From a virus (taxonomy: Duplodnaviria > Heunggongvirae > Uroviricota > Caudoviricetes), in IMG/VR virus record IMGVR_UViG_3300032335_000499: a stretch of DNA of 64,000 nt; one strand, 5' to 3'. The translations under genes were made by a program, and so were the position numbers. Positions 1-64,000 of this stretch are shown one piece after another (position 1 is the stretch's first letter; each line of letters opens with the position of its first letter). The notes under the pieces were generated by a model. That model made no database searches. It was not told the origin of the DNA and saw nothing but the letters and a program-made list of their open reading frames with translations.

Positions 1-690
1 ATCGTTGCTGCTGGTAACCGCGATAGCGACAAGGGTGTTACGTATCGTATGCCGATGCCGCTTGCTAACCGTTTCGTTCACATTGAAATGCGTCCTGACT
101 TCAACTCTTGGCAGATTTGGGCTGTTAACAAGGGCATTCACAAGGATGTTGTTGGTTATCTCTCGTTCGCTAAGCAGGACATCTACGACTTTGATGCTAA
201 GTCTTCGAGCCGCGCATTCGCTACTCCGCGTTCGTGGACGTTCGTGAGCGACTTGCTTACTGATGAAGATAATGTTGATAACGATACATTGTTCAATCTT
301 GTTGCAGGTGCAGTCGGTGACGGTCTTGCTACGAAGTTCATGGCACACCGTAAGGTTGCTGGTAAGATGCCGAATCCTGCTGACATTCTTGAAGGCAAGG
401 TCAAGGAGCTTAACGTCAAGGAAATCTCTGCGATGTACTCGCTGACGATTTCTATGTGCTATGAGTTGAAGGACGCTATCGACAACAAGCGTGTTGATAA
501 CAAGAAGTTCCACGAAATGGCTGGCAACTTCTTTGAATACATGATGAAGAACTTCGAAACGGAGTTGGTTGTCATGGGCGCTAAGATTGCTCTCAAGACT
601 TACAAGCTTCCAATTGAGCCTTCGCAGCTTAACAACTTCGATGAATTCTACAAGAAGTACGGCAAGTACATTGTAGACGCTGGCAACTAA
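1..690 (+). CDS. MoxR-type AAA+ ATPase, 5'-truncated by window edge
   Basis: Frame 1 is open from base 1 (IVAAGNRDSDKG...PLANRFVH: sensor-1 and Arg-finger region of MoxR-like ATPases); VWA/metallopeptidase gene lies downstream. Confidence 0.8.
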   Translation: MVAAGNRDSDKGVTYRMPMPLANRFVHIEMRPDFNSWQIWAVNKGIHKDVVGYLSFAKQDIYDFDAKSSSRAFATPRSWTFVSDLLTDEDNVDNDTLFNLVAGAVGDGLATKFMAHRKVAGKMPNPADILEGKVKELNVKEISAMYSLTISMCYELKDAIDNKRVDNKKFHEMAGNFFEYMMKNFETELVVMGAKIALKTYKLPIEPSQLNNFDEFYKKYGKYIVDAGN

Positions 691-702
691 GTCAGCAGCT
701 CC

Positions 703-740
703 TGGGGGAAGGTTAGAGACAGCCTTCCCCCACCCTCTTT
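703..740 (+). terminator. GC-rich hairpin / possible weak terminator
   Basis: TGGGGGAAGGTT (703-714) pairs with AGCCTTCCCCCA (721-732); short T tail. Confidence 0.5.
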
Positions 741-1049
741 ATGTCTCATTCAAAGGATCCTTTTATGGCTAAGCCAATATTTAAATACACCACCGAGCAA
801 CAGCATCTTCGTAATTGCCAACAGCGGATCAACGGATTGACCGTCAGTGTTAATATGGGCAAACCGTATCAAACAGAACTTAATCGCATGATTGCTGCTC
901 GTGCAGACATTATAACACGAATTCCCGAAGCTGAACTTGCTGCAATGCAGGCTCACGAAAATCGTGTATTGACTGTTGCAGAAAAGGCAGCAGAAGCTAA
1001 GGCACTAGTCGAAGCAATGTCTGCAAATCGTGAAAAATCTTCAATTTAG
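741..1049 (+). CDS. hypothetical protein
   Basis: 102-aa ORF filling the gap; AAGGA before an internal ATG suggests the true start may be a few codons later. Confidence 0.65.
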   Translation: MSHSKDPFMAKPIFKYTTEQQHLRNCQQRINGLTVSVNMGKPYQTELNRMIAARADIITRIPEAELAAMQAHENRVLTVAEKAAEAKALVEAMSANREKSSI

Positions 1050-1051
1050 GC

Positions 1052-1080
1052 TTGACATTGGTTCCCTTTTGCGTTATAGT
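1052..1080 (+). promoter_or_regulatory. sigma70-type early promoter
   Basis: TTGACA-N17-TATAGT, with AAGGAG RBS before 1109. Confidence 0.8.
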
Positions 1081-1108
1081 GAAGATATAATCAATCGAAG
1101 GAGTTTTT

Positions 1109-2407
1109 ATGACAGGTATCACAACTGCTGACAAGCGCAAGTCTAAGCGTTCACGCAGCAAAAAGTTTGAAAATCTTGTTGGTCCTACTGACCCGCGTGT
1201 TGACCATGATGCTCGTGAGCGATTGATTACTGCCCGCATCGGTCTATTGCTTAAGCATGCCTTCTTCGGTAACCTCGCTACTCGTCTCCAACTTATCAAT
1301 GCTGATGATTGGTTGACTACTGCTGCTACTGACGGTCTTAAGCTGTATTACAACAGTCGTTTTATCATGATGCTCAAGCCGAAGGAAGTTGAATTCCTCG
1401 TTGCTCATGAAGTTATGCACGTTGTTTACGATCACATTGGTCGTCGTATTGACCGTGACCCCGAAATCTGGAACATCGCTAACGATTACACTGTAAACGC
1501 TGATCTTAAGAAGCACAAGGTCGGTGAGTTCATCACGACGGTTCCTTGCTTATACGAAAAGAAGTACGAGAACTGGACTTCGGAAGATATCTATGATGAT
1601 TTGATGAAGAATGTTCAGTATATCGATATTGATGACCTTCTTGACCAAATGCTTGATGACCATCTTGATGGTGAAGGTGACGATAGCGAAGACGGTGACG
1701 GCAACGAAGACCGCAAGGGTAAGGGTCGTCCTAAGATGTCCGAAGCCGAGCGTGAAGCTATGCGTCAGGAAGTCAAGCAGGCTATTCTGAATGCTGCACA
1801 ACAGGCAGAAGCAGGTTCAATGCCCGCAGGGGTTGAACGTCTTATCAAGCAGATGACTGACCCTGTCATGCCCTGGCGTGAACTTATCCAGACTAATCTG
1901 ACCTCTGCTATCAAGTCTGATTACACTTGGATGCGTCCTTCTCGTCGCTCGTGGCACATGGATGCTATCATGCCCGGTATGAACCCCGGTGAAGAAATCG
2001 ATGTTGATATCTATATCGACATGTCAGGTTCTATCAGCAACAAGCAGGGTATGCAGTTCCTTAGCGAAGTCGCTGGCATGATGGATGCGTTTGATGGTTA
2101 CAATCTCCGTGTGACTTGCTTTGATACCAAATGCTACAACACTCAGGAATTCTCTAACGAGAACATGGAGCGTATTGAAGAATACGAATTGCACGGAGGT
2201 GGTGGTACCGACTTCGATTGCATCTTTGATGACCTCAAAGAAGCTGGTCGTGTGCCCAATCGCTTGATTGTCTTCACTGACGGTTATCCGTTTGGTAGCT
2301 GGGGTGACGCTGATTACTGTGATACGACTTGGGTTATTCACGGTGACCCGAACCCCAATCCCCCGTTCGGTGTATATGCGATTTACGATGACCATCGTAA
2401 AAAGTGA
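1109..2407 (+). CDS. metallopeptidase (HExxH) + VWA domain protein (DUF2201-like), MoxR partner
   Basis: AHEVMH zincin motif; VWA MIDAS DMSGS, GGGGTDF, VFTDGY. Confidence 0.85.
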   Translation: MTGITTADKRKSKRSRSKKFENLVGPTDPRVDHDARERLITARIGLLLKHAFFGNLATRLQLINADDWLTTAATDGLKLYYNSRFIMMLKPKEVEFLVAHEVMHVVYDHIGRRIDRDPEIWNIANDYTVNADLKKHKVGEFITTVPCLYEKKYENWTSEDIYDDLMKNVQYIDIDDLLDQMLDDHLDGEGDDSEDGDGNEDRKGKGRPKMSEAEREAMRQEVKQAILNAAQQAEAGSMPAGVERLIKQMTDPVMPWRELIQTNLTSAIKSDYTWMRPSRRSWHMDAIMPGMNPGEEIDVDIYIDMSGSISNKQGMQFLSEVAGMMDAFDGYNLRVTCFDTKCYNTQEFSNENMERIEEYELHGGGGTDFDCIFDDLKEAGRVPNRLIVFTDGYPFGSWGDADYCDTTWVIHGDPNPNPPFGVYAIYDDHRKK

Positions 2408-2669
2408 TCTAGAACCCGTTTCGGAGACTCGTTACATATATGAGTCTCCAAACGGGGGAAAGACCGTTTACGCTAGAGAAATTGGTTCAGATAAGAGAGT
2501 TATCGTGAAACAGGATCCTTCCATTATTGAACGTCAACAGACAGCTATGAGGTCCAATCGGCTACTGACTATACTAAAGAAGTCACAAACCGATACTACG
2601 CTCAAGGATGCTCTAGAGGCGCTTGAAGCACTATATATCATTAAGTACGGCGATGCTAAAGACAATTGA
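2388..2669 (+). CDS. hypothetical protein
   Basis: ORF overlapping the VWA stop; IYESPNGGKTVYARE motif. Confidence 0.7.
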   Translation: MTIVKSDLEPVSETRYIYESPNGGKTVYAREIGSDKRVIVKQDPSIIERQQTAMRSNRLLTILKKSQTDTTLKDALEALEALYIIKYGDAKDN

Positions 2670-2892
2670 AGATATCAACCTACATACTTGGTTCATGAAC
2701 CGAGAATTAGACTTTGCCCCTAGTCATTTTGTGGGTTCTAACACACCTATAACTGATGAATCTAAGATTTGGATTCAAGAGAAGTTGTCCGGTCGATATG
2801 CTATGGCTTCTATAGAAAATTCTTTTCTAGAGTACGCTCCCTCATTTGAAGACCCTAAGGAAGCATTGTTCTACGAACTTACTTGGGGATGA
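2653..2892 (+). CDS. small protein, FxxExDxxxFxLxW paralogue family
   Basis: C-terminus FEDPKEALFYELTWG. Confidence 0.75.
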   Translation: MLKTIEDINLHTWFMNRELDFAPSHFVGSNTPITDESKIWIQEKLSGRYAMASIENSFLEYAPSFEDPKEALFYELTWG

Positions 2893-3125
2893 AACCCATA
2901 CGTATCAGTTCTGGTACGGGAAAGACCCCACAGGAAGTGTTGAAATGGCTTGACGCCAATATTGGTAAATCCAATTACAGAAACACTACTGATATTGTAG
3001 GCACAGAGTATATTGGGCAAGGCTGGTCTGCTCATTGGAATCATTACGGACATTATGGTTGGTTCCTAGATGTAAAATTCAATGACCCAAAACATGCCGC
3101 ATTCTTCACTCTACGCTGGAAATAA
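2889..3125 (+). CDS. small protein, FxxExDxxxFxLxW paralogue family
   Basis: C-terminus FNDPKHAAFFTLRWK; ATGA overlap. Confidence 0.75.
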   Translation: MKPIRISSGTGKTPQEVLKWLDANIGKSNYRNTTDIVGTEYIGQGWSAHWNHYGHYGWFLDVKFNDPKHAAFFTLRWK

Positions 3126-3184
3126 AATATTCTATAGCTATTTTCCAATTAAATACTTGTGCTAAATCACAAGGAGAAAAGCAA

Positions 3185-3901
3185 ATGGCTTTTACAAGAC
3201 ACGTTGGAAAACATGGAGACCGCAAAGTTGCAGTCGTATTCCGTGAAGTTCCAGGCGAACCGCACATGGCATTGGTCGTGTACACAGAAATTTTAAACCG
3301 AACTATCCATGATCCACTGGTTCAGTGCATTGAAAGTGATATCGGACAGAATAGCGAAGACCTCGCTCTTGCACTTAACCGCTCATATACCACTGATGGT
3401 CAAATAATTCTTCAAAAACTTCACGCTGAAGGCATGTTGAAGAAGGTTCAGACCGAATTGATTGTTATGACACCTCAGCCTAATACAAGAATCAAGTTGA
3501 ATGAACTTAACAAGATTCTTGATCAAATGAAGATGGGTGAAGATGCAGTTAAGAAGTTAGCTGAAATGGACAACCAATTGGGTATGCAGGATCCAATGGC
3601 AGTCGCAAGACGTATGCGCGGCGACAAGGATGCATTTACCCCTGAAACTATTCCGGGAAATAAACAGGCACCGACTGGTATCGATGCATCTGGTGATTTG
3701 TTAGGTGACACTACCCTTGCTAATAATCTTCGTCAACAGGCTTTAAGAATGGCAGCAGAAGCTAAAGGTCTGCTAGCGGAGTCAGAAAGAATGTTGAGTC
3801 AAGCAGATACATTAGCACCTAGTGCAGCAGCTACCACCGCAGTCGGAGTTCCATCTAAGAAGACAAGAGGGCGTCCTAAGAAAACTGTATCAGTTGCTTA
3901 A
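3185..3901 (+). CDS. hypothetical phage protein
   Basis: 238 aa, AAGGAG RBS, TAAATA upstream, C-terminal RGRPKK AT-hook-like tail. Confidence 0.8.
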   Translation: MAFTRHVGKHGDRKVAVVFREVPGEPHMALVVYTEILNRTIHDPLVQCIESDIGQNSEDLALALNRSYTTDGQIILQKLHAEGMLKKVQTELIVMTPQPNTRIKLNELNKILDQMKMGEDAVKKLAEMDNQLGMQDPMAVARRMRGDKDAFTPETIPGNKQAPTGIDASGDLLGDTTLANNLRQQALRMAAEAKGLLAESERMLSQADTLAPSAAATTAVGVPSKKTRGRPKKTVSVA

Positions 3902-3920
3902 ATTTAGTAAGGATTAATGA

Positions 3921-4217
3921 ATGTCACCCGAGTTTATCCAGAAGTGGGAAAACTTATTACAGGATGTTGACAAGCAAAAAGTACCAATTGAATTTATCAA
4001 AAAGATAATTCTTAGGCTTCAAGGTAAAAGACAACGTACTATTAATATTGAAAAATTGTTAGATCAGGGACTAGATCCGGATCATGTTGAAGATATTATT
4101 AGTAGAAAGATTATTGACCTTGATGACGAAGTTATCGGAATTGAATTTTTACTTAATGTTCAAAGCATTGCAGATGTAGTGCAACCAGAAACAGACAAAT
4201 TACTGAATGGACTATGA
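3921..4217 (+). CDS. hypothetical protein
   Basis: 98-aa ORF with AAGGA RBS. Confidence 0.75.
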   Translation: MSPEFIQKWENLLQDVDKQKVPIEFIKKIILRLQGKRQRTINIEKLLDQGLDPDHVEDIISRKIIDLDDEVIGIEFLLNVQSIADVVQPETDKLLNGL

Positions 4218-4675
4218 AATTAATATTAGCATGTGACCCTAACGGGGGAATAGGCTATCAAAACAAGTTGCCCTGGACTAACGTCCGGGGCGATTTGCCA
4301 AGATTTAAACGCTTAACTGACGGGCAAAACGTCATTATGGGACGCAACACTTGGGATAGCTTACCAAAAAAACCACTTCCTGGCCGACTCAACTTTGTCG
4401 TATCTTCTAGTGAACTAGAAGCGGAACATCACAATGTAATTAGAGTGCCGGACATGGAATTCAATCAGCCCGATGATGTAGAATTTTGGATAATAGGTGG
4501 AGCCAGACTAGTTGAAACTTCTTGGAAAAACATAAACGAAATTCATTTAACCAAAGTATATGACCATTACGCTTGCGATACCTTCATAGATTTGCTATAC
4601 ATAGAACATAACTATGTAAGGACCTACAGCGAAATGTTTCCTGACCATACATATGAGATTTGGAAGAAAAAATGA
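4214..4675 (+). CDS. frd: dihydrofolate reductase
   Basis: GIGYQNKLPW, IMGRNTWDSLP, PLPGRLN, IIGG motifs. Confidence 0.95.
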   Translation: MKLILACDPNGGIGYQNKLPWTNVRGDLPRFKRLTDGQNVIMGRNTWDSLPKKPLPGRLNFVVSSSELEAEHHNVIRVPDMEFNQPDDVEFWIIGGARLVETSWKNINEIHLTKVYDHYACDTFIDLLYIEHNYVRTYSEMFPDHTYEIWKKK

Positions 4676-5502
4676 GGCAATATCACGATTTACTAGAAGA
4701 CATACTAAATAATGGTGAAATCAAAGATGACCGAACAGGCGTCGGCACTATCAGCGTCTTCGGTCGGCAATTACGATTTGACTTGACAGTAGGTTTTCCT
4801 GCTGTAACAACTAAGAAGTTAGCATGGAAATCAGTAGTTAGTGAACTACTGTGGTTTATAGAAGGGAGCGGAGATGAGAGAAGACTTGCAGAAATTTTAT
4901 ACGGATCCAGAGATCCTGAACGTAGTACGATATGGACAGGAAACGCTCAAGCAGCTTATTGGACGCCAAAAGCGAGATATGACGGGGATTTGGGACGAGT
5001 ATACGGTGTACAGTGGAGAGACTGGCGAGGAGTTGACCAACTCTCAAATCTAATTGAGGGCATCAAGAATGACCCTAACGGTCGTAGACATATCATCACT
5101 GCATGGAATGTAGATGAACTAGATAAGATGGCGTTGCCTCCCTGCCACGTTCTCGCACAGTTTTATGTTAGTAACGGTAAACTAAGCTGCCATATGTATC
5201 AGCGTAGCGTTGACGTATTCCTTGGCTTACCCTTCAACATCGCCAGCTATGCATTGCTTACTCATATGATTGCGCAGGTATGTGACCTAAAAGTAGGCGA
5301 ACTTATCATTTCTACTGGTGACACTCATATCTACAGTAACCATATTGAACAAGTTAAAGAGCAGCTTTCACGAGAAGAATACCCATTACCTCTCCTTTTT
5401 CTTGATCCTAAGATAAAAAACATTGACAAATTCATAATGGATGATATACTGTTATTTGACTATCAGAGTCATGGAACTATTAAGGCTGATATGGCAGTAT
5501 GA
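4672..5502 (+). CDS. thyA: thymidylate synthase
   Basis: DRTGVGT, ELLWF, MALPPCH, YQRSVDVFLGLPFN, HIYSNH. Confidence 0.97.
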   Translation: MRQYHDLLEDILNNGEIKDDRTGVGTISVFGRQLRFDLTVGFPAVTTKKLAWKSVVSELLWFIEGSGDERRLAEILYGSRDPERSTIWTGNAQAAYWTPKARYDGDLGRVYGVQWRDWRGVDQLSNLIEGIKNDPNGRRHIITAWNVDELDKMALPPCHVLAQFYVSNGKLSCHMYQRSVDVFLGLPFNIASYALLTHMIAQVCDLKVGELIISTGDTHIYSNHIEQVKEQLSREEYPLPLLFLDPKIKNIDKFIMDDILLFDYQSHGTIKADMAV

Positions 5503-5738
5503 AAACAATTGTTGCTCATCGCTTCACCGTCGGAGACGTTGAAGACCCTGATATCTATGCTGCCGAACCTCTTTGGGAATGGCAGAATAGTGAAGCAGGT
5601 AAGTGGGCAATGGAAAATTGTACTGAAACTCCTAGTTGGCATCGTGATATAGATGCAGCTAGATTTGGCTATAGTTACCAAATAAGAATTACCTTAACCC
5701 CTAAGCAACTCGTATATTGGAAATTGAAGTATGACTAG
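5499..5738 (+). CDS. small protein, divergent member of the C-terminal-motif paralogue family
   Basis: WAMENC helix and C-terminus LTPKQLVYWKLKYD. Confidence 0.7.
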   Translation: MKTIVAHRFTVGDVEDPDIYAAEPLWEWQNSEAGKWAMENCTETPSWHRDIDAARFGYSYQIRITLTPKQLVYWKLKYD

Positions 5739-6018
5739 AGAAGAAATTATCAACAGCATGTGCTTGACCTTTCGTCACGATTACGGACTTGTAATCAGTG
5801 AAGACGATAGAATGTACACGCTTAACTCGGGTATGACAGAACTAGAACGACAGGGGTTATTCAACACTATGTCACAAGTTTTTGACCATCACTTTGCTAC
5901 TTCATTAGAAGAATATCGCAAGGTCAACGAAGGTGAATTCATTACTATTCCAAAGAGTGCTGAACATGCAAAAGCTATGATGGGCGTTGCACAATGGTAC
6001 CTAGATAACCAAGGATGA
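5731..6018 (+). CDS. hypothetical protein
   Basis: 95-aa ORF overlapping both neighbours. Confidence 0.7.
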   Translation: MTREEIINSMCLTFRHDYGLVISEDDRMYTLNSGMTELERQGLFNTMSQVFDHHFATSLEEYRKVNEGEFITIPKSAEHAKAMMGVAQWYLDNQG

Positions 6019-6980
6019 GAATGCTAGTAACAGGTGGCCTAGGCTTTATTGGTCACAATGTGGTTTCTAAGTTAGAAGACTTAGGTCATGATGTTCTAAT
6101 CATTGACAACATGACTGATTACGGTATCATTCCAAAAAATGAAATGGATTACCTACTAGACGAAAGAATCAAGAAGATTCGGTCGGTGTGTACTCCGCTA
6201 CCCATTGAAAACAAGGATGCCATAGACAACATTTTTAAAAGCTTTAAGCCAAACGTTGTCATTCATTTAGCAAGTTTTCCCCGTCAGAAAGTAGTGAACA
6301 GCAATCCGTCATTTGGCGCCCGAGTAATGATTGAGGGCCTGTTGAATCTTTGCGAAGCTTCAAAACGCAACAACGTTGAGAAGTTTGTGTATGTGAGTAG
6401 TAGCATGGTCTATGGTGACTTTGCTGATGATGTAACAGAGGATGCTGAGTGTAAGCCTCAAGGTATGTACGGTATTATGAAACTAGCCGGTGAATGGCTA
6501 GTGAAAGATTATCATGACAGAGGGGCATTTGATTATACTGTCATACGTCCTAGTGCGGTGTACGGGCCTTGTGATGTAGAAGACCGTGTGGTGTCAAAGT
6601 TTCTTTTGGCAGCGTTACGTGACGAAACTATCATGGTAAATGGTTCGGAAGAAACGTTAGACTTTTCGTATGTTGACGATGTGGCTGATGGCATTGTAGC
6701 AGCTACGTTGTCGCACAATACAGCCAACAAGTGCTATAACGTCACGAGAGGAGCTTCTAGGACACTATTAGAAGCAGCAGAGCTAGCAGTTAAAATTGCA
6801 GGCAAGGGTACAATTGAAGTTAGGGACAGGGATTCGTCCTTTCCCAGCAGGGGAGCATTGAATATTGATGCTGCTAGACAAGACTTTGATTTTGACCCTA
6901 AGGTTGATATAGAAGAAGGATTTCAAAGATACTATGAGTATCTTTGTAGTTCCCCATTTTGGAAGGATAAAATTAAATGA
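6015..6980 (+). CDS. NAD-dependent nucleotide-sugar epimerase/dehydratase (extended SDR)
   Basis: TGGLGFIG, SSSMVYG, YGIMK (YxxxK), RPSAVYGP. Confidence 0.92.
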   Translation: MRMLVTGGLGFIGHNVVSKLEDLGHDVLIIDNMTDYGIIPKNEMDYLLDERIKKIRSVCTPLPIENKDAIDNIFKSFKPNVVIHLASFPRQKVVNSNPSFGARVMIEGLLNLCEASKRNNVEKFVYVSSSMVYGDFADDVTEDAECKPQGMYGIMKLAGEWLVKDYHDRGAFDYTVIRPSAVYGPCDVEDRVVSKFLLAALRDETIMVNGSEETLDFSYVDDVADGIVAATLSHNTANKCYNVTRGASRTLLEAAELAVKIAGKGTIEVRDRDSSFPSRGALNIDAARQDFDFDPKVDIEEGFQRYYEYLCSSPFWKDKIK

Positions 6981-7189
6981 GCGATTTAGAAACTGCCTTA
7001 AAAACGCATGATTGGACTTTGGCTGGATATAAATCCAGAGTTAATGTAGACAAGTTGATGAAAGAAAATCCTGAACAATCATCGGCGCTATGGGAACAAT
7101 ATTGTCCGTGGTCTGATACTAACGGCGGATTACTTGAATGGTGGGCAAAAAATGATAATTCCGCATTTCGGCCTAGCAAGACAGTATAA
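6977..7189 (+). CDS. hypothetical protein
   Basis: 70-aa ORF with ATGA overlap. Confidence 0.6.
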   Translation: MSDLETALKTHDWTLAGYKSRVNVDKLMKENPEQSSALWEQYCPWSDTNGGLLEWWAKNDNSAFRPSKTV

Positions 7190-8219
7190 TAACCTTCAAG
7201 ATGAGTTGCTAGACGCAACCCATGATGCCTTAAAGGAAGGGGTGCTGATTAATGGCCCCTACACTGCCGCATTAGAATCATGGCTATGTAATTACACAGG
7301 CTGTAAGTTTGCTACAGTCACTCACAGTGGAACTCATGCACTAGAATTTATCGCAGGCTATCATTACGATTTGTCATTTTTAGCAGGGGAAGAAGAACCG
7401 CCGCGCATTCGCATTCCAAACTTAACTTTTCCCGCCACGTTGAATGCGTTTGTCAGTACAGGATGGGACGTTGAACTAGTTGACACGGACAATAACGGAT
7501 TGTTTAAGTTTGATGATGACTATGAAGATGGTTTTAACAGTTACACCTGCTTTGTAGGATTGTATGGTGCTAGCCCAAATCGTAGCTTCTATTCTAATAC
7601 AATCGTAGACGGTGCGCAGCACTGGTTAGCAGTAAACCAACATCAAGTCGGTGATGCTATGGCTATCAGTTTTGATCCTACTAAGAACTTACCGAGTAGC
7701 GGCAATGGCGGCGCAATAGTAACAAATGATCAATCACTGTATGATTGGGTAAATGTCATGAAGAACAATGGCAAGTTTGAACATTACTATCCCGGCACTA
7801 ACAGTAAGATGAGTGAATTAGAATGCGCCCATTTGTTGGTTAGGTCCAAATATATTGATAGATGGCAAAATCGCAGAGAAAAAATACGAAATTACTACTT
7901 GGATAGATTTGAGGATTTGCCTTTTAGATGTCTCAGTGAACCTTTTGATAAACATGCCGATCAAAAGTTTGTTATCTACACCCAAACTCGAAATGAGCTA
8001 CATGAGTATTTACACGGTAACAAAATTGAATCTAGGATTCATTATCCTCAGGCATTAAGTGAGTTACCTATTGCCAAAGATATTATCAAAAAGCCAGACA
8101 TGATAAGCACCAGCATAGCATTGTCTCGCGGGGTGTTGAGTCTTCCTATCTATCCCGAACTTTCGGATAGTGAAGTAGAGGCGGTTGCAGACACGGTTTG
8201 TAAGTTTTTTGATAAATAA
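7152..8219 (+). CDS. DegT/DnrJ/EryC1/StrS PLP-dependent sugar aminotransferase
   Basis: SGTHAL, VDGAQ, SFDPTKNL (PLP lysine), GGAIVT, LSLPIYP. Confidence 0.92.
   Translation: MIIPHFGLARQYNNLQDELLDATHDALKEGVLINGPYTAALESWLCNYTGCKFATVTHSGTHALEFIAGYHYDLSFLAGEEEPPRIRIPNLTFPATLNAFVSTGWDVELVDTDNNGLFKFDDDYEDGFNSYTCFVGLYGASPNRSFYSNTIVDGAQHWLAVNQHQVGDAMAISFDPTKNLPSSGNGGAIVTNDQSLYDWVNVMKNNGKFEHYYPGTNSKMSELECAHLLVRSKYIDRWQNRREKIRNYYLDRFEDLPFRCLSEPFDKHADQKFVIYTQTRNELHEYLHGNKIESRIHYPQALSELPIAKDIIKKPDMISTSIALSRGVLSLPIYPELSDSEVEAVADTVCKFFDK
8213..8218 (+). promoter_or_regulatory. T4-late-like promoter
   Basis: GATAAATA 7 nt before the ATG at 8226; motif recurs before structural genes. Confidence 0.65.
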
Positions 8220-8225
8220 TACGTT

Positions 8226-8687
8226 ATGAACATTTACTGGATACTCACCCTTCTCCCCGTATGGATCATTCACTCAGTATTAGGACTGGGTGTACTAGGT
8301 CTATTGATTGCATTCTTTGTGCAACGCATTCCATTCGTCAAAACATATGGATATATGATTAAGATTGTGTCTTCAATCTTGTTAGTGTTGGGCCTATTCT
8401 TGCAAGGTGCATTAGCGTATAAAGAAAGCACTGCACTCGCAGTAGCAGAGCTTGAAGCTAAGTTAGCTAAAGCGGAAGCAAAATCACAGAAAACCAATGT
8501 AGAAATTGTTGAGAAGATCGTCACTGATACACAAGTCATTCGCACCAAAGGCAAGACTATTACTGAATATGTTGACCGCGAAGTTATCAAGTACGAAACC
8601 AAATGTCCACTTCCTACTGAGGTAATCCGCGCACACAATGCTGCTGCTACGATGGATCCTAGTAAGCTTGAAGGAGACAAGAAGTGA
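8226..8687 (+). CDS. inner-membrane spanin (Rz-like)
   Basis: N-terminal TM helices, coiled periplasmic region, C-terminal CPLP...HN; adjacent lipoprotein gene. Confidence 0.7.
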   Translation: MNIYWILTLLPVWIIHSVLGLGVLGLLIAFFVQRIPFVKTYGYMIKIVSSILLVLGLFLQGALAYKESTALAVAELEAKLAKAEAKSQKTNVEIVEKIVTDTQVIRTKGKTITEYVDREVIKYETKCPLPTEVIRAHNAAATMDPSKLEGDKK

Positions 8688-8956
8688 AGAAATTAATGCT
8701 TCTCCCGCTTGTTCTACTATCAGGTTGCAGTATTACCGCAGTTCCAGTAACACCTAATTTTCCAGAGGCTCCGGCAACATTACAAGAAAAATGTGCTGAT
8801 TTAAAAGAAGTTGCTGAAGGTGCTTCACTCACAGAATTCACTAAAATAGTAGTAGAAAACTATATTCTATATCACGAATGCAAAGTCAAAGTTGAAGGCT
8901 GGAACGAGTGGTATACTAAGCAAAAAGCTATTTTTGAAGAAGCTACCAAAAAGTAA
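8684..8956 (+). CDS. outer-membrane spanin (Rz1-like lipoprotein)
   Basis: Lipobox LLSGC, Pro-rich linker, two further Cys (C...NY..YHEC). Confidence 0.75.
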   Translation: MKKLMLLPLVLLSGCSITAVPVTPNFPEAPATLQEKCADLKEVAEGASLTEFTKIVVENYILYHECKVKVEGWNEWYTKQKAIFEEATKK

Positions 8957-9002
8957 TCTTGAGTCTAGTATGATAAATACTAGATAACAACGGAAGATTA
9001 CT

Positions 9003-9542
9003 ATGTCCACCCAAGAAATTATTAATATTGGTACACTACCTAACGATGGTGAAGGTGATCCGCTAAGAGTAGCGTTTGGTAAGATCAATAATAACTTCGC
9101 TAACCTGTTCCCTACTGCAATCAACACTAGCAGCTCCTATTCAGTTGGAGACGCTCCTGGACAATTGATATTTGAAACTGATGCTAACACATTTACCCTA
9201 GGCCAATTTTATGTATATGCGGCTGACCCTACTGGTAATAATAGCCAAAGTATGCAATTAAACGCACAAATTAATCAAGATTTAGATGATGCAAAGTTTA
9301 GTGCTGTAGGTACCTCAGTATTCGGAAATGCATTAACTAGCTATAGTATGCAGGTAGTGGGAGGTAATGTACAATTACTTGCAGACCCAATTCAAGATAC
9401 GACTATCTTTCACTTCATAGGTTCTCAGATTATTTGGACAGGTGCTAATGTTGCCGGCTTACTGCTGGGAATAGATGGTTATGTAGATTCAGTAATTTCT
9501 ACTGAAAATGCCTTGAATGTTGAAACTGAACAGTCATTCTAA
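9003..9542 (+). CDS. virion protein with T4 gp9/gp10-like N-terminus
   Basis: INIGTLPNDGEGDPLRVAFGKINNNF motif; GATAAATA upstream. Confidence 0.7.
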   Translation: MSTQEIINIGTLPNDGEGDPLRVAFGKINNNFANLFPTAINTSSSYSVGDAPGQLIFETDANTFTLGQFYVYAADPTGNNSQSMQLNAQINQDLDDAKFSAVGTSVFGNALTSYSMQVVGGNVQLLADPIQDTTIFHFIGSQIIWTGANVAGLLLGIDGYVDSVISTENALNVETEQSF

Positions 9543-9937
9543 TGAGAGCATATGAGTTCATAACAGAATCGGTTACTGATGGGTTAAGTGTTGCATCCTA
9601 CGCACTACCGAATACCTATGTCATTCCTGAATTGAAAAATAATGACTTCTATGAATTGTATAGATTCGGCGTAGCAATTGCAGATGTCCGTGGAACAAGC
9701 GGCCCCGATGACGGTGTTCAAAATGAGTTCAAACACGATTTTAAAGCGGAAACTGCATGGGGTGAGAATCAGGTAGTATCTTCTGAATTTGATGCTGACA
9801 TTGGACAACTCATTGACCAGGCATTAGCAAAAGTAGGCAAGCGTGGCAAAAAATCAGTAAGTACGCCAGGTAGCGATGAGATACCAAATACTGGTACGCA
9901 GTCTACTCTTAAGCCTTTTAAAGGGTATAAACGATGA
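9542..9937 (+). CDS. putative internal head protein, paralogue 1
   Basis: MRAYEFITE N-terminus; similar to the next two ORFs. Confidence 0.65.
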   Translation: MRAYEFITESVTDGLSVASYALPNTYVIPELKNNDFYELYRFGVAIADVRGTSGPDDGVQNEFKHDFKAETAWGENQVVSSEFDADIGQLIDQALAKVGKRGKKSVSTPGSDEIPNTGTQSTLKPFKGYKR

Positions 9938-10302
9938 GAGCGCATGAGTTTATTACCGAAGGTAATAAGGGAAAAGTATCTGACCGCCAACAGCAATCCA
10001 CTGTTGGGTTAAATATTTTTGCAACAACTCAATACGATAGAACATATGACTTGAATAGAGTTATGATGGCAGTCGCCTCAACTGACGGTGTAACTGTCCC
10101 TGATTTAAATAGGGAAAGCTGGGTAGGTAAGAACAACACCGCTCACCCTTATACTCAAGTAGAGCAAGATATGTTAAAAATAGCATATAAAGCAGCAGGA
10201 ATCCCCTTTCAAGATTTGAACAAAGGTGATTTGGATAGTGAAGAATTAGATTCTACTCAAGACCAAAGCCCCATCAAGCCCTTTAAAGGATATAAGAAGT
10301 GA
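9934..10302 (+). CDS. putative internal head protein, paralogue 2
   Basis: MRAHEFITE N-terminus; KPFKGYK C-terminus shared with paralogue 1. Confidence 0.65.
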   Translation: MRAHEFITEGNKGKVSDRQQQSTVGLNIFATTQYDRTYDLNRVMMAVASTDGVTVPDLNRESWVGKNNTAHPYTQVEQDMLKIAYKAAGIPFQDLNKGDLDSEELDSTQDQSPIKPFKGYKK

Positions 10303-10679
10303 GAGCGCACGAGTTCATCAATGAAGGTAAGAAGGGTTCCGTGCCTAAAAGACATGATGCTTCTCAACCTGGCGCCTATAAATTCAGAGATAATGGTACA
10401 GACAGAACCTATCATCTAAATCAAATCATGAAAGCAGTAGCTATGGCCGATGGAACATCTACTAAAGCATTGAAGATGGATGATGAAAGTTTTGCTGGCA
10501 AAAACAACCTAGCTTATCCATACACTGATGTAGAACATACTATGATGCAGCAGGCATTCAACACTGTATCTCCTACGCAAGCTAAAGAGATGATTAAGGG
10601 TAGAGATAGTAGCGAACTTGATATCGTTAACAAAACTAGTCCTGTTGCTTCTAGACCAAAAGATCACAGAAAAAAATAA
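10299..10679 (+). CDS. putative internal head protein, paralogue 3
   Basis: MRAHEFINE; DRTY.LN..M.AVA..DG and GKNN.A.PYT shared with paralogue 2. Confidence 0.65.
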   Translation: MRAHEFINEGKKGSVPKRHDASQPGAYKFRDNGTDRTYHLNQIMKAVAMADGTSTKALKMDDESFAGKNNLAYPYTDVEHTMMQQAFNTVSPTQAKEMIKGRDSSELDIVNKTSPVASRPKDHRKK

Positions 10680-10709
10680 TTACTAGCTAGCTACTGCATA
10701 AGTAATTTC

Positions 10710-11414
10710 ATGCAAAACTTAATCGACATCAACCAAACCCTAGACCTTATCAAGCTCAAGTTTTATAACGAATGGCTTTACACCGCTCATATCTATGATG
10801 AAGGCGACAGCCAGTTCCATAGACAACTTACTAAGCAGGTAGTAGAAACTTACATTGACCCACTCAATTTGCCTAAGGATGCGCACATTCTTGACTTAGG
10901 AAGTGGTCCTGGCTACTTTCTTGACGAAATGAAAGAGCGGGAGTACACTAATGTAACCGGAGTAACACTAAGCCCCGGAGATGTTGCTATCTGTGAAGCC
11001 AAAGGCCATACTATTAAAAAGTATGACTTGTCATTCTTGCCACAAAAGGATGGCTACTATGATGAATCAGTTGACTTTATCTTCTTGCGTCACGCACTAG
11101 AGCATAGTCCTTATCCTATCTTCTCGTTGATGGAATATAATCGTGTTCTCAAGCAGGGTTCAAAGATTTATATTGAAGTTCCTGCTCCTGACGGTGATAG
11201 AAAGCATGAATATAATCTGAATCACTATAGTATTTTTGGGTCAAATCAATTGGCTGCATTACTACAGCGTACCGGATTTGACATTGATAGCTTCAATAAT
11301 CTTGAGTTTGAATTAAATATTGCAGATCCCGAAGATCCCGAAAAGAAGCAAACAGCTAAAGAAAAATACTTTTGCATCGTTGCTACTAAAGCAAGACCAC
11401 TAGATATCAAGTAA
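10710..11414 (+). CDS. class I SAM-dependent methyltransferase
   Basis: ILDLGSGPG, RHALEH, RVLKQG.IYIEVP. Confidence 0.88.
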   Translation: MQNLIDINQTLDLIKLKFYNEWLYTAHIYDEGDSQFHRQLTKQVVETYIDPLNLPKDAHILDLGSGPGYFLDEMKEREYTNVTGVTLSPGDVAICEAKGHTIKKYDLSFLPQKDGYYDESVDFIFLRHALEHSPYPIFSLMEYNRVLKQGSKIYIEVPAPDGDRKHEYNLNHYSIFGSNQLAALLQRTGFDIDSFNNLEFELNIADPEDPEKKQTAKEKYFCIVATKARPLDIK

Positions 11415-11419
11415 AAAAC

Positions 11420-11447
11420 ACTCCCACTGCTTAGTGGGAGTATTTTT
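11420..11447 (+). terminator. intrinsic terminator (possibly bidirectional)
   Basis: ACTCCCACT-gctt-AGTGGGAGT with an A-run before and T-run after. Confidence 0.7.
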
Positions 11448-11454
11448 ATAAATA
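11447..11454 (+). promoter_or_regulatory. T4 late promoter consensus
   Basis: TATAAATA 5 nt before the terminase ATG. Confidence 0.75.
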
Positions 11455-11459
11455 TTACT

Positions 11460-13007
11460 ATGGCAAATACACCCACTCTTATTAAGGATCCGTACAAGAA
11501 AACTGTCTTCAAGAACCAACAGGAACTTGATGACTTTATGAAATGCTGTGATCCAGATACAGGTTATCTATACTTCATGGATAACTTCTTCATAATTCAA
11601 CATCCTACCAAAGGCAGTATGAATTATCACCCTTGGGAGTTCCAAGAACGATTAATTGACACATACCATCGCTATCGTTTCTCTATCTCATTGATGCCTA
11701 GACAGAGTGGTAAGTCAACATCAGCAGCAGGTTATCTGCTTTGGTACGCTATGTTCGTACCCGACTCTACTATTCTTATTGCAGCACACAAGTACACCGG
11801 TGCACAAGAAATTATGCAGCGTATACGATATGCGTATGAAAATTGTCCAGATCATATAAAAGCAGGCGTTACTACCTATAACAAGGGTTCGCTTGACTTT
11901 GAGAACGGATCACGCATCGTGTCTGCTACTACGACTGAAAACACAGGTCGTGGTATGTCTATTACATTACTATATCTTGACGAATTTGCTTTCGTCCGTC
12001 CTTCAATCGCACAAGAGTTTTGGACTTCTATCACTCCTACTCTATCAACTGGTGGTAAAGCAATCATTACTTCAACCCCAAACAGTGACGAAGACCAGTT
12101 TGCTCTTATTTGGAAGGGTGCAAACAAAACAGAAGACGAATTCGGTAATACTACTGAGTTAGGTGTTAACGGCTTTAGAGCATTTAGAGCATACTGGACA
12201 GAACAGCCCGGTCGTGACCAAAAATGGGCTGATGAAATGAAAGCTCAACTCGGTGATGATCGCTTCAATCGTGAAATCGGTTGCGAATTTATCATTGCAG
12301 ACGAAACACTAATCAATCCAAACACATTACTCATGCTTGAGGGAATTGAACCTAATAATAGAATGGGACAAGTACGCTGGTATAAACTACCTGAGAAAGG
12401 TAGACTGTATGTAGTAGCTCTTGATCCAAGTCTTGGTACAGGCGGTGACCCTGCTGCTATTCAAATCTTTGAAGCAAGTACTACTACTCAGATTGGCGAG
12501 TGGAAACACAACAAGACTGATATTCCTAGTCAAATTAAACTACTTGCTGAAATTTGTAAGTATATCTCGGAAAAAACTAACGAACCAAACAATATCTATT
12601 ATAGTATTGAAAACAACGGCATTGGTCAGGCTGCTATCGTATCACTAAACGAATACGGGGAATCAAATATACCGGGTGTCTTTATTAGTGAGTCAGGCAA
12701 AGGCAAACGCGGATTCACTACTACTAATAAGCCTAAGCTTGCTGCTTGCGCCAAGTTCAAAACACTGTTAGAATCAAAGAAGATGACTATTCATAGCCGC
12801 TCTCTTATTAGTGAGTTGAAAGCGTTTGTTGCGTCTGGAGGAAGCTATGCAGCTAAGATAGGAGACACTGATGACTTAGTAATGTCATCCCTATTAGCAG
12901 TTAGAATGATGACACAGTTAGCAGACTATCACGGTGACCTAGAAAGTCAAATGCGTGACCACGATGAGATTATTATGCCTCTGCCATTCTTTGCCGTCTT
13001 AGGCTAA
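11460..13007 (+). CDS. terL: terminase large subunit (T4 gp17-like)
   Basis: Walker A PRQSGKS, Walker B LLYLDEFAF, STPN, RNase H-like ALDPS and DDLVM. Confidence 0.96.
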   Translation: MANTPTLIKDPYKKTVFKNQQELDDFMKCCDPDTGYLYFMDNFFIIQHPTKGSMNYHPWEFQERLIDTYHRYRFSISLMPRQSGKSTSAAGYLLWYAMFVPDSTILIAAHKYTGAQEIMQRIRYAYENCPDHIKAGVTTYNKGSLDFENGSRIVSATTTENTGRGMSITLLYLDEFAFVRPSIAQEFWTSITPTLSTGGKAIITSTPNSDEDQFALIWKGANKTEDEFGNTTELGVNGFRAFRAYWTEQPGRDQKWADEMKAQLGDDRFNREIGCEFIIADETLINPNTLLMLEGIEPNNRMGQVRWYKLPEKGRLYVVALDPSLGTGGDPAAIQIFEASTTTQIGEWKHNKTDIPSQIKLLAEICKYISEKTNEPNNIYYSIENNGIGQAAIVSLNEYGESNIPGVFISESGKGKRGFTTTNKPKLAACAKFKTLLESKKMTIHSRSLISELKAFVASGGSYAAKIGDTDDLVMSSLLAVRMMTQLADYHGDLESQMRDHDEIIMPLPFFAVLG

Positions 13008-13025
13008 TTTGGCATAAATATACAT

Positions 13026-15041
13026 ATGGCAATCGGAAATGAAACATTTAACCACGAACTTTATAGTCTTCTCAAAGTAAGAGGCTATCAACCATCGCCT
13101 TTGAATTCTCAAAATCAACGAGTTAAAGCTTCGCAGGAAGCAGACGTAATTGAGTTTGACTTTATCAAAGATGGGGAAAATTACGGAAAAGTTTGGGTAA
13201 GCATTGATGATGCAAGCAATGTTTGTATCTATTTCGATGATGAGCAGGCTGAAAGTCCTAGTAATGCTACTCCGGGAACTGATTATGATGATACTTGGAC
13301 AGGATTACTAAAGCATATAAAGCAGTGGGCACAGCGTAGACAGCTAAGCTTTGAACTAGCAAACAAAGATAGATTAGGCGATGACATGCGCCAAAGGGAT
13401 TATTATAAGATGAAAGAAAAATTAGGCGAGGGCTATCACCCAATGGGTAAGAAAGCATCATATAACGATGCAGTTCCTAATGTAAAAATTATCCTTCAAC
13501 ACAATCGAGGTCTTGAAGAAGGCGAGCAACGCTATCGTAATGTTGCTAAGATTTTCTTAGAAAACCAAGATGGTGAACGGTTCCTAGCTCCTACTACTCG
13601 TCCAGGCATTGCTCGTGTATATGCTCGTCATATTGCTGAGGGCGGCGTACCCAATGATGAGCGTTGGAACCATATTAAATCTATTTGCGAAGAATATAAT
13701 CAGATGGCTGGATTTGTCCGTGCCACTCGTAATAAAGAATTCAACGAGTCCGCACTATCCCTAGTGCAAGAAGGTGCCAATCACTACGGTAACCTTAGAG
13801 AAACACTGAGTAAACTTGCTGGTCATCGTGGATATCACGCTTACTTTGAATCATATACCCCTGCTCTTATGGAAGATGAAGACGATACTAGTATCAACGA
13901 ACTATTTGTCCAAGAGACAATGGATCCTAGAATTGAATCGGTGATGCCAATTCTATCTAGATTGCATAAGAAGGTGTCTGAGACCGCTGTTCCAGAAGTA
14001 GACTCGTTAGCAGAATGGGCAGATAGTGTCATTAATGAAAAATTAGACATGGATGACAAGAAGCCAGCTAAGAAGCAAGAGAAAGATGCCGATTCTAAAC
14101 CAAAATTTGCCGGATCTGGTCCAGGACCCTTAGATAGAATTAAAGTTGATGCCGAAAAAAAGAGAACTGGTAAATTAGCTAAGTTTTTCGGTGTTCAAGA
14201 AGGGGATGTTATCCCGTTCAAGAAAAAGAAGCATGACGATGACGATGATAGCTGGATCCCATCAATTGAAGACTTTGAGCAGGAAGAAGCAATCCGCAAT
14301 CGCAATCGTGAGTATCAAAAACGCAAACGCACCCCTGCAAACGATGTAAATGAAATGGATAAGAGCCCAGAAGCTAACCCATATAGTGGTCAGGGGCATC
14401 GCAAGGGCGATGACCATGCAGGAAAGCCACAGCACACTGCTAAAATCATGGCTGCTAAAGATGCAGTTAAGATGGCTAGAAAGACTCTTGACAAAGCATT
14501 CAAGGGCGATGTTGAAGAAAACTTCATCGGCATGGCACCTCAAGCAGTAGCAGAAAAAGAAATGGATTCTACTACAAAGAGTTTGGCAGTTCCTGCTGAT
14601 GAAATGTTAGATGAAGCTCCCGGAGCAGAAACATTATCACATAATCAATCTACTGAAAAGTCAAATCTAAAAGCATTTGATCTTGAAGAAGTTGATATGG
14701 GTCAAGCAGACCGCACACTACGTCATACCCCACGAGGTGATGACAATGGTAAGATGAGCCACATCACATCATTAAGCAAAGCCGCGAAGAAAATGGGACA
14801 TGATAGTTACGCAGATGTCCCTGATAATGCAGTTGAAAAATTAAAAACACTTGCTAAGAAAATCAGAGGCGGCGAGGATGTATCAGAAGACCTAGACGCA
14901 AACCAAAAGCGTGTAGGACAGCTTGGACCCACTGAAAAAGTAAAGAACAACAACATTGGCAAGCTAGTCGGTGCTAACGAATCAACAGAGATTGATCCGG
15001 AACTAGCTCGTATCATCGAAATGGCACGTTTCAAACGATAA
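13026..15041 (+). CDS. late protein with modular charged C-terminal half (putative head/core protein)
   Basis: 671 aa; TAAATA 5 nt upstream; many [VIL]xE sites. Confidence 0.75.
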   Translation: MAIGNETFNHELYSLLKVRGYQPSPLNSQNQRVKASQEADVIEFDFIKDGENYGKVWVSIDDASNVCIYFDDEQAESPSNATPGTDYDDTWTGLLKHIKQWAQRRQLSFELANKDRLGDDMRQRDYYKMKEKLGEGYHPMGKKASYNDAVPNVKIILQHNRGLEEGEQRYRNVAKIFLENQDGERFLAPTTRPGIARVYARHIAEGGVPNDERWNHIKSICEEYNQMAGFVRATRNKEFNESALSLVQEGANHYGNLRETLSKLAGHRGYHAYFESYTPALMEDEDDTSINELFVQETMDPRIESVMPILSRLHKKVSETAVPEVDSLAEWADSVINEKLDMDDKKPAKKQEKDADSKPKFAGSGPGPLDRIKVDAEKKRTGKLAKFFGVQEGDVIPFKKKKHDDDDDSWIPSIEDFEQEEAIRNRNREYQKRKRTPANDVNEMDKSPEANPYSGQGHRKGDDHAGKPQHTAKIMAAKDAVKMARKTLDKAFKGDVEENFIGMAPQAVAEKEMDSTTKSLAVPADEMLDEAPGAETLSHNQSTEKSNLKAFDLEEVDMGQADRTLRHTPRGDDNGKMSHITSLSKAAKKMGHDSYADVPDNAVEKLKTLAKKIRGGEDVSEDLDANQKRVGQLGPTEKVKNNNIGKLVGANESTEIDPELARIIEMARFKR

Positions 15042-15048
15042 TTAGATT

Positions 15049-15089
15049 TTGGGTGCATAACGTAATATAATAATATATTATGCACCCAA
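15049..15089. repeat. 12-bp perfect inverted repeat
   Basis: TTGGGTGCATAA (15049-15060) / TTATGCACCCAA (15078-15089). Confidence 0.85.
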
Positions 15090-15097
15090 TTAACTTG

Positions 15098-15208
15098 TAA
15101 ATACACTGCACATGAGTTATAACATAACTTGTGTGTAGTTGTCTCCGACAACTAAACATAAAAACACATTTAGGCTCAACATAGGCACATTTAAAAGGAG
15201 AAAACAAA
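15098..15208 (+). promoter_or_regulatory. late promoter and structured 5' leader of gp32 (probable autogenous operator)
   Basis: TAAATA, two hairpins, A/C-rich tract with CACATTTA twice, AAGGAG RBS. Confidence 0.55.
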
Positions 15209-16216
15209 ATGGCAAGTCTAGCAGAAATCCGGGCTCGTTTGGCAGCCCAAGAAAACCGTGGTCAGAACAAGTCTTCTGGCACACAATCTGATAACGCAAT
15301 CTATCCTCATTGGAATATGGAAGAAGGTGCTACTGCAACTATTCGCTTCCTTCCCGATGGCAACCCTAACAATGAATGGGGCTTTTGGGTAGAACGTCAA
15401 ATCATCAAGCTCCCCTTCAATGGCGTTAAGGGTGACCCCAACGTTAAGCAAGTAACTGTTCAAGTTCCTTGCGTAGAAATGTATGGTGAAAACTGCCCAG
15501 TTCTCGCAGAAGTTCGTCCTTGGTACAAGGATGACACTCTTAAGGAACTCGCTAACAAGTATTGGAAGAAGCGTTCGTATCTCTTCCAGGGCTTTGTTCG
15601 TACTAATCCGATTGGCAATGATACGTCGCCAGCTAATCCGATTCGACGTTTTATTATCTCTCCACAAATCTTTACTATCATTAAAGCATCCTTGATGGAT
15701 CCTGAGATTGAAGAATTGCCAACTGACTATCAGCGTGGTCTTGACTTCACTGTTAAGAAGACTACTAAGGGTGGTTATGCTGACTATTCTACTTCTAATT
15801 GGGCACGTAAGGAAAGTTCACTTACCGAAGCTGAACAGGCTGCTATCGAAGCACATGGCTTGTTCAATCTTGCTGACTTCTTGCCAAAGAAGCCAAGCGA
15901 GTCAGAGCTTCGTGTCATTAAGGAAATGTTCGAAGCATCGGTTGATGGTCGTCCTTATGACGCTGATAAGTGGGGCGCATACTATCGTCCATATGGTGTT
16001 GATGCACCTGCTGGTAATTCAAACACCGCAACTACCGAATCGGTTCCGCCGAAAGTAGTTGATTATCAGCCATCGCATGGTGGACATGCTCAGGTACCGT
16101 CAGATGACACTCCTCCGTTCGAAGTTGACGAACCAATCAAGGTTCCAGAACAGTCTACTTCAAGTGACAAGGCACAGGACATTCTTGCAATGATCCGCGC
16201 TCGTCAAACCAAGTAA
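15209..16216 (+). CDS. gp32: single-stranded DNA-binding protein (T4 gp32-like)
   Basis: IRFLPD, CVEMYGENCPV, YWKKRSY, GYADYSTS, acidic tail. Confidence 0.92.
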   Translation: MASLAEIRARLAAQENRGQNKSSGTQSDNAIYPHWNMEEGATATIRFLPDGNPNNEWGFWVERQIIKLPFNGVKGDPNVKQVTVQVPCVEMYGENCPVLAEVRPWYKDDTLKELANKYWKKRSYLFQGFVRTNPIGNDTSPANPIRRFIISPQIFTIIKASLMDPEIEELPTDYQRGLDFTVKKTTKGGYADYSTSNWARKESSLTEAEQAAIEAHGLFNLADFLPKKPSESELRVIKEMFEASVDGRPYDADKWGAYYRPYGVDAPAGNSNTATTESVPPKVVDYQPSHGGHAQVPSDDTPPFEVDEPIKVPEQSTSSDKAQDILAMIRARQTK

Positions 16217-16221
16217 CTTGG

Positions 16222-16247
16222 ATTGGGGGAGGGAAACCTCCCCCAAT
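16222..16247 (+). terminator. GNRA-capped hairpin after gp32
   Basis: ATTGGGGGAGG-GAAA-CCTCCCCCAAT; no clear U tract. Confidence 0.55.
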
Positions 16248-16265
16248 TACTTATGGAGAACCCCA

Positions 16266-16496
16266 ATGACTACACCAGAAGACAGGTACAGGGCTCTTAA
16301 GCAAAGTAGAAAGTTGCTGGAAGAGTTATGCGATCCAGGTAAAACCCCTCGTGTTCCAAGTATTGTTCGTGACCGCGCAAGATCAATTTTGCGTCACTAT
16401 CCTAGTGACTACAACTTAGACCAACTTGCAGAAAATAGTCCCGAACTACTTGAAAAAAATTCGCAACATGATAAGTTATTAAAAATTATTAGATAA
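16266..16496 (+). CDS. small protein (BPSL0761-like)
   Basis: MTTPEDRYRAL...PRVPSIVRDRARSILRHYP; GGAG RBS. Confidence 0.65.
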   Translation: MTTPEDRYRALKQSRKLLEELCDPGKTPRVPSIVRDRARSILRHYPSDYNLDQLAENSPELLEKNSQHDKLLKIIR

Positions 16497-16506
16497 GGAG
16501 GCTATT

Positions 16507-17574
16507 TTGGCAAAACCGTTTGACATTTCGAAGTTTCGAAAAGATATTACTAAGGCTATCGATGGTCTTAGCATTGGCTTTAATGATCCGACAGATTGGA
16601 TCAGTACAGGCAATTATGCGCTCAATTACCGCATTAGTGGTGATTTTAATAAAGGTATTCCTCTCGGCAAGGTTACAGTCTTCGCCGGCGAGTCAGGTGC
16701 AGGTAAATCCTACATCTGTTCAGGCAATATTGTAAGACATGCCCAAGAACAGGGTATCTTCGTTGTGCTAATCGACAGCGAAAACGCACTTGACGAGGCA
16801 TGGCTTCATGCTCTCGGTGTTGATACTAGCGATGAGAAGCTACTTAAATTGAATATGGCAATGATTGATGACGTTGCTAAAACTATCAGTGAATTCATGA
16901 AGGGCTATAAAGCCATGAATGAAGAAGACAAGCCTAAAGTTCTGTTCGTCATTGACTCGCTAGGCATGTTGCTCACTCCAACTGATGTTAATCAGTTCGA
17001 AGCAGGTGATATGAAGGGTGACATGGGTCGTAAGCCTAAAGCACTGACTTCACTTGTTCGTAACTGCGTTAACATGTTTGGTTCAAACAACGTAGGTCTT
17101 GTAGCAACTAATCATACATATGCGTCACAGGATATGTTTGACCCCGATGATAAGATTTCAGGTGGTCAAGGCTTCATCTATGCATCATCGATTGTTGTTG
17201 CAATGAAGAAGCTTAAGCTCAAGGAAGACGAAGACGGCAACAAGGTGAGTCAGGTTAATGGTATTCGTGCTGCTTGTAAGGTAATGAAAACTCGTTACGC
17301 AAAGCCGTTTGAATCTGTTCAAGTCAAGATTCCTTACACAACGGGCATGAGTCCTTACTCAGGTCTTACTGATATGTGTGAAGCATTGAAGATGCTCAAC
17401 AAGGAAGGTAACTCACTCGTATATTCTAAGCTTGACGGAACTATCATTAAGAAGTTCCGTAAGGGTTGGGAAGCAAATGACGATGGTTGTCTTGACGCTA
17501 TCATGTCTGAATTTGAAGCTAAGACTTCAAACAAGAATGCCGCTCTAATCGAAGAAGAGGAAGTTGCAGAATGA
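16507..17574 (+). CDS. uvsX: RecA-like recombinase
   Basis: GESGAGKS, IDSENA, VIDSLGML, SGGQGFIYASS; TTG start with AAGGAGG. Confidence 0.95.
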   Translation: MAKPFDISKFRKDITKAIDGLSIGFNDPTDWISTGNYALNYRISGDFNKGIPLGKVTVFAGESGAGKSYICSGNIVRHAQEQGIFVVLIDSENALDEAWLHALGVDTSDEKLLKLNMAMIDDVAKTISEFMKGYKAMNEEDKPKVLFVIDSLGMLLTPTDVNQFEAGDMKGDMGRKPKALTSLVRNCVNMFGSNNVGLVATNHTYASQDMFDPDDKISGGQGFIYASSIVVAMKKLKLKEDEDGNKVSQVNGIRAACKVMKTRYAKPFESVQVKIPYTTGMSPYSGLTDMCEALKMLNKEGNSLVYSKLDGTIIKKFRKGWEANDDGCLDAIMSEFEAKTSNKNAALIEEEEVAE

Positions 17575-17852
17575 GCTTATCTCTTATCAATGAAGTTTGG
17601 AAGCTATTGAAGCCGAGCATCGAAGCAGGTGATACTGACGGTGCTGCTGAAACTCTAGTCAACTATCTCGTTGAGGAAGAGGTTGCTTCTGCACATGAAA
17701 TTAAGGCAGCGTTCCGCGGCGATAAAGATATCAAGGACGCTCTGGATTTTTACTTAGAAACTCCAGAAGACGGTCATTACCACGAATCAGATGATGATGA
17801 CTTCTTTGACGATATTGACGTAGACGATTTTTACGACGAAGACGAATACTAA
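17571..17852 (+). CDS. hypothetical protein with acidic tail
   Basis: 93 aa between uvsX and uvsY. Confidence 0.75.
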   Translation: MSLSLINEVWKLLKPSIEAGDTDGAAETLVNYLVEEEVASAHEIKAAFRGDKDIKDALDFYLETPEDGHYHESDDDDFFDDIDVDDFYDEDEY

Positions 17853-18310
17853 TGACTTGGTACAGCAAGGTAACATCTGACTTAAGCTATTTGCCGGACT
17901 TCATTACTCACTATGAAGGTGAATTGATTTCGGCAAAGAGCGATGTTAAGGTGCAAGGAAATGTTGAAAAGAACATTTCCTCACTACCTGGCGTAACTGA
18001 ATACCGCTTCAATCAACTTCAAGAGGTTGAAGCGGTATTACGGTACCTAGAAATTCAACTGCGTAAGATTCGTAGAAAGCATTTTCAAAAGTATCTTGAA
18101 AAGTATAATCGTAACTTATCTAGCCGTGATGCTGAAAAGTATGTTGATGGTGAGGATGAAGTTATCGATTATGAAGTATTAATTAACGAAGTAGCCTTGC
18201 TTCGTAACAAGTGGACAGGTATTATTAAGGCACTAGAGTCAAAGAACTTTATGCTTGGGCATGTAGTTCGTCTAAGAACCGCTGGTATGGAAGATATCTC
18301 AATTGGGTAA
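17852..18310 (+). CDS. uvsY: recombination mediator UvsY-like
   Basis: Helical protein; LSSRDAEKYVDGE, LRTAGMED; close to uvsX. Confidence 0.75.
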   Translation: MTWYSKVTSDLSYLPDFITHYEGELISAKSDVKVQGNVEKNISSLPGVTEYRFNQLQEVEAVLRYLEIQLRKIRRKHFQKYLEKYNRNLSSRDAEKYVDGEDEVIDYEVLINEVALLRNKWTGIIKALESKNFMLGHVVRLRTAGMEDISIG

Positions 18311-18353
18311 CTACATACTTGATTTTTAACCTATAACATAGTAGATATAGAAT

Positions 18354-19103
18354 ATGACACACGCACTTGCAACATTAGCTTCGGTCTTTGATACTGCTAT
18401 CACATGGCCCATAGCATCAAAACAAACCGAAGTAAACGAAGTAACCGAAGTACCTACAATTGAAGACCCGTTGGTTTTGAGTTGTACTTTGTTTCGCTTT
18501 GCTAATCCTAATAGTGAAGACTACAGTCCTACTATACGATTTTTAAATCTTATGAAAGATCAAAGTCAAATTCTAGAAAAAACAACCGATGTTGACCGTA
18601 AGTTGGCTGATGATATCCGTAGGCATTACCGAGGCAAGTTTGTTTTTCTTAGATTGCGCGGTGAACAGCCCACAAAGTTTAGGCAAGATTTAGAAAAGTT
18701 TGTTGCAGTTGATTGGGATCCTTCTTTTACTATCACAGAAAAGACTGTAGGTCTGATTTGTAAACTTCCCTTCTTCTATGAGCATGATATGGGACTAATC
18801 AATGATGTATTTGGTTCCGAAACACATAACATTAAAAAGCATGTATCTAGTAATGACCCTGTTACACTAACGTTTATCAAGGTATTGGACGAGAACCAAA
18901 AAGGAAAAACTTCTTTCAGTTATTGGTTCAAGGACTCACACGATAACCGATTTAGCATTCCAGTAGAAAAAAATAATTCACTTATTCCCACCTGGGAAGA
19001 GTTTATTAAGAAGCCGGTAACACTCTCAGGACACTATACTAGTCGCTCGTATGATAGCCTAGAATTTTATAAAGTGGCCAGAGGATGGAAGATTATCGGT
19101 TGA
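18354..19103 (+). CDS. hypothetical protein
   Basis: 249-aa ORF. Confidence 0.75.
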   Translation: MTHALATLASVFDTAITWPIASKQTEVNEVTEVPTIEDPLVLSCTLFRFANPNSEDYSPTIRFLNLMKDQSQILEKTTDVDRKLADDIRRHYRGKFVFLRLRGEQPTKFRQDLEKFVAVDWDPSFTITEKTVGLICKLPFFYEHDMGLINDVFGSETHNIKKHVSSNDPVTLTFIKVLDENQKGKTSFSYWFKDSHDNRFSIPVEKNNSLIPTWEEFIKKPVTLSGHYTSRSYDSLEFYKVARGWKIIG

Positions 19104-19129
19104 CAATCATATAAAAGGATGTTATAACT

Positions 19130-19309
19130 ATGAATGATGAAAAGTTGAAAAATCATATTGAACAGCTTAAGCGTAAGCACTACAATATCCAATTAGAAAT
19201 TAATCAGCTTATTCATACACATGGACCAGAAGACGAAATCAATCGTCTTAAGAAAGAAAAGTTAAGGATTAAAGATGAACTCAAAAATTGTGAACACAAA
19301 CTATCTTGA
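19130..19309 (+). CDS. DUF465/YdcH-like small coiled-coil protein (not in ORF track)
   Basis: MNDEKLKNHIEQLKRKH...INRLKKEKLRIKDEL, 59 aa; AAGGA upstream. Confidence 0.7.
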   Translation: MNDEKLKNHIEQLKRKHYNIQLEINQLIHTHGPEDEINRLKKEKLRIKDELKNCEHKLS

Positions 19310-19553
19310 TACCATCCGTGAAGTAGCTGACAAGCATTATCTTAATGCTTGTAAGTTGGTTGGTACTGCTGCTACTATTGTAGGCGCACTTGCTACTGCT
19401 GGCGGGTTTGACCCGGTCAACATTATCGCATTTAACGTTGGTGCTGTATTCTGGCTTCTTGCTAGCATTCGCATGAAGGATGCTACTCTAATGTCTGTTA
19501 ACGCAGGTCTCCTTGGCATTTACGCACTCGGTGCGATTGTTAGGTTTATTTAA
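19275..19553 (+). CDS. small three-TM membrane protein
   Basis: Hydrophobic; W...KD..L...N pattern shared with 32559-32762. Confidence 0.7.
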   Translation: MNSKIVNTNYLDTIREVADKHYLNACKLVGTAATIVGALATAGGFDPVNIIAFNVGAVFWLLASIRMKDATLMSVNAGLLGIYALGAIVRFI

Positions 19554-19555
19554 TT

Positions 19556-19756
19556 ATGAAAGAAATTATCGTAAACACCCTCAAGGCTAGCTTTGAAGCA
19601 AGCATTCAAAAGCATAAGTTGAACATTGACATTATGCTCAACAAGCCAATGGCTATTCATGAACACACTGATTTCATGGGCGCAGTCGAACTTGAACTTG
19701 CACAGATTGCCGAGTATGAAGATAAGCTAGAAGCACTTACGAAATATTTTTCGTAA
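19556..19756 (+). CDS. hypothetical protein
   Basis: 66 aa; AIHEHTD...IAEYEDKLEAL. Confidence 0.7.
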   Translation: MKEIIVNTLKASFEASIQKHKLNIDIMLNKPMAIHEHTDFMGAVELELAQIAEYEDKLEALTKYFS

Positions 19757-19771
19757 AAGGCATCTTTTTGG

Positions 19772-19800
19772 TTGACATTACCCTCCCGATTTGATATAAC
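19772..19800 (+). promoter_or_regulatory. sigma70-type early promoter
   Basis: TTGACA-N17-TATAAC. Confidence 0.75.
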
Positions 19801-19836
19801 AGTAATTGTTGAAACGCTGTTGAAAGGCTTTTGAGT

Positions 19837-20838
19837 ATGACTACTGTTCTTGTCAAGTCGGGTGAGTATCGTAATCTCCCAGTTATCAATACCCAGTTCA
19901 CTCTCGTTGAGGGTATCAAGCACGGCGCAAAGGGCGCATATATCACTGTGAAGAATGAGGGTCAGTTTCCCCATCAGATTGATAAGGTTAAGGTCCGCAT
20001 TGAAGGTCCTGACTGCATCGAAATGGATGGTGTTGCTCCTTCTGCAACGGTTGCAGAAACAGACCAGGATGCAATGGATCGCATTGCTACTCGCTTTGAA
20101 ATCCTCGATGAAATGTCTGCTGCTTGTATCAAGGGCGACATTCGTGCGATGATCGTTTCGGGTCCTCCGGGCGTAGGTAAGTCGTTCGGTGTTGAGCAGC
20201 AGCTTGACAAGTCCTCATTGTTTGACAAGCTTTCTAACAAGCGTCAAAAGTATGAAGTTGTTAAGGGTGCAATGACTGCACTCGGTCTGTATGCCCAGCT
20301 GTATCGTTACAGCGAAAAGGGTAACATCCTCGTGTTTGATGACTGCGATAGCGTGTTCGGTGACGAACTCTCGCTGAACATTCTCAAGGCTGCTCTTGAT
20401 AGCGGTAAGCGTCGGCGCATTTGTTGGAACTCGGACTCACGCCTTCTGCGTGACGAAGGTATCCCTAACTCGTTCGACTTCAAGGGTGGTGCAATCTTCA
20501 TCACGAACCTCAAGTTCGAAAACGTCAAGTCTAAGAAGCTGCAAGATCACCTTGAGGCTCTGGAATCACGTTGTCACTTCATCGATTTGACCATCGATAC
20601 CGAGCGTGATAAGATGCTTCGTATTCGTCAAGTCAACCGTGATGCTGACGGTGGTCTGTTCAAGGACTACAACTTTCAGAACAATGAAGGTGCAGCAGTT
20701 CTCGACTTCATGCAAGAAAATCAGAAGCGTTTGCGTGAACTGTCAATCCGTACCGCACTCAAGATTGCTGACTTGGTTAAGATTTCCCCGAACAAGTGGC
20801 AGGCACTTGCTATCAGCACTGTGATGAAGCGGGGATAA
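19837..20838 (+). CDS. AAA-family ATPase
   Basis: Walker A GPPGVGKS, Walker B LVFDDCD, FITN, ALESRC. Confidence 0.85.
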   Translation: MTTVLVKSGEYRNLPVINTQFTLVEGIKHGAKGAYITVKNEGQFPHQIDKVKVRIEGPDCIEMDGVAPSATVAETDQDAMDRIATRFEILDEMSAACIKGDIRAMIVSGPPGVGKSFGVEQQLDKSSLFDKLSNKRQKYEVVKGAMTALGLYAQLYRYSEKGNILVFDDCDSVFGDELSLNILKAALDSGKRRRICWNSDSRLLRDEGIPNSFDFKGGAIFITNLKFENVKSKKLQDHLEALESRCHFIDLTIDTERDKMLRIRQVNRDADGGLFKDYNFQNNEGAAVLDFMQENQKRLRELSIRTALKIADLVKISPNKWQALAISTVMKRG

Positions 20839-20969
20839 TGAAGCTAACTCGCATCCCGCTAGATACTAACAACCGCATGCTTCGCATTGGATTTGGGAAG
20901 CATGACGGTCGTTGGTTCGCTAGAATTGATGTATGGTTTTTTGGAATAAGGGTAACTCGTAATGCGTAA
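20838..20969 (+). CDS. small hypothetical protein (not in ORF track)
   Basis: TAATG coupling; MKLTRIPLDTNNRMLRIGFGKHDGRWFARIDVWFFGIRVTRNA, 43 aa. Confidence 0.55.
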   Translation: MKLTRIPLDTNNRMLRIGFGKHDGRWFARIDVWFFGIRVTRNA

Positions 20970-21180
20970 TTTTTGGAATAAGGTTTGGATTGGTTTTCGG
21001 AGCGAGTTTACAGAAAAACAGAATATTCGGAACCTAATTGAGTTTATTATCACTATTGTACTGTTTACGGTGATTAACTCAATCGTGTTCGATGGTAAGG
21101 ATAGTAGCTATACTACTATGCTTGCAGGCTGCGCTCTATATCTTGCAATCAGCACTCGCCGCCGACTTGATAACAAATAA
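20962..21180 (+). CDS. small membrane protein
   Basis: Two hydrophobic segments. Confidence 0.65.
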   Translation: MRNFWNKVWIGFRSEFTEKQNIRNLIEFIITIVLFTVINSIVFDGKDSSYTTMLAGCALYLAISTRRRLDNK

Positions 21181-21205
21181 TAATAAATGCCTTTCAACAA
21201 ACTTT

Positions 21206-21228
21206 CGGGGACTTCGGTCCCCGTTTTT
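21206..21228 (+). terminator. intrinsic terminator with cUUCGg loop
   Basis: CGGGGAC-TTCG-GTCCCCG-TTTTT. Confidence 0.9.
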
Positions 21229-21229
21229 A

Positions 21230-21258
21230 TTGCTTTTAGTCACAAACTATGTTAGAAT
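21230..21258 (+). promoter_or_regulatory. sigma70-type promoter, leaderless geometry
   Basis: TTGCTT-N17-TAGAAT-N6-ATG. Confidence 0.65.
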
Positions 21259-21264
21259 GAGATT

Positions 21265-22272
21265 ATGAAAAACAAAGAACAACTGTTGTATTTCTTCTTG
21301 CAAGTAGGCAAGGTCAGCTTGAGTCAGTATGACTACAAGTTCATGGCTAATCTACAGACAATGATCCAGCGTGATTCACGGGTCACTACTGGTCAGGCTA
21401 CGCTGTTCGATAACTTAATCAGTAAGTACAAGAAGCAACTCTCTAAGTTAGGGTTGGATAAGGCTGAACTGAAAGCATTAGACTGGAACTCTACACTCGT
21501 AGAAAGCACCACTGAATATACTGGTGCTTCTGTTGTTCTCTTGAACGATGAATTGACTTTTCGTGTACCATTCAACAAGACGTTCATTTCTAAGTTTAGA
21601 GAAGTGAAAGACAATGCATTTGTTTGGGACAAAGAACGTAAGGTATATAGGACTACGTTTTCTACTAACGCACTCAAGATTACAACCCAAGTGTTACATA
21701 AGTTCTTCCCGTCAGTTAGGTACTGTGATGAACTATCAGCTATCTTGAACTCTTTGGCTGAGTTGGAAGCTGGCACTACTGTTTGGAACCCAACACTGTG
21801 TCAGGTTAATGGTCAGTTGATGGTTGCTGCATGTAATTCAAGAATCGGTGAACTCATTGAGGGAATGGAGCTTTCGTTAGACGCTACGGTTTTGTTCAAG
21901 CTTAGTCAAATGGGAATCGACATTGATCCAGCTATCATTTCTGATTATCCTAAGCTACAATTTGCTGCTAATAATGTGTATGAAGCAGAGATTGTTGACG
22001 TAGAAAATGTCATCGGATGGATGAAAAATATCGGTTGCGAAAATGTTGTGATTGGACGAGGATTAAGAACCGCATTAAATCAAGAGCAGTTAGCTAAGAC
22101 GATTGAAAAGTATGGAATGAAGCCACTAGGCCCATTGTCATATGGAAAATTACCCGATGGAGTTTCTATGATGTTGCAACATACAAGTAGTGTAAATAAT
22201 CGCAACCCATTTATGGGCACCGTAAGCAAAACTGTCGTGCTTAAAGATTCACGACCAATCGAGGTACAATGA
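21265..22272 (+). CDS. hypothetical protein
   Basis: 335-aa ORF coupled to uvsW. Confidence 0.75.
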   Translation: MKNKEQLLYFFLQVGKVSLSQYDYKFMANLQTMIQRDSRVTTGQATLFDNLISKYKKQLSKLGLDKAELKALDWNSTLVESTTEYTGASVVLLNDELTFRVPFNKTFISKFREVKDNAFVWDKERKVYRTTFSTNALKITTQVLHKFFPSVRYCDELSAILNSLAELEAGTTVWNPTLCQVNGQLMVAACNSRIGELIEGMELSLDATVLFKLSQMGIDIDPAIISDYPKLQFAANNVYEAEIVDVENVIGWMKNIGCENVVIGRGLRTALNQEQLAKTIEKYGMKPLGPLSYGKLPDGVSMMLQHTSSVNNRNPFMGTVSKTVVLKDSRPIEVQ

Positions 22273-23726
22273 ACGAAGTAAAGATCATAATCAAAGACGA
22301 AGTTAATGTAAAAATCGAGGGTCTTGAAGTAGGCGACCGTCGAGCATTGATGAAGATGTTTGAGTTTGAAAAGCCAGGGGCTAGATATCTCCCGGCTGTT
22401 CGTCTTGGACGATGGAACGGAAAGATCAGCTATTTCAGTTTGGGTGGCAGTTCGTATGTCAATCTACTTGAGCAGATCATCACATATCTGTATGATAAAG
22501 GATATGACATTGAACTTGTAGATTTGCGGCAATCACATGATGAACTTAAGTTCGACCGCATTAAAGAAGATAGCTTTTCAGAAACAGTGTGGCCAAAAGG
22601 TCATGAACGTGAAGGTCAACCTATCGTACTACGTGACTATCAGGTTGAGATTGTTAACAACTTCTTAGAGAATCCTCAATGCTTACAGGAAGTTGCAACA
22701 GGCGCTGGTAAGACGCTGATGACTGCTGCTCTATCTAAGTCCGTAGAGCACCTAGGACGCTCCCTAGTGATTGTCCCCAACAAGAGTCTTGTTACGCAAA
22801 CAGAAGCAGATTACATCAATTTAGGATTGGATGTCGGTGTCTACTTCGGTGACCGTAAAGACTATGGCAAGACTCATACTATCTGCACATGGCAAAGCTT
22901 GAACAATCTGTTTAAGAACACAGCCAACGCAGGAGAAGAAACACTTGACGAATTTTTCTTTGAAGATATTGCTTGTGTTATTGTTGACGAAGTTCACATG
23001 GCTAAGGCTGATGTACTCAAGACGATGCTTACAGGAGTGTTCAGCAACATTCCTATTCGCTGGGGACTGACAGGAACCATTCCTAAAGACAAGATGGATC
23101 AAGTATCATTGCTTGTATCACTTGGTCCCGTTATCGGTAAGCTATCAGCAAAAGAGTTACAGGACAAGGGTGTACTCGCACAATGTCATGTTAACATTGT
23201 TCAGCTTAAGGATAAGGTCGAGTTCACTAATTACCAGTCAGAATTGAAACATCTGCTAGAAGATTCAAATCGCCTTGATACGATTGCTGCACTTATCGAA
23301 AAGGTGAATCTGACTGGAAACACTCTCGTACTCGTTGACCGAGTGAACGCAGGAAAAGAAATCGTAAGCAGATTAGGTTCCAATGCAGTGTTCGTCAATG
23401 GCGGCACTGGTCTAACAGAAAGAAAGGCAGAATATGATGAGGTTGCCACAAGCGACGATAAAATTATTGTCGCAACGTACGGCGTTGCGGCTGTCGGTAT
23501 TAATATTCCTCGGATCTTTAATTTGGTTCTTATCGAGCCTGGTAAGTCGTTTGTACGAGTTATTCAGTCGATAGGCAGAGGTATTCGTAAAGCAGAAGAC
23601 AAGGACCATGTTCAAATTTGGGACGTTACAAGTTCTTGTAAGTTCGCAAAAAGACACTTGACACAACGCAAGCAGTTTTACAAAGAAGCCAACTATCCTT
23701 TCAGTATAGAGAAATTGGATTATTAA
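22269..23726 (+). CDS. uvsW: SF2 DNA helicase UvsW-like
   Basis: LRDYQ, ATGAGKT, DEVH, GLTGT, QSIGRGIR. Confidence 0.93.
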   Translation: MNEVKIIIKDEVNVKIEGLEVGDRRALMKMFEFEKPGARYLPAVRLGRWNGKISYFSLGGSSYVNLLEQIITYLYDKGYDIELVDLRQSHDELKFDRIKEDSFSETVWPKGHEREGQPIVLRDYQVEIVNNFLENPQCLQEVATGAGKTLMTAALSKSVEHLGRSLVIVPNKSLVTQTEADYINLGLDVGVYFGDRKDYGKTHTICTWQSLNNLFKNTANAGEETLDEFFFEDIACVIVDEVHMAKADVLKTMLTGVFSNIPIRWGLTGTIPKDKMDQVSLLVSLGPVIGKLSAKELQDKGVLAQCHVNIVQLKDKVEFTNYQSELKHLLEDSNRLDTIAALIEKVNLTGNTLVLVDRVNAGKEIVSRLGSNAVFVNGGTGLTERKAEYDEVATSDDKIIVATYGVAAVGINIPRIFNLVLIEPGKSFVRVIQSIGRGIRKAEDKDHVQIWDVTSSCKFAKRHLTQRKQFYKEANYPFSIEKLDY

Positions 23727-23730
23727 TAGC

Positions 23731-23759
23731 TTGACATATACAGTAAAGGTTGATAGAAT
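23731..23759 (+). promoter_or_regulatory. sigma70-type promoter, leaderless geometry
   Basis: TTGACA-N17-TAGAAT-N6-ATG. Confidence 0.75.
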
Positions 23760-23765
23760 AACATT

Positions 23766-24266
23766 ATGAGAATACTTACTTTAGAAAACGAAAGTTACAA
23801 TCTGGAAACACTTCCAGAGGAAATCGATGATTTGCTGTTTGCAATTCTAGATAATTCTACCCCAGCAAATGTTGATTATCACTTCATTCCGTTGATTTTC
23901 TTAGAATCATTCAACAGTCCTGCACTAGTGATTAAGGTTGCTGATAAGGTTATTAAGATGCCAATCGATTGGCAGATATTGATTGGAGAGCAAGAACATG
24001 GTGACTTAGAAACTTTACCGCTATCTAGTCTCAACGATAGAGGATTCAACGCTTTTCAGTTTAATCCGCGGACTTCATTCTCCCCCTCATTTCTTCCTAT
24101 TGAAATCTTAGATATCTACCCTGATGTTACTTGGTATGCACCTAGACTCAGAAATGGTCAGTTTTTGTGTGTACCGATTGACGAAGGGGAGCAACCGCGT
24201 TGTATCTATTTTGTCAAGGAGATTAGTAGGAACTGCGAAGTAGTAGATTATAGTCAAGTATTTTAA
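23766..24266 (+). CDS. hypothetical protein
   Basis: 166-aa ORF. Confidence 0.75.
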   Translation: MRILTLENESYNLETLPEEIDDLLFAILDNSTPANVDYHFIPLIFLESFNSPALVIKVADKVIKMPIDWQILIGEQEHGDLETLPLSSLNDRGFNAFQFNPRTSFSPSFLPIEILDIYPDVTWYAPRLRNGQFLCVPIDEGEQPRCIYFVKEISRNCEVVDYSQVF

Positions 24267-24268
24267 CA

Positions 24269-24433
24269 ATGAACAAATTAATTGCATTTTTAGTAGTAGT
24301 GTTAGCATGGCTTGTTATGCCCATCGTCATAGTAGGACTCACTATCGGTCTTATACTTAGTATTTTTTGGGCAGGGAGTCATGTACTCTATGCTTATATT
24401 CTTAGCGAACTCAACCAAAGGAAGAAATCATGA
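24269..24433 (+). CDS. small membrane protein (not in ORF track)
   Basis: MNKLIAFLVVVLAWLVMPIVIVGLTIGLILSIFW..., 54 aa. Confidence 0.55.
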   Translation: MNKLIAFLVVVLAWLVMPIVIVGLTIGLILSIFWAGSHVLYAYILSELNQRKKS

Positions 24434-24555
24434 TTACTGAAACAATTATTAAGACTTTTCAAAAGAAGCATAAGCAGTCAGACGTTATGGGTGTAATTCG
24501 CACTCTCTATCCAAACGTTGAAATTTCTATTTTAAAGAAGAAAGGTAACAAGTAA
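24430..24555 (+). CDS. small basic protein (not in ORF track)
   Basis: 41 aa; ATGA and TAATG coupling on both sides; AAGGAAG RBS. Confidence 0.5.
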   Translation: MITETIIKTFQKKHKQSDVMGVIRTLYPNVEISILKKKGNK

Positions 24556-25154
24556 TGAAATATAAGATTGAAATCGGTGGACGCGGCGGCGAAGTTGTTA
24601 TCGGCTCCGTCAAGCGTGAATTCTATGACATTGTTGAAGAACATGAAATTGATTTTGAGGACTATGCTTGGAATGATGATTTCTTTGAGGAAAACGATGT
24701 AGAAATTGACGAAGATATCCGTCCGTTTCATCCCGGCGAATGGCACGAATGCGATGACCTTGCACATCACACTGGCCCTTCACTAGAAGATTGTTATATT
24801 ACTGTAATGGATGAAAACGATACAGTCATCTATGATGCACTAACTGCTGATGCTTTCTTTGATATGGGTGCAGACACAGAACAGACCGAAGAGATTTTCC
24901 CTCAAGAAACTCTTGAAGACGGTGACGTTTACTTCCTTGGACAAAGCATTGAGAAAGGTCACTTCCTCTCGTTTGAATGTGAAGATGAAGCTTTTGACCC
25001 TAAGAAACTTGTAATTACTACAGGTGATTATGACGGCTGGGAACTTGTTACTGGCTTAACCTACAACGGAGAATCACTTGATGATTTGGGTGACAGTTCA
25101 ACTGACGGTAAAGGTTCGGACTTTCAGCTTATCCTAGTAGAGAAAGATTATTAA
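24555..25154 (+). CDS. highly acidic hypothetical protein
   Basis: Roughly 28% D+E by manual count. Confidence 0.75.
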   Translation: MKYKIEIGGRGGEVVIGSVKREFYDIVEEHEIDFEDYAWNDDFFEENDVEIDEDIRPFHPGEWHECDDLAHHTGPSLEDCYITVMDENDTVIYDALTADAFFDMGADTEQTEEIFPQETLEDGDVYFLGQSIEKGHFLSFECEDEAFDPKKLVITTGDYDGWELVTGLTYNGESLDDLGDSSTDGKGSDFQLILVEKDY

Positions 25155-25573
25155 TGTCCTCAGGGCAAACATTGGGTCAAGCAAAATACAATAGAACGAT
25201 TGCTGGCATTCCTCCTAGTGCTGGTGTGTTTAGACTTGATACTGCTAGGACACGCAAGGTAAGAAAAGAGAAGGAAAAGAAGATGGGTTGGTTAAAACGT
25301 AAGTTTGCACAATGGTGCCGCGAAGCATGGGAAAATACTCGCCATGAGGATAAAACATATGCAGTAGTAGACTCTGTTCAATCTCGGAGCATTGATGCAA
25401 ACAAGTGCATTCGCTTCACTCTCTATCCGGCATCAGGCGGGTACGTTATTGAACACTACAAAAATGAACGTATGCGAGAAAGTGATGGGCCGACATTGAC
25501 TATTGTTAACAACGGTGACAGTATTGGTCAAGCGATTGAACACGTTATTGCAATTGAGTCGTTGAAGGCATAA
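25154..25573 (+). CDS. hypothetical protein
   Basis: 139-aa ORF. Confidence 0.7.
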   Translation: MSSGQTLGQAKYNRTIAGIPPSAGVFRLDTARTRKVRKEKEKKMGWLKRKFAQWCREAWENTRHEDKTYAVVDSVQSRSIDANKCIRFTLYPASGGYVIEHYKNERMRESDGPTLTIVNNGDSIGQAIEHVIAIESLKA

Positions 25574-26160
25574 TGGCTAAAGAGAAACTATCAGCAGACG
25601 AAAAGTTTGAGAAGGTTGAGTTTGACCTTTTCGATGCAATCGCGGCTATTGACCGCAAAGACTATTCGTATTATGATAGGTTGACTCCTGAACAGCAAAA
25701 GAAGTTTGTGCCATTCATGATGATACATTGGATTAGTGCAGTTAAAGGTAGTAAGGATATTCAATCTTATTATCTGCAAAGCACTGAATATCATGCTAAC
25801 AAGTATATGTTCAACGAGAATGTACAGAAGCATCCTAAGCTACAATGGTTGATGTTGTGTGCTGCAAGCCCGGGTATTGGCAAACAGTTTCATCAATGGA
25901 TTCCGCATATCCGTGACCGTGTTAGTAAGTTGAAAGAGGCTCCTAAGACCAAGGAGATTAAAGACTACTTTAAAAAGGTATATCCTAAATCAAGTGACAG
26001 TGACTTAAACATCATATCCGAAGTTTTTGTTGACAATCACAAGAAAAAGATGTATATTGCTAATAGATTCCCCGAATTAAAATTTGATGAGATTGAGTTA
26101 TTAAGTGAGCTTGTTACAGATAAAGAAATCGAAGAATACGAAAGAAAGCTCGGTAACTAA
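25573..26160 (+). CDS. possible clamp-loader small subunit (gp62-like)
   Basis: KKFVPFMMIHWIS...AN...HPKLQW...QWI pattern reminiscent of T4-like gp62. Confidence 0.45.
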   Translation: MAKEKLSADEKFEKVEFDLFDAIAAIDRKDYSYYDRLTPEQQKKFVPFMMIHWISAVKGSKDIQSYYLQSTEYHANKYMFNENVQKHPKLQWLMLCAASPGIGKQFHQWIPHIRDRVSKLKEAPKTKEIKDYFKKVYPKSSDSDLNIISEVFVDNHKKKMYIANRFPELKFDEIELLSELVTDKEIEEYERKLGN

Positions 26161-26836
26161 AACCGAGTTTTCTTGTGAGTTTTGCAAGCGGAGTTTCCAA
26201 CGAGAGACTACGATGATGAAACACCTTTGTGAAAACAAGCGCAGATGGCAAGACAAAGACCAGCCAGGTAATCGTATTGGATTTCAAGCTTGGGTAGAAT
26301 TCTACAAAAAGAATACTGCATCTAAAAAACCTAGAACATATGTAGACTTCACGAAAAGTGCATACTACATTGCCTTTGTCAAGTTCGGTCACTATTGCGT
26401 TGATATCAAGTGTATCAATGTAGTTAGGTATGCTGACTGGCTGTTGAAGAATCAGATAAAGATTGATAGTTGGTGCAGCGATACTAACTATACTAAATTT
26501 CTTATTGAGTACTTAAAGACAGAAGACCCGCTGGATGCTATCGCTCGTAGTATCGAAGCTACGATGACTATCTCTAAGGATTCAGGTATCGAAACCAAAG
26601 ATTGTCTACGATATGCTAATAAAAACAAATTAGCGTATGCTGTAACTACTGGCAAGATTAGTCCATGGATGCTTTATCAGAGCGAGAGCGGTGTCAAGTT
26701 TCTAGAAGAACTTGATGAAAGCCAGCAAAAGATGATTATCGACTACATCAATCCAGAACAATGGGCTATCAAGTTTAGACGTAACAACGAAATGGTGACA
26801 CAGGTCAAGGAACTGTTGAATGCCGCAGGCTATTGA
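26105..26836 (+). CDS. zinc-finger-containing hypothetical protein
   Basis: FSCEFCKRSFQRETTMMKHLC; start codon uncertain. Confidence 0.7.
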   Translation: MSLLQIKKSKNTKESSVTKTEFSCEFCKRSFQRETTMMKHLCENKRRWQDKDQPGNRIGFQAWVEFYKKNTASKKPRTYVDFTKSAYYIAFVKFGHYCVDIKCINVVRYADWLLKNQIKIDSWCSDTNYTKFLIEYLKTEDPLDAIARSIEATMTISKDSGIETKDCLRYANKNKLAYAVTTGKISPWMLYQSESGVKFLEELDESQQKMIIDYINPEQWAIKFRRNNEMVTQVKELLNAAGY

Positions 26837-27071
26837 TACTTACAAAGTAGTTCGTCGCGGTCAGAAATACTGCGTGAGAGTTCGTGGGGTACTTAACACT
26901 ACTGATTCATTTAACTGGTGTAAAGAACGTAACATGAGTTACTATATCAAACGGCGGTTTAATGTAGGATATACTTGGGATAGCGAAGGACTCTATAGAA
27001 GCCGCTGGGACTATGACTTTATTTTTGATGAGAAGAAAGAAGCACTGACTTTTATCCTAGGGTATCTATGA
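26820..27071 (+). CDS. small protein, FxxExDxxxFxLxW family
   Basis: C-terminus FDEKKEALTFILGYL. Confidence 0.7.
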   Translation: MPQAIDTYKVVRRGQKYCVRVRGVLNTTDSFNWCKERNMSYYIKRRFNVGYTWDSEGLYRSRWDYDFIFDEKKEALTFILGYL

Positions 27072-27286
27072 ACAAGTTTTTTCACATGGATGCTAAACTA
27101 TTTGATACATGGACTGATCAACTGATTGATAAGTCCTACGATTACCGGCAGATTGGTATTTCAAATGAACACTGTAATCAGATATCCGAACCGGAATACG
27201 GTCTACGATTGGTTAACTGGCCCGATAAAGCATTTGAAGTTGTAGATGAACATAAGTACACTGTCTTCCTACTGAGATACCGATGA
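27068..27286 (+). CDS. small protein, FxxExDxxxFxLxW family
   Basis: C-terminus VVDEHKYTVFLLRYR. Confidence 0.7.
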   Translation: MNKFFHMDAKLFDTWTDQLIDKSYDYRQIGISNEHCNQISEPEYGLRLVNWPDKAFEVVDEHKYTVFLLRYR

Positions 27287-27474
27287 GATTTAGTGTCTCT
27301 CCGCAGCATATGAAGCCATTCGTCATTGTTGTTGACTATAAGTTTTATGTTGAAAATGAGCAAGAGATTAAAGAATGGGCCAATCAGTGTACTCCGGGAT
27401 GGGCACTGACTGGCATGGTATTAGAGTTTAAGAACGAACAAGATAGGCTAGCATTTTTACTACGGTGGAATTGA
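27283..27474 (+). CDS. small protein, FxxExDxxxFxLxW family
   Basis: C-terminus FKNEQDRLAFLLRWN. Confidence 0.75.
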   Translation: MRFSVSPQHMKPFVIVVDYKFYVENEQEIKEWANQCTPGWALTGMVLEFKNEQDRLAFLLRWN

Positions 27475-27677
27475 TGTATACTCTGTGCATAAACGACAAG
27501 AAAAACCAGACTCAAGATTGGTGGTTTAACTTTTTGTTTAGCCTCAATGACATTGATGTGAAAACAGGATTAAAAAAGTGGGGAGGGAGAGTTGAGTATG
27601 ATAGAAGCGGATACAGCGATACTCTTATATTTGACAGAGAAGAAGATTTAGCATGGTTTCTATTAAAATGGACATGA
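27474..27677 (+). CDS. small protein, FxxExDxxxFxLxW family
   Basis: C-terminus FDREEDLAWFLLKWT. Confidence 0.75.
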   Translation: MYTLCINDKKNQTQDWWFNFLFSLNDIDVKTGLKKWGGRVEYDRSGYSDTLIFDREEDLAWFLLKWT

Positions 27678-27692
27678 TTAAGGAACGCTATA

Positions 27693-28334
27693 ATGAATAT
27701 ATGTGATATTGCATTGGTTATAAAAAACCATCTAAATGATGATGAATGCCAGCAACTAATAACAGAATACGAACGTAAAAAATTTACTGCTAGGCAAGAA
27801 CAGTCGCTTCATGCGTATGAGGAAAACACTAAGGTAAGTACCTTTAAAAGGATAACTATAAAAGAGACTAGTCAACATTATGATTTGATAAAAAACAAGA
27901 CAGAAAATGCATTGAAACTTTGGCTAGACTACTTGCAGAGTAAAAATATGTTTAGTGTTGCTTTGCTGCGTAATAATTTGCAATATACGACTCATGATTT
28001 CAGAATATTAAAATATGATGTTGGTAACTTTATACATCCGCACACAGATTGGGATCACTTCACCCATGCTAGTGTTTCATTAAATCTAAACGATGAATAC
28101 ACTGGTGGTGACTTTGTTTTTATGAATGGGGAACGTATAATATCTCTAGAAAAGGGAGACGCATTAGTATTTCCAGCTAACTTTTATTGGGTTCACGAAA
28201 CGAAACCTATTCTAACCGGCACCAGATACACTGTAAATTCATTTATATCAACCGTTCATTCATCCTCACAAAAAAAATTATTTGGAGAAATACACGAAGC
28301 CCAACAAGAGCATGAGAGAATATTTAAACTGTAG
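27693..28334 (+). CDS. 2OG-Fe(II) oxygenase (prolyl-4-hydroxylase-like)
   Basis: HTD, YTGGDF, VFP, HET, GTRY. Confidence 0.88.
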   Translation: MNICDIALVIKNHLNDDECQQLITEYERKKFTARQEQSLHAYEENTKVSTFKRITIKETSQHYDLIKNKTENALKLWLDYLQSKNMFSVALLRNNLQYTTHDFRILKYDVGNFIHPHTDWDHFTHASVSLNLNDEYTGGDFVFMNGERIISLEKGDALVFPANFYWVHETKPILTGTRYTVNSFISTVHSSSQKKLFGEIHEAQQEHERIFKL

Positions 28335-28359
28335 GGCATGATGTGCAGGAACATGAAAA

Positions 28360-28779
28360 ATGGACATGATTAAACAACTCAAAGAACGCTGGAAGGGCTA
28401 CAAAGAGAAACGCTTCCTAAAAAACTATGGGTGTAAGACTTGGCGCGAGTATGAACGCAAATATGATCCTGATGTTGGGTTTAGAGCAAGATGGGCCCAT
28501 ACCTATTATCATGGCTATCCTCATATACTTCCGATGGATCCTCAGAAATTCAGTGACTGGGCGCTCGGCGGCACAATATTTCAACTAGTTGACAAAATGA
28601 CGGAATGGTGTGAACAGAATTGTCAAGGTAAGTGGCGTAACGATTGGCATCGCGGCTTTTGGGATGCTCACGGAAATTACGAGGTCTACGAAATCAATGG
28701 TATAAGCGGTGGTGACACTATGTTTTTTGCATTCAAAGAAGAATCAGATTATGTTTGGTTTATGCTCACCTGGCAATGA
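28360..28779 (+). CDS. protein of FxxExDxxxFxLxW family with N-terminal extension
   Basis: WCEQNCQGKW; C-terminus FKEESDYVWFMLTWQ. Confidence 0.75.
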   Translation: MDMIKQLKERWKGYKEKRFLKNYGCKTWREYERKYDPDVGFRARWAHTYYHGYPHILPMDPQKFSDWALGGTIFQLVDKMTEWCEQNCQGKWRNDWHRGFWDAHGNYEVYEINGISGGDTMFFAFKEESDYVWFMLTWQ

Positions 28780-29015
28780 ATTACTACGATGAAAAGAATG
28801 GATGGGAACACACTAAGCCAGGTTGGTACGAAGTAGTGATTCCGGTGTATCAAATTCAAGAGGCACAGCATAAACACACTGAAATGTTAACCTGGATATA
28901 CGATAACATAGGGAAATGTGAACATCATTGTAGATGGCAGTTCGATTTAGGTAGCTTAAAATTTAAGTTTAGATATGAGAGAGATTATGTATGGTTCAAA
29001 CTAACATGGGGTTAA
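28776..29015 (+). CDS. small protein, FxxExDxxxFxLxW family
   Basis: C-terminus FRYERDYVWFKLTWG. Confidence 0.75.
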   Translation: MNYYDEKNGWEHTKPGWYEVVIPVYQIQEAQHKHTEMLTWIYDNIGKCEHHCRWQFDLGSLKFKFRYERDYVWFKLTWG

Positions 29016-29272
29016 GACCCGCAGCAGAAGAAATTATTGATGTAGTCCCGCAGACTCAGAAGATCAAGAAGAAGATTGCAGTGGATGGAGTCTGGGAAGA
29101 TAGAACTTTCATTCGCATCCCTATCGGTTCTGAACGTATGGGTCCAAGTGAATTAGAAGTTTGGTGTCGCAAAAGATTAGGTGGTCCCAAATATTTAAGT
29201 GAGTGGTTCAAGGTATCGGGATATATAGTGCTTGACGAAAAAACATACATGTTTTGGAAGTTATGTGAATGA
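29006..29272 (+). CDS. small protein, divergent family member
   Basis: WCRKRLGG; C-terminus LDEKTYMFWKLCE. Confidence 0.7.
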   Translation: MGLRPAAEEIIDVVPQTQKIKKKIAVDGVWEDRTFIRIPIGSERMGPSELEVWCRKRLGGPKYLSEWFKVSGYIVLDEKTYMFWKLCE

Positions 29273-29619
29273 ATACTGAGGGATTAGAACTTAAGTTTAC
29301 TAAGCTAGATGGTAGGCATCGTGGGCACAATGAGTTTACTCATTATGTTAGTGTATTAGAAAAACCCACTAGCAAGTATTACCAACCAATTAAATATTCT
29401 GTTGCGGGGTTTTTTGCATTAAGATCACTGTGTTCAGAAACATGGGGACTTTCATGTGAACGAGAACTATATCTACAGTTAAAACCTAAAGTCGCTAATA
29501 GTGTGTCAGATGTGCCTCTCAATAATCATTGGGTATGGCATACCGATCTAAATAACAATCAGTATAGAATATATCTAAAAAGTGATGAAGAAAGAGCTTG
29601 GTTGTTATTAAAATGGTAA
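29269..29619 (+). CDS. small protein, FxxExDxxxFxLxW family
   Basis: C-terminus YLKSDEERAWLLLKW. Confidence 0.7.
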   Translation: MNTEGLELKFTKLDGRHRGHNEFTHYVSVLEKPTSKYYQPIKYSVAGFFALRSLCSETWGLSCERELYLQLKPKVANSVSDVPLNNHWVWHTDLNNNQYRIYLKSDEERAWLLLKW

Positions 29620-30305
29620 ATGAATTAACTGATGGCGAAGGTTATCTATTCTTTGAGAATATTATTCCTATAGACTTGATTGACACGTTCAATGATAAAT
29701 TAGATACCCTATATCCCGTCAGAGCAGTTAGTACTGATAGACAATATGCAGAACGAGATAAGATAAAAGAGCTACCGAATATAAACGTTTGGTGGAGTCA
29801 AATGGTTATGGATTGGCCAGAGGTACAAGCTATTAACGAAATTCTTATCTCCAAAATTAAGCTAGAACTTGCTGATGCTGTGTTCTATGCTAGTGATGTT
29901 GTAACTATCAACGGTGACAGTAAATGGATAAATCCACATGTTGATACTCCTCATAGATTTAAACAATGGAATGAAGATGAAAGGTTATTAGGAGTACAGT
30001 GTATCGTTGCCTTACAAGACACTACTCCTGAGCAAGGTTCAACTGGATTTGTTCCTAGAAGTCACATACAAGACTGGGATATTGATATGTGCTACAGTGG
30101 TGCATATAACAAATATTTCTACAGTTTGTCCGAGCAGAGGCACATGATTAAGGGTAGCGTATTGATGTATAACGCTAGGCTACTGCATTCTAGTATGCCA
30201 AATTATTTACCCGAACCACGACCTGCGCTCTTGCTTAATTACCTAAACGGTGCTATAGTAGAAGATGTAAAGAAGATAGACAATATTTGGAGTTCTAATG
30301 GCTAA
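29613..30305 (+). CDS. phytanoyl-CoA dioxygenase (PhyH)-family 2OG-Fe(II) oxygenase
   Basis: PHVD, ALQD...GST.FVPRSH, KGSVL...LLHSS.PN...R. Confidence 0.85.
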   Translation: MVNELTDGEGYLFFENIIPIDLIDTFNDKLDTLYPVRAVSTDRQYAERDKIKELPNINVWWSQMVMDWPEVQAINEILISKIKLELADAVFYASDVVTINGDSKWINPHVDTPHRFKQWNEDERLLGVQCIVALQDTTPEQGSTGFVPRSHIQDWDIDMCYSGAYNKYFYSLSEQRHMIKGSVLMYNARLLHSSMPNYLPEPRPALLLNYLNGAIVEDVKKIDNIWSSNG

Positions 30306-30852
30306 TCATATTATGATCGATATGGAAACACTCAGTACCGACGTTTCCACAGTAATACTTACAATTGGTGCTGTGCGTTTTGACCCAAGGGGTGTCGGCG
30401 TAATGGAGAAGCTTGAGCTTCGCCCAACTATGGATGAGCAAACTGAGGTATTTAATCGCACTATCAGTGACGATACCCTTCGTTGGTGGGGAGAGCAAAG
30501 TCCCGAAGCAATTGAAGAAGCTATGGGCGACCGTGACCGCATTTCTTATAAGGAATGTATGGAAAAGCTTTATCAGTTCTGCTGGAATCGTGCTGACAAA
30601 GTTTGGTCTAACGGTTCTGGCTTTGATATCGTGATTGCAGAAAGCGCATTCCGTGATCTTGGCATGAAGTATCCATGGCAGTTTTGGAATGTGCGTGATT
30701 GTCGGACTATCTATGACCTTGCAGGCGTGTCGCTGAAAGACGGCGGACATGTCACAACTCACAAAGCAGTAGAAGATGCAGAGCGTCAGGCTATCATTGT
30801 GCAGAAAGCTTATCAGAAGCTTATTCAAGCGGGCATGACTCACATTCGATGA
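30298..30852 (+). CDS. DEDDh 3'-5' exonuclease
   Basis: MIDMET (ExoI), WSNGSGFD (ExoII), HKAVEDA (ExoIII). Confidence 0.88.
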   Translation: MANHIMIDMETLSTDVSTVILTIGAVRFDPRGVGVMEKLELRPTMDEQTEVFNRTISDDTLRWWGEQSPEAIEEAMGDRDRISYKECMEKLYQFCWNRADKVWSNGSGFDIVIAESAFRDLGMKYPWQFWNVRDCRTIYDLAGVSLKDGGHVTTHKAVEDAERQAIIVQKAYQKLIQAGMTHIR

Positions 30853-31415
30853 GAATTGACTCCGACATTGACATTGATTTGGGTGACCGCGAAAAACTAC
30901 TAGCGGTCATCAAGCATATTCCTGCGTCAATGCGCAATGTTGATCCTGTGCGGAAACATCCTACGGGAGTCTATATTACTGAAATTCCATATGATCCGGT
31001 ACATGATATGGCTGCATTGCATTATGTGGATGCAGAAAAAAGAGGATACTTTAAGCTCGATTTGCTTAACGTACATGTTTACAATCAAGTACAGAGTGAG
31101 GAACATCTTATTGAATTGATGAACGAGCCTGATTGGACTGTACTGAAAGAACGGGCTACGGTAGAAAAATTGATTCACTTGGGCAATTCTTATGATCTTA
31201 TTCAGAGAATGCCTGAACCCATTGATAGTATTCCTAGACTAGCGATGTTTCTTGCTGCAATCCGCCCTGCAAAGAGACATCTTATCGGTAAAACTTGGAA
31301 AGATGTAAACGAAACTGTTTGGGATAAAGATAATACTGGATACAGTTTTAAACGTAGTCACGCAGTTGCATACGCTCAACTAGTGGTAGTGCATATGAAT
31401 TTACTGAAAGAATAA
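30849..31415 (+). CDS. miniature DNA polymerase III alpha (DnaE) catalytic-core-like protein
   Basis: DIDID, KHPTGV, GYFKLDLL, AAIRP, GYSFKRSHAVAYA in DnaE order within 188 aa. Confidence 0.8.
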   Translation: MRIDSDIDIDLGDREKLLAVIKHIPASMRNVDPVRKHPTGVYITEIPYDPVHDMAALHYVDAEKRGYFKLDLLNVHVYNQVQSEEHLIELMNEPDWTVLKERATVEKLIHLGNSYDLIQRMPEPIDSIPRLAMFLAAIRPAKRHLIGKTWKDVNETVWDKDNTGYSFKRSHAVAYAQLVVVHMNLLKE

Positions 31416-31416
31416 T

Positions 31417-32037
31417 ATGAGTAATGAACCAGTCATTGTTGATAATTTTTTACATATAATCAATCAAAGAAAAATAGTTAATCTTTTTGAATCTTCAGAA
31501 ATTCATTGGACTTTAGCCATGTTTCCTAGTTATGGAAATAGATTGGCTCATCTTGCTTTTGATAAATCAGACAATCAAGTATGGGAAGATAGTCCAACTT
31601 TACGGCATCTCTTGTATATAAAAGATAAAGAAACCGCTATTTCAGAACAAGAAAAATATGTAATAAATTTATTTCAGCAGGGAATAGAAAAACAAATAAA
31701 TTCTAAAATAGAAATTATTAGATGTATGGCTATTGCGGTTATCCCCAATCCTAATTTTACTGCGCAATGCATGATGCCACATACAGATTGGATTATTCCA
31801 CATGAAACTTGTATCTACTACTTAAATTCCACTGACGGAGATACGGTGTTGTTTGACCAAACATATGATGCTTCGTTATCTGAAAATGATAACGATAATA
31901 AGAAGAAAAAAGTGCTTACTAAAATTAGTCCAGCACAAGGAAAAGCAGTTTTGTTTGATGGGCTACAATATCATGCTTCAAATCCTAGTAAAACTGATTT
32001 GAGATTTGTTTTAAACATCAATTATGTAAGGGTATAA
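31417..32037 (+). CDS. 2OG-Fe(II) oxygenase-like protein
   Basis: PHTD, IYYLN.TDGDT, FDG.QYHAS, R.VLNIN. Confidence 0.8.
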   Translation: MSNEPVIVDNFLHIINQRKIVNLFESSEIHWTLAMFPSYGNRLAHLAFDKSDNQVWEDSPTLRHLLYIKDKETAISEQEKYVINLFQQGIEKQINSKIEIIRCMAIAVIPNPNFTAQCMMPHTDWIIPHETCIYYLNSTDGDTVLFDQTYDASLSENDNDNKKKKVLTKISPAQGKAVLFDGLQYHASNPSKTDLRFVLNINYVRV

Positions 32038-32038
32038 A

Positions 32039-32572
32039 ATGATTAAGAATTCTATTACTGAAATTAAAGATTGGCCTACAGTAGGTGTAAACTTCAAAGA
32101 CCTTAGCACTGTGCTGGTTAAGCCAGGTGATTTCCGCTGGGCACTGGATCGTCTTAAGATGTTTATGTTGATTAATGACGTAACTTGTATTGCTTCTCCA
32201 GATGCTCGTGGCTTCATTTGGGGCGCGCCGGTTGCTGCTGAACTTGAATTGCCCTTTCATATGATTCGCAAACCAGGCAAGTTGCCACCACCCGTCATCG
32301 GTCAAGACTATGATTATGAATATGCTAGTGGAACACTAGAAATTAAAGGTAATACCGACATTGGTGAAGGTACTAAGGTTGGTATAATCGATGACGTTAA
32401 TGCTACCGGCGGGACAGCATTAGCAACTATTCAACTACTAAGCAGAATTGGCGTAAAACCGGAGGATATTTTTTATGCAAGCGTTATTGACCTCACGTAT
32501 CTCAACGGGAGCAACAAGATTCGTGAAACAGGTGCAACAGTTTTATCACTTGTATCATATGAATCTGATTAA
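32039..32572 (+). CDS. apt: adenine phosphoribosyltransferase
   Basis: DWP..GV.FKD, DARGF, IRKPGKLP, Y.YEY, IIDDVNATGGT. Confidence 0.92.
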   Translation: MIKNSITEIKDWPTVGVNFKDLSTVLVKPGDFRWALDRLKMFMLINDVTCIASPDARGFIWGAPVAAELELPFHMIRKPGKLPPPVIGQDYDYEYASGTLEIKGNTDIGEGTKVGIIDDVNATGGTALATIQLLSRIGVKPEDIFYASVIDLTYLNGSNKIRETGATVLSLVSYESD

Positions 32573-32762
32573 ATGGTTAGGTACAACAGGCGTAATTGTA
32601 GCAACAATTCTTAGAGCCTTTGGTTACCATACAGAAGATATGATTGTTGGGTTCATGGGAACCGCATTGTGGGCGTATGCTTCTTATGTAGACCGTGACC
32701 GCGCCCTATTAACTTGTAATATCTTTATTCTTACTGTATTATTATATGGAATTTTTACATGA
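32559..32762 (+). CDS. small three-TM membrane protein
   Basis: MNLIKWLGT...LW......RDRALLTCN. Confidence 0.7.
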   Translation: MNLIKWLGTTGVIVATILRAFGYHTEDMIVGFMGTALWAYASYVDRDRALLTCNIFILTVLLYGIFT

Positions 32763-33295
32763 ATGATATTATTTTATTAGCAATGCCCGAGGAAGCTCCC
32801 TCATTTATAGGCAAGAGTAACGTATTCTATACTGGTGTTGGCAAAGTAAATGCAGCTATTGTTGCTGCTACACTAATTGAACGGTATAAACCCGCTCGGG
32901 TATTCAACTTCGGTACTGCTGGCGGTATAACCGCATCCCATGGTGGCATCTACAAGTGTACTACATTTAATCAACGTGACGTTATCCTAGGTGGGGTGAT
33001 TGTTGGACCACAAGCAGAAGTGTTACATGCACCTATTGTCATCGGTGATGATGGATGGTCACTGAGTACGGGTGATAATTTTGTAACCGATACATATAAT
33101 ATCAATGCTGACCTAGTTGATATGGAAGCATTTGCCATTGCTAAAGCTTGTCAAATAGCAAGTGTAGTGTTTATCTGCCATAAGTATATCAGTGACATGG
33201 CTAACGACGAAGCACCTGACCATTTTGTAGATCATGTTCACAAGGGCGAAGAACACTACATTGAAATACTAAAAGAGTACGGAGTACAACTATGA
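32759..33295 (+). CDS. MTA/SAH nucleosidase-like (PNP_UDP_1 fold)
   Basis: AMPEE, GVGKVNAA, NFGTAGG, STGDNF, VDMEA, ISD.A. Confidence 0.88.
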   Translation: MNDIILLAMPEEAPSFIGKSNVFYTGVGKVNAAIVAATLIERYKPARVFNFGTAGGITASHGGIYKCTTFNQRDVILGGVIVGPQAEVLHAPIVIGDDGWSLSTGDNFVTDTYNINADLVDMEAFAIAKACQIASVVFICHKYISDMANDEAPDHFVDHVHKGEEHYIEILKEYGVQL

Positions 33296-33798
33296 ACCTA
33301 ACATTACTAGCGGAAAACAATCCACAGTTACTTGACGTTTCAGAAGATTGGGACTTTAGACTTGACGGCAGCCCCGAAGAACTGGTTAGGGCTATGTCAA
33401 AGTTTATGGCTGACAATGGTGGAGTAGGACTTGCTGCCCCTCAACTAGGAATCAAGAAGCGCATCTTTATCATGGGTAACTTCACTAAGCTTGTGGCTTG
33501 TATTAATCCTAAGATTGTCTCACTCTCAGAAGACCGTGGCACCGATTTAGAAGGTTGTCTAAGTTTTCCCGACTTGTTCATGAAGGTTAAGCGCCCTACC
33601 ACTGCGGTAGTACAATATCATACTGTATCAGGTGAATTAGTTGAACGTGAACTGACTGGATTTGAATGCAGAGTATTCTTGCATGAATACGACCACTTAA
33701 TCGGAGTCACATTTGACCAGCGGGTAGGTAGTTTGTCGTTTAAGATGGCTAAGGATAAGCGAAAGAAAGAATTAAAGAAATTGAGTAGAAAGGATTAA
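33292..33798 (+). CDS. def: peptide deformylase
   Basis: GVGLAAPQ, EGCLS, HEYDHL. Confidence 0.96.
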   Translation: MNLTLLAENNPQLLDVSEDWDFRLDGSPEELVRAMSKFMADNGGVGLAAPQLGIKKRIFIMGNFTKLVACINPKIVSLSEDRGTDLEGCLSFPDLFMKVKRPTTAVVQYHTVSGELVERELTGFECRVFLHEYDHLIGVTFDQRVGSLSFKMAKDKRKKELKKLSRKD

Positions 33799-33800
33799 TA

Positions 33801-34079
33801 ATGTCAACATTTGATACAAATGTGCAACTAAAAAGTATTACTGACCATGACGCTGGACAGAAGATAAAAAATATTATCAAGAAATACATTACTCATGATA
33901 TTTCGTTAGAGCTATGCGATAAGATTATGGACGATCTCAAAGAAACGTTTGGAGAAAATCATCCAGCTCAAGTAAATCTTGATGATGAGACGCACGATAT
34001 AGAAATCATTGTACGTGATAGCAATGGAAGATTTATTAAGTGTTCTTCACGTACACTATTTCCGGAAGAATATCTCTAA
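33801..34079 (+). CDS. hypothetical protein
   Basis: 92 aa with AAGGA RBS. Confidence 0.65.
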   Translation: MSTFDTNVQLKSITDHDAGQKIKNIIKKYITHDISLELCDKIMDDLKETFGENHPAQVNLDDETHDIEIIVRDSNGRFIKCSSRTLFPEEYL

Positions 34080-34459
34080 GGCATCCGCTTAACAAGAGTG
34101 ATACTTCTACGCTTTGAACGTTTCTTAATGAATTCATTCATACTAACGACTGGGCCATGAACGATATCTAGACTTTTATTGTTGAATGTTTTGATGTATG
34201 GTTTGAAGATTGACCATTCTTCTTTTAAGAAAAGGTTGATAGGAATCGTTCTATTCGATTCCCACCACCATATATCTCCCAATTCTAAATACTTAGCACG
34301 TAAAATAGGGAGAACTATGGCTCCATAATCATACATGGATGTCACGGTATCGTCTCTATTTTGTATTATACCTACATAGTCTTGACCAGCGTAGGAACAA
34401 ATAGAAATATAGGGATGATTCTCGCTCAGCTTCTTGAAAAAGTCTTCGTTCATACTCAC
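34076..34459 (-). CDS. hypothetical protein
   Basis: 127 aa, WWWESNRTIPINLF; minus-strand TAAATA at 34466-34471. Confidence 0.75.
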   Translation of the reverse strand: MSMNEDFFKKLSENHPYISICSYAGQDYVGIIQNRDDTVTSMYDYGAIVLPILRAKYLELGDIWWWESNRTIPINLFLKEEWSIFKPYIKTFNNKSLDIVHGPVVSMNEFIKKRSKRRSITLVKRMP

Positions 34460-34528
34460 AATACATATTTACACCTTTTTGCCCAAAGTAATATTTTAAT
34501 GAATAAATACTTTACTGAGGAGATTTAA

Positions 34529-35296
34529 GTGTACGCAACATCTGTATTCGTTTATACACAACGGCAAACTGTTGTACTCCTCATTGGAAACTCACCGAGG
34601 AAGTATATGCCTGTATATGCAAAACCATTAACACTCAACAAGGGTGTAGACAACCGAATTCAGTTTCAGTTCCTAAATCAGGAACAGAAGCCAGTAGACA
34701 TCACAGGTAAAAGTATTACTTGTAGAATCCTTAACTACACCGGAACCGAAGTCCTGCTTCGAAAAGCATTGGATTTAGATTTCGCACTTACCGGTATTGC
34801 CTCACTTAAAGTTAATGCTGCTGACATTGAAGGCATCGATGCTCAAAGAGCATATTATTCACTAGAGATTCCGGTAGGCGAGTTTGACTATCCTGTATTC
34901 GTAGATTCGAATGCAGGGGCAAGAGGCGACATGAATATTGTAAATTCTGTATTGCCTTCATTTGTTCCTTCACAGACAGTAACTATTCCAACTGGTCAGG
35001 CTTTCCCCAACATTAGTAATAGCAGCGGCAATACTAATCTTGTATACGATACAAGTATTATTAACACACAATCTAATCCAGTCCTAACTATTCAAACACG
35101 ATATGACGAATATTACGGAAATGTTGCTATATTAGGTTCCAGTATCGTAGACGGAGACTTCTATGTGATTCAAGCTGATGATGACTTAGCTAATGTGACT
35201 GAAACTAGAGGATATACCATTCATGGATATCATCCATTCGTCAAGGTAGAATTTACAAGTAATTCAGGTGCGGTAACCAATATACTTGCACGATAA
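34529..35296 (+). CDS. putative virion structural protein
   Basis: Beta-rich; TAAATA at 34504, GAGGAG RBS, GTG start. Confidence 0.65.
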   Translation: MYATSVFVYTQRQTVVLLIGNSPRKYMPVYAKPLTLNKGVDNRIQFQFLNQEQKPVDITGKSITCRILNYTGTEVLLRKALDLDFALTGIASLKVNAADIEGIDAQRAYYSLEIPVGEFDYPVFVDSNAGARGDMNIVNSVLPSFVPSQTVTIPTGQAFPNISNSSGNTNLVYDTSIINTQSNPVLTIQTRYDEYYGNVAILGSSIVDGDFYVIQADDDLANVTETRGYTIHGYHPFVKVEFTSNSGAVTNILAR

Positions 35297-35314
35297 CGAA
35301 TTTAGTGTTATAAT
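35286..35314 (+). promoter_or_regulatory. sigma70-type promoter, leaderless geometry
   Basis: TTGCAC-N17-TATAAT-N6-ATG. Confidence 0.7.
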
Positions 35315-35320
35315 CAATTA

Positions 35321-36292
35321 ATGTTTGATATCCTGACAATTATTCCGGGAAAGAAGAAGCTTACCCAAAGTGGCTGGACTAGCTTCAATGCGGTCTGCTG
35401 TCATCACCGCGGGCACAAAGCTGACAAGAGAAGCAGAGCAGGCATTAGATTTGATGGCGACAACTGGAGCTATCACTGCTTCAATTGTGATTTCAAAGCA
35501 GGTTTTCAGTTAGGAAAGAGTATCAGCCGCAACACAAGACAGTTACTTGAATGGTGCGGTATTGAACAGAATCAGATTGCTAAGTGGAATCTAGAAAGCT
35601 TACAACAAAAAGACCTGCTTGATTTTATCAAGGTAAGAAAAGAAAAGAAGAAAGTAAAGTTCAAAGAACTATCGCTGCCGGATGCTGAATTGCTTGATAC
35701 TACTAATGAAAAACATAAGGTCTTCATTGAATATTTGAGCAGCCGAGCTATAAAGCATGATGAGTATCCTTTTATGGTTACTCCTGATGAGCAAGGCAGA
35801 AATAGTAACAGAATCATTATCCCTTATACGTTTGAGGGCAAGATAGTAGGGCATACTAGTAGGTATCTTGATGACAGAACACCAAAGTTCATCAAAGAAC
35901 AGCAGACTGGGTATGTGTTTGGATATGATTTTCAGAAGCCTAATTGGGAAATTTGCTTAGTAGTTGAGGGTATCTTTGACGCCCTTTCTCTTAACGCCTG
36001 TGCGCTAACCCATGATACAATTAGTGATGAGCAAGCAGAGATACTACGAAGGCTTAATCGCAAAGTGATTGTCGTTCCAGACTTAGATAAGACTGGACTA
36101 GCAATTTGCGATAGAGCATTAGAGCTAGGGTTTCATGTCGCCATTCCCGAATGGAGTGATGAGATAAAAGATGCTAATGATGCAGTAGTAAAATATGGCA
36201 AATTGCCGACACTGCTAAGTATACTGAAAAGTGCAACTAACAGTAAGATCAAATTACAGATGATAAGGACAAAACTTGCTAAAAGAATATAA
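35321..36292 (+). CDS. DNA primase (T4 gp61-like)
   Basis: Zn-binding CC...CFNC, RIIIPY, TOPRIM VVEGIFDA, PDLD, KDAND. Confidence 0.9.
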   Translation: MFDILTIIPGKKKLTQSGWTSFNAVCCHHRGHKADKRSRAGIRFDGDNWSYHCFNCDFKAGFQLGKSISRNTRQLLEWCGIEQNQIAKWNLESLQQKDLLDFIKVRKEKKKVKFKELSLPDAELLDTTNEKHKVFIEYLSSRAIKHDEYPFMVTPDEQGRNSNRIIIPYTFEGKIVGHTSRYLDDRTPKFIKEQQTGYVFGYDFQKPNWEICLVVEGIFDALSLNACALTHDTISDEQAEILRRLNRKVIVVPDLDKTGLAICDRALELGFHVAIPEWSDEIKDANDAVVKYGKLPTLLSILKSATNSKIKLQMIRTKLAKRI

Positions 36293-37682
36293 CACTGATA
36301 TACAACGTCTATTCCTTCAGATGATGGTCACTAATTCCGAGTTGTATACTCGTGTCATGAACATCATGAATCCAGAAAACTTTGATCGTAGTCTAAGAAA
36401 CGTTGCGGAATTTATCGTAGAGCATACTGCCAAGTATAGCATTATGCCTGATATAACGCAGATTAAAGCAACCACAGGTGAAGCAATTGACCATATCGAA
36501 GACTTGTCTGATGGACATTACGAATGGTTTTTGGAAGAATTTGAGTCGTTCACTAAGCGTCAGGAGCTTGAAAGAGCTATTCTTAAAGCAGCCGATATGC
36601 TTGAGAAGGGGGAGTTTGACCCGGTCGAACAACTAATCAAAGATGCAGTGCAAATCAGTCTACAGCGTGACATGGGTACAGATTATTTCGCTGACCCTAA
36701 GGAACGATTGAACAAGTATTTCAATGCAGGTGGTCAGGTATCTACTGGTTGGCCCCAGCTTGACAGAGTTATGTATGGTGGAATGAGTCGTGGCGAGTTG
36801 AACATCTTTGCAGGCGGCTCTGGTTCTGGTAAGTCACTTGTCATGATGAACATTGCACTTAACTGGCTCAGTCAGGGACTTAGTGGGGTCTATATCACTC
36901 TCGAACTTTCAGAGGAATTGACATCGCTTCGTACTGATGCTATGTTGACTAATATGAGTACTAGAGACATTCGAAAGAATTTGGATGATACTGAATTGCG
37001 AGTCAAGATGGCTGGTAAGAAGTTCGGTAAGTATCGTGTTAAAGCACTTCCGGCACAGAGTAACGTCAACGCTATTCGTTCTTATATTAAAGAAGTGCAG
37101 ATTCAGACTGGTATCAAGGTTGATTTCGTAATGATTGACTATCTTGATTTGGTCATGCCGGTGTCTGTCAAAGTCAATCCTAACGACCAGTTCATCAAGG
37201 ACAAGTATGTATCAGAAGAACTTCGCAATCTAGCGAAAGAACTTGGTGTTCTTCTCATCACTGCATCACAGTTAAATCGTAGTGCAGTTGAAGAAATCGA
37301 ATTCGATCACAGTCACATTGCAGGCGGTATTTCTAAGATTAATACTGCTGACTATGTGTTCGGTATCTTTACGTCACGTTCTATGAAAGAGCGCGGCAAG
37401 TATCAGATTCAGTGTATGAAGTCTCGTAGTTCCACTGGGGTAGGTCAGAAGATTGATTTGGAATACAACATTGAAACTATGCGTATTACTGATGACGATC
37501 CAGAAGAGGGTAGACAGCAACAGCCTACTCCTAATCAAATACTAAGTCAAATTAAAACTACGAGTCAAGTAGGTTCTACTAACGATGCAGTGCATAATAC
37601 AATTGAACAAAAGGAAACTAAAGGTGTAGGGGACGCACAATCCGCTAAATTAAAGTCACTATTGAACTCACTTAAGAAATGA
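36276..37682 (+). CDS. replicative DnaB-like helicase (T4 gp41-like)
   Basis: GGSGSGKS, TLELSE, IDYLDL, TASQLNR, MKSR. Confidence 0.93.
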   Translation: MLKEYNTDIQRLFLQMMVTNSELYTRVMNIMNPENFDRSLRNVAEFIVEHTAKYSIMPDITQIKATTGEAIDHIEDLSDGHYEWFLEEFESFTKRQELERAILKAADMLEKGEFDPVEQLIKDAVQISLQRDMGTDYFADPKERLNKYFNAGGQVSTGWPQLDRVMYGGMSRGELNIFAGGSGSGKSLVMMNIALNWLSQGLSGVYITLELSEELTSLRTDAMLTNMSTRDIRKNLDDTELRVKMAGKKFGKYRVKALPAQSNVNAIRSYIKEVQIQTGIKVDFVMIDYLDLVMPVSVKVNPNDQFIKDKYVSEELRNLAKELGVLLITASQLNRSAVEEIEFDHSHIAGGISKINTADYVFGIFTSRSMKERGKYQIQCMKSRSSTGVGQKIDLEYNIETMRITDDDPEEGRQQQPTPNQILSQIKTTSQVGSTNDAVHNTIEQKETKGVGDAQSAKLKSLLNSLKK

Positions 37683-37729
37683 TTTTCAGACTTAAGAATA
37701 AATACATTCAGTAGGATCTTTACACTATT

Positions 37730-37978
37730 ATGCAAAAAAAGACTCGTAGCCTTTTAGAAGAACTCCAATCGTTCGGGGATACCCGTGATATTAATAATAT
37801 CATTGAAAACCGTGCGTCCAACATTATTACTAGTGCTATCAATTTGATTGAATTGATGCAAAAACACTATCCTTCCGATAAGGCAGAACTGCTTGAGAAG
37901 AAATTGTTGAGTGCAATTAAGGGTAAAGATCAAGCAAGATTTGCAAAGTCCTTAAGGAAGAAAAATGAAAATAAGTGA
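37730..37978 (+). CDS. hypothetical late protein
   Basis: 82 aa; ATAAATA upstream. Confidence 0.75.
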   Translation: MQKKTRSLLEELQSFGDTRDINNIIENRASNIITSAINLIELMQKHYPSDKAELLEKKLLSAIKGKDQARFAKSLRKKNENK

Positions 37979-39329
37979 ATTCAAAAAGCTTGAAGAACAA
38001 ATAGAAAAGCAGAAATTAGATGAGCTTAGTCTAAGCAGTTTTATCGGAGATTTCGGATCAGCCGCAGTAAAAAGTGCGTTTTCTGGTAAAGGTCTCAAGC
38101 AACAGATGATTCAAGACATGTTCTTGAAAGATTTTTACGATGACGCTTACACTTCACTTGATAATGCAATTAAAGGTCGAGTAGTAAACCCTAAAGTAAA
38201 AGGAACTCTTTCACCCACAGCCGTTGAAAAGAATCCTGCTGATGTCAAGCCCGAACCGGGAGAACCAGGAGCTAAACCTACTCCCACAGCTCCAACTGCT
38301 TCAGGAACACCCGCAGTTCCAGGAACACCTTCGGCAGCTCCAGCTACCCCCGGAGCACCCGCAGCCAAAACAAGTGCTACAGCACCCGCAGTTGCAGCTA
38401 ATAAGTCACAGCAGCAAACAACGCAGAATATCAATAACTACGTTAAGCAGGCTGCACAATCAATTAATCAAGCTACTGATAAAAATCAAAAAATTGCACT
38501 TACAAAAGAACTTGTAAACTCTATGGCTGACCGTCAAGGAACGCCCGAATGGAATAACGCTGTTAAAGGCGTTGAAGGTATTATTAAACGAGCAGGAACT
38601 GATCCTGCTTTTGCCAATCAAGCGGTTAATAATCTTCGTTTAGGTAAAACTATGTCAGAAGCTTGGCGAATCTATTTCGCTAACAAGTTGGTAGAAGCAG
38701 TAGGACTTACTTGGAAAGACTTGGGTCTTTCTGTACTGAAAGAGGGTAAGAACTACTATATTGCTGAAACTCGCTACGTTAAACTAAACCAATTATTCGA
38801 AAGCATTATGGAAGTTACAACAGGCGGTGTCGGTTTCGGAGCTACACCTGCTGGAACTACTGCAACAGTCGGTAAAGCAGGGTCAACTCCTGCCCCACAA
38901 AACATCAATCTTCCGCCTAATGCTACTCTAAATACTCCTACAGTTCCTGCAACTCAACAAGCGCAATCACGCGGCGGACCGCAAAGCGTTGGTCAGTATA
39001 TACTAGCTTGGTTTAATCAGTATATGAATGGTGTAGACTGGAAAGCTAGTGAAGATACGGTTTTGCCTCTGATTCAGGCAATCGAAGATTCTTATCCTTC
39101 AGGATATAAGAATGCAATCAAAACACTAGCAAGAACTGCATTTGCGATTTCTAAAGCTTCACCTTCATTACCTGCTGGCATCAAAGATGAAACTGATAAA
39201 CTTGATAAACCTGATGAAGAAGAACCAAAATCCGGTAGTGTTTGGGACGGGGTATTTAAAAAGCCCGGAGCAGATGCAGAAAATCCCGATGCTAAAAAAA
39301 CTACAACAGAGTCAAGACGCCGCAGATGA
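37965..39329 (+). CDS. putative internal virion protein with Pro/Ala/Thr-rich linkers
   Basis: MKISEFKKLEE N-terminus; several [LIM]xE sites. Confidence 0.65.
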   Translation: MKISEFKKLEEQIEKQKLDELSLSSFIGDFGSAAVKSAFSGKGLKQQMIQDMFLKDFYDDAYTSLDNAIKGRVVNPKVKGTLSPTAVEKNPADVKPEPGEPGAKPTPTAPTASGTPAVPGTPSAAPATPGAPAAKTSATAPAVAANKSQQQTTQNINNYVKQAAQSINQATDKNQKIALTKELVNSMADRQGTPEWNNAVKGVEGIIKRAGTDPAFANQAVNNLRLGKTMSEAWRIYFANKLVEAVGLTWKDLGLSVLKEGKNYYIAETRYVKLNQLFESIMEVTTGGVGFGATPAGTTATVGKAGSTPAPQNINLPPNATLNTPTVPATQQAQSRGGPQSVGQYILAWFNQYMNGVDWKASEDTVLPLIQAIEDSYPSGYKNAIKTLARTAFAISKASPSLPAGIKDETDKLDKPDEEEPKSGSVWDGVFKKPGADAENPDAKKTTTESRRRR

Positions 39330-40192
39330 GCATCTTAACTGAAGGTGGGGCAATGCCCGGTGTTGGTGCAATCCATATTGATGAGATTGAACCCACATTG
39401 GATAGCCTAGAAAAGATTTTAGGCATTGACCTCAAGAACAACACTTTAGGTAGCGTAGGCAAGAAAGAATTTTCTGGCGATATCGATGTTGCTCTTGAAA
39501 TAGACCCAGAGGATATTCCTGCATTCGTAGAGAAATTACAGAATATTCCAGAAGTGCTAGACCTTGCAAAAAGTTCAGTAATCATGACTAAGGTTAAGAT
39601 TGCTAACTATGATCCAAACAAACAAGTACAAGGTAAACCAAGAACAGGGTATGTTCAATTAGACTTCATGCCCGGCGAACCGGGCTGGCTCAAGACTTAC
39701 TATCACGCACCCCAGGAGAAAGATAGCAAGTACAAGGGAGTGTATAGAAATCTTTTACTAGCATCAATTGTTGCCCGCGTAAATCGTAAGGACTCAGAAC
39801 AAAAACTACCCGATGGCAGAGCTATGCAATCAGAACGATATATGTGGAGCCCAACTGACGGGTTGGTAAAAGTATTAAGAACTCCTGAACCTAACAAGAA
39901 GGGCGATGGCTACACTAAGAAAAATAATAACAAGATTATCGACGGTCCATATAAAGACCCAAATGAAATTGCCAAAGTGTTGAAACTTGGTACTGCTGAT
40001 AGTTTATATTCATATGAAACATTACGTAAGGCAATGGACGAAAATTATCCATCTGAATTAGTAAACCTTATGCTTAAAGATTTCTCAGAAAATCCTACAG
40101 TACGTGACATCGGTGTTCCTACTGATATCAAGCTTAGCGAGAGCGTAGGTACATCTGACTGGTTCAGAACATTGCTGGACATCGTAAAATGA
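39326..40192 (+). CDS. Pol-beta-superfamily nucleotidyltransferase
   Basis: LGSVGKKEFSGDIDV (GS...DxD) and third Asp in VQLDFM. Confidence 0.8.
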   Translation: MSILTEGGAMPGVGAIHIDEIEPTLDSLEKILGIDLKNNTLGSVGKKEFSGDIDVALEIDPEDIPAFVEKLQNIPEVLDLAKSSVIMTKVKIANYDPNKQVQGKPRTGYVQLDFMPGEPGWLKTYYHAPQEKDSKYKGVYRNLLLASIVARVNRKDSEQKLPDGRAMQSERYMWSPTDGLVKVLRTPEPNKKGDGYTKKNNNKIIDGPYKDPNEIAKVLKLGTADSLYSYETLRKAMDENYPSELVNLMLKDFSENPTVRDIGVPTDIKLSESVGTSDWFRTLLDIVK

Positions 40193-41277
40193 GAATAGTT
40201 GAACTACTAAACGAATCACGGTTGCTTGAAGCAGATGCTAGAACTCCCCATCCTGAGGATTCAGTACTCAGCGGAGTGTCCTCTGCTCGTGATGCTGTTG
40301 ATTCAATGTATCATGTAATTGATAATCCAGAAACACTCACTATCAAGTGGGACGGTTTCCCAGCTCTTATCTTTGGATACAATGACAAAGGACAATTCAC
40401 TGTATCAGACAAATATATGTTTGATAAAGGTACTGAGTACTTAGGAACAAGCCCTAAGTTTTGGCAAGAGTATGATGCTAGTAGAGGCAAGAGTCGCCCA
40501 GATTTGTACGGTAGACTCAATTCTATTTGGAATGGATTGAAAGACGCGGTAGGCGCTAACAAAGGCTTCTTTTGGGGAGACTTGATGTGGGGCGAACAAC
40601 TAAACCCGGTCGACGGCAAGTTCGTATTCAAGCCCAATACTGTAACTTATGCAGTTCCTGTAAAGAGTGAGCTAGGTAATATCATTGCTGGAACCAGCGG
40701 AGGTGTTGCAGTTCATCAGTATTTTGCTGATATTAGTTCACCTCCCGTGCCATGGAACGGCAAAGGTCTACAGAGTAACAGTCAGGTTGCTATTCTCACT
40801 CCGAATATGGGCATTGATTTTGCATTAGAAGCTCCTAAGAATGAAGTTTCGAATGTCAATCAAGCACTTGCTAAGAATGGTAAACTGGATGACTTCTTGA
40901 ATGGCATGGATGGTGTGGCAAGAAACGCTCTAATGAAATACTTAGGACACACAGCAACTAGGCAAACTAACTTGCCACTAGAGCAATGGCTACAAAACAA
41001 TGTCAGTGGTAAGCAATATCGATTCTTGGTCGGGGAAAACGACGGTTATCTTTTCCAAAACAAGGAAGCATTAGATAATCTTATTGAATTGTACTTTGCT
41101 ATCGCCGAACTTAAAAATAGTCTTTCCGATCAACTTGAACAGCAGGTTAAAGGACTAGAACAATCAATCAATGATAGACCGGGCGGCGAAGGATTTGTCT
41201 TCAATACTCCTAAGGGACTAGTTAAGTTAGTCAATCGCGGCGGTTTTAGTGCTGCTCACTTTGGAAAGAAAAAGTAA
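40189..41277 (+). CDS. ATP-dependent ligase/capping-enzyme-fold protein (DUF6267-like)
   Basis: Motif I TIKWDG, III GDLM, IV GEGFVF, V KLVNR. Confidence 0.7.
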   Translation: MRIVELLNESRLLEADARTPHPEDSVLSGVSSARDAVDSMYHVIDNPETLTIKWDGFPALIFGYNDKGQFTVSDKYMFDKGTEYLGTSPKFWQEYDASRGKSRPDLYGRLNSIWNGLKDAVGANKGFFWGDLMWGEQLNPVDGKFVFKPNTVTYAVPVKSELGNIIAGTSGGVAVHQYFADISSPPVPWNGKGLQSNSQVAILTPNMGIDFALEAPKNEVSNVNQALAKNGKLDDFLNGMDGVARNALMKYLGHTATRQTNLPLEQWLQNNVSGKQYRFLVGENDGYLFQNKEALDNLIELYFAIAELKNSLSDQLEQQVKGLEQSINDRPGGEGFVFNTPKGLVKLVNRGGFSAAHFGKKK

Positions 41278-41306
41278 CCCAAAACCGAGTTTTTTTCTGT
41301 CCGGCA

Positions 41307-41332
41307 TAAATACTTATATGAGCTTCGGCTCA
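41307..41332 (+). promoter_or_regulatory. late promoter with 5' cUUCGg hairpin
   Basis: TAAATA, then TGAGC-TTCG-GCTCA at the predicted transcript 5' end. Confidence 0.75.
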
Positions 41333-41353
41333 CTTTTATAAGGAAATAATACA

Positions 41354-41728
41354 ATGGCACAATTTACAAGAGTTAATGGTGACTTCCAGCAAGTTCTAAA
41401 CTTAGACGCCGGTGCGTACACCAACGAAGGCAACACTTCAGCAATCGATTCGGCAGTAACTGTACAGCCTCAGGGTCCAAAGCTTGACTTCTTCACCATC
41501 ACAGGTAACGGTTCACAGGTAGCTGACAACATCAATGCAGTATTCCAAACTGTTCAGCAGCTTGCAACTGTATACATCTATGAGTATACTAACGCAACTG
41601 ACGACACACTTGCAATCGCTGTATACCCAGTCGCTGCATGGACAACTACTACACTTGACGCTGCACTCACAAATGCATGGACTTCAGCAAACGTAGCTGT
41701 AACTGCAACTGCAACTTTCACTAACTAA
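41354..41728 (+). CDS. probably abundant virion protein (possible capsid decoration)
   Basis: MAQFTRVNG; own late promoter, RBS and terminator; A/T/N-rich. Confidence 0.6.
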   Translation: MAQFTRVNGDFQQVLNLDAGAYTNEGNTSAIDSAVTVQPQGPKLDFFTITGNGSQVADNINAVFQTVQQLATVYIYEYTNATDDTLAIAVYPVAAWTTTTLDAALTNAWTSANVAVTATATFTN

Positions 41729-41753
41729 TAGTTAGTAAAACTACTACAACAAG

Positions 41754-41786
41754 AACCCGGGGGATTTTAAATTCTCCGGGTTTTTT
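41754..41786 (+). terminator. intrinsic terminator
   Basis: AACCCGGGGGATTT / AAATTCTCCGGGTT followed by T run. Confidence 0.85.
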
Positions 41787-41804
41787 ATTACTCTAAATAC
41801 GTGT

Positions 41805-42242
41805 ATGTATCGCATATGCTGTTATACTTTATTTGATATCACAAAGACCGGTGTACACAACCGTTCTAAGCCGATAGATGATTCAGTTGATGATTGGCTA
41901 AAGCGAAGAAATACACAATGCAATTTTGATACTGTGCTACAGGTAATTTCTCTCAGGTCACAGCCTGAAGTAACTAAAATCCCTGTCATGTGTCAAATGG
42001 ATATACAAGATTTTGATAAGTTTGGATTCCTCTACAACACAGAAGAACCTTGCTACTATTGGAAATTCGAGTTTGAAATACAACACCCTAGTGTTTTTGA
42101 AAATGGTATTAAGCCATTAGGAGCACTATATAACGATTGTGAGGGTGTACCGATGATTAGTATAGAAGGACAGCATTCGGCTTGTCCTAAATTTCTAAAC
42201 GTTTCTGTAGAATTACAGAATATTTATTTTGAGGTAGTATGA
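41805..42242 (+). CDS. hypothetical protein
   Basis: TLFDITKTGV...NFDTVLQVISLRSQP; TAAATA 5 nt upstream. Confidence 0.75.
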   Translation: MYRICCYTLFDITKTGVHNRSKPIDDSVDDWLKRRNTQCNFDTVLQVISLRSQPEVTKIPVMCQMDIQDFDKFGFLYNTEEPCYYWKFEFEIQHPSVFENGIKPLGALYNDCEGVPMISIEGQHSACPKFLNVSVELQNIYFEVV

Positions 42243-42724
42243 CTAACGCAATTAAATTAGCTAACTTTATCGATTCGGGTCTTGACTCCAATATCTCAGA
42301 GATATTGGTTACTAAAGAACATGCCGGTAGATATACCTTGTTCAATAAGTATTCAATTGTACTTAATAAGCGCGGATTCTATACTGTGTTTTCATCCAAA
42401 ACGATGTCATTGAGTGAGTTTTCTAGTCTTAAGATTGCTATGTCATGGTGTGTATTTGATCATCTTGGTAAATACAGCGAAGGCCGTAGATTAGAGCATT
42501 TAGATTTAAAACTGTGTAGTATTGCGATTGACATTGCGGTGCATAAAAAGAAAATCAAATCTTCAAATGATGTGGCTAGTAAGTTGATCTATACTATCAA
42601 GCTACAAGAGGACAATTTTTGTCGTAGACAAACCCTACAAGAAATCAAAAATTACATAAATAATTCTAGAGCATTGCAGGAACAAAAGTTTAGGGCAAAA
42701 GCTCCTAAAATTAATTACGTGTGA
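42239..42724 (+). CDS. hypothetical protein
   Basis: 161-aa ORF. Confidence 0.7.
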   Translation: MTNAIKLANFIDSGLDSNISEILVTKEHAGRYTLFNKYSIVLNKRGFYTVFSSKTMSLSEFSSLKIAMSWCVFDHLGKYSEGRRLEHLDLKLCSIAIDIAVHKKKIKSSNDVASKLIYTIKLQEDNFCRRQTLQEIKNYINNSRALQEQKFRAKAPKINYV

Positions 42725-42758
42725 TAAATACTACACAATCAATATGGAAGAATAACCT

Positions 42759-43478
42759 ATGAAACTCACTGATTTAGATAAAAATAATGTTGCAGCAAAG
42801 GCTCTTAAAGAGAGCTTTGCAGTTGACTTTGACATTTCAGGTCTAGACAGACCAAAGACTTTAACAATGTTAAAGAAAGTCAAGGGGCTTATCGCTGAAA
42901 CTAGACAATCACCTAAGCAGCATCGTTCGGAAACTAACCCGACCTATATGAAGATGTTGTTCATGGAACAAGCACTGTCTGCTCATCTTAAGGTTGCTAA
43001 GACTCCTCGTATCGTTTTTGAAAACGAAGAAGTAGATAAGTCACAGGTAATTCTTGCTGCACAAGACATGATTGATTCTGTACAAAAAATGTATGAAGAT
43101 GTTAATGATATGCTTGTCAAAGAACTTCCAGCACTGACTGATTCAATTCAGAGTGAAATCGGTGTTAATGAAAGTGATGCATTCAACACTGCTGCTACTG
43201 AGGCACTCAATACATTAAACACTGCACTACAAGCAGCACAGACTGGTCTCAGAGGCGCTCTAGGCGGTCTAACAGGACAAGCTGGCGCTGGATTTGATCC
43301 AAGTGCAGAAATGCCAGTTGGAGGAGAAATGCCAGCCGGAGATGAAGAAGTAGACCTCAACGTAGATATTGATGCTGAAATGCCAGCAGAAGAACCTGGC
43401 GCAGAACTTCCTCCTATTCCAGATATGGATGACGAAGAAGACCTCCCAACTGGCGGTGCAGGCCGAGCAAAGCGATAA
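42759..43478 (+). CDS. helical/acidic late protein (possible prohead core component)
   Basis: GATAAATA upstream; LKE and FEN sites; acidic tail. Confidence 0.6.
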   Translation: MKLTDLDKNNVAAKALKESFAVDFDISGLDRPKTLTMLKKVKGLIAETRQSPKQHRSETNPTYMKMLFMEQALSAHLKVAKTPRIVFENEEVDKSQVILAAQDMIDSVQKMYEDVNDMLVKELPALTDSIQSEIGVNESDAFNTAATEALNTLNTALQAAQTGLRGALGGLTGQAGAGFDPSAEMPVGGEMPAGDEEVDLNVDIDAEMPAEEPGAELPPIPDMDDEEDLPTGGAGRAKR

Positions 43479-43484
43479 CATATA

Positions 43485-43826
43485 ATGTTATTGCGTGAGT
43501 TTGATAGAGATCAGGATAGTGCGATGGTTAGCCAAATCGTCGCACTAACCAATCAACTCCAGCAAGATGTTGACTCCGGTGAAGTAGATGCTGATAACTA
43601 TACTGTTGACCAGCTTTTAGATTATTTTCAACAATATGACGTTATACTAGACGTTAATGACTTGTACAACATGGTACGAGTTCCTCCCTTAAAAGGTATT
43701 ATTACTAATATTCAGGGTGATAAGGTAGTCTTTAAAGGCCATCAAGAGGACACTGCTGACAAGCCAGAGGGCGGAGACAGTGAAAAAACTGTTCAGCAAA
43801 TGGCTAAACGAGCAATGAAAACTTAA
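43485..43826 (+). CDS. hypothetical protein
   Basis: MLLREF N-terminus; V.QMAKRA C-terminus. Confidence 0.7.
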   Translation: MLLREFDRDQDSAMVSQIVALTNQLQQDVDSGEVDADNYTVDQLLDYFQQYDVILDVNDLYNMVRVPPLKGIITNIQGDKVVFKGHQEDTADKPEGGDSEKTVQQMAKRAMKT

Positions 43827-43872
43827 CCATAATAGTTGCATTTTTGCAACAATGTGCTATATTATAGCTTCA

Positions 43873-44634
43873 ATGAAAAAAGAAATAACAATATCTCATT
43901 TAGTTGTTAACGGATGCAGCTTTACATACTGTGAAGGATTGGAAAATCCCTCAACCCAAGGATGGCCTACTTTATTAGCAAAAAAGCTAAATGTTCCGGT
44001 AGTAAATCTAGCTATGGGCGGAACCGGAAATCATAGAATATATCGTAAAACCGTAGATTATTTCTTTAAAGATACCGAAAGCAATCCTTTTTATTTAATA
44101 GGCATGACTTCATGCACACGAATGGAACAGTATAGTAGGCATATATCAGATTATGTTGCTATTAATATAGTGGGTAAACATTACACTCAGTTGTGGGAAA
44201 ATCAGTTCGTAAGGTTAATGCAGAAGGGCAATGATCCTCTAATATTAGCAAAAGCTAAACTAGATATTTGGCTATCTATCATCAACTTATTCAAATCAAC
44301 CGACACTAATTATCTTATGACTGACATGCTGGTAAACGGACCTGAAGTTGACGATGAACTTAGTGAGATGTACCCAAAATTATTCGACTACACAATCAAT
44401 GACCCTAACCATGCCAAAGATTATGTAAAACACACGAGTAACTTAGGTAAGCTTCCGTGCAACCATTATGATGCTGAGGCTCAAATTAAAATATCCGAGT
44501 ACTTGTATCAGGAACTAACAGCCAGGTATATTGTTAATCCAGTAAGCACTGACTATCTAAAACTCAAAGATTTTTACACTGAATCGGAAACTAACTACAT
44601 TAGTACCCGAAAAAAAGGAGACTGGATAATATAA
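43873..44634 (+). CDS. SGNH/GDSL-hydrolase-like protein
   Basis: NGCSFT, W...LAKKL..PVVNLAMGGTGN, distal HY. Confidence 0.65.
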   Translation: MKKEITISHLVVNGCSFTYCEGLENPSTQGWPTLLAKKLNVPVVNLAMGGTGNHRIYRKTVDYFFKDTESNPFYLIGMTSCTRMEQYSRHISDYVAINIVGKHYTQLWENQFVRLMQKGNDPLILAKAKLDIWLSIINLFKSTDTNYLMTDMLVNGPEVDDELSEMYPKLFDYTINDPNHAKDYVKHTSNLGKLPCNHYDAEAQIKISEYLYQELTARYIVNPVSTDYLKLKDFYTESETNYISTRKKGDWII

Positions 44635-45320
44635 TGTCTTTAATAACTAAATTCCCCTATAAAGAAATGAAACGTGAAACGACTACAGAAGGTCGTAAGT
44701 ATGTTGCACCCGATGGCAATAAGCTTCCAAGCGTCACTACTATCCTTGACGCAACAAAACCAATTGAAGCAAAGAAAGCGTTGATTGAATGGCGCCGCAG
44801 AGTAGGCGAACAAAAAGCTAAGGAAATCACCACAGAAGCTGCCGGAAGAGGCACCAGAATGCATAAGTATCTTGAGAACTATGTTCTTACAGGAGAAACA
44901 GGTGAGCCCGGAAGCAATCCGTATAGCAAGCAATCACATACGATGGCGCATACAATCATATCTCAAGGCTTATCCAACTGTCCCGAGTTCTGGGGCACGG
45001 AAGTATCTCTATATTTTCCTAAAATTTATGCTGGGACCACAGACTTAGTTGGCTTACATAGTGGCGATGAAGCTATCCTAGACTTCAAGCAAACAAACAA
45101 GCCAAAGAAGCGTGAATGGATTGAAGACTATTTTCTACAGTTGACTGCCTACGCAAACGCACATAATGAAATATACGGAACTAAGATACGCAAGGGTGTA
45201 ATCCTTATGTGTAGTGCTGATAATCAATATCAAGAGTTTATTGTAGAAGGCAATGAGTTTGATACCTGGTCAGATAACTGGTGGAAACGAGTAGAGGAAT
45301 ACTACACCAAGTTCATTTAA
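44634..45320 (+). CDS. PD-(D/E)xK exonuclease
   Basis: PSVTTIL, RGTRMH, AGTTD, ILDFKQ, QLTAYA. Confidence 0.88.
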   Translation: MSLITKFPYKEMKRETTTEGRKYVAPDGNKLPSVTTILDATKPIEAKKALIEWRRRVGEQKAKEITTEAAGRGTRMHKYLENYVLTGETGEPGSNPYSKQSHTMAHTIISQGLSNCPEFWGTEVSLYFPKIYAGTTDLVGLHSGDEAILDFKQTNKPKKREWIEDYFLQLTAYANAHNEIYGTKIRKGVILMCSADNQYQEFIVEGNEFDTWSDNWWKRVEEYYTKFI

Positions 45321-45366
45321 ACCTGTAAAGATAAATAAGTGTAATTAACGGACAAAGATTACACTT

Positions 45367-47940
45367 ATGGCAATTTTACAGATTTCTAAAATTCAACAAC
45401 GTTCGGGTAATTTAGTAGACTTACCACAACTGGACGATGCAGAGTTTGGTTGGGCGACTGATGCCAAACGACTTTTCATTGGTAAATCTACCCCTAACGA
45501 GAACATTGAAGTTCTTACTTCATACTCGCAGATTAATTTTAGTCAAATTAACGGTTCAGTTGGCAATTTAAATATCAGCAATGTCACTTTGGTTGACGGT
45601 CAAGTACTAGCCTATGATGGCAGTGAGTGGGTCAATAAGGGCGGGGATGCAGGTGGATTAATAACATTGGGCGATGTTTCTAATGTTAAGATCGACGGCG
45701 GCGCAATTGGTTATGTTCTTGAAACTGATGGAGTAGGTAATCTATCTTGGACACCTAAATCCAGTATTACTTCGTTTTTTGAAAACGTCACCAAAGCTGA
45801 TCCAGCAGTAGTAACTACTACTCAGGATAACTTTTTCACTCAGGGTGCATCAATCACTGTAACAAATGTTACTGGAATGACGCAACTTAATGGTAATGTA
45901 TATTATGTAGATGTTCTCACTTCTAATACTTTTGCACTTTATCATGATTCTGGCTTAGCAAATACAGTAGACTCTACTGGTTATGGTACTTTCCCCTATG
46001 CTACAGTTTCGGCAACCGACACTTTAACAGATCAAATTACAGTATCCGATGCAACGCCCTTTACTCTAAATGACCCTGTTGTATTTACCGGTGATTTAGG
46101 TAATAGTACAATTGTTGTTGGTCAAACATACTACGTTAAGACTAAAGACACATCAGCCCCAAATACTTGGATTACTATTTCAACGATTGCTGGTGGCAAT
46201 ACCTTTGATCCAGGTACAGAAGCAAGTCCGACTGGCGCAGCAGTGTATGTTCCGGGCGGTCGCGCCGTATCATTAGTATCAGGTGGAACATCTTCACTTG
46301 CAGCCGCAGGTACGCCTACTCAAATTCAATACAATGATACCAGTCTCTTGCAGGGTAATGCAGATTTTACCTATAACAATTCTACAAAATTATTAACTCT
46401 GAATGGCAATGCTAACGTAGGTAATTTAAATGCAACTGGTGTATCAACTGCTACCCGATTTATATCTAATATAGCTAACGGAACTCCTCCGCTACAAGTA
46501 ACATCTGTTACCCGAGTATCTAACTTAAGCGTAGCATATTCTAACGTTTCAGATTTCGGTGTAGTGACTACGCAAACAACAGGTACATTCTATCCTGTTA
46601 TGGTAAGTGCTAACACTAGTGCAAACTATGCACTAGCATCTAACGCTAATATTTCATTCAACGCAGCAACCGGAAATCTTTCAGTAACTCTTTTGAATGC
46701 TTCTAGCAATGCGAACGTTGGTAACTTAGGAACTGCTGGATTAATCGTTGCAACTGGTAATGTTACTGGTGGTAATTTGGTAACAGGCGGCGCATTGAGT
46801 GTAACAGGTAATGCGAACGTCGGTAACTTAGGCACAGCCAGAGTTATTGCTACTGGAAATATTAGCGGTACGCAGTTGATCAGCAATATTGCAACTGGCA
46901 CTGCTCCTCTTGTAGTTACATCAACTACTACTGTTGCTAACCTTGCTGCTGCAACAGCCACTACTGCTGGCACAGTGACAACAGCAGCACAACCCAATAT
47001 CACTAGTGTTGGTACACTAACTTCATTAGCAGTGACAGGTAATATTAGTGCAGGTAACGTAAGTGCTACAACATTCACCGGTGCACTAAGCGGCGCGGCG
47101 ACAAGCGCAACTACTGCTGGTACTGTAACAACTGCGGCGCAGCCTAATATTACATCAGTTGGTACGTTAACAAGTTTAAGTGTCACTGGTAACATTAGTG
47201 CAGGTAATGTAAGTGCAACAACATTTACAGGCGCATTGACTGGAGCAGCAAGTACAGCCGGTACTGTTACTACAGCGGCACAGCCTAATATTACATCAAC
47301 TGGCACATTAACATCACTGGCAGTAACAGGTAACATTAGTGCAGGTAATGTAAGTGCAACAACATTTACGGGTGCATTGACCGGAGCTGCAACTACTGCT
47401 GGTACTGTAACAACTGCGGCGCAGCCTAATATTACATCAACTGGCACATTAACATCATTAGGTGTAAGTGGAGCGTTAACTACTACGCAAATTACAGCAG
47501 GCGCAAACACTACAGCAGGTAACATAACCGGCAACTGGACATTAACAACAGGTTCAAGCTTAACTGCTACTTACGCTGACCTTGCAGAATACTACGAAGC
47601 TGATGTAAAATATCTGCCTGGCACGGTGTTGATGTTTGGTGGAGAGAAAGAAGTCACTCTAGCAGATGACGGTACAAATAGAGTAGCAGGCGTAGTGTCT
47701 ACTAACCCAGCATATGTCATGAACGCAACCTGTCCCGGACTACTGACCGCAGTAGCACTACAAGGTCGTGTACCATGTAAAGTTCGTGGCAAGATTAGTA
47801 AAGGCGACATGCTCATTTCAGGTGGCAATGGATTCGCAAGACCAAATCAGTTCCCTTCTATGGGTACGGTAATAGGTAAAGCACTGCAAGACTTTGATGG
47901 TTATGAAGGCGTCATTGAAGTAGCAGTCGGAAGATTATAA
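45367..47940 (+). CDS. tail fibre / receptor-binding-type virion protein
   Basis: LPQLDDAEFGWATD..RLFIG N-terminus, G/N/T/A-rich shaft, AQPNITS repeats, C-terminal ADLAEYY...VALQGRVPCKV domain. Confidence 0.8.
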   Translation: MAILQISKIQQRSGNLVDLPQLDDAEFGWATDAKRLFIGKSTPNENIEVLTSYSQINFSQINGSVGNLNISNVTLVDGQVLAYDGSEWVNKGGDAGGLITLGDVSNVKIDGGAIGYVLETDGVGNLSWTPKSSITSFFENVTKADPAVVTTTQDNFFTQGASITVTNVTGMTQLNGNVYYVDVLTSNTFALYHDSGLANTVDSTGYGTFPYATVSATDTLTDQITVSDATPFTLNDPVVFTGDLGNSTIVVGQTYYVKTKDTSAPNTWITISTIAGGNTFDPGTEASPTGAAVYVPGGRAVSLVSGGTSSLAAAGTPTQIQYNDTSLLQGNADFTYNNSTKLLTLNGNANVGNLNATGVSTATRFISNIANGTPPLQVTSVTRVSNLSVAYSNVSDFGVVTTQTTGTFYPVMVSANTSANYALASNANISFNAATGNLSVTLLNASSNANVGNLGTAGLIVATGNVTGGNLVTGGALSVTGNANVGNLGTARVIATGNISGTQLISNIATGTAPLVVTSTTTVANLAAATATTAGTVTTAAQPNITSVGTLTSLAVTGNISAGNVSATTFTGALSGAATSATTAGTVTTAAQPNITSVGTLTSLSVTGNISAGNVSATTFTGALTGAASTAGTVTTAAQPNITSTGTLTSLAVTGNISAGNVSATTFTGALTGAATTAGTVTTAAQPNITSTGTLTSLGVSGALTTTQITAGANTTAGNITGNWTLTTGSSLTATYADLAEYYEADVKYLPGTVLMFGGEKEVTLADDGTNRVAGVVSTNPAYVMNATCPGLLTAVALQGRVPCKVRGKISKGDMLISGGNGFARPNQFPSMGTVIGKALQDFDGYEGVIEVAVGRL
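46960..47460 (+). repeat. about 3.5 tandem coding repeats of ~138-147 bp
   Basis: TAGTVTTAAQPNITS(V/T)GTLTSL(A/S)VTGNISAGNVSATTFTGAL unit. Confidence 0.9.
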
Positions 47941-47950
47941 GGATAATAAA

Positions 47951-48469
47951 ATGGCATCTTACGTATATACAGGTAATGCAGTATCACAGCAATCAGCTAA
48001 TATTGCTACAGACAAAATTAGAATATCAACTACAGGCGTAGCTATTCACGCCGTAACAGGCTATCCTAGAGTAGCCGGTACTGGAACAGCCACAGCAGCA
48101 ACTAACTCAGTAACAGTTACTGGTGTAGGAACTGCATTTAACACTCAGCTAGAAATCGGCGCTTGGATAGGAAATACCACTGGAACAACAGTAGGAATTG
48201 TAGCAAATATTGCTAATGCTACTAGTTTGACGCTAACTGCAAACGCAGGAGTAGCCCTATCAAATGTTGCATACACTTTTAATAATGCAGGTGTTCCTTA
48301 CGCAATTGCTACCCAGCAGTCAGCGATTTATTCTGCTAATGACAGCTATAATAGCGTTTATTGCGGTCAAGGCAACGTAGTGGCGTTCCTTACAACAGGC
48401 GGCGGAGCCGGATCAGAATTCAGTATTACAGAATTAGGCATGCCACATGCCAATACAGGTACCGAATAA
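47951..48469 (+). CDS. virion structural protein
   Basis: T/A/G/N-rich, AAGGA RBS, follows the fibre gene. Confidence 0.7.
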   Translation: MASYVYTGNAVSQQSANIATDKIRISTTGVAIHAVTGYPRVAGTGTATAATNSVTVTGVGTAFNTQLEIGAWIGNTTGTTVGIVANIANATSLTLTANAGVALSNVAYTFNNAGVPYAIATQQSAIYSANDSYNSVYCGQGNVVAFLTTGGGAGSEFSITELGMPHANTGTE

Positions 48470-48483
48470 TTTCGCAATAAAGC

Positions 48484-48553
48484 TAAATACATTGTAACGT
48501 TCTCAATGAGGAGAACTTATGCAGTACCCACTGCGTAGCGACTAGAACTCGCT
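48484..48553 (+). promoter_or_regulatory. late promoter and three-hairpin structured leader RNA
   Basis: TAAATA at 48484; GTTCTC/GAGAAC, TATGCAGT/ACTGCGTA and GCGA/TCGC stems. Confidence 0.6.
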
Positions 48554-48571
48554 TTTCAAAGGAGAAAACAA

Positions 48572-49870
48572 ATGGGTAGACCACTAAAAATTGCTAAATC
48601 ACAGGCAGTCATTACTATTACTGCAACTGCTGCTGCAACGGATATCGTAACAACTTCAGCAAACTTCACTAATCTCGGCATCATTGCAGGTATGCCATTC
48701 GTAACCGCATCTAACGTTGGCGGACTAATTGCTGGCACACTCTACTGGATTCTTCAAGTAGTAAATGCTGGAAATAACAGTACATTTACTGTTTCTGCAA
48801 CTCCACTAAACGCTAACCCAACTTCAGCTAAGGTTGACTTGTCATCTACTTCAGGTCAAACTATTGCAACTACTGTTGCTCCAGTTGATATGTATTTCAA
48901 CAATCCAAACGGTCCTCAGTGGCCAGCAACAAACGCAAACACTTACTCAGTAGTCGGTGGCAACACTGCACAATACGGTAAGCAAGTACTTGCTAACGTT
49001 GGATTTGGTGTTCAAGGTACAGGTACACAATTAGCAAGTACAAGTAGCAATGTTATAGTTGGTTTAGGTACTGACTTTGCTAATATCGCTAATGGTACAA
49101 TTATCTTTGCTCAGTATGGAACAAAAGGTTACGGTGCTAATACAGTAATAGGAACAGGCGCTGTAACATTAATAGGTACAGTTGCCGACAACGTTGGTGA
49201 TGTAACAGTAGCAGTCGCTAACTCAACTGCAACAGGTAACGTCATTCGCACAAGTGGAAATGCACAGACACTTGTGTTGGACGGCGCAGTAACTTTTGAT
49301 ACAGCATTCGGCGGACTATCAGCAGATACAGCTTACTTTGTCAAAACAATTGCCAATGCGACAGCATTCACTGTTTCTGCAACACCAGGTGGTGCACCAC
49401 AAGCAGTTACATCAAACGCAAGTGTAACAGCAAATGCTATTCAGCAACAACTAGTGTTGGATGCTGATGCGGCAAATAATAGCACGGGTGTAAGTGGTGC
49501 AGGTGATACATTCATTCAAGTATTACCAGAAGCAGGCTACATTGTTCGTCAAAAGGGCAAGCAGAAGTATCTCGTAACAGGTACTACAACTGGTCTAACT
49601 GGTGCAGTTTATACTGCTAACGTTGCAAATACTGCATTGCTTCCAAACACAATGACAATCACTGCAACTTATGCTAACTCAGGTACTGTTAATGTTCAGA
49701 GCCTCAGCGATCACACTGCTGAACTCTTTACTGCAACATCTGGTCCAGTTGCAACAGGTAACATCGTATTGCAGAACGCTAACCCAGCATTCTCAACATT
49801 CAATGCTGCCGCTGCTGCAAATGCAAACCCAGGTCAGCCTTACCCAATTGTACAAATTGGCAACGCATAA
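48572..49870 (+). CDS. virion structural protein
   Basis: MGRPLK start, YIVRQKGKQKYLV motif, beta-rich composition. Confidence 0.75.
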   Translation: MGRPLKIAKSQAVITITATAAATDIVTTSANFTNLGIIAGMPFVTASNVGGLIAGTLYWILQVVNAGNNSTFTVSATPLNANPTSAKVDLSSTSGQTIATTVAPVDMYFNNPNGPQWPATNANTYSVVGGNTAQYGKQVLANVGFGVQGTGTQLASTSSNVIVGLGTDFANIANGTIIFAQYGTKGYGANTVIGTGAVTLIGTVADNVGDVTVAVANSTATGNVIRTSGNAQTLVLDGAVTFDTAFGGLSADTAYFVKTIANATAFTVSATPGGAPQAVTSNASVTANAIQQQLVLDADAANNSTGVSGAGDTFIQVLPEAGYIVRQKGKQKYLVTGTTTGLTGAVYTANVANTALLPNTMTITATYANSGTVNVQSLSDHTAELFTATSGPVATGNIVLQNANPAFSTFNAAAAANANPGQPYPIVQIGNA

Positions 49871-49880
49871 GGAATAAACG

Positions 49881-50198
49881 ATGGCTCAGGCTTCTACAGT
49901 TCAAAAGATTAAAGAGACTGAGACCGAAATTGCAGTCCTTCAGGTACAGTATGGATATCTAAATGAAAAAATGGATGATATCAAAACTGACCTGAAGGAC
50001 TTGCGCTCTCATATTGATGGCCATGCCCTCGCAGCACAACAACTCATTACAAATTTTCAAGAAGAAAATAAAGAACAACACGCAAAGGTTGAAAAGAAAG
50101 TATCTGCTCTAGAAAAATGGAGATGGATGCTTATGGGAGCTGGTGTATTAGCTGGGGCATTGGGATGGCCTACTCTAGAAAAATTACTCGGTATCTAA
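49881..50198 (+). CDS. coiled-coil protein with C-terminal TM (XhlA/holin-like)
   Basis: Coiled coil followed by LEKWRWMLMGAGVLAGALG. Confidence 0.55.
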   Translation: MAQASTVQKIKETETEIAVLQVQYGYLNEKMDDIKTDLKDLRSHIDGHALAAQQLITNFQEENKEQHAKVEKKVSALEKWRWMLMGAGVLAGALGWPTLEKLLGI

Positions 50199-50600
50199 TC
50201 AAGTAAGACTATTCAACTTTTCAATTACAATATCAATATTCACAGTAGAAAATAATCCGGGGTGTAAAGGCTTCGGATATTGTCCTTCTGTTACCCAGGC
50301 ATAACCGACATGCTCATCATTCAATGCAGGAATAAATTCTTCTTCGACTTCACAGAAAAAAGTATGATATACAAATGCGTTGTTCACAAACTTCTGAATG
50401 GGTATTAATTTTAGTTCAGAAATATCAAATTTCATTTCTTCATCGCATTCTCTTGCAATACCCTCAAACAATGTCTCATCTTGTTCAATGCCCCCACCTG
50501 GTATACTCCATGTAGGACTTCTTGAGTCAGTTCTTAGCAAATAAAGATAACGGTGAGTAGATTTACTGTAAAAGAAAACGCCGGCAGCTTGATGGGTCAT
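50199..50600 (-). CDS. NUDIX hydrolase
   Basis: WSIPGGGIEQDETLFEGIARECDEEM Nudix box. Confidence 0.9.
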   Translation of the reverse strand: MTHQAAGVFFYSKSTHRYLYLLRTDSRSPTWSIPGGGIEQDETLFEGIARECDEEMKFDISELKLIPIQKFVNNAFVYHTFFCEVEEEFIPALNDEHVGYAWVTEGQYPKPLHPGLFSTVNIDIVIEKLNSLT

Positions 50601-51973
50601 AAAACTATACTATAATCACCTTGCTCATACCAACCCTCGTAAGATTTCATCCACATACCTTCTGAAGGAACATATCTATACTGTACGTTTGTAGTGAGAT
50701 TGGTTACAAATTCTACGTTATTAGCGTTGATACTATCAAATGAAACTTGCCATTCGCCAGCGTTAGCATTATATTGGATGATATCGTTAGCATACGCTAC
50801 TAGATCGCCCCAAGCTACAGTAGTATCTCCTTCAGAACCAATGTCCTCTACAATAAGATATCTTACACCTGGAGTAGGTCCGGGCAATCCTGCATTAGGT
50901 GCAGTCAATTGAGGATTAATAACGCTGGTTACCGGGGACATTGTGTTTTGCGGCAGCGTATCAGGGTCAATGCTATAAATTAAGTATCTATCGTCAAGTG
51001 GATCAGGTACAATAGTTCCTACAATGTCATCTGCGATATATGGATTCTGTAGCCAAATCTGACTAATACCAGGCTTTACTGCTCCGTATACGTTAAGCAA
51101 ACTAGCCCAGTATAAGCTAGTGTTTGGATTAGTAGGTTGTTCTAGTGATGAATTAGGAGGATAGAGTGCTTCGTTTGCAGGTAGTAACTGTAGTTGATTA
51201 CCTTGCAGTAGTAATTTATATCCGTATGGGGTAATCTTTTGCCGAGTTCCCAGTAATAAATCGTCATCTTGCATATCTTGGAAAGCATTACCTTTAAAAA
51301 TAGAAGCGATAACTTTATGAATCACTCCCATCTTCTTAAGCTTACTTGACGTTGTAATCCAAATCGGCATATAGAATTTCCAAGTCATAACATCAATTGG
51401 ATTTCCGGTACCTTGTGGAATGCTTCTACTTGAGAACGTCAACCCATCTTGATACACTACTGTCAATGAAGTCCAGTCTACAAAGTTGTCAGTGCTTTGA
51501 ATATCTAATGCAGGGTTAAACAGTACCCCAAGCTGCTCAATTAGTTCTAGCTTCTGTTGATAATTTGTAGTCCAAAAATCAACAGTAATTCTTAATTTAT
51601 ACGGAACAGGCATCATTCTTTCTAATGTAAATGCTTGCCCTTGAGTCTGTTCGAATTCACCGGTGTCTTGATTAACTGCACGTTGACGAATTTGCATTTT
51701 ATCTACGAAGAATGGGTCTTGTGTTCTGCTTTGTTCGTACTCTAGCCCACTAACATAATAAGTAATCATCGGCGCTGAGGGCAAGTTACTAGCACTGTTA
51801 TTAGCAATAATAGTGGCAGCTTGTCTACTACTATCACCATACATAATAGGAACTCTAACAAGAATTTCATTACCGTTAGGATCTTTGCCTCTGGTGACAT
51901 ACCAATTGCTAAAAATCTTAGCAAATTGAATTAGAAATCTTCTAATCTGATTATCGTAAAAGAAGGCAGCCAA
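50597..51973 (-). CDS. tail terminator / sheath stabiliser (T4 gp15-like) with C-terminal extension
   Basis: FFYDNQIRRF..QF, VPIMYG, MPVPY, LELIEQL..LFNP; TTG start with AAGGA. Confidence 0.75.
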   Translation of the reverse strand: MAAFFYDNQIRRFLIQFAKIFSNWYVTRGKDPNGNEILVRVPIMYGDSSRQAATIIANNSASNLPSAPMITYYVSGLEYEQSRTQDPFFVDKMQIRQRAVNQDTGEFEQTQGQAFTLERMMPVPYKLRITVDFWTTNYQQKLELIEQLGVLFNPALDIQSTDNFVDWTSLTVVYQDGLTFSSRSIPQGTGNPIDVMTWKFYMPIWITTSSKLKKMGVIHKVIASIFKGNAFQDMQDDDLLLGTRQKITPYGYKLLLQGNQLQLLPANEALYPPNSSLEQPTNPNTSLYWASLLNVYGAVKPGISQIWLQNPYIADDIVGTIVPDPLDDRYLIYSIDPDTLPQNTMSPVTSVINPQLTAPNAGLPGPTPGVRYLIVEDIGSEGDTTVAWGDLVAYANDIIQYNANAGEWQVSFDSINANNVEFVTNLTTNVQYRYVPSEGMWMKSYEGWYEQGDYSIVL

Positions 51974-52054
51974 AACATAATTCCTTGCATAAATAGTTGT
52001 GAGTCACGGTATTGGAACTACCCACTCACTCTAATGCTATAAAGGAGCACCAGC

Positions 52055-52756
52055 ATGATTATTTATCTATATCACAAACGTCATCTTAAAACAGGACTTA
52101 ATTACTTTGGCAAAACGACATCTGAACCGTATACCTATGCGGGATCAGGAAAATATTGGAAACGACATTTAAATAAGCATGGTCTAGACATAGAGACTGT
52201 TTCTGTTTGGGAATTTCAGAATCAAGAAGATTGCACTGACTTTGCACTAAGATTTTCTACAGAAAATGATATAGTTGAGTCTAAAGATTGGGCCAATTTA
52301 AAAGCCGAAAATGGTAAAGATGGTGGCGATCCTGGACCAGCAGGACGGAAAAAAATTGCTGAAGCGCATGTCGGTAGAAAACACTCAGTAGAACAAAATA
52401 AACAAAAAAGCAACCGACAAACTGGAATAAAGCGTTCTCCTGAATATCTTGCAAAAAAGGTAGGCAAGAAATATAAAAAATCAAAAGAAAGAACCGCACC
52501 AAATAAAAATAAAGGAAGACCTTTGCCTAAAGCTTGGGTAGAGAAAAGTGCAACCTCTAGAAGAGGGATGAAATACAATATAGTGACATGTCCTCACTGT
52601 AATAAACAGGGAGGGTCATCATCAATGCCTAGATGGCACTTTGATAATTGTAAACTAAAATCTTATACTACTGGGGGAACAGGGGGTAGCGTCGGCTGTA
52701 ATACCGACGATAGTGGCTGTGCCTGCGGAACAAATGTTCCTTCACTATTTAGATAG
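52055..52756 (+). mobile_element. free-standing GIY-YIG (Seg-like) homing endonuclease gene
   Basis: IYLY...YFGKT...YAGSGKYW, NUMOD3-like basic repeats, CPHC..G....M.RWHFDNC; opposite strand to flanking genes. Confidence 0.85.
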
Positions 52757-54387
52757 ATTTCTTCTTGATCATTAATAAATCCTGATAGTTGCGATTTATC
52801 CTCGACAGTGAATCCAGTCTCAGTTCTTACGTTCTCACTGATTCTAACCCAAATTCTACCGTCCCAACGATACAATAGCTGGGGATTGTAGTCTATGCGT
52901 AAGAAATAGTCCCCGACTTGCGGATTCTGCGGAAACGCAATACCAGCGCCAGTCGGATAACCATTAGGTGCTTGACCGTCGCCAGTAAGCATTCCTGCTG
53001 AGTAACCAAATGATCTAGGACTCGAACGAACAATAAACTGATATCTAGGATCACAGTCTGCACGATAGTCCATTTGCTGAGTAATGTCACCGGTGAATCC
53101 GGGTAGTTCAGGATTTTGATCTGCGGTAGCATAGGTATTATCAGCAGTTCCGTATGGTCCGTCGATGATGCCAAACGATTGCACTGATAATAGCTTAGTA
53201 GTTTCTACTGAACCAGAACCACTTCCGATTCTTTCTGGAGCCTGCTCGACCATTTCTAAACTTGCTTGTACGAATTTATTAATTTTGTCATCCATTGACA
53301 TATGGTCACTATCTGCGGTCATATCCCAAATAGATTGCAGTGCATTTTTTGATACTTTGATGCCTGCACTTGCATATTTGTACTTTGGATTACGCATATA
53401 GACAACCTGCCCAGACGGTGATGTATTGCTAGTTGTAGGAATTGTGTTAACATCAATTGGCGGCGCAGGTTGATTATACTTACCGGATAGTGTAGTGTTT
53501 GACTCGTACTCGCCGTATGTTGGAACAACATATAGCTTACTAGTATCGTATCCTGCTTTGGGTACTAACCTCTGTGCTTCTCGTAGTGCAGCATCATTGA
53601 TTGCGATGTTCTTACTATAGGTTGAGAGAATACTAGCCAAACTATCATTTTCCTTTAGCAACCAATATGTTGGGTTAGGAGGACTAATTCCAATCGGAAC
53701 TTCTATAATTGATTCGTAAATTTTGTCTCCGAACGCAATAGTATAGCCCGGTGGATAAGTTCTATCCTTATCCCAATCACCGAGATAGTTGTCTTGATTG
53801 ATCGGCTCTTTAAGAATGTCAGTAAATTCTTCACTGTTGACAAGTGGTTCACACTTAATACGCCATAAGTGAGGATACCAAGTTTGACTAAAGCCCTCAC
53901 TTGCATAGTTACTATCCGTAATTTGATAGAATCTCTTTAATGCAACTGGAATAGTTTCGTTGAGTGGATTGTAATCAAGTAAGTGCGGAAGTTCCAGTAC
54001 GTCACCGACCATAAGTTTTCTACCTACAAGATCTATCATATCGTTGTAGTGGACAGTGATAAAGATGATATCATTATTCAGGAACAGCCCGAATTGGCTT
54101 AAGTCAAAATCTAAGTTCTGTACGTTATAGTGACCACGTAAACGATAGATATCTTTGTCATACTTTCTATCTCGGTTCTCTAAGAACAACAAGTCTTGAA
54201 TGTTTAATGGGTCTAGCGTATCATAGTTGGGCTGAGTAAAATCAGTTGAAGTATCACCTGTTGCTGGACCTAAATATTTGTGAATATATAGGTCTGTGCC
54301 GCCCACGGTGAATTGCTCGGCTATCGTTCTGTCTAGAAAGCGATAGTCGTTTTGTTTGTTCGAACGATATAAACTTAACTTTGGCAT
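52663..54387 (-). CDS. neck/head-closure protein (T4 gp14-like) with extensions
   Basis: MPKLSLYR start 5 nt after TAAATA; DLSQFGLFL, GDVLELPH, WYPHLWRIKC. Confidence 0.7.
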   Translation of the reverse strand: MPKLSLYRSNKQNDYRFLDRTIAEQFTVGGTDLYIHKYLGPATGDTSTDFTQPNYDTLDPLNIQDLLFLENRDRKYDKDIYRLRGHYNVQNLDFDLSQFGLFLNNDIIFITVHYNDMIDLVGRKLMVGDVLELPHLLDYNPLNETIPVALKRFYQITDSNYASEGFSQTWYPHLWRIKCEPLVNSEEFTDILKEPINQDNYLGDWDKDRTYPPGYTIAFGDKIYESIIEVPIGISPPNPTYWLLKENDSLASILSTYSKNIAINDAALREAQRLVPKAGYDTSKLYVVPTYGEYESNTTLSGKYNQPAPPIDVNTIPTTSNTSPSGQVVYMRNPKYKYASAGIKVSKNALQSIWDMTADSDHMSMDDKINKFVQASLEMVEQAPERIGSGSGSVETTKLLSVQSFGIIDGPYGTADNTYATADQNPELPGFTGDITQQMDYRADCDPRYQFIVRSSPRSFGYSAGMLTGDGQAPNGYPTGAGIAFPQNPQVGDYFLRIDYNPQLLYRWDGRIWVRISENVRTETGFTVEDKSQLSGFINDQEEIYLNSEGTFVPQAQPLSSVLQPTLPPVPPVV

Positions 54388-54404
54388 ATAGTTATTTATC
54401 GGAA

Positions 54405-54442
54405 AAAAAAGGTTGACATGGTTACCCAAAACTGTTATAAGA
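54405..54442 (+). promoter_or_regulatory. sigma70 promoter, direct repeat copy 1
   Basis: AAAAAAGGTTGACATGGTTACCCAAAACTGTTATAAGA (TTGACA-N17-TATAAG). Confidence 0.85.
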
Positions 54443-54476
54443 GTATATCAGCAACAGAAATGAAAAGTTGAGTATC

Positions 54477-55028
54477 ATGAAAATTAAAACTTCAGTCGAA
54501 AAGATCATCGTTTCTATGAATGATCGTCCTCGCTGTATTACACCTGGTTGTAACAACGCCGGGCAGCTAGTAAATCGTAATGTTTTTGGTCAGCCAATCT
54601 TCCGCTCATATTGCAGTTCGTGCCACACTAAGCGCCGGATTCGATTCCAAGAGAAACTGGCAGCTACTGACCGCCGGTCTGCTCCATGTTGTTCTGCTCC
54701 CGGATGCCGCAAAAAAACGAGTATATCCGGCACAAACCGAAAAGGTGAACTTAAGTTTACTACCTATTGCCCGGAACATGTGGGGCTTGCTTCTGCACAC
54801 CTTGCATTTCGTAAAACATATTGTGAAAATCTTGACAGCCGATTTGGGTTTACTTGCACAACTACCATCATGCTAATGGCACAACTTGAAGTTGATCATA
54901 TTGACGGTAACCCGTACAACAATGATCCAAATAATTTACAAACACTTTGCAGTTGCTGCCACAAGTATAAAACAATTACTAATCGTGATTATGCTACCCC
55001 GGGTAGAAAAAAGCTGAAAAAAGGTTGA
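54477..55028 (+). CDS. HNH endonuclease with Cys-rich Zn-ribbon repeats
   Basis: LEVDHIDGNPYNNDPNNLQTLCSCCH; two C..PGC units. Confidence 0.85.
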   Translation: MKIKTSVEKIIVSMNDRPRCITPGCNNAGQLVNRNVFGQPIFRSYCSSCHTKRRIRFQEKLAATDRRSAPCCSAPGCRKKTSISGTNRKGELKFTTYCPEHVGLASAHLAFRKTYCENLDSRFGFTCTTTIMLMAQLEVDHIDGNPYNNDPNNLQTLCSCCHKYKTITNRDYATPGRKKLKKG

Positions 55029-55054
55029 CACGGTTACCCAAAACTGCTATAAGA
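55017..55054 (+). promoter_or_regulatory. sigma70 promoter, direct repeat copy 2
   Basis: AAAAAAGGTTGACACGGTTACCCAAAACTGCTATAAGA; 2 mismatches to copy 1. Confidence 0.85.
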
Positions 55055-55077
55055 AGACTATAGCAAGGAGATAGTGT

Positions 55078-55281
55078 ATGGGATATCGTGTTCTTCGTGA
55101 CCGTGAGACTAAGTATCAGCCGCGCAAGGGTCTTGAAGGTCCCTTCTTCTATCCAAACGGTCGAGTAACATACTACGACCCGAAAGAGGGCGCATACTGG
55201 GACCCAACAACTGACTTTTATCTGTCTTTTGAGGAACAGAACGAACTCCAAAATATGATTTTTGATAAACTTAAGGCTTGA
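55078..55281 (+). CDS. hypothetical early protein
   Basis: GLEGPF...YYDPKEGAYWDPTTD; AAGGAG RBS. Confidence 0.8.
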   Translation: MGYRVLRDRETKYQPRKGLEGPFFYPNGRVTYYDPKEGAYWDPTTDFYLSFEEQNELQNMIFDKLKA

Positions 55282-55306
55282 CATTGCAAGCCTACCGTTG
55301 TATAGT
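55278..55306 (+). promoter_or_regulatory. sigma70-type early promoter
   Basis: TTGACA-N17-TATAGT. Confidence 0.8.
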
Positions 55307-55338
55307 GATATATAAGCTGATAATTCAGGAGATATAAT

Positions 55339-56499
55339 ATGGCTCGTCGCCCCGCAATCATCAAAGCTAAGTCTACTAAGAAGACTACTCGTGCCCCTCG
55401 TCGCGGCGTCAATCGCTTTAGCTTGATGCCCACTGACAATTGGGATAAGGCTAGGTTCTTTGCTCACTATGATGTTGAGCGCAAAGATTGCGGCAACAAG
55501 GTTAGGGAGTATATCAAACAGAACTTTCCTAAAGATGTACTGACTAAGATCAATCGTCTTCCTGATTGGAAGGTTGATATGTATAGTCATTGGGCTGCTA
55601 CTGCCCATCTTCTTGAAGTTAATCCTAATCTTGTTCCAGATGGCTATAAGACTGGTCTCGTTAAGTGGATTGAGACGCTTGCCATTGAAGGTTCTGCACT
55701 CACTGCTAAGAAAGAAGAAACCGAAGGTGAAGAGAAGCCTAAGAAGGTAGTCAACATTCAGGAAATTATGCGTGAAAAGGCTGATGAAGCCTTCGGCGAC
55801 ATTGAAGCACTGTTTGACGAATTTATTGATTCGGGCTGCTCTAAGGATTTCAGCGTTGACAAGAAGGTGGTAGGCGCACTGGCTACTCGTAATATTCTCC
55901 CGCAGCATATGGCTAGTGCTATCAAGCGTTATCAACGACTGCTTGACGAATATCTTGAAGTTCAGGGTGGCAAGTGCGATCAATTGAACGAGGGCTATAG
56001 TCACTATAGCAAGATGCAAATCCGTTACGCTATCAAGATTATCGAAGACATTATCGCCGAAATGAATGGCTACATCAGTCTTAAGCAGGCTACTAAGAAG
56101 CCTCGTGCTAAGAAGGCTGTACCTGTTGAAAAGATTGTCGCTCGTCTTAAGTATTGTAAGGCGTTTAAGGACGATGCACTCATGCTTGAACTTACTGGTC
56201 TAAGCCCCGTTAAGCTTCATGAGAGCACCGAAGCTTGGGTCTATGACACTAAGAAGCGTAAGATGCATCACTACGTTGCAGACGCTTACAGTAAGTGTCT
56301 GATGGTCAAGGGCAATACTATCATTGGTTTTGACAAGAAAGAAAGCGGCATGAAGACGCTTCGCAAGCCTGTTGAACAGATTAAGGCGTTGATGGGTAGT
56401 AAGCCCGTTGCTCGTAAGTATTTCAAGGAGATCAAGGCTGTTGAGGCTGTACCAAATGGTCGCTTCAATGCTGATATGGTCATCCTCAAAGCATTCTAA
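55339..56499 (+). CDS. hypothetical early protein
   Basis: 386 aa, AGGAG RBS, C-terminal KTLRKP...NGRFN. Confidence 0.8.
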   Translation: MARRPAIIKAKSTKKTTRAPRRGVNRFSLMPTDNWDKARFFAHYDVERKDCGNKVREYIKQNFPKDVLTKINRLPDWKVDMYSHWAATAHLLEVNPNLVPDGYKTGLVKWIETLAIEGSALTAKKEETEGEEKPKKVVNIQEIMREKADEAFGDIEALFDEFIDSGCSKDFSVDKKVVGALATRNILPQHMASAIKRYQRLLDEYLEVQGGKCDQLNEGYSHYSKMQIRYAIKIIEDIIAEMNGYISLKQATKKPRAKKAVPVEKIVARLKYCKAFKDDALMLELTGLSPVKLHESTEAWVYDTKKRKMHHYVADAYSKCLMVKGNTIIGFDKKESGMKTLRKPVEQIKALMGSKPVARKYFKEIKAVEAVPNGRFNADMVILKAF

Positions 56500-56510
56500 A
56501 AGGAAAATAT

Positions 56511-56924
56511 ATGACAACTCAAATTGATTTAAACAAGTACGCAGATTTTGTTCTTACTGTAGCGTCGGAACCTAGCAAGGATGCAGAAACATTTGTAGAG
56601 CATGTTCGTAAGCTACACAACAACAGCCGTGTTAATATCCCGTTGCTACTCACTTCAGGTATCGGTCTTGCTAGTGAAGGTGGAGAGTTCAACGAAATCG
56701 TGAAGAAGATTTTCTTTCAGGGTAAGCCCCTCAACGAAGAAAACATTTTTCATATGAAGCGTGAACTAGGCGATATTATGTGGTATTGGATGAACGCTTG
56801 TAACGCACTTGGTCTTGATCCTAACGATGTTATTGCTGAAAACGTTAGCAAGCTAGAAGCACGTTATCCAGGCGGCGAGTTTGATGCACACTACAGCGAG
56901 AACCGCAAAGAAGGTGACTTGTGA
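56511..56924 (+). CDS. mazG: MazG-like NTP pyrophosphohydrolase
   Basis: GLASEGGEFNEIVKK, ELGDIMWY, NVSKLEARYP. Confidence 0.9.
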   Translation: MTTQIDLNKYADFVLTVASEPSKDAETFVEHVRKLHNNSRVNIPLLLTSGIGLASEGGEFNEIVKKIFFQGKPLNEENIFHMKRELGDIMWYWMNACNALGLDPNDVIAENVSKLEARYPGGEFDAHYSENRKEGDL

Positions 56925-57160
56925 GCAATAAGCTTGAAGCATCTATTTTAAAACTTATCGCTGAACAGTTTGGTTTAGGCAAAGTACATCCTAAAGATCG
57001 TCTCATTGAGGATTTAAAGGGCGATGCATTAGACGCAATTGAACTTGTAATGCGCCTAGAAGAAGAATTTAATGTTCAGATACCTGATGAAAAACTAGAC
57101 TATATCATCACTGTACAGGATGCTATTGATTGCGTTATTAAAAGTAAGCAGTTAGTTTAA
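56921..57160 (+). CDS. acyl carrier protein-like, lacking the conserved Ser
   Basis: EDLKGDALDAIELVMRLEEEFNVQIPDE versus canonical DLGADSLDxVELVMxLEEEF. Confidence 0.85.
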   Translation: MSNKLEASILKLIAEQFGLGKVHPKDRLIEDLKGDALDAIELVMRLEEEFNVQIPDEKLDYIITVQDAIDCVIKSKQLV

Positions 57161-57220
57161 GTACAATAGAATAGAGGTCGTGGTCGTTTCCTGATAAATA
57201 AAGTATAACAGGAAACGAAC

Positions 57221-58006
57221 ATGGCAGCAGACCTTCTAGCAACACCAAATAACCAAGACTTAATTGAGTACAAGCAAGGACTCTTTGAGAACCTTCGTCT
57301 ACGTATGGGCGGCGACATTGTTGACCTCGAACTTGACCCTCAGCACTATGAAGCAGCATATAATTATGCCATCAAGCTTTACCGCCAAAGAGCGCAGAAC
57401 GCTAACATAGAATCATACACACTCTTCACCGTACAGAAGAATGTGTATGAATACACGTTGCCCAGCGAATTCATCAACGTAAGATCCCTGTTCAGACGCA
57501 CAGTAGGGCTTGAGACAGGTCCAAGTTCAACGTCATTTGACCCGTTCTCAAGTGCAATTCTCAATACCTATCTACTGAATTATAACTATACCGGTGGTCT
57601 TGCTACATACGATTTTTATGCAGGCTACGTAGAACTTACAGCACGTATGTTTGGTGGTTATCTTACATATACCTTTAACCCGGTTAGTAAGTTGCTAAAG
57701 GTCACTAGAGACTTCAAAGGAACCGGCGAACGCATTCTTATTTGGGCAGACGTACAACGTCCCGAACTAGAATTGTTACAGGATCCTGGCGCAGGGGTTT
57801 GGATTGGCGACTATATCCTAGCAGTGCTTAAAGGCATCATTGGTGAAGCTCGTGAGAAGTTTCAATCAATTGCAGGTCCTGGTGGCGGAACGTCACTGAA
57901 TGGTGCTGCTATGAAGGCTGAATCCAAAGCAGACCAAGAGCGATTGATAATGGAATTGAAAGCCTACGTAGATTATTCGCAGCCTCTCACTTGGGTACAA
58001 GGTTAA
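57221..58006 (+). CDS. neck protein (T4 gp13-like)
   Basis: LRMGGDIVDLELD, GEAREKF..IAGPGGGTSLNG; GATAAATA upstream. Confidence 0.8.
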   Translation: MAADLLATPNNQDLIEYKQGLFENLRLRMGGDIVDLELDPQHYEAAYNYAIKLYRQRAQNANIESYTLFTVQKNVYEYTLPSEFINVRSLFRRTVGLETGPSSTSFDPFSSAILNTYLLNYNYTGGLATYDFYAGYVELTARMFGGYLTYTFNPVSKLLKVTRDFKGTGERILIWADVQRPELELLQDPGAGVWIGDYILAVLKGIIGEAREKFQSIAGPGGGTSLNGAAMKAESKADQERLIMELKAYVDYSQPLTWVQG

Positions 58007-58009
58007 GGC

Positions 58010-58038
58010 TTGACAACACTCACTTCTTATGTTATAGT
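58010..58038 (+). promoter_or_regulatory. sigma70-type promoter, leaderless geometry
   Basis: TTGACA-N17-TATAGT-N6-ATG. Confidence 0.75.
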
Positions 58039-58044
58039 ATAAGA

Positions 58045-58680
58045 ATGATCATAGGAATAACAGGACTCATCGGTAGCGGCAAAGATACAGCCGCTGACTA
58101 TCTTTGCACATTTCACGGCTTCAAGCGTATGAGCTTTGCTGGTACACTTAAGGATGCTGTTGCAGTTATCTTTAACTGGGACCGTGAACTTCTAGAAGGC
58201 TCAACTAAAGCCAGCCGTGAATGGCGAGAAGAAGTTGACACTTGGTGGGCAGAACGATTGGGCATCCCCAATCTGACTCCCCGCTGGGTACTACAGCAAT
58301 GGGGAACAGATGTTGCCCGCAAGAACTTTCATAATGATATTTGGGTAGCAAGCGTTGAAAATCGCTTGCAGGGTATCAAGGATGATATCGTAATCACTGA
58401 TTGCCGCTTTGCTAATGAAGTAACTGCTATCAAGAATGCAGGAGGTATCACTCTTAGAACTCATCGCGGTGAGGACCCTGATTGGCTTGTAATAGCAGAA
58501 TTGCATAATGAAGCGGATAATGACAAAGATAAAACATATCTTAAAGACCTGCTAGAACAGAATCATAATGTTCATGCTAGCGAATATAGCAGTGTTGGGC
58601 TAGACTACGATTACCACATTGACAATAACGGAACGATTGACTATCTACATACTCAGATGAAATCAATAATCAACCGTTAA
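58045..58680 (+). CDS. deoxynucleoside monophosphate kinase (T4 gp1-like)
   Basis: GLIGSGKDT, TPRWVLQQWGT, ITDCRFANE, HASE. Confidence 0.92.
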   Translation: MIIGITGLIGSGKDTAADYLCTFHGFKRMSFAGTLKDAVAVIFNWDRELLEGSTKASREWREEVDTWWAERLGIPNLTPRWVLQQWGTDVARKNFHNDIWVASVENRLQGIKDDIVITDCRFANEVTAIKNAGGITLRTHRGEDPDWLVIAELHNEADNDKDKTYLKDLLEQNHNVHASEYSSVGLDYDYHIDNNGTIDYLHTQMKSIINR

Positions 58681-59016
58681 GTCACCACGTTTCCAAGTCA
58701 CTTCCTTCTTCTTAACTACTTCGACACAGTTAAGGCAGATAGTTCTTAGATTATTGAAAGCTACATTAGTCAGATTGCCGTCGATATGAAAGACAGTCAT
58801 CTGACTAGGATATAAACTTTTGAAGCCGCACAAGTCACAGTGCGGTTTCTTTTTATATCCAGCCTTTTCCCAGCTAGGCACAATAGGCTTCTTCTTAACT
58901 TTCTTCTTCCCGCAGTTATCACAAATGCGTCGGTAATAGGTTTTACCATTGCGGATATAGTTTATAGCGCAATAGTTCTTATTACATTCCTTACAGATTG
59001 GTCGTTGTATAGGCAT
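58663..59016 (-). CDS. Zn-ribbon/HNH-like protein
   Basis: CKEC, CDNC, CDLCGF, HIDGNLTN...NLRTICLNC. Confidence 0.75.
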   Translation of the reverse strand: MPIQRPICKECNKNYCAINYIRNGKTYYRRICDNCGKKKVKKKPIVPSWEKAGYKKKPHCDLCGFKSLYPSQMTVFHIDGNLTNVAFNNLRTICLNCVEVVKKKEVTWKRGDLTVDY

Positions 59017-59077
59017 CAACTATTTAGTTGGTTTTTACCTTTAAAGGTCCCCCTATACCAGCTTTTTTAATTTATTT

Positions 59078-59085
59078 TATAAATA
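59078..59085 (+). promoter_or_regulatory. T4 late promoter consensus
   Basis: TATAAATA followed by leader hairpin AAGCCCAGA/TCTGGGTTT. Confidence 0.75.
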
Positions 59086-59158
59086 TAGTTACAAGCCCAG
59101 AGAAGTGTATTCTGGGTTTAGGTGGTAAACCTCAGAATCATACAAAGGAAAAAAGAAT

Positions 59159-62100
59159 ATGGCACTAGTATCTCCAGGTGTAGAAGTTACAGTAATCGAT
59201 GAGTCTCAGTATCTTCCAGCCCCAACTAACACAATACCTCTTATTGTGCTTGCGACCGCACAAAACAAAGCTGAACCTTCTGGAGCAGCAGTAGCAGTCG
59301 GCACAACAGCCGCTAACGCCGGCAAGCTCTATCAGGTTACTAGCCAGCGTGATCTAGTCACTCTCTACGGTACTCCATTCTTCTACGAAACTTCAAACGG
59401 TACACCGATTCAGGGTTACGAACTCAATGAATACGGTCTGCTTGCTGCTTACTCTGCACTAGGTATTACTAATCGTGTATTCACCATGAGAGCAGACATT
59501 GATCTTGCAAGTCTTGTAGGTCAAACAGGACGCCCAACTGGTAACCCAGACAACGGCGCGTATTGGCTTGATACTACAACTTCAACTTGGGGTATCTATG
59601 AATTCAACTCAACAACTGGTCAGTTCGCATTACAATCTCCAATTGTAATCAGTTCTGCTGATCAAGTTTCTGGTAATGTTCCTCTTTCTAGTGTAGGACA
59701 AATCGGTGACTATGCAATTGTTGCAATTCCTACATACGACTATCCAAGTGCATCTACTGCGGGAATGTATTTCTATAAGACACCAGCAAATGAATGGGTA
59801 CGTATTGGATCAGCAGACTGGGCTAGTTCTTGGCCAACCATTCAAGCTTCGCAGGTTAACCCAACATTGACTGCCGGTAATGTATTGACACTTAACGCCA
59901 GCGATCAATATGCTTTGGAAGTTACAGTTCAATCTGCTCCAAACAACACTATAGCTGTTATGGCAGCAGACATCAATGCATTTAACTATCCATTCATTTC
60001 AGCAGAGGTTATCAGCGGCAGACTTGTTATCTATTCAGCACAGCTTAATCAGCAGGGCGCTACGGTCAGTCCATTCATTACTGCAACCGGAACCGGAACA
60101 GTTTTAGCTGATTTAGGAATAACCGGTAGTACACCTAATTACGAACCCGCTTTTTTCTGGGGCACTGCATCACAGCAGCCACTATGGCAAGCTGGACAGA
60201 CTGTTCCTCGCCCATCTGGTTCAATATGGGTAAAGGTTGGTTCAGCAGGTAATGGATTAGACTCTGCAATTTCAGAGTGGAGCTCTACTACTTCTTCTTG
60301 GATTCCTAAGACAGTATCTTATTATACTTCAGATTGGGCAGCAATTGCCGCACTAGATGCTAGCGGTGGCGAGAATATCCCAGCAGGAAGTGTTTATGCT
60401 CAATATTTCTTCAACAGCGGTAGTGTTTATAATGGATCAAATCCTAATTCTTACTTACAAGCACCGGTCTACTACTGGGAAAGAATTGCAGAAGGTCCTA
60501 CAGTTATTACTGGTTCAGTATTGAACCCAACATTTACTAGCGGACCATACACTGTTTCAGTAAATACTACTCTTCCAGGAACACTAACATTGTCATCAAC
60601 TTACACAGTGACTATCCCGGATAATGCGACCACAACTGATGTTGTTACTGCTTGGTCAGCGGCTGGAATCCCCTACACTACTTGCACTGTTACTGATGCA
60701 GGAGCGTTGCAAATTACTCATACTGCGGGCGGCGCCATTATTCTAGAAGACTTTAATAGCTCTGCTATCAGCAACGGTTGGATTGAAGAAGCTGGCTTCA
60801 TCATCGGAGATACAACTGGTGTTAAGGAAGGACCATTCGTAGTCACTTCTTTTCAACCAACACAAACTTCAACAACTGGCGTGGGTACTGGTCTACAGAT
60901 TAACGTAAAAAACTACTATGAAACTTACTTAATTAACGCAACCTCATTCGCTAACGACGGAAGTGGTTATGCAGTGGGCGATGAAGTTACATTTAGTGGT
61001 ACACAGCTAGGTGGAACTTCTCCTGCTAATGATTTGACTTGTGTTGTCAATGCGGTCAGCAGTGGCAACGTAACAGAACTCGTTTATCTGAGTGGTGAAG
61101 GTGCAGTCGCATATTCTACTACGTTGTCAAATTGGGTAGAATTCTCAATGACAGCTAACGAAGGTGCTCCAACTGAGGCCCCAGTCAATAACACTAACTG
61201 GTTCTACTCAGTAGTTGACGAAGTTGATATTATGGTTAATACATCAACTGGCTGGGTCGGATACAAAAACACTAACTATGACAGTAGTGGTTTCCCTCAA
61301 CCATCAGGTACAAACACAACTGATCCTAACGGACCACTAGTAAGCGCAAGTGAACCAACAACTCAGAGCGATGGTACTGCACTCGTATACGGTGATATTT
61401 GGATTGATACAAGTGATCTTGAAAATTATCCAATTATCAATCGTTGGCAGTCAGTAGACACTGTTGACAGATGGGTTCGCATCGATAACACTGATCAGAC
61501 CGGTTCTACTGGTGTATTATTTGCTGATGCACGTTGGGCAACTAACGGTACTACTAACCCAGCGAATGATCCGATTCCATCAATTAAGAGCTTGCTAACT
61601 AGCGACTATCTTGATTTGGATGCTCCGACTAACACTTCATACCCAGTAGGTATGCTATTGTTTAACACTCGTCGTTCAGGCTATAACGTTAAGCAGTATC
61701 GTGTAAACTACTTTAACAACGACACCTTCCCTGATGAAACTCTACCAACAGAGAAGGATGCATGGGTAACGGCAAGTGGTCTACAGTCTAACGGTTCTCC
61801 TTATATGGGTCGTAAGGCACAGCGTAACATGGTAGTTCAGGCACTAAGATCAGCAGTTGACACTAACACTGCAATTCGTGATGAAGATAATACTTTCAAC
61901 CTCATTGCTTGCCCCAACTATCCTGAACTTCAGCCTAACATGATTGTGTTGAACGCTGACCGTGGAGAAACAGGATTCATTATTGGTGATACTCCAATGA
62001 GACTCCCGGATGATGCTACAGCAATTCAAGCATGGGCAACTAATGCTGCTGGCGCAACATCGACTGGCGAAGAAGGGCTAGTATCTCGCAGTACTTATAT

Positions 62101-62749
62101 GGGTCTATTCTACCCAAGCGGTATTGCACCGGACTTGAATGGCAATTTAGTTGCAGTTCCTTCATCACACATGATGATCAGAACAATTCTTCGTAATGAC
62201 AATGTTGCTTATCCTTGGTTTGCACCAGCTGGTACTCGTCGTGGTATCATCGATAACGCAACTAATATTGGTTACGTAGACTCAATAACTGGTGAATTCC
62301 AAGTAATCAAGACTAGAATCGGTATTCGTGACGTATTGTATGTGAATCAGATTAACCCAATGGTCTTCTTCACTGGAAACGGATTGCTTAACTATGGTAA
62401 CAAGTCAAGCTTTGCATCAAATTCTGCACTTGACAGAATTAACGTTGCAAGACTTATTGCTTATATCCGTAGACAGCTAACTGTTGCTGCTCGTCCTTTC
62501 GTATTCGAACCAAATGACTCGATTACAAGACAGCAGATTGCAGGTGTCGTAGAAACTCTAATGGTCGACCTAGTCGCTAAGAGAGGTCTCTATGACTATC
62601 TTGTAGTTTGTGATGAGTCAAACAACACTCCGGCTCGTATCGATAGAAATGAACTTTGGGTAGACGTTGCAATTGAACCTGTTAAGGCAATTGAATTCAT
62701 CTACATTCCGGTTCGTGTTCTGAACACCGGTGAGTTGAGCGGCGCATAA
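59159..62749 (+). CDS. contractile tail sheath protein (gp18-like)
   Basis: MALVSPGVEV, PWFAPAG.RRG, DRINVARL, FEPND, CDESNNTP..IDRNEL, PVKAIEFI. Confidence 0.96.
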   Translation: MALVSPGVEVTVIDESQYLPAPTNTIPLIVLATAQNKAEPSGAAVAVGTTAANAGKLYQVTSQRDLVTLYGTPFFYETSNGTPIQGYELNEYGLLAAYSALGITNRVFTMRADIDLASLVGQTGRPTGNPDNGAYWLDTTTSTWGIYEFNSTTGQFALQSPIVISSADQVSGNVPLSSVGQIGDYAIVAIPTYDYPSASTAGMYFYKTPANEWVRIGSADWASSWPTIQASQVNPTLTAGNVLTLNASDQYALEVTVQSAPNNTIAVMAADINAFNYPFISAEVISGRLVIYSAQLNQQGATVSPFITATGTGTVLADLGITGSTPNYEPAFFWGTASQQPLWQAGQTVPRPSGSIWVKVGSAGNGLDSAISEWSSTTSSWIPKTVSYYTSDWAAIAALDASGGENIPAGSVYAQYFFNSGSVYNGSNPNSYLQAPVYYWERIAEGPTVITGSVLNPTFTSGPYTVSVNTTLPGTLTLSSTYTVTIPDNATTTDVVTAWSAAGIPYTTCTVTDAGALQITHTAGGAIILEDFNSSAISNGWIEEAGFIIGDTTGVKEGPFVVTSFQPTQTSTTGVGTGLQINVKNYYETYLINATSFANDGSGYAVGDEVTFSGTQLGGTSPANDLTCVVNAVSSGNVTELVYLSGEGAVAYSTTLSNWVEFSMTANEGAPTEAPVNNTNWFYSVVDEVDIMVNTSTGWVGYKNTNYDSSGFPQPSGTNTTDPNGPLVSASEPTTQSDGTALVYGDIWIDTSDLENYPIINRWQSVDTVDRWVRIDNTDQTGSTGVLFADARWATNGTTNPANDPIPSIKSLLTSDYLDLDAPTNTSYPVGMLLFNTRRSGYNVKQYRVNYFNNDTFPDETLPTEKDAWVTASGLQSNGSPYMGRKAQRNMVVQALRSAVDTNTAIRDEDNTFNLIACPNYPELQPNMIVLNADRGETGFIIGDTPMRLPDDATAIQAWATNAAGATSTGEEGLVSRSTYMGLFYPSGIAPDLNGNLVAVPSSHMMIRTILRNDNVAYPWFAPAGTRRGIIDNATNIGYVDSITGEFQVIKTRIGIRDVLYVNQINPMVFFTGNGLLNYGNKSSFASNSALDRINVARLIAYIRRQLTVAARPFVFEPNDSITRQQIAGVVETLMVDLVAKRGLYDYLVVCDESNNTPARIDRNELWVDVAIEPVKAIEFIYIPVRVLNTGELSGA

Positions 62750-62754
62750 TAAGT

Positions 62755-62785
62755 AAGGTGAGGGGTCATAACGGCCCCTCACTTT
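62755..62785 (+). terminator. hairpin between sheath and tube genes
   Basis: AAGGTGAGGGGTC / GGCCCCTCACTTT; GATAAATA late promoter follows. Confidence 0.6.
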
Positions 62786-62818
62786 AAAAAGATAAATACT
62801 TTTACAGGAGAATATAAA

Positions 62819-63457
62819 ATGGCAACAGCCTCACAATCATTGTTCAATATGACCGTAGCGTCTGATAATGCGGGTGGCAACCAAGGTCTACTAATGCCTA
62901 AACTTCAATTCCGCTTCAGAGTTAACTTTTTGAACTTTGGGGTTGATTCTGATAGTGGACTTCAGTTGACTAAGCAAGTAATTGACTGCTCACGACCAAA
63001 CCTCTCATTCGCTGAAATTCCAATTCAGATATATAACTCAACTTTAAAGTTGGCAGGTAAACATACTTGGGCAGATATGTCTGTTAACATTCGTGACGAT
63101 GCTTCAGGAACCGTTTCGAAAGCAGTTGGTCAACAGCTACAGAAGCAACTTGATTTCGTTGAGCAGGCATCTGCTGCAACTGGTCAAGACTACAAATTCC
63201 AAACAAACGTTGAAATTCTCGACGGTGGTAACGGCGCACTAGCTCCTACTGTTCTTGAAACTTGGGAACTATATGGCTGCTTCTTGAAGTCAGTTAACTA
63301 TAACGCACTTAACTATGGTACTTCTGAAGCAGTAACAATGGCACTTTCAATCGCCTACGATAACGCAGTTCAATCACCTCTTCAATCAGGTGTTGGTACT
63401 TCTGTTGGTCGTGCATTCGGTGGCGCTTCTGTTACAGGTATCGGCGCTACTACCTAA
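62819..63457 (+). CDS. tail tube protein (gp19-like)
   Basis: Follows sheath; PKLQFRFRV, LAGKHTW, WELYGCF, I.YDNA. Confidence 0.88.
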   Translation: MATASQSLFNMTVASDNAGGNQGLLMPKLQFRFRVNFLNFGVDSDSGLQLTKQVIDCSRPNLSFAEIPIQIYNSTLKLAGKHTWADMSVNIRDDASGTVSKAVGQQLQKQLDFVEQASAATGQDYKFQTNVEILDGGNGALAPTVLETWELYGCFLKSVNYNALNYGTSEAVTMALSIAYDNAVQSPLQSGVGTSVGRAFGGASVTGIGATT

Positions 63458-63473
63458 TAATTAGGACAAATTA

Positions 63474-64000
63474 ATGTCACTAGGAAATTGGGGTCAAAGT
63501 TTATTACAGGACGCTGCCGGAGCTTTCTTCGGCAGCGACTACCTCAGAGACTATACCCACGCTTCTAAAACATTCAGAACGAATTCGTATCAGAATGCAC
63601 CGAAGCTTAAATTTCTCTTTCATACATATTTTGATATCAACCCCGATGCATATTCTGTAGATGGAAATTACGGATTGCTGGTTAAAGAAGTTAAGTTACC
63701 TTCGTTCAATGTTCAAACTCAGCAATTAAATCAGTATAATAGAAAACGTATTGTACAGACTAAAATAAGATACGACCCTATTGAAATAACGTTCCATGAC
63801 GATAATAACAACCAAGCAACAAAGCTTTGGGAAGCATATTATACTTACTACTATAACGATGCTAATAAGCCTGGTATAGTTTTCGCCGGCAACAGAGGCG
63901 GCTCCGGTAGTTCAAGTGGCAAATTATATAATAATAATAATATCTATGACACTTCAATTAGCGGCGACGATGATTGGGGCTTTACAGGTGGTCAAACAGA
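63474..64000 (+). CDS. tail-tube-related baseplate protein (gp48/gp54-like), 3'-truncated
   Basis: LRDYTHASKTF...APKLKFLFH...VKLPSF...NQYNRKR...ITFHDD; open to the window end. Confidence 0.65.
   Translation, partial: MSLGNWGQSLLQDAAGAFFGSDYLRDYTHASKTFRTNSYQNAPKLKFLFHTYFDINPDAYSVDGNYGLLVKEVKLPSFNVQTQQLNQYNRKRIVQTKIRYDPIEITFHDDNNNQATKLWEAYYTYYYNDANKPGIVFAGNRGGSGSSSGKLYNNNNIYDTSISGDDDWGFTGGQT

Follow-up and report, generated by a model that had tools for sequence, protein, structure and literature searches.

A previously uncatalogued family of small phage proteins whose genes are exchanged as tandem cassettes in an uncultured giant T4-like lineage

The genomes of giant phages contain hundreds of small genes that lack annotation. 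Do the small genes that recur in the 64-kb stretch of phage DNA analysed here (the window), which belongs to an uncultured giant T4-like lineage, form one protein family, and if so, what might that family do? An earlier note on this DNA had claimed about 11 paralogues with a common C-terminal motif. These claimed members (names beginning with m) and the features around them are as follows.

1052..1080, plus strand: sigma-70-like promoter, intergenic, TTGACA-17-TATAGT in a 59-nt gap, ahead of the DUF2201 gene, orf2376, m2653, and m2889
1109..2407, plus strand: DUF2201 metallopeptidase/VWA-like gene upstream of m2653 (PF13203, E 1.9e-44; PF09967)
m2653, 2653..2892, plus strand: 79 aa, member; conserved behind the DUF2201 gene
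m2889, 2889..3125, plus strand: 78 aa, member; accessory, absent or replaced in many relatives
m5499, 5499..5738, plus strand: 79 aa; separate conserved orthologue group with an invariant DVEDPDIYA
23731..23759, plus strand: sigma-70-like promoter, intergenic, TTGACA-17-TAGAAT with TG, 11/12 matches; heads the gene string of the array
26105..26836, plus strand: left flank of the array, weak C2H2 zinc-finger match (PF12874, E 0.013)
m26820, 26820..27071, plus strand: 83 aa, probable member; first array gene
m27068, 27068..27286, plus strand: 72 aa, borderline member
m27283, 27283..27474, plus strand: 63 aa, minimal single-domain member
m27474, 27474..27677, plus strand: 67 aa, member
27693..28334, plus strand: 2OG-Fe(II) oxygenase gene inside the array, not a member (PF13640, E 2.3e-9)
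m28360, 28360..28779, plus strand: 139 aa, member with a conserved N-terminal extension of ~60 aa
m28776, 28776..29015, plus strand: 79 aa, member; in 80/80 related loci; modelled
m28991, 28991..29272, plus strand: 93 aa (88 aa from the ATG at 29006), member
m29269, 29269..29619, plus strand: 116 aa, member; accessory, in some relatives only
29613..31415, plus strand: right flank of the array, with a PhyH-type oxygenase (PF05721), an exonuclease, and the C-terminal half of a mini DnaE

All 11 ORFs lie on the plus strand, and the C-termini and W-x-x-x-N helices that had been quoted for them were verified in the sequence. The form [FVY]-x-F-[KR]-x-E-x-D-x-x-x-F-x-L-[RKT]-W was found at or near the protein end in 11/11, with Tyr replacing the last Trp in m26820, m27068, and m5499, and with C-E in place of x-W at the terminus of m28991. 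With an ungapped 16-residue motif matrix used in a leave-one-out manner, each of the 11 scored 7.5–30.4 bits, whereas none of 18,123 windows drawn from the remaining 86 proteins exceeded 6.4 bits and no C-terminus among those proteins exceeded −2.4 bits. Because pairwise BLAST among the 11 was almost always insignificant, profiles were needed to relate them. An iterative search with m28776 as its sole seed, made without a hand alignment, converged on a set of 239 sense-strand ORFs and placed all 11 claimed members within the top 12 of the 1,179 six-frame ORFs of the window; 382 relatives of m28776 were confirmed in IMG/VR. In single-seed searching, the final E-value was 7.3e-18 for m28360, 1.6e-10 for m27283, and 1.6e-8 for m2889, and m27474 was recruited at iteration 5 from the seed m27283. 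At E≤1e-3, 69 representatives out of 1.84 billion were retrieved, and in nearly all of them the match runs to the end of the protein.

We then relied on hhalign comparisons with two reference profiles that lacked the tested member and its orthologues. Similarity over the full domain, spanning the helix-1 Trp, the strand-2 Trp, and the C-terminal helix, was found at 79–99.7% with at least one reference profile for m28360 (99.7%), m27283 (98.4%), m2889 (97%), m29269 (94.7% and 94.8%, 49–54 columns), m27474 (93% and 95%), m2653 (82%, E 1e-5, and 94%, E 2e-7, over 45–48 columns, with a profile of 16 orthologues), and m28991 (85% and 79%, 41 columns). By this independent comparison, eight members are solid and m26820 (57% and 80%, 44–56 columns; dN/dS 0.06) is a probable member, whereas m27068 and m5499 are borderline. 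In m27068, similarity (24% and 38%) is confined to the C-terminal 18–19 columns; it is a conserved ORF (dN/dS 0.08) with an ATGA overlap on each side. For m5499, with 72 orthologous loci (alignment A4), the score is weak (20% and 41%), over a 50-column alignment that is in the right register, but the protein has an invariant block of its own and is at best a distant relative. The claim of about 11 paralogues thus stands as one real, diversified family, with m5499 and m27068 only borderline by hhalign. Nine or more of the ORFs (eight solid and one probable), which were linked above background by the motif matrix, the single-seed search, and hhalign, are genuine protein-coding genes that belong to a single family not catalogued before, and the divergence of the remainder beside a constant C-terminal element was confirmed.

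What does the motif represent? AlphaFold2 models of two members, m28776 and m5499, were considered. In the m28776 model (pLDDT 88.5, pTM 0.77; order b1-a1-b2-b3-a2), the motif corresponds to strand 3 and helix 2, the final strand and helix of a compact, tryptophan-rich domain, and the motif helix has a pLDDT of about 95. Each protein is predicted to be essentially one beta-alpha-beta-beta-alpha domain of ~60 residues, with a three-stranded sheet and two helices, and the motif is C-terminal because the domain ends there; the separate C-terminal docking helix proposed in the earlier note was therefore not borne out. The m5499 model (pLDDT 93.7) has the order b-a-a-b-b-a, and the BFVD match lists of the two models barely overlap, and only in low-TM rows. 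The near-invariant residues are W40, W54, F65, F74, L76, and W78, together with the E-x-D that starts helix 2; aromatic or aliphatic residues occupy the most strongly conserved positions. On the basis of position and residue type, we infer that the conserved Trp, Phe, and Leu, together with the Trp residues of helix 1 and strand 2, form the hydrophobic core and that the E-x-D caps the last helix. The conserved charged residues E68, K69, D70, R77, and R53 might not pair in internal salt bridges but form an interaction patch common to the members. The N-terminal extension of m28360 is common to the relatives P0048, P0046, and P0015, and two-domain fusions occur (P0020, P0031, P0034, and P0039); a dedicated search recovered no longer fused forms, but this is a weak indication.

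How are these genes organized in related phages? We gathered 80 related IMG/VR loci with the subfamily alignment A3, in which all 324 domain matches lie on the sense strand and 323 of the 324 end ≤4 residues from a stop codon. The arrays comprise 1–11 genes, at least 29 sequence types are represented at this one slot, and pI ranges from 4.5 to 9.6 in the family; the diversification suggested in the earlier note is supported. The gene at the left flank is present in nearly all loci that extend that far, and at the right flank the PhyH-type oxygenase is variable and the exonuclease and dnaE are conserved across loci. Tandem cassettes have thus been gained and lost in one slot between the zinc-finger-like gene and the exonuclease/mini-DnaE genes, and related phages swap family genes in a mosaic pattern; m28991 is the usual partner of m28776, in most loci. 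Start/stop overlaps of 1–25 nt occur at 26820, 27068, 27283, 27474, 28776, 28991, and 29269, and also at the next gene (29613), in accordance with the coupled array of eight genes described earlier, but the array is split by the 2OG-Fe(II) oxygenase gene, an insert present only in loci L001–L003 and L008 and flanked by a duplicated 17-bp junction, AAAATGGACATGATTAA. The orthologue groups have gene-wide dN/dS values of 0.06–0.20, which is ordinary purifying selection and not the fast change that an arms race predicts.

Two copies had also been placed just behind MoxR/VWA genes. A VWA-like DUF2201 gene does lie upstream of m2653 and m2889, and the synteny of m2653 is kept down to 35% identity, but a conserved 97-codon ORF (orf2376) intervenes and no MoxR domain was found inside the 64-kb window, where DUF2201 is the only such gene detectable near the two copies.

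The family extends beyond this lineage. The copy-number search proposed in the earlier note gave 35 whole-genome profile matches in Sinorhizobium phage Phosso, 4 in Agrobacterium phage Atu_ph07, and 3 in Pseudomonas phage PA5oct (gp209, gp210, and gp237), which are true homologues by profile search; the whole genomes of T4, RaK2, GAP32, KVP40, and P-SSM2 yielded no family member (E≤0.01 for RaK2 and GAP32). All members inspected in the named phages are annotated as 'hypothetical protein'. These homologues show greater divergence, often with another residue in place of the last Trp, and a tail of 9–25 residues may follow the motif, which qualifies the earlier statement that it always ends at or near the C-terminus. 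In the PA5oct record, ESI-MS/MS notes mark some neighbouring genes and not gp209, gp210, or gp237. Atu_ph07 and Burkholderia phage BcepSauron are among the BFVD fold matches, the nearest Atlas clusters are 96–100% Viruses, and GTDB genome contigs, searched with the A3 pattern only, gave no confirmed match. So far, the family is found only in phage contigs and metagenomes.

Profile searches of Pfam, PHROGs, NCBIfam, and PDB sequences gave scattered single-member matches and no credible one; for the window members, none lay above a curated cut-off, and the best family-library match (PF18517, E 7.4e-5) occurred in 1 of the 55 sequences of the broad family alignment A2. Queries with the array or m28360 (megablast and tblastn) matched none of 50,697 phage records, and a search among proteins of near length returned 'hypothetical' proteins only. 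Among the passages returned by text searches, none in the 2021 jumbo-phage survey (PMC7824862) or in the PA5oct omics paper concerned this family or its three PA5oct members; wider full-text searching of the literature yielded nothing that was relevant by title or abstract.

What might these proteins do? Since the overlapping gene strings stand behind sigma-70-type promoters, the genes are probably transcribed early by the host RNA polymerase, with products in matched amounts, as the two consensus promoter matches suggest. Promoter-like sites at 26030 and 5423 were rejected as promoter evidence, as both lie inside conserved coding sequence. No conserved catalytic-looking residues were seen, and this, together with surfaces that range from acidic to basic and the two-domain fusions, suggests that the proteins are most likely small non-enzymatic binding modules. 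Such modules would perhaps form homo- or heterodimers via the open sheet face and may target various macromolecules of the host or the phage during takeover. We consider it fairly probable that the whole of this explanation is right, namely an uncatalogued phage domain family that is exchanged as tandem cassettes and supplies early non-enzymatic binders. A further reading, which we regard as rather unlikely, is that of a phage-specific exchangeable scaffold, in which coupled tandem copies would associate through the open faces of their sheets and so yield many combinations of homo- and heterodimers, with variable surfaces that would neutralise different host factors, defence proteins among them; it would explain the at least 29 cassette types at the slot and the 35 matches in Phosso.

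Could the resemblance among these short ORFs simply be due to chance or composition, some of them not being genes at all? The mostly insignificant BLAST scores and the continued weakness of m27068 and m5499 would fit such an origin, but for at least nine members it is contradicted by the motif matrix, the single-seed search, the 69 retrieved representatives, hhalign, the related loci, and dN/dS; it is already refuted for the core set, and we give it next to no credence overall. The idea that the conserved C-terminal helix docks one shared partner, for example a MoxR/VWA-DUF2201 machine, while the variable rest recruits targets, draws on the charged conserved residues on or beside helix 2 (E68, K69, D70, and R77) and on gene order: an m2653-type gene follows DUF2201 in the lineage of the window down to 35% identity, the order in Phosso is AAA-ATPase, DUF2201, and a family member, and in Atu_ph07 two of the four matches follow DUF2201, on its own strand, at a distance of 2.5–4 kb. 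However, the helix is predicted to lie within a compact domain (pLDDT about 95), the most strongly conserved positions are aromatic or aliphatic, and most copies lie elsewhere in the genomes, not near MoxR/VWA. Moreover, RaK2 and GAP32 carry DUF2201 without a family member at E≤0.01, and the PA5oct copies lie 56–73 kb from its DUF2201 gene; an obligatory linkage to DUF2201 is thus ruled out, the single shared partner put forward in the earlier note is unsupported, and we judge this docking model improbable.

We think it equally doubtful that the members are nucleic-acid-binding or replisome accessory proteins, with m28776 and m28991 assisting the neighbouring exonuclease and the split mini Pol III, a role comparable to that of the small subunits in bacterial Pol III. 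The m28776 gene, usually together with m28991, directly precedes the exonuclease/dnaE genes in most of the 80 loci, Phosso genes 135–137 are directly upstream of its DnaE-like gene, in PA5oct about 2 kb separates gp209 and gp210 from the Pol III gene, and the fold class includes RRM, ACT, DCoH, and Pcc1. Yet the fold matches are generic (Z≤6.7), the pI spread is wide (4.5–9.6), the 35 dispersed matches in Phosso fit one replisome role poorly, and no polymerase gene is close to the Atu_ph07 copies, which rules out a universal linkage to Pol III.

About ten small genes per 64 kb now belong to one definable domain family, with hundreds more genes in public data, a confident predicted fold, a mapped variable slot, and a phyletic range that covers PA5oct, Atu_ph07, Phosso, and the uncultured lineage of the window. 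Because PA5oct is culturable on a laboratory Pseudomonas strain, has published RNA-seq and virion proteomics, and encodes three members, function is directly testable. If the proteins do bind for host takeover or counter-defence, the slot would offer a ready-made list of these factors.

Do known systems resemble this family? Foldseek against the PDB returned nothing at E≤0.001, and VIA gave no Z≥8 for either model, its best Z being 6.7 with 74 chains at Z≥5; by the tool's own guidance, a Z below about 8, the level needed for trust, may reflect only a common arrangement, and the fold searches returned generic two-layer alpha/beta sandwiches only. The top Foldseek PDB match of the m28776 model is DCoH/pterin-4a-carbinolamine dehydratase (1uso; E 0.23, TM 0.58), which, like its RuBisCO-assembly relative acRAF (4low), is a small two-layer alpha/beta sandwich in which two helices lie on the same side of an antiparallel sheet; the VIA scores (1uso, Z 6.0, rmsd 2.9 over 65 residues; 4low, Z 5.8) are within the range of chance common arrangements. 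Proteins of the DCoH fold are protein-binding cofactors that form dimers or tetramers, but DCoH has an extra N-terminal strand and no sequence similarity to the family, and PF01329 gave no match at E≤0.1 in the 10 members scanned (m29269 excluded) or the 55 A2 sequences. The beta-alpha-beta-beta-alpha core is also found in Pcc1 of KEOPS (8up5_P and 3enc_A), ACT (5v0s), and MESD/Boca (3ofg and 2rqm), small dimerising or chaperone-like modules, and these matches (Z 6.1–6.7, rmsd 2.0–2.8 over 56–65 residues, 5–18% identity) are generic, below Z ~8, and give no functional inference. In its genomic behaviour, the family recalls the zinc-ribbon expansion of ~35 copies in Bacillus phage G, as treated in passages of Iyer et al. 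(2021, PMC7824862): the fold and the family are different, but in both cases a giant phage has a lineage-specific expansion of a very small domain, which varies among its relatives and has unknown or regulatory roles.

Do the eleven small ORFs, named here by their start coordinates, form a genuine family? All 11 were found in the window with the C-termini quoted in an earlier note, which had described them as paralogues sharing a C-terminal F-x-x-E-x-D-x-x-x-F-x-L-x-W motif. For each member, the last 16 motif residues were scored, ungapped, against a matrix derived from its ten fellow sequences. Members reached 7.5-30.4 bits; the other 86 proteins yielded 18,123 windows, the highest at 6.4 bits, and the top non-member C-terminus did not exceed -2.4 bits. 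The motif is carried by 11 of about 97 C-termini versus 0 of the 18,123 other windows and, therefore, neither its presence nor its position is attributable to chance. A MAFFT alignment of the 11 revealed two more conserved blocks, one being a helix in which a Trp is near-invariant (x-x-E-x-x-x-W-[CLI]-x-x-N), the other a second Trp; when all six reading frames of the window were searched with a profile built on the 11, no further member emerged.

As a safeguard against selection bias in the earlier note, we ran an iterative search seeded with m28776 alone against the six-frame ORFs of the window and 80 related loci. This search converged at 239 ORFs, each of them in sense orientation, and recruited m28360, m2889 and m27283 with final E values from 7e-18 to 2e-8; among the 1,179 ORFs of the window, all 11 ranked 12th or better. 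The orthologue alignment of each member was also compared with an independent m28776-seeded core and with a profile of database relatives only.

Profile-profile probability of membership, by ORF
m28360: 99.7%
m27283: 98%
m2889: 97%
m29269: 95%
m27474: 93-95%
m2653: 82-94%
m28991: 79-85%
m26820: 57-80%
m27068: 24-38%, over the last 18-19 columns only
m5499: 20-41%

By the matrix, the single-seed search and the profile-profile comparison, the family is real, and the proposed set of 11 paralogues holds for nine to ten of them.

Three of the ORFs lie outside the array, the family's eight genes at 26.8-29.6 kb. m2653, which lies behind DUF2201 and a 97-codon ORF, is kept in relatives down to 35% identity, and m2889 is an accessory gene among them. 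The 97-codon ORF itself (2376-2669) is 32-100% identical in relatives and had no match in Pfam. m5499 (5499-5738) belongs to a strongly conserved group of orthologues apart from the rest, in which DVEDPDIYA is invariant and is followed by W..W..S..GKW.ME; it had no match in Pfam, PHROG or NCBIfam. Its orthologues are found in 72 viral contigs (L105-L176) between g3921 or td and an NAD-dependent epimerase gene, before which m5499 is retained also where frd and td are missing. The m5499 model (pLDDT 93.7; strand, helix, helix, strand, strand, helix) resembles that of m28776 in general architecture; its BFVD neighbours are its own orthologues and scarcely overlap with those of m28776. m5499 represents a distinct family of small, highly conserved proteins.

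The window is coded almost wholly on the + strand and has a T4-type gene content; its large terminase shares 48-50% identity with its counterparts in Pseudomonas phage PA5oct and Sinorhizobium phage Phosso. Profile searches of Pfam, PHROGs, NCBIfam and PDB sequences gave no credible match to the family, which is undescribed within these libraries and the papers covered. The earlier note had proposed a profile of the 11 sequences as a check, and out of 1.84 billion proteins this profile linked 69 cluster representatives (E<=1e-3). They are mostly 61-160 aa long, almost every one matches through its own last residues, and four (P0020, P0031, P0034 and P0039) contain two complete domains per chain. 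Relatives from named sources are nearly all labelled 'hypothetical protein', and the closest Atlas clusters are 96-100% viral. Whole-record searches gave 35 matches in Phosso, 4 in Atu_ph07 and 3 in PA5oct (gp209, gp210 and gp237); in the PA5oct record, ESI-MS/MS notes accompany some neighbouring genes and not these three. T4, GAP32, RaK2, P-SSM2 and KVP40 had zero matches, and GTDB genome contigs, scanned with a pattern, gave no confirmed match. The family is widespread within one branch of giant T4-like phages. Phosso and Atu_ph07, both alphaproteobacterial jumbo phages, have a common neighbourhood of DUF2201, an RNA ligase and family members (PV764938.1, 163278-168694; MF403008.1, 198223-203542); Phosso additionally has an AAA-ATPase gene immediately 5′ of DUF2201.

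Across the 80 IMG/VR loci that surround m28776 orthologues, we found 324 domain matches; all are on the sense strand, and in 323 the stop codon is no more than 4 residues beyond the end of the match. The array holds 1-11 genes per locus and occupies a slot whose content varies by lineage between two borders:

26105-26836, left border: conserved gene with a weak C2H2 zinc-finger match
right border: exonuclease and mini-DnaE genes

Clustering of the slot members at 35% identity gives at least 29 groups, and shared groups keep their gene order. Identities are mosaic; in L010-L013, for example, m29269 is 100%, m28360 73% and the left flank 74% identical. Median dN/dS against orthologues is 0.06-0.20 for array genes and 0.06-0.08 for flanking genes; purifying selection acts on each gene of the array. 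A 2OG-Fe(II) oxygenase gene (27693-28334) inside the window's array occurs in only four loci and is bordered by a duplicated 17-bp junction, AAAATGGACATGATTAA (27667-27690 and 28358-28392), which restores the m27474 stop and the m28360 start; relatives without the gene have a single copy. The oxygenase gene was inserted as a cassette precisely where the m27474 stop and the m28360 start overlap. It is one of two distinct 2OG/PhyH-type dioxygenase genes among the small genes (the other at 29613-30305), the presence of both being variable in relatives. At the left border, ORF 26105-26836, which has GTG or TTG as its sole start options, overlaps ORF 25573-26160 by 56 nt; a hairpin on this overlap (26142-26174; 13-bp stem, then a T-run) might represent an attenuator or a frameshift site, or point to a mis-set start.

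Array genes overlap by 1-25 nt. Two promoters precede family genes:

1052: intergenic sigma-70-type promoter, ahead of DUF2201 to m2889
23731: intergenic sigma-70-type promoter, ahead of the closely packed run of genes that starts at 23766 and extends through the array

Promoter-like sites at 26030 and 5423 were discounted because they lie inside conserved coding sequence. The late-type motif ATAAATAC was seen before structural genes only. Motifs of this type (8973, 34503, 37698, 41306, 42724 and 62792; near-matches at 11445, 45385, 48590 and 57255) lie 20-40 nt 5′ of structural and late genes and probably represent this phage's T4-like late promoter. According to the PA5oct paper, rifampicin, an inhibitor of the host polymerase, fully suppresses progeny production, and its authors conclude that the phage depends on host RNA polymerase (PMC7318152). 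Given this reliance and the intergenic sigma-70-type promoters, early expression of the family is plausible.

An AlphaFold2 model of m28776 from a 55-sequence family alignment (pLDDT 88.5, pTM 0.77) contains a strand (18-23), a helix (27-44), two strands (52-57 and 60-65) and a helix (68-78). The shared motif therefore covers strand 3 and the C-terminal helix of one compact domain, and the "docking helix" envisaged in the earlier note gives way to the last helix of a small domain. Variability is lowest at W40 (helix 1), W54 (strand 2), F65 (strand 3) and F74, L76 and W78 (helix 2); conservation extends to E68 and D70, where helix 2 begins, and to N44, R53, K69 and R77. Trp makes up 5.4% of the members versus 1.5% of the window proteome. 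We infer that the conserved aromatics would form the core of a very small domain, with E-x-D as a helix cap. A Foldseek search of the PDB with the model gave nothing at E<=0.001, the best match being DCoH (E 0.23, TM 0.58). An exhaustive VIA search reached a maximum Z of 6.7, with Pcc1, an ACT domain, MESD/Boca and DCoH among the top matches, next to unrelated enzymes and ferredoxin-like proteins of de novo design. BFVD neighbours are uncharacterised phage proteins, some from Atu_ph07 and BcepSauron. The family is structurally ordinary: the predicted fold is a generic two-layer alpha/beta sandwich, ferredoxin-like but without the last strand, which indicates no function.

What might these proteins do? 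The single shared partner proposed in the earlier note might be linked to DUF2201, near which family genes recur in this lineage, Phosso and Atu_ph07; however, RaK2 and GAP32 carry DUF2201 without the family, and the majority of copies are located elsewhere. A role in the replisome is suggested by family genes adjoining the exonuclease and mini-DnaE genes in the window and in Phosso, but Atu_ph07 has no such adjacency, and the 35 dispersed Phosso matches are at odds with a single role of this kind. We consider it most likely that the family proteins are non-enzymatic binding modules, for which an effector or anti-defence role can be hypothesised. Conserved catalytic-type residues were not seen, surfaces are diverse (pI 4.5 to 9.6), and there are many paralogue types, each of them conserved. 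The translational coupling of the genes and the occurrence of two-domain fusions also argue for such modules, as does the fold class, which often dimerises via its open sheet.
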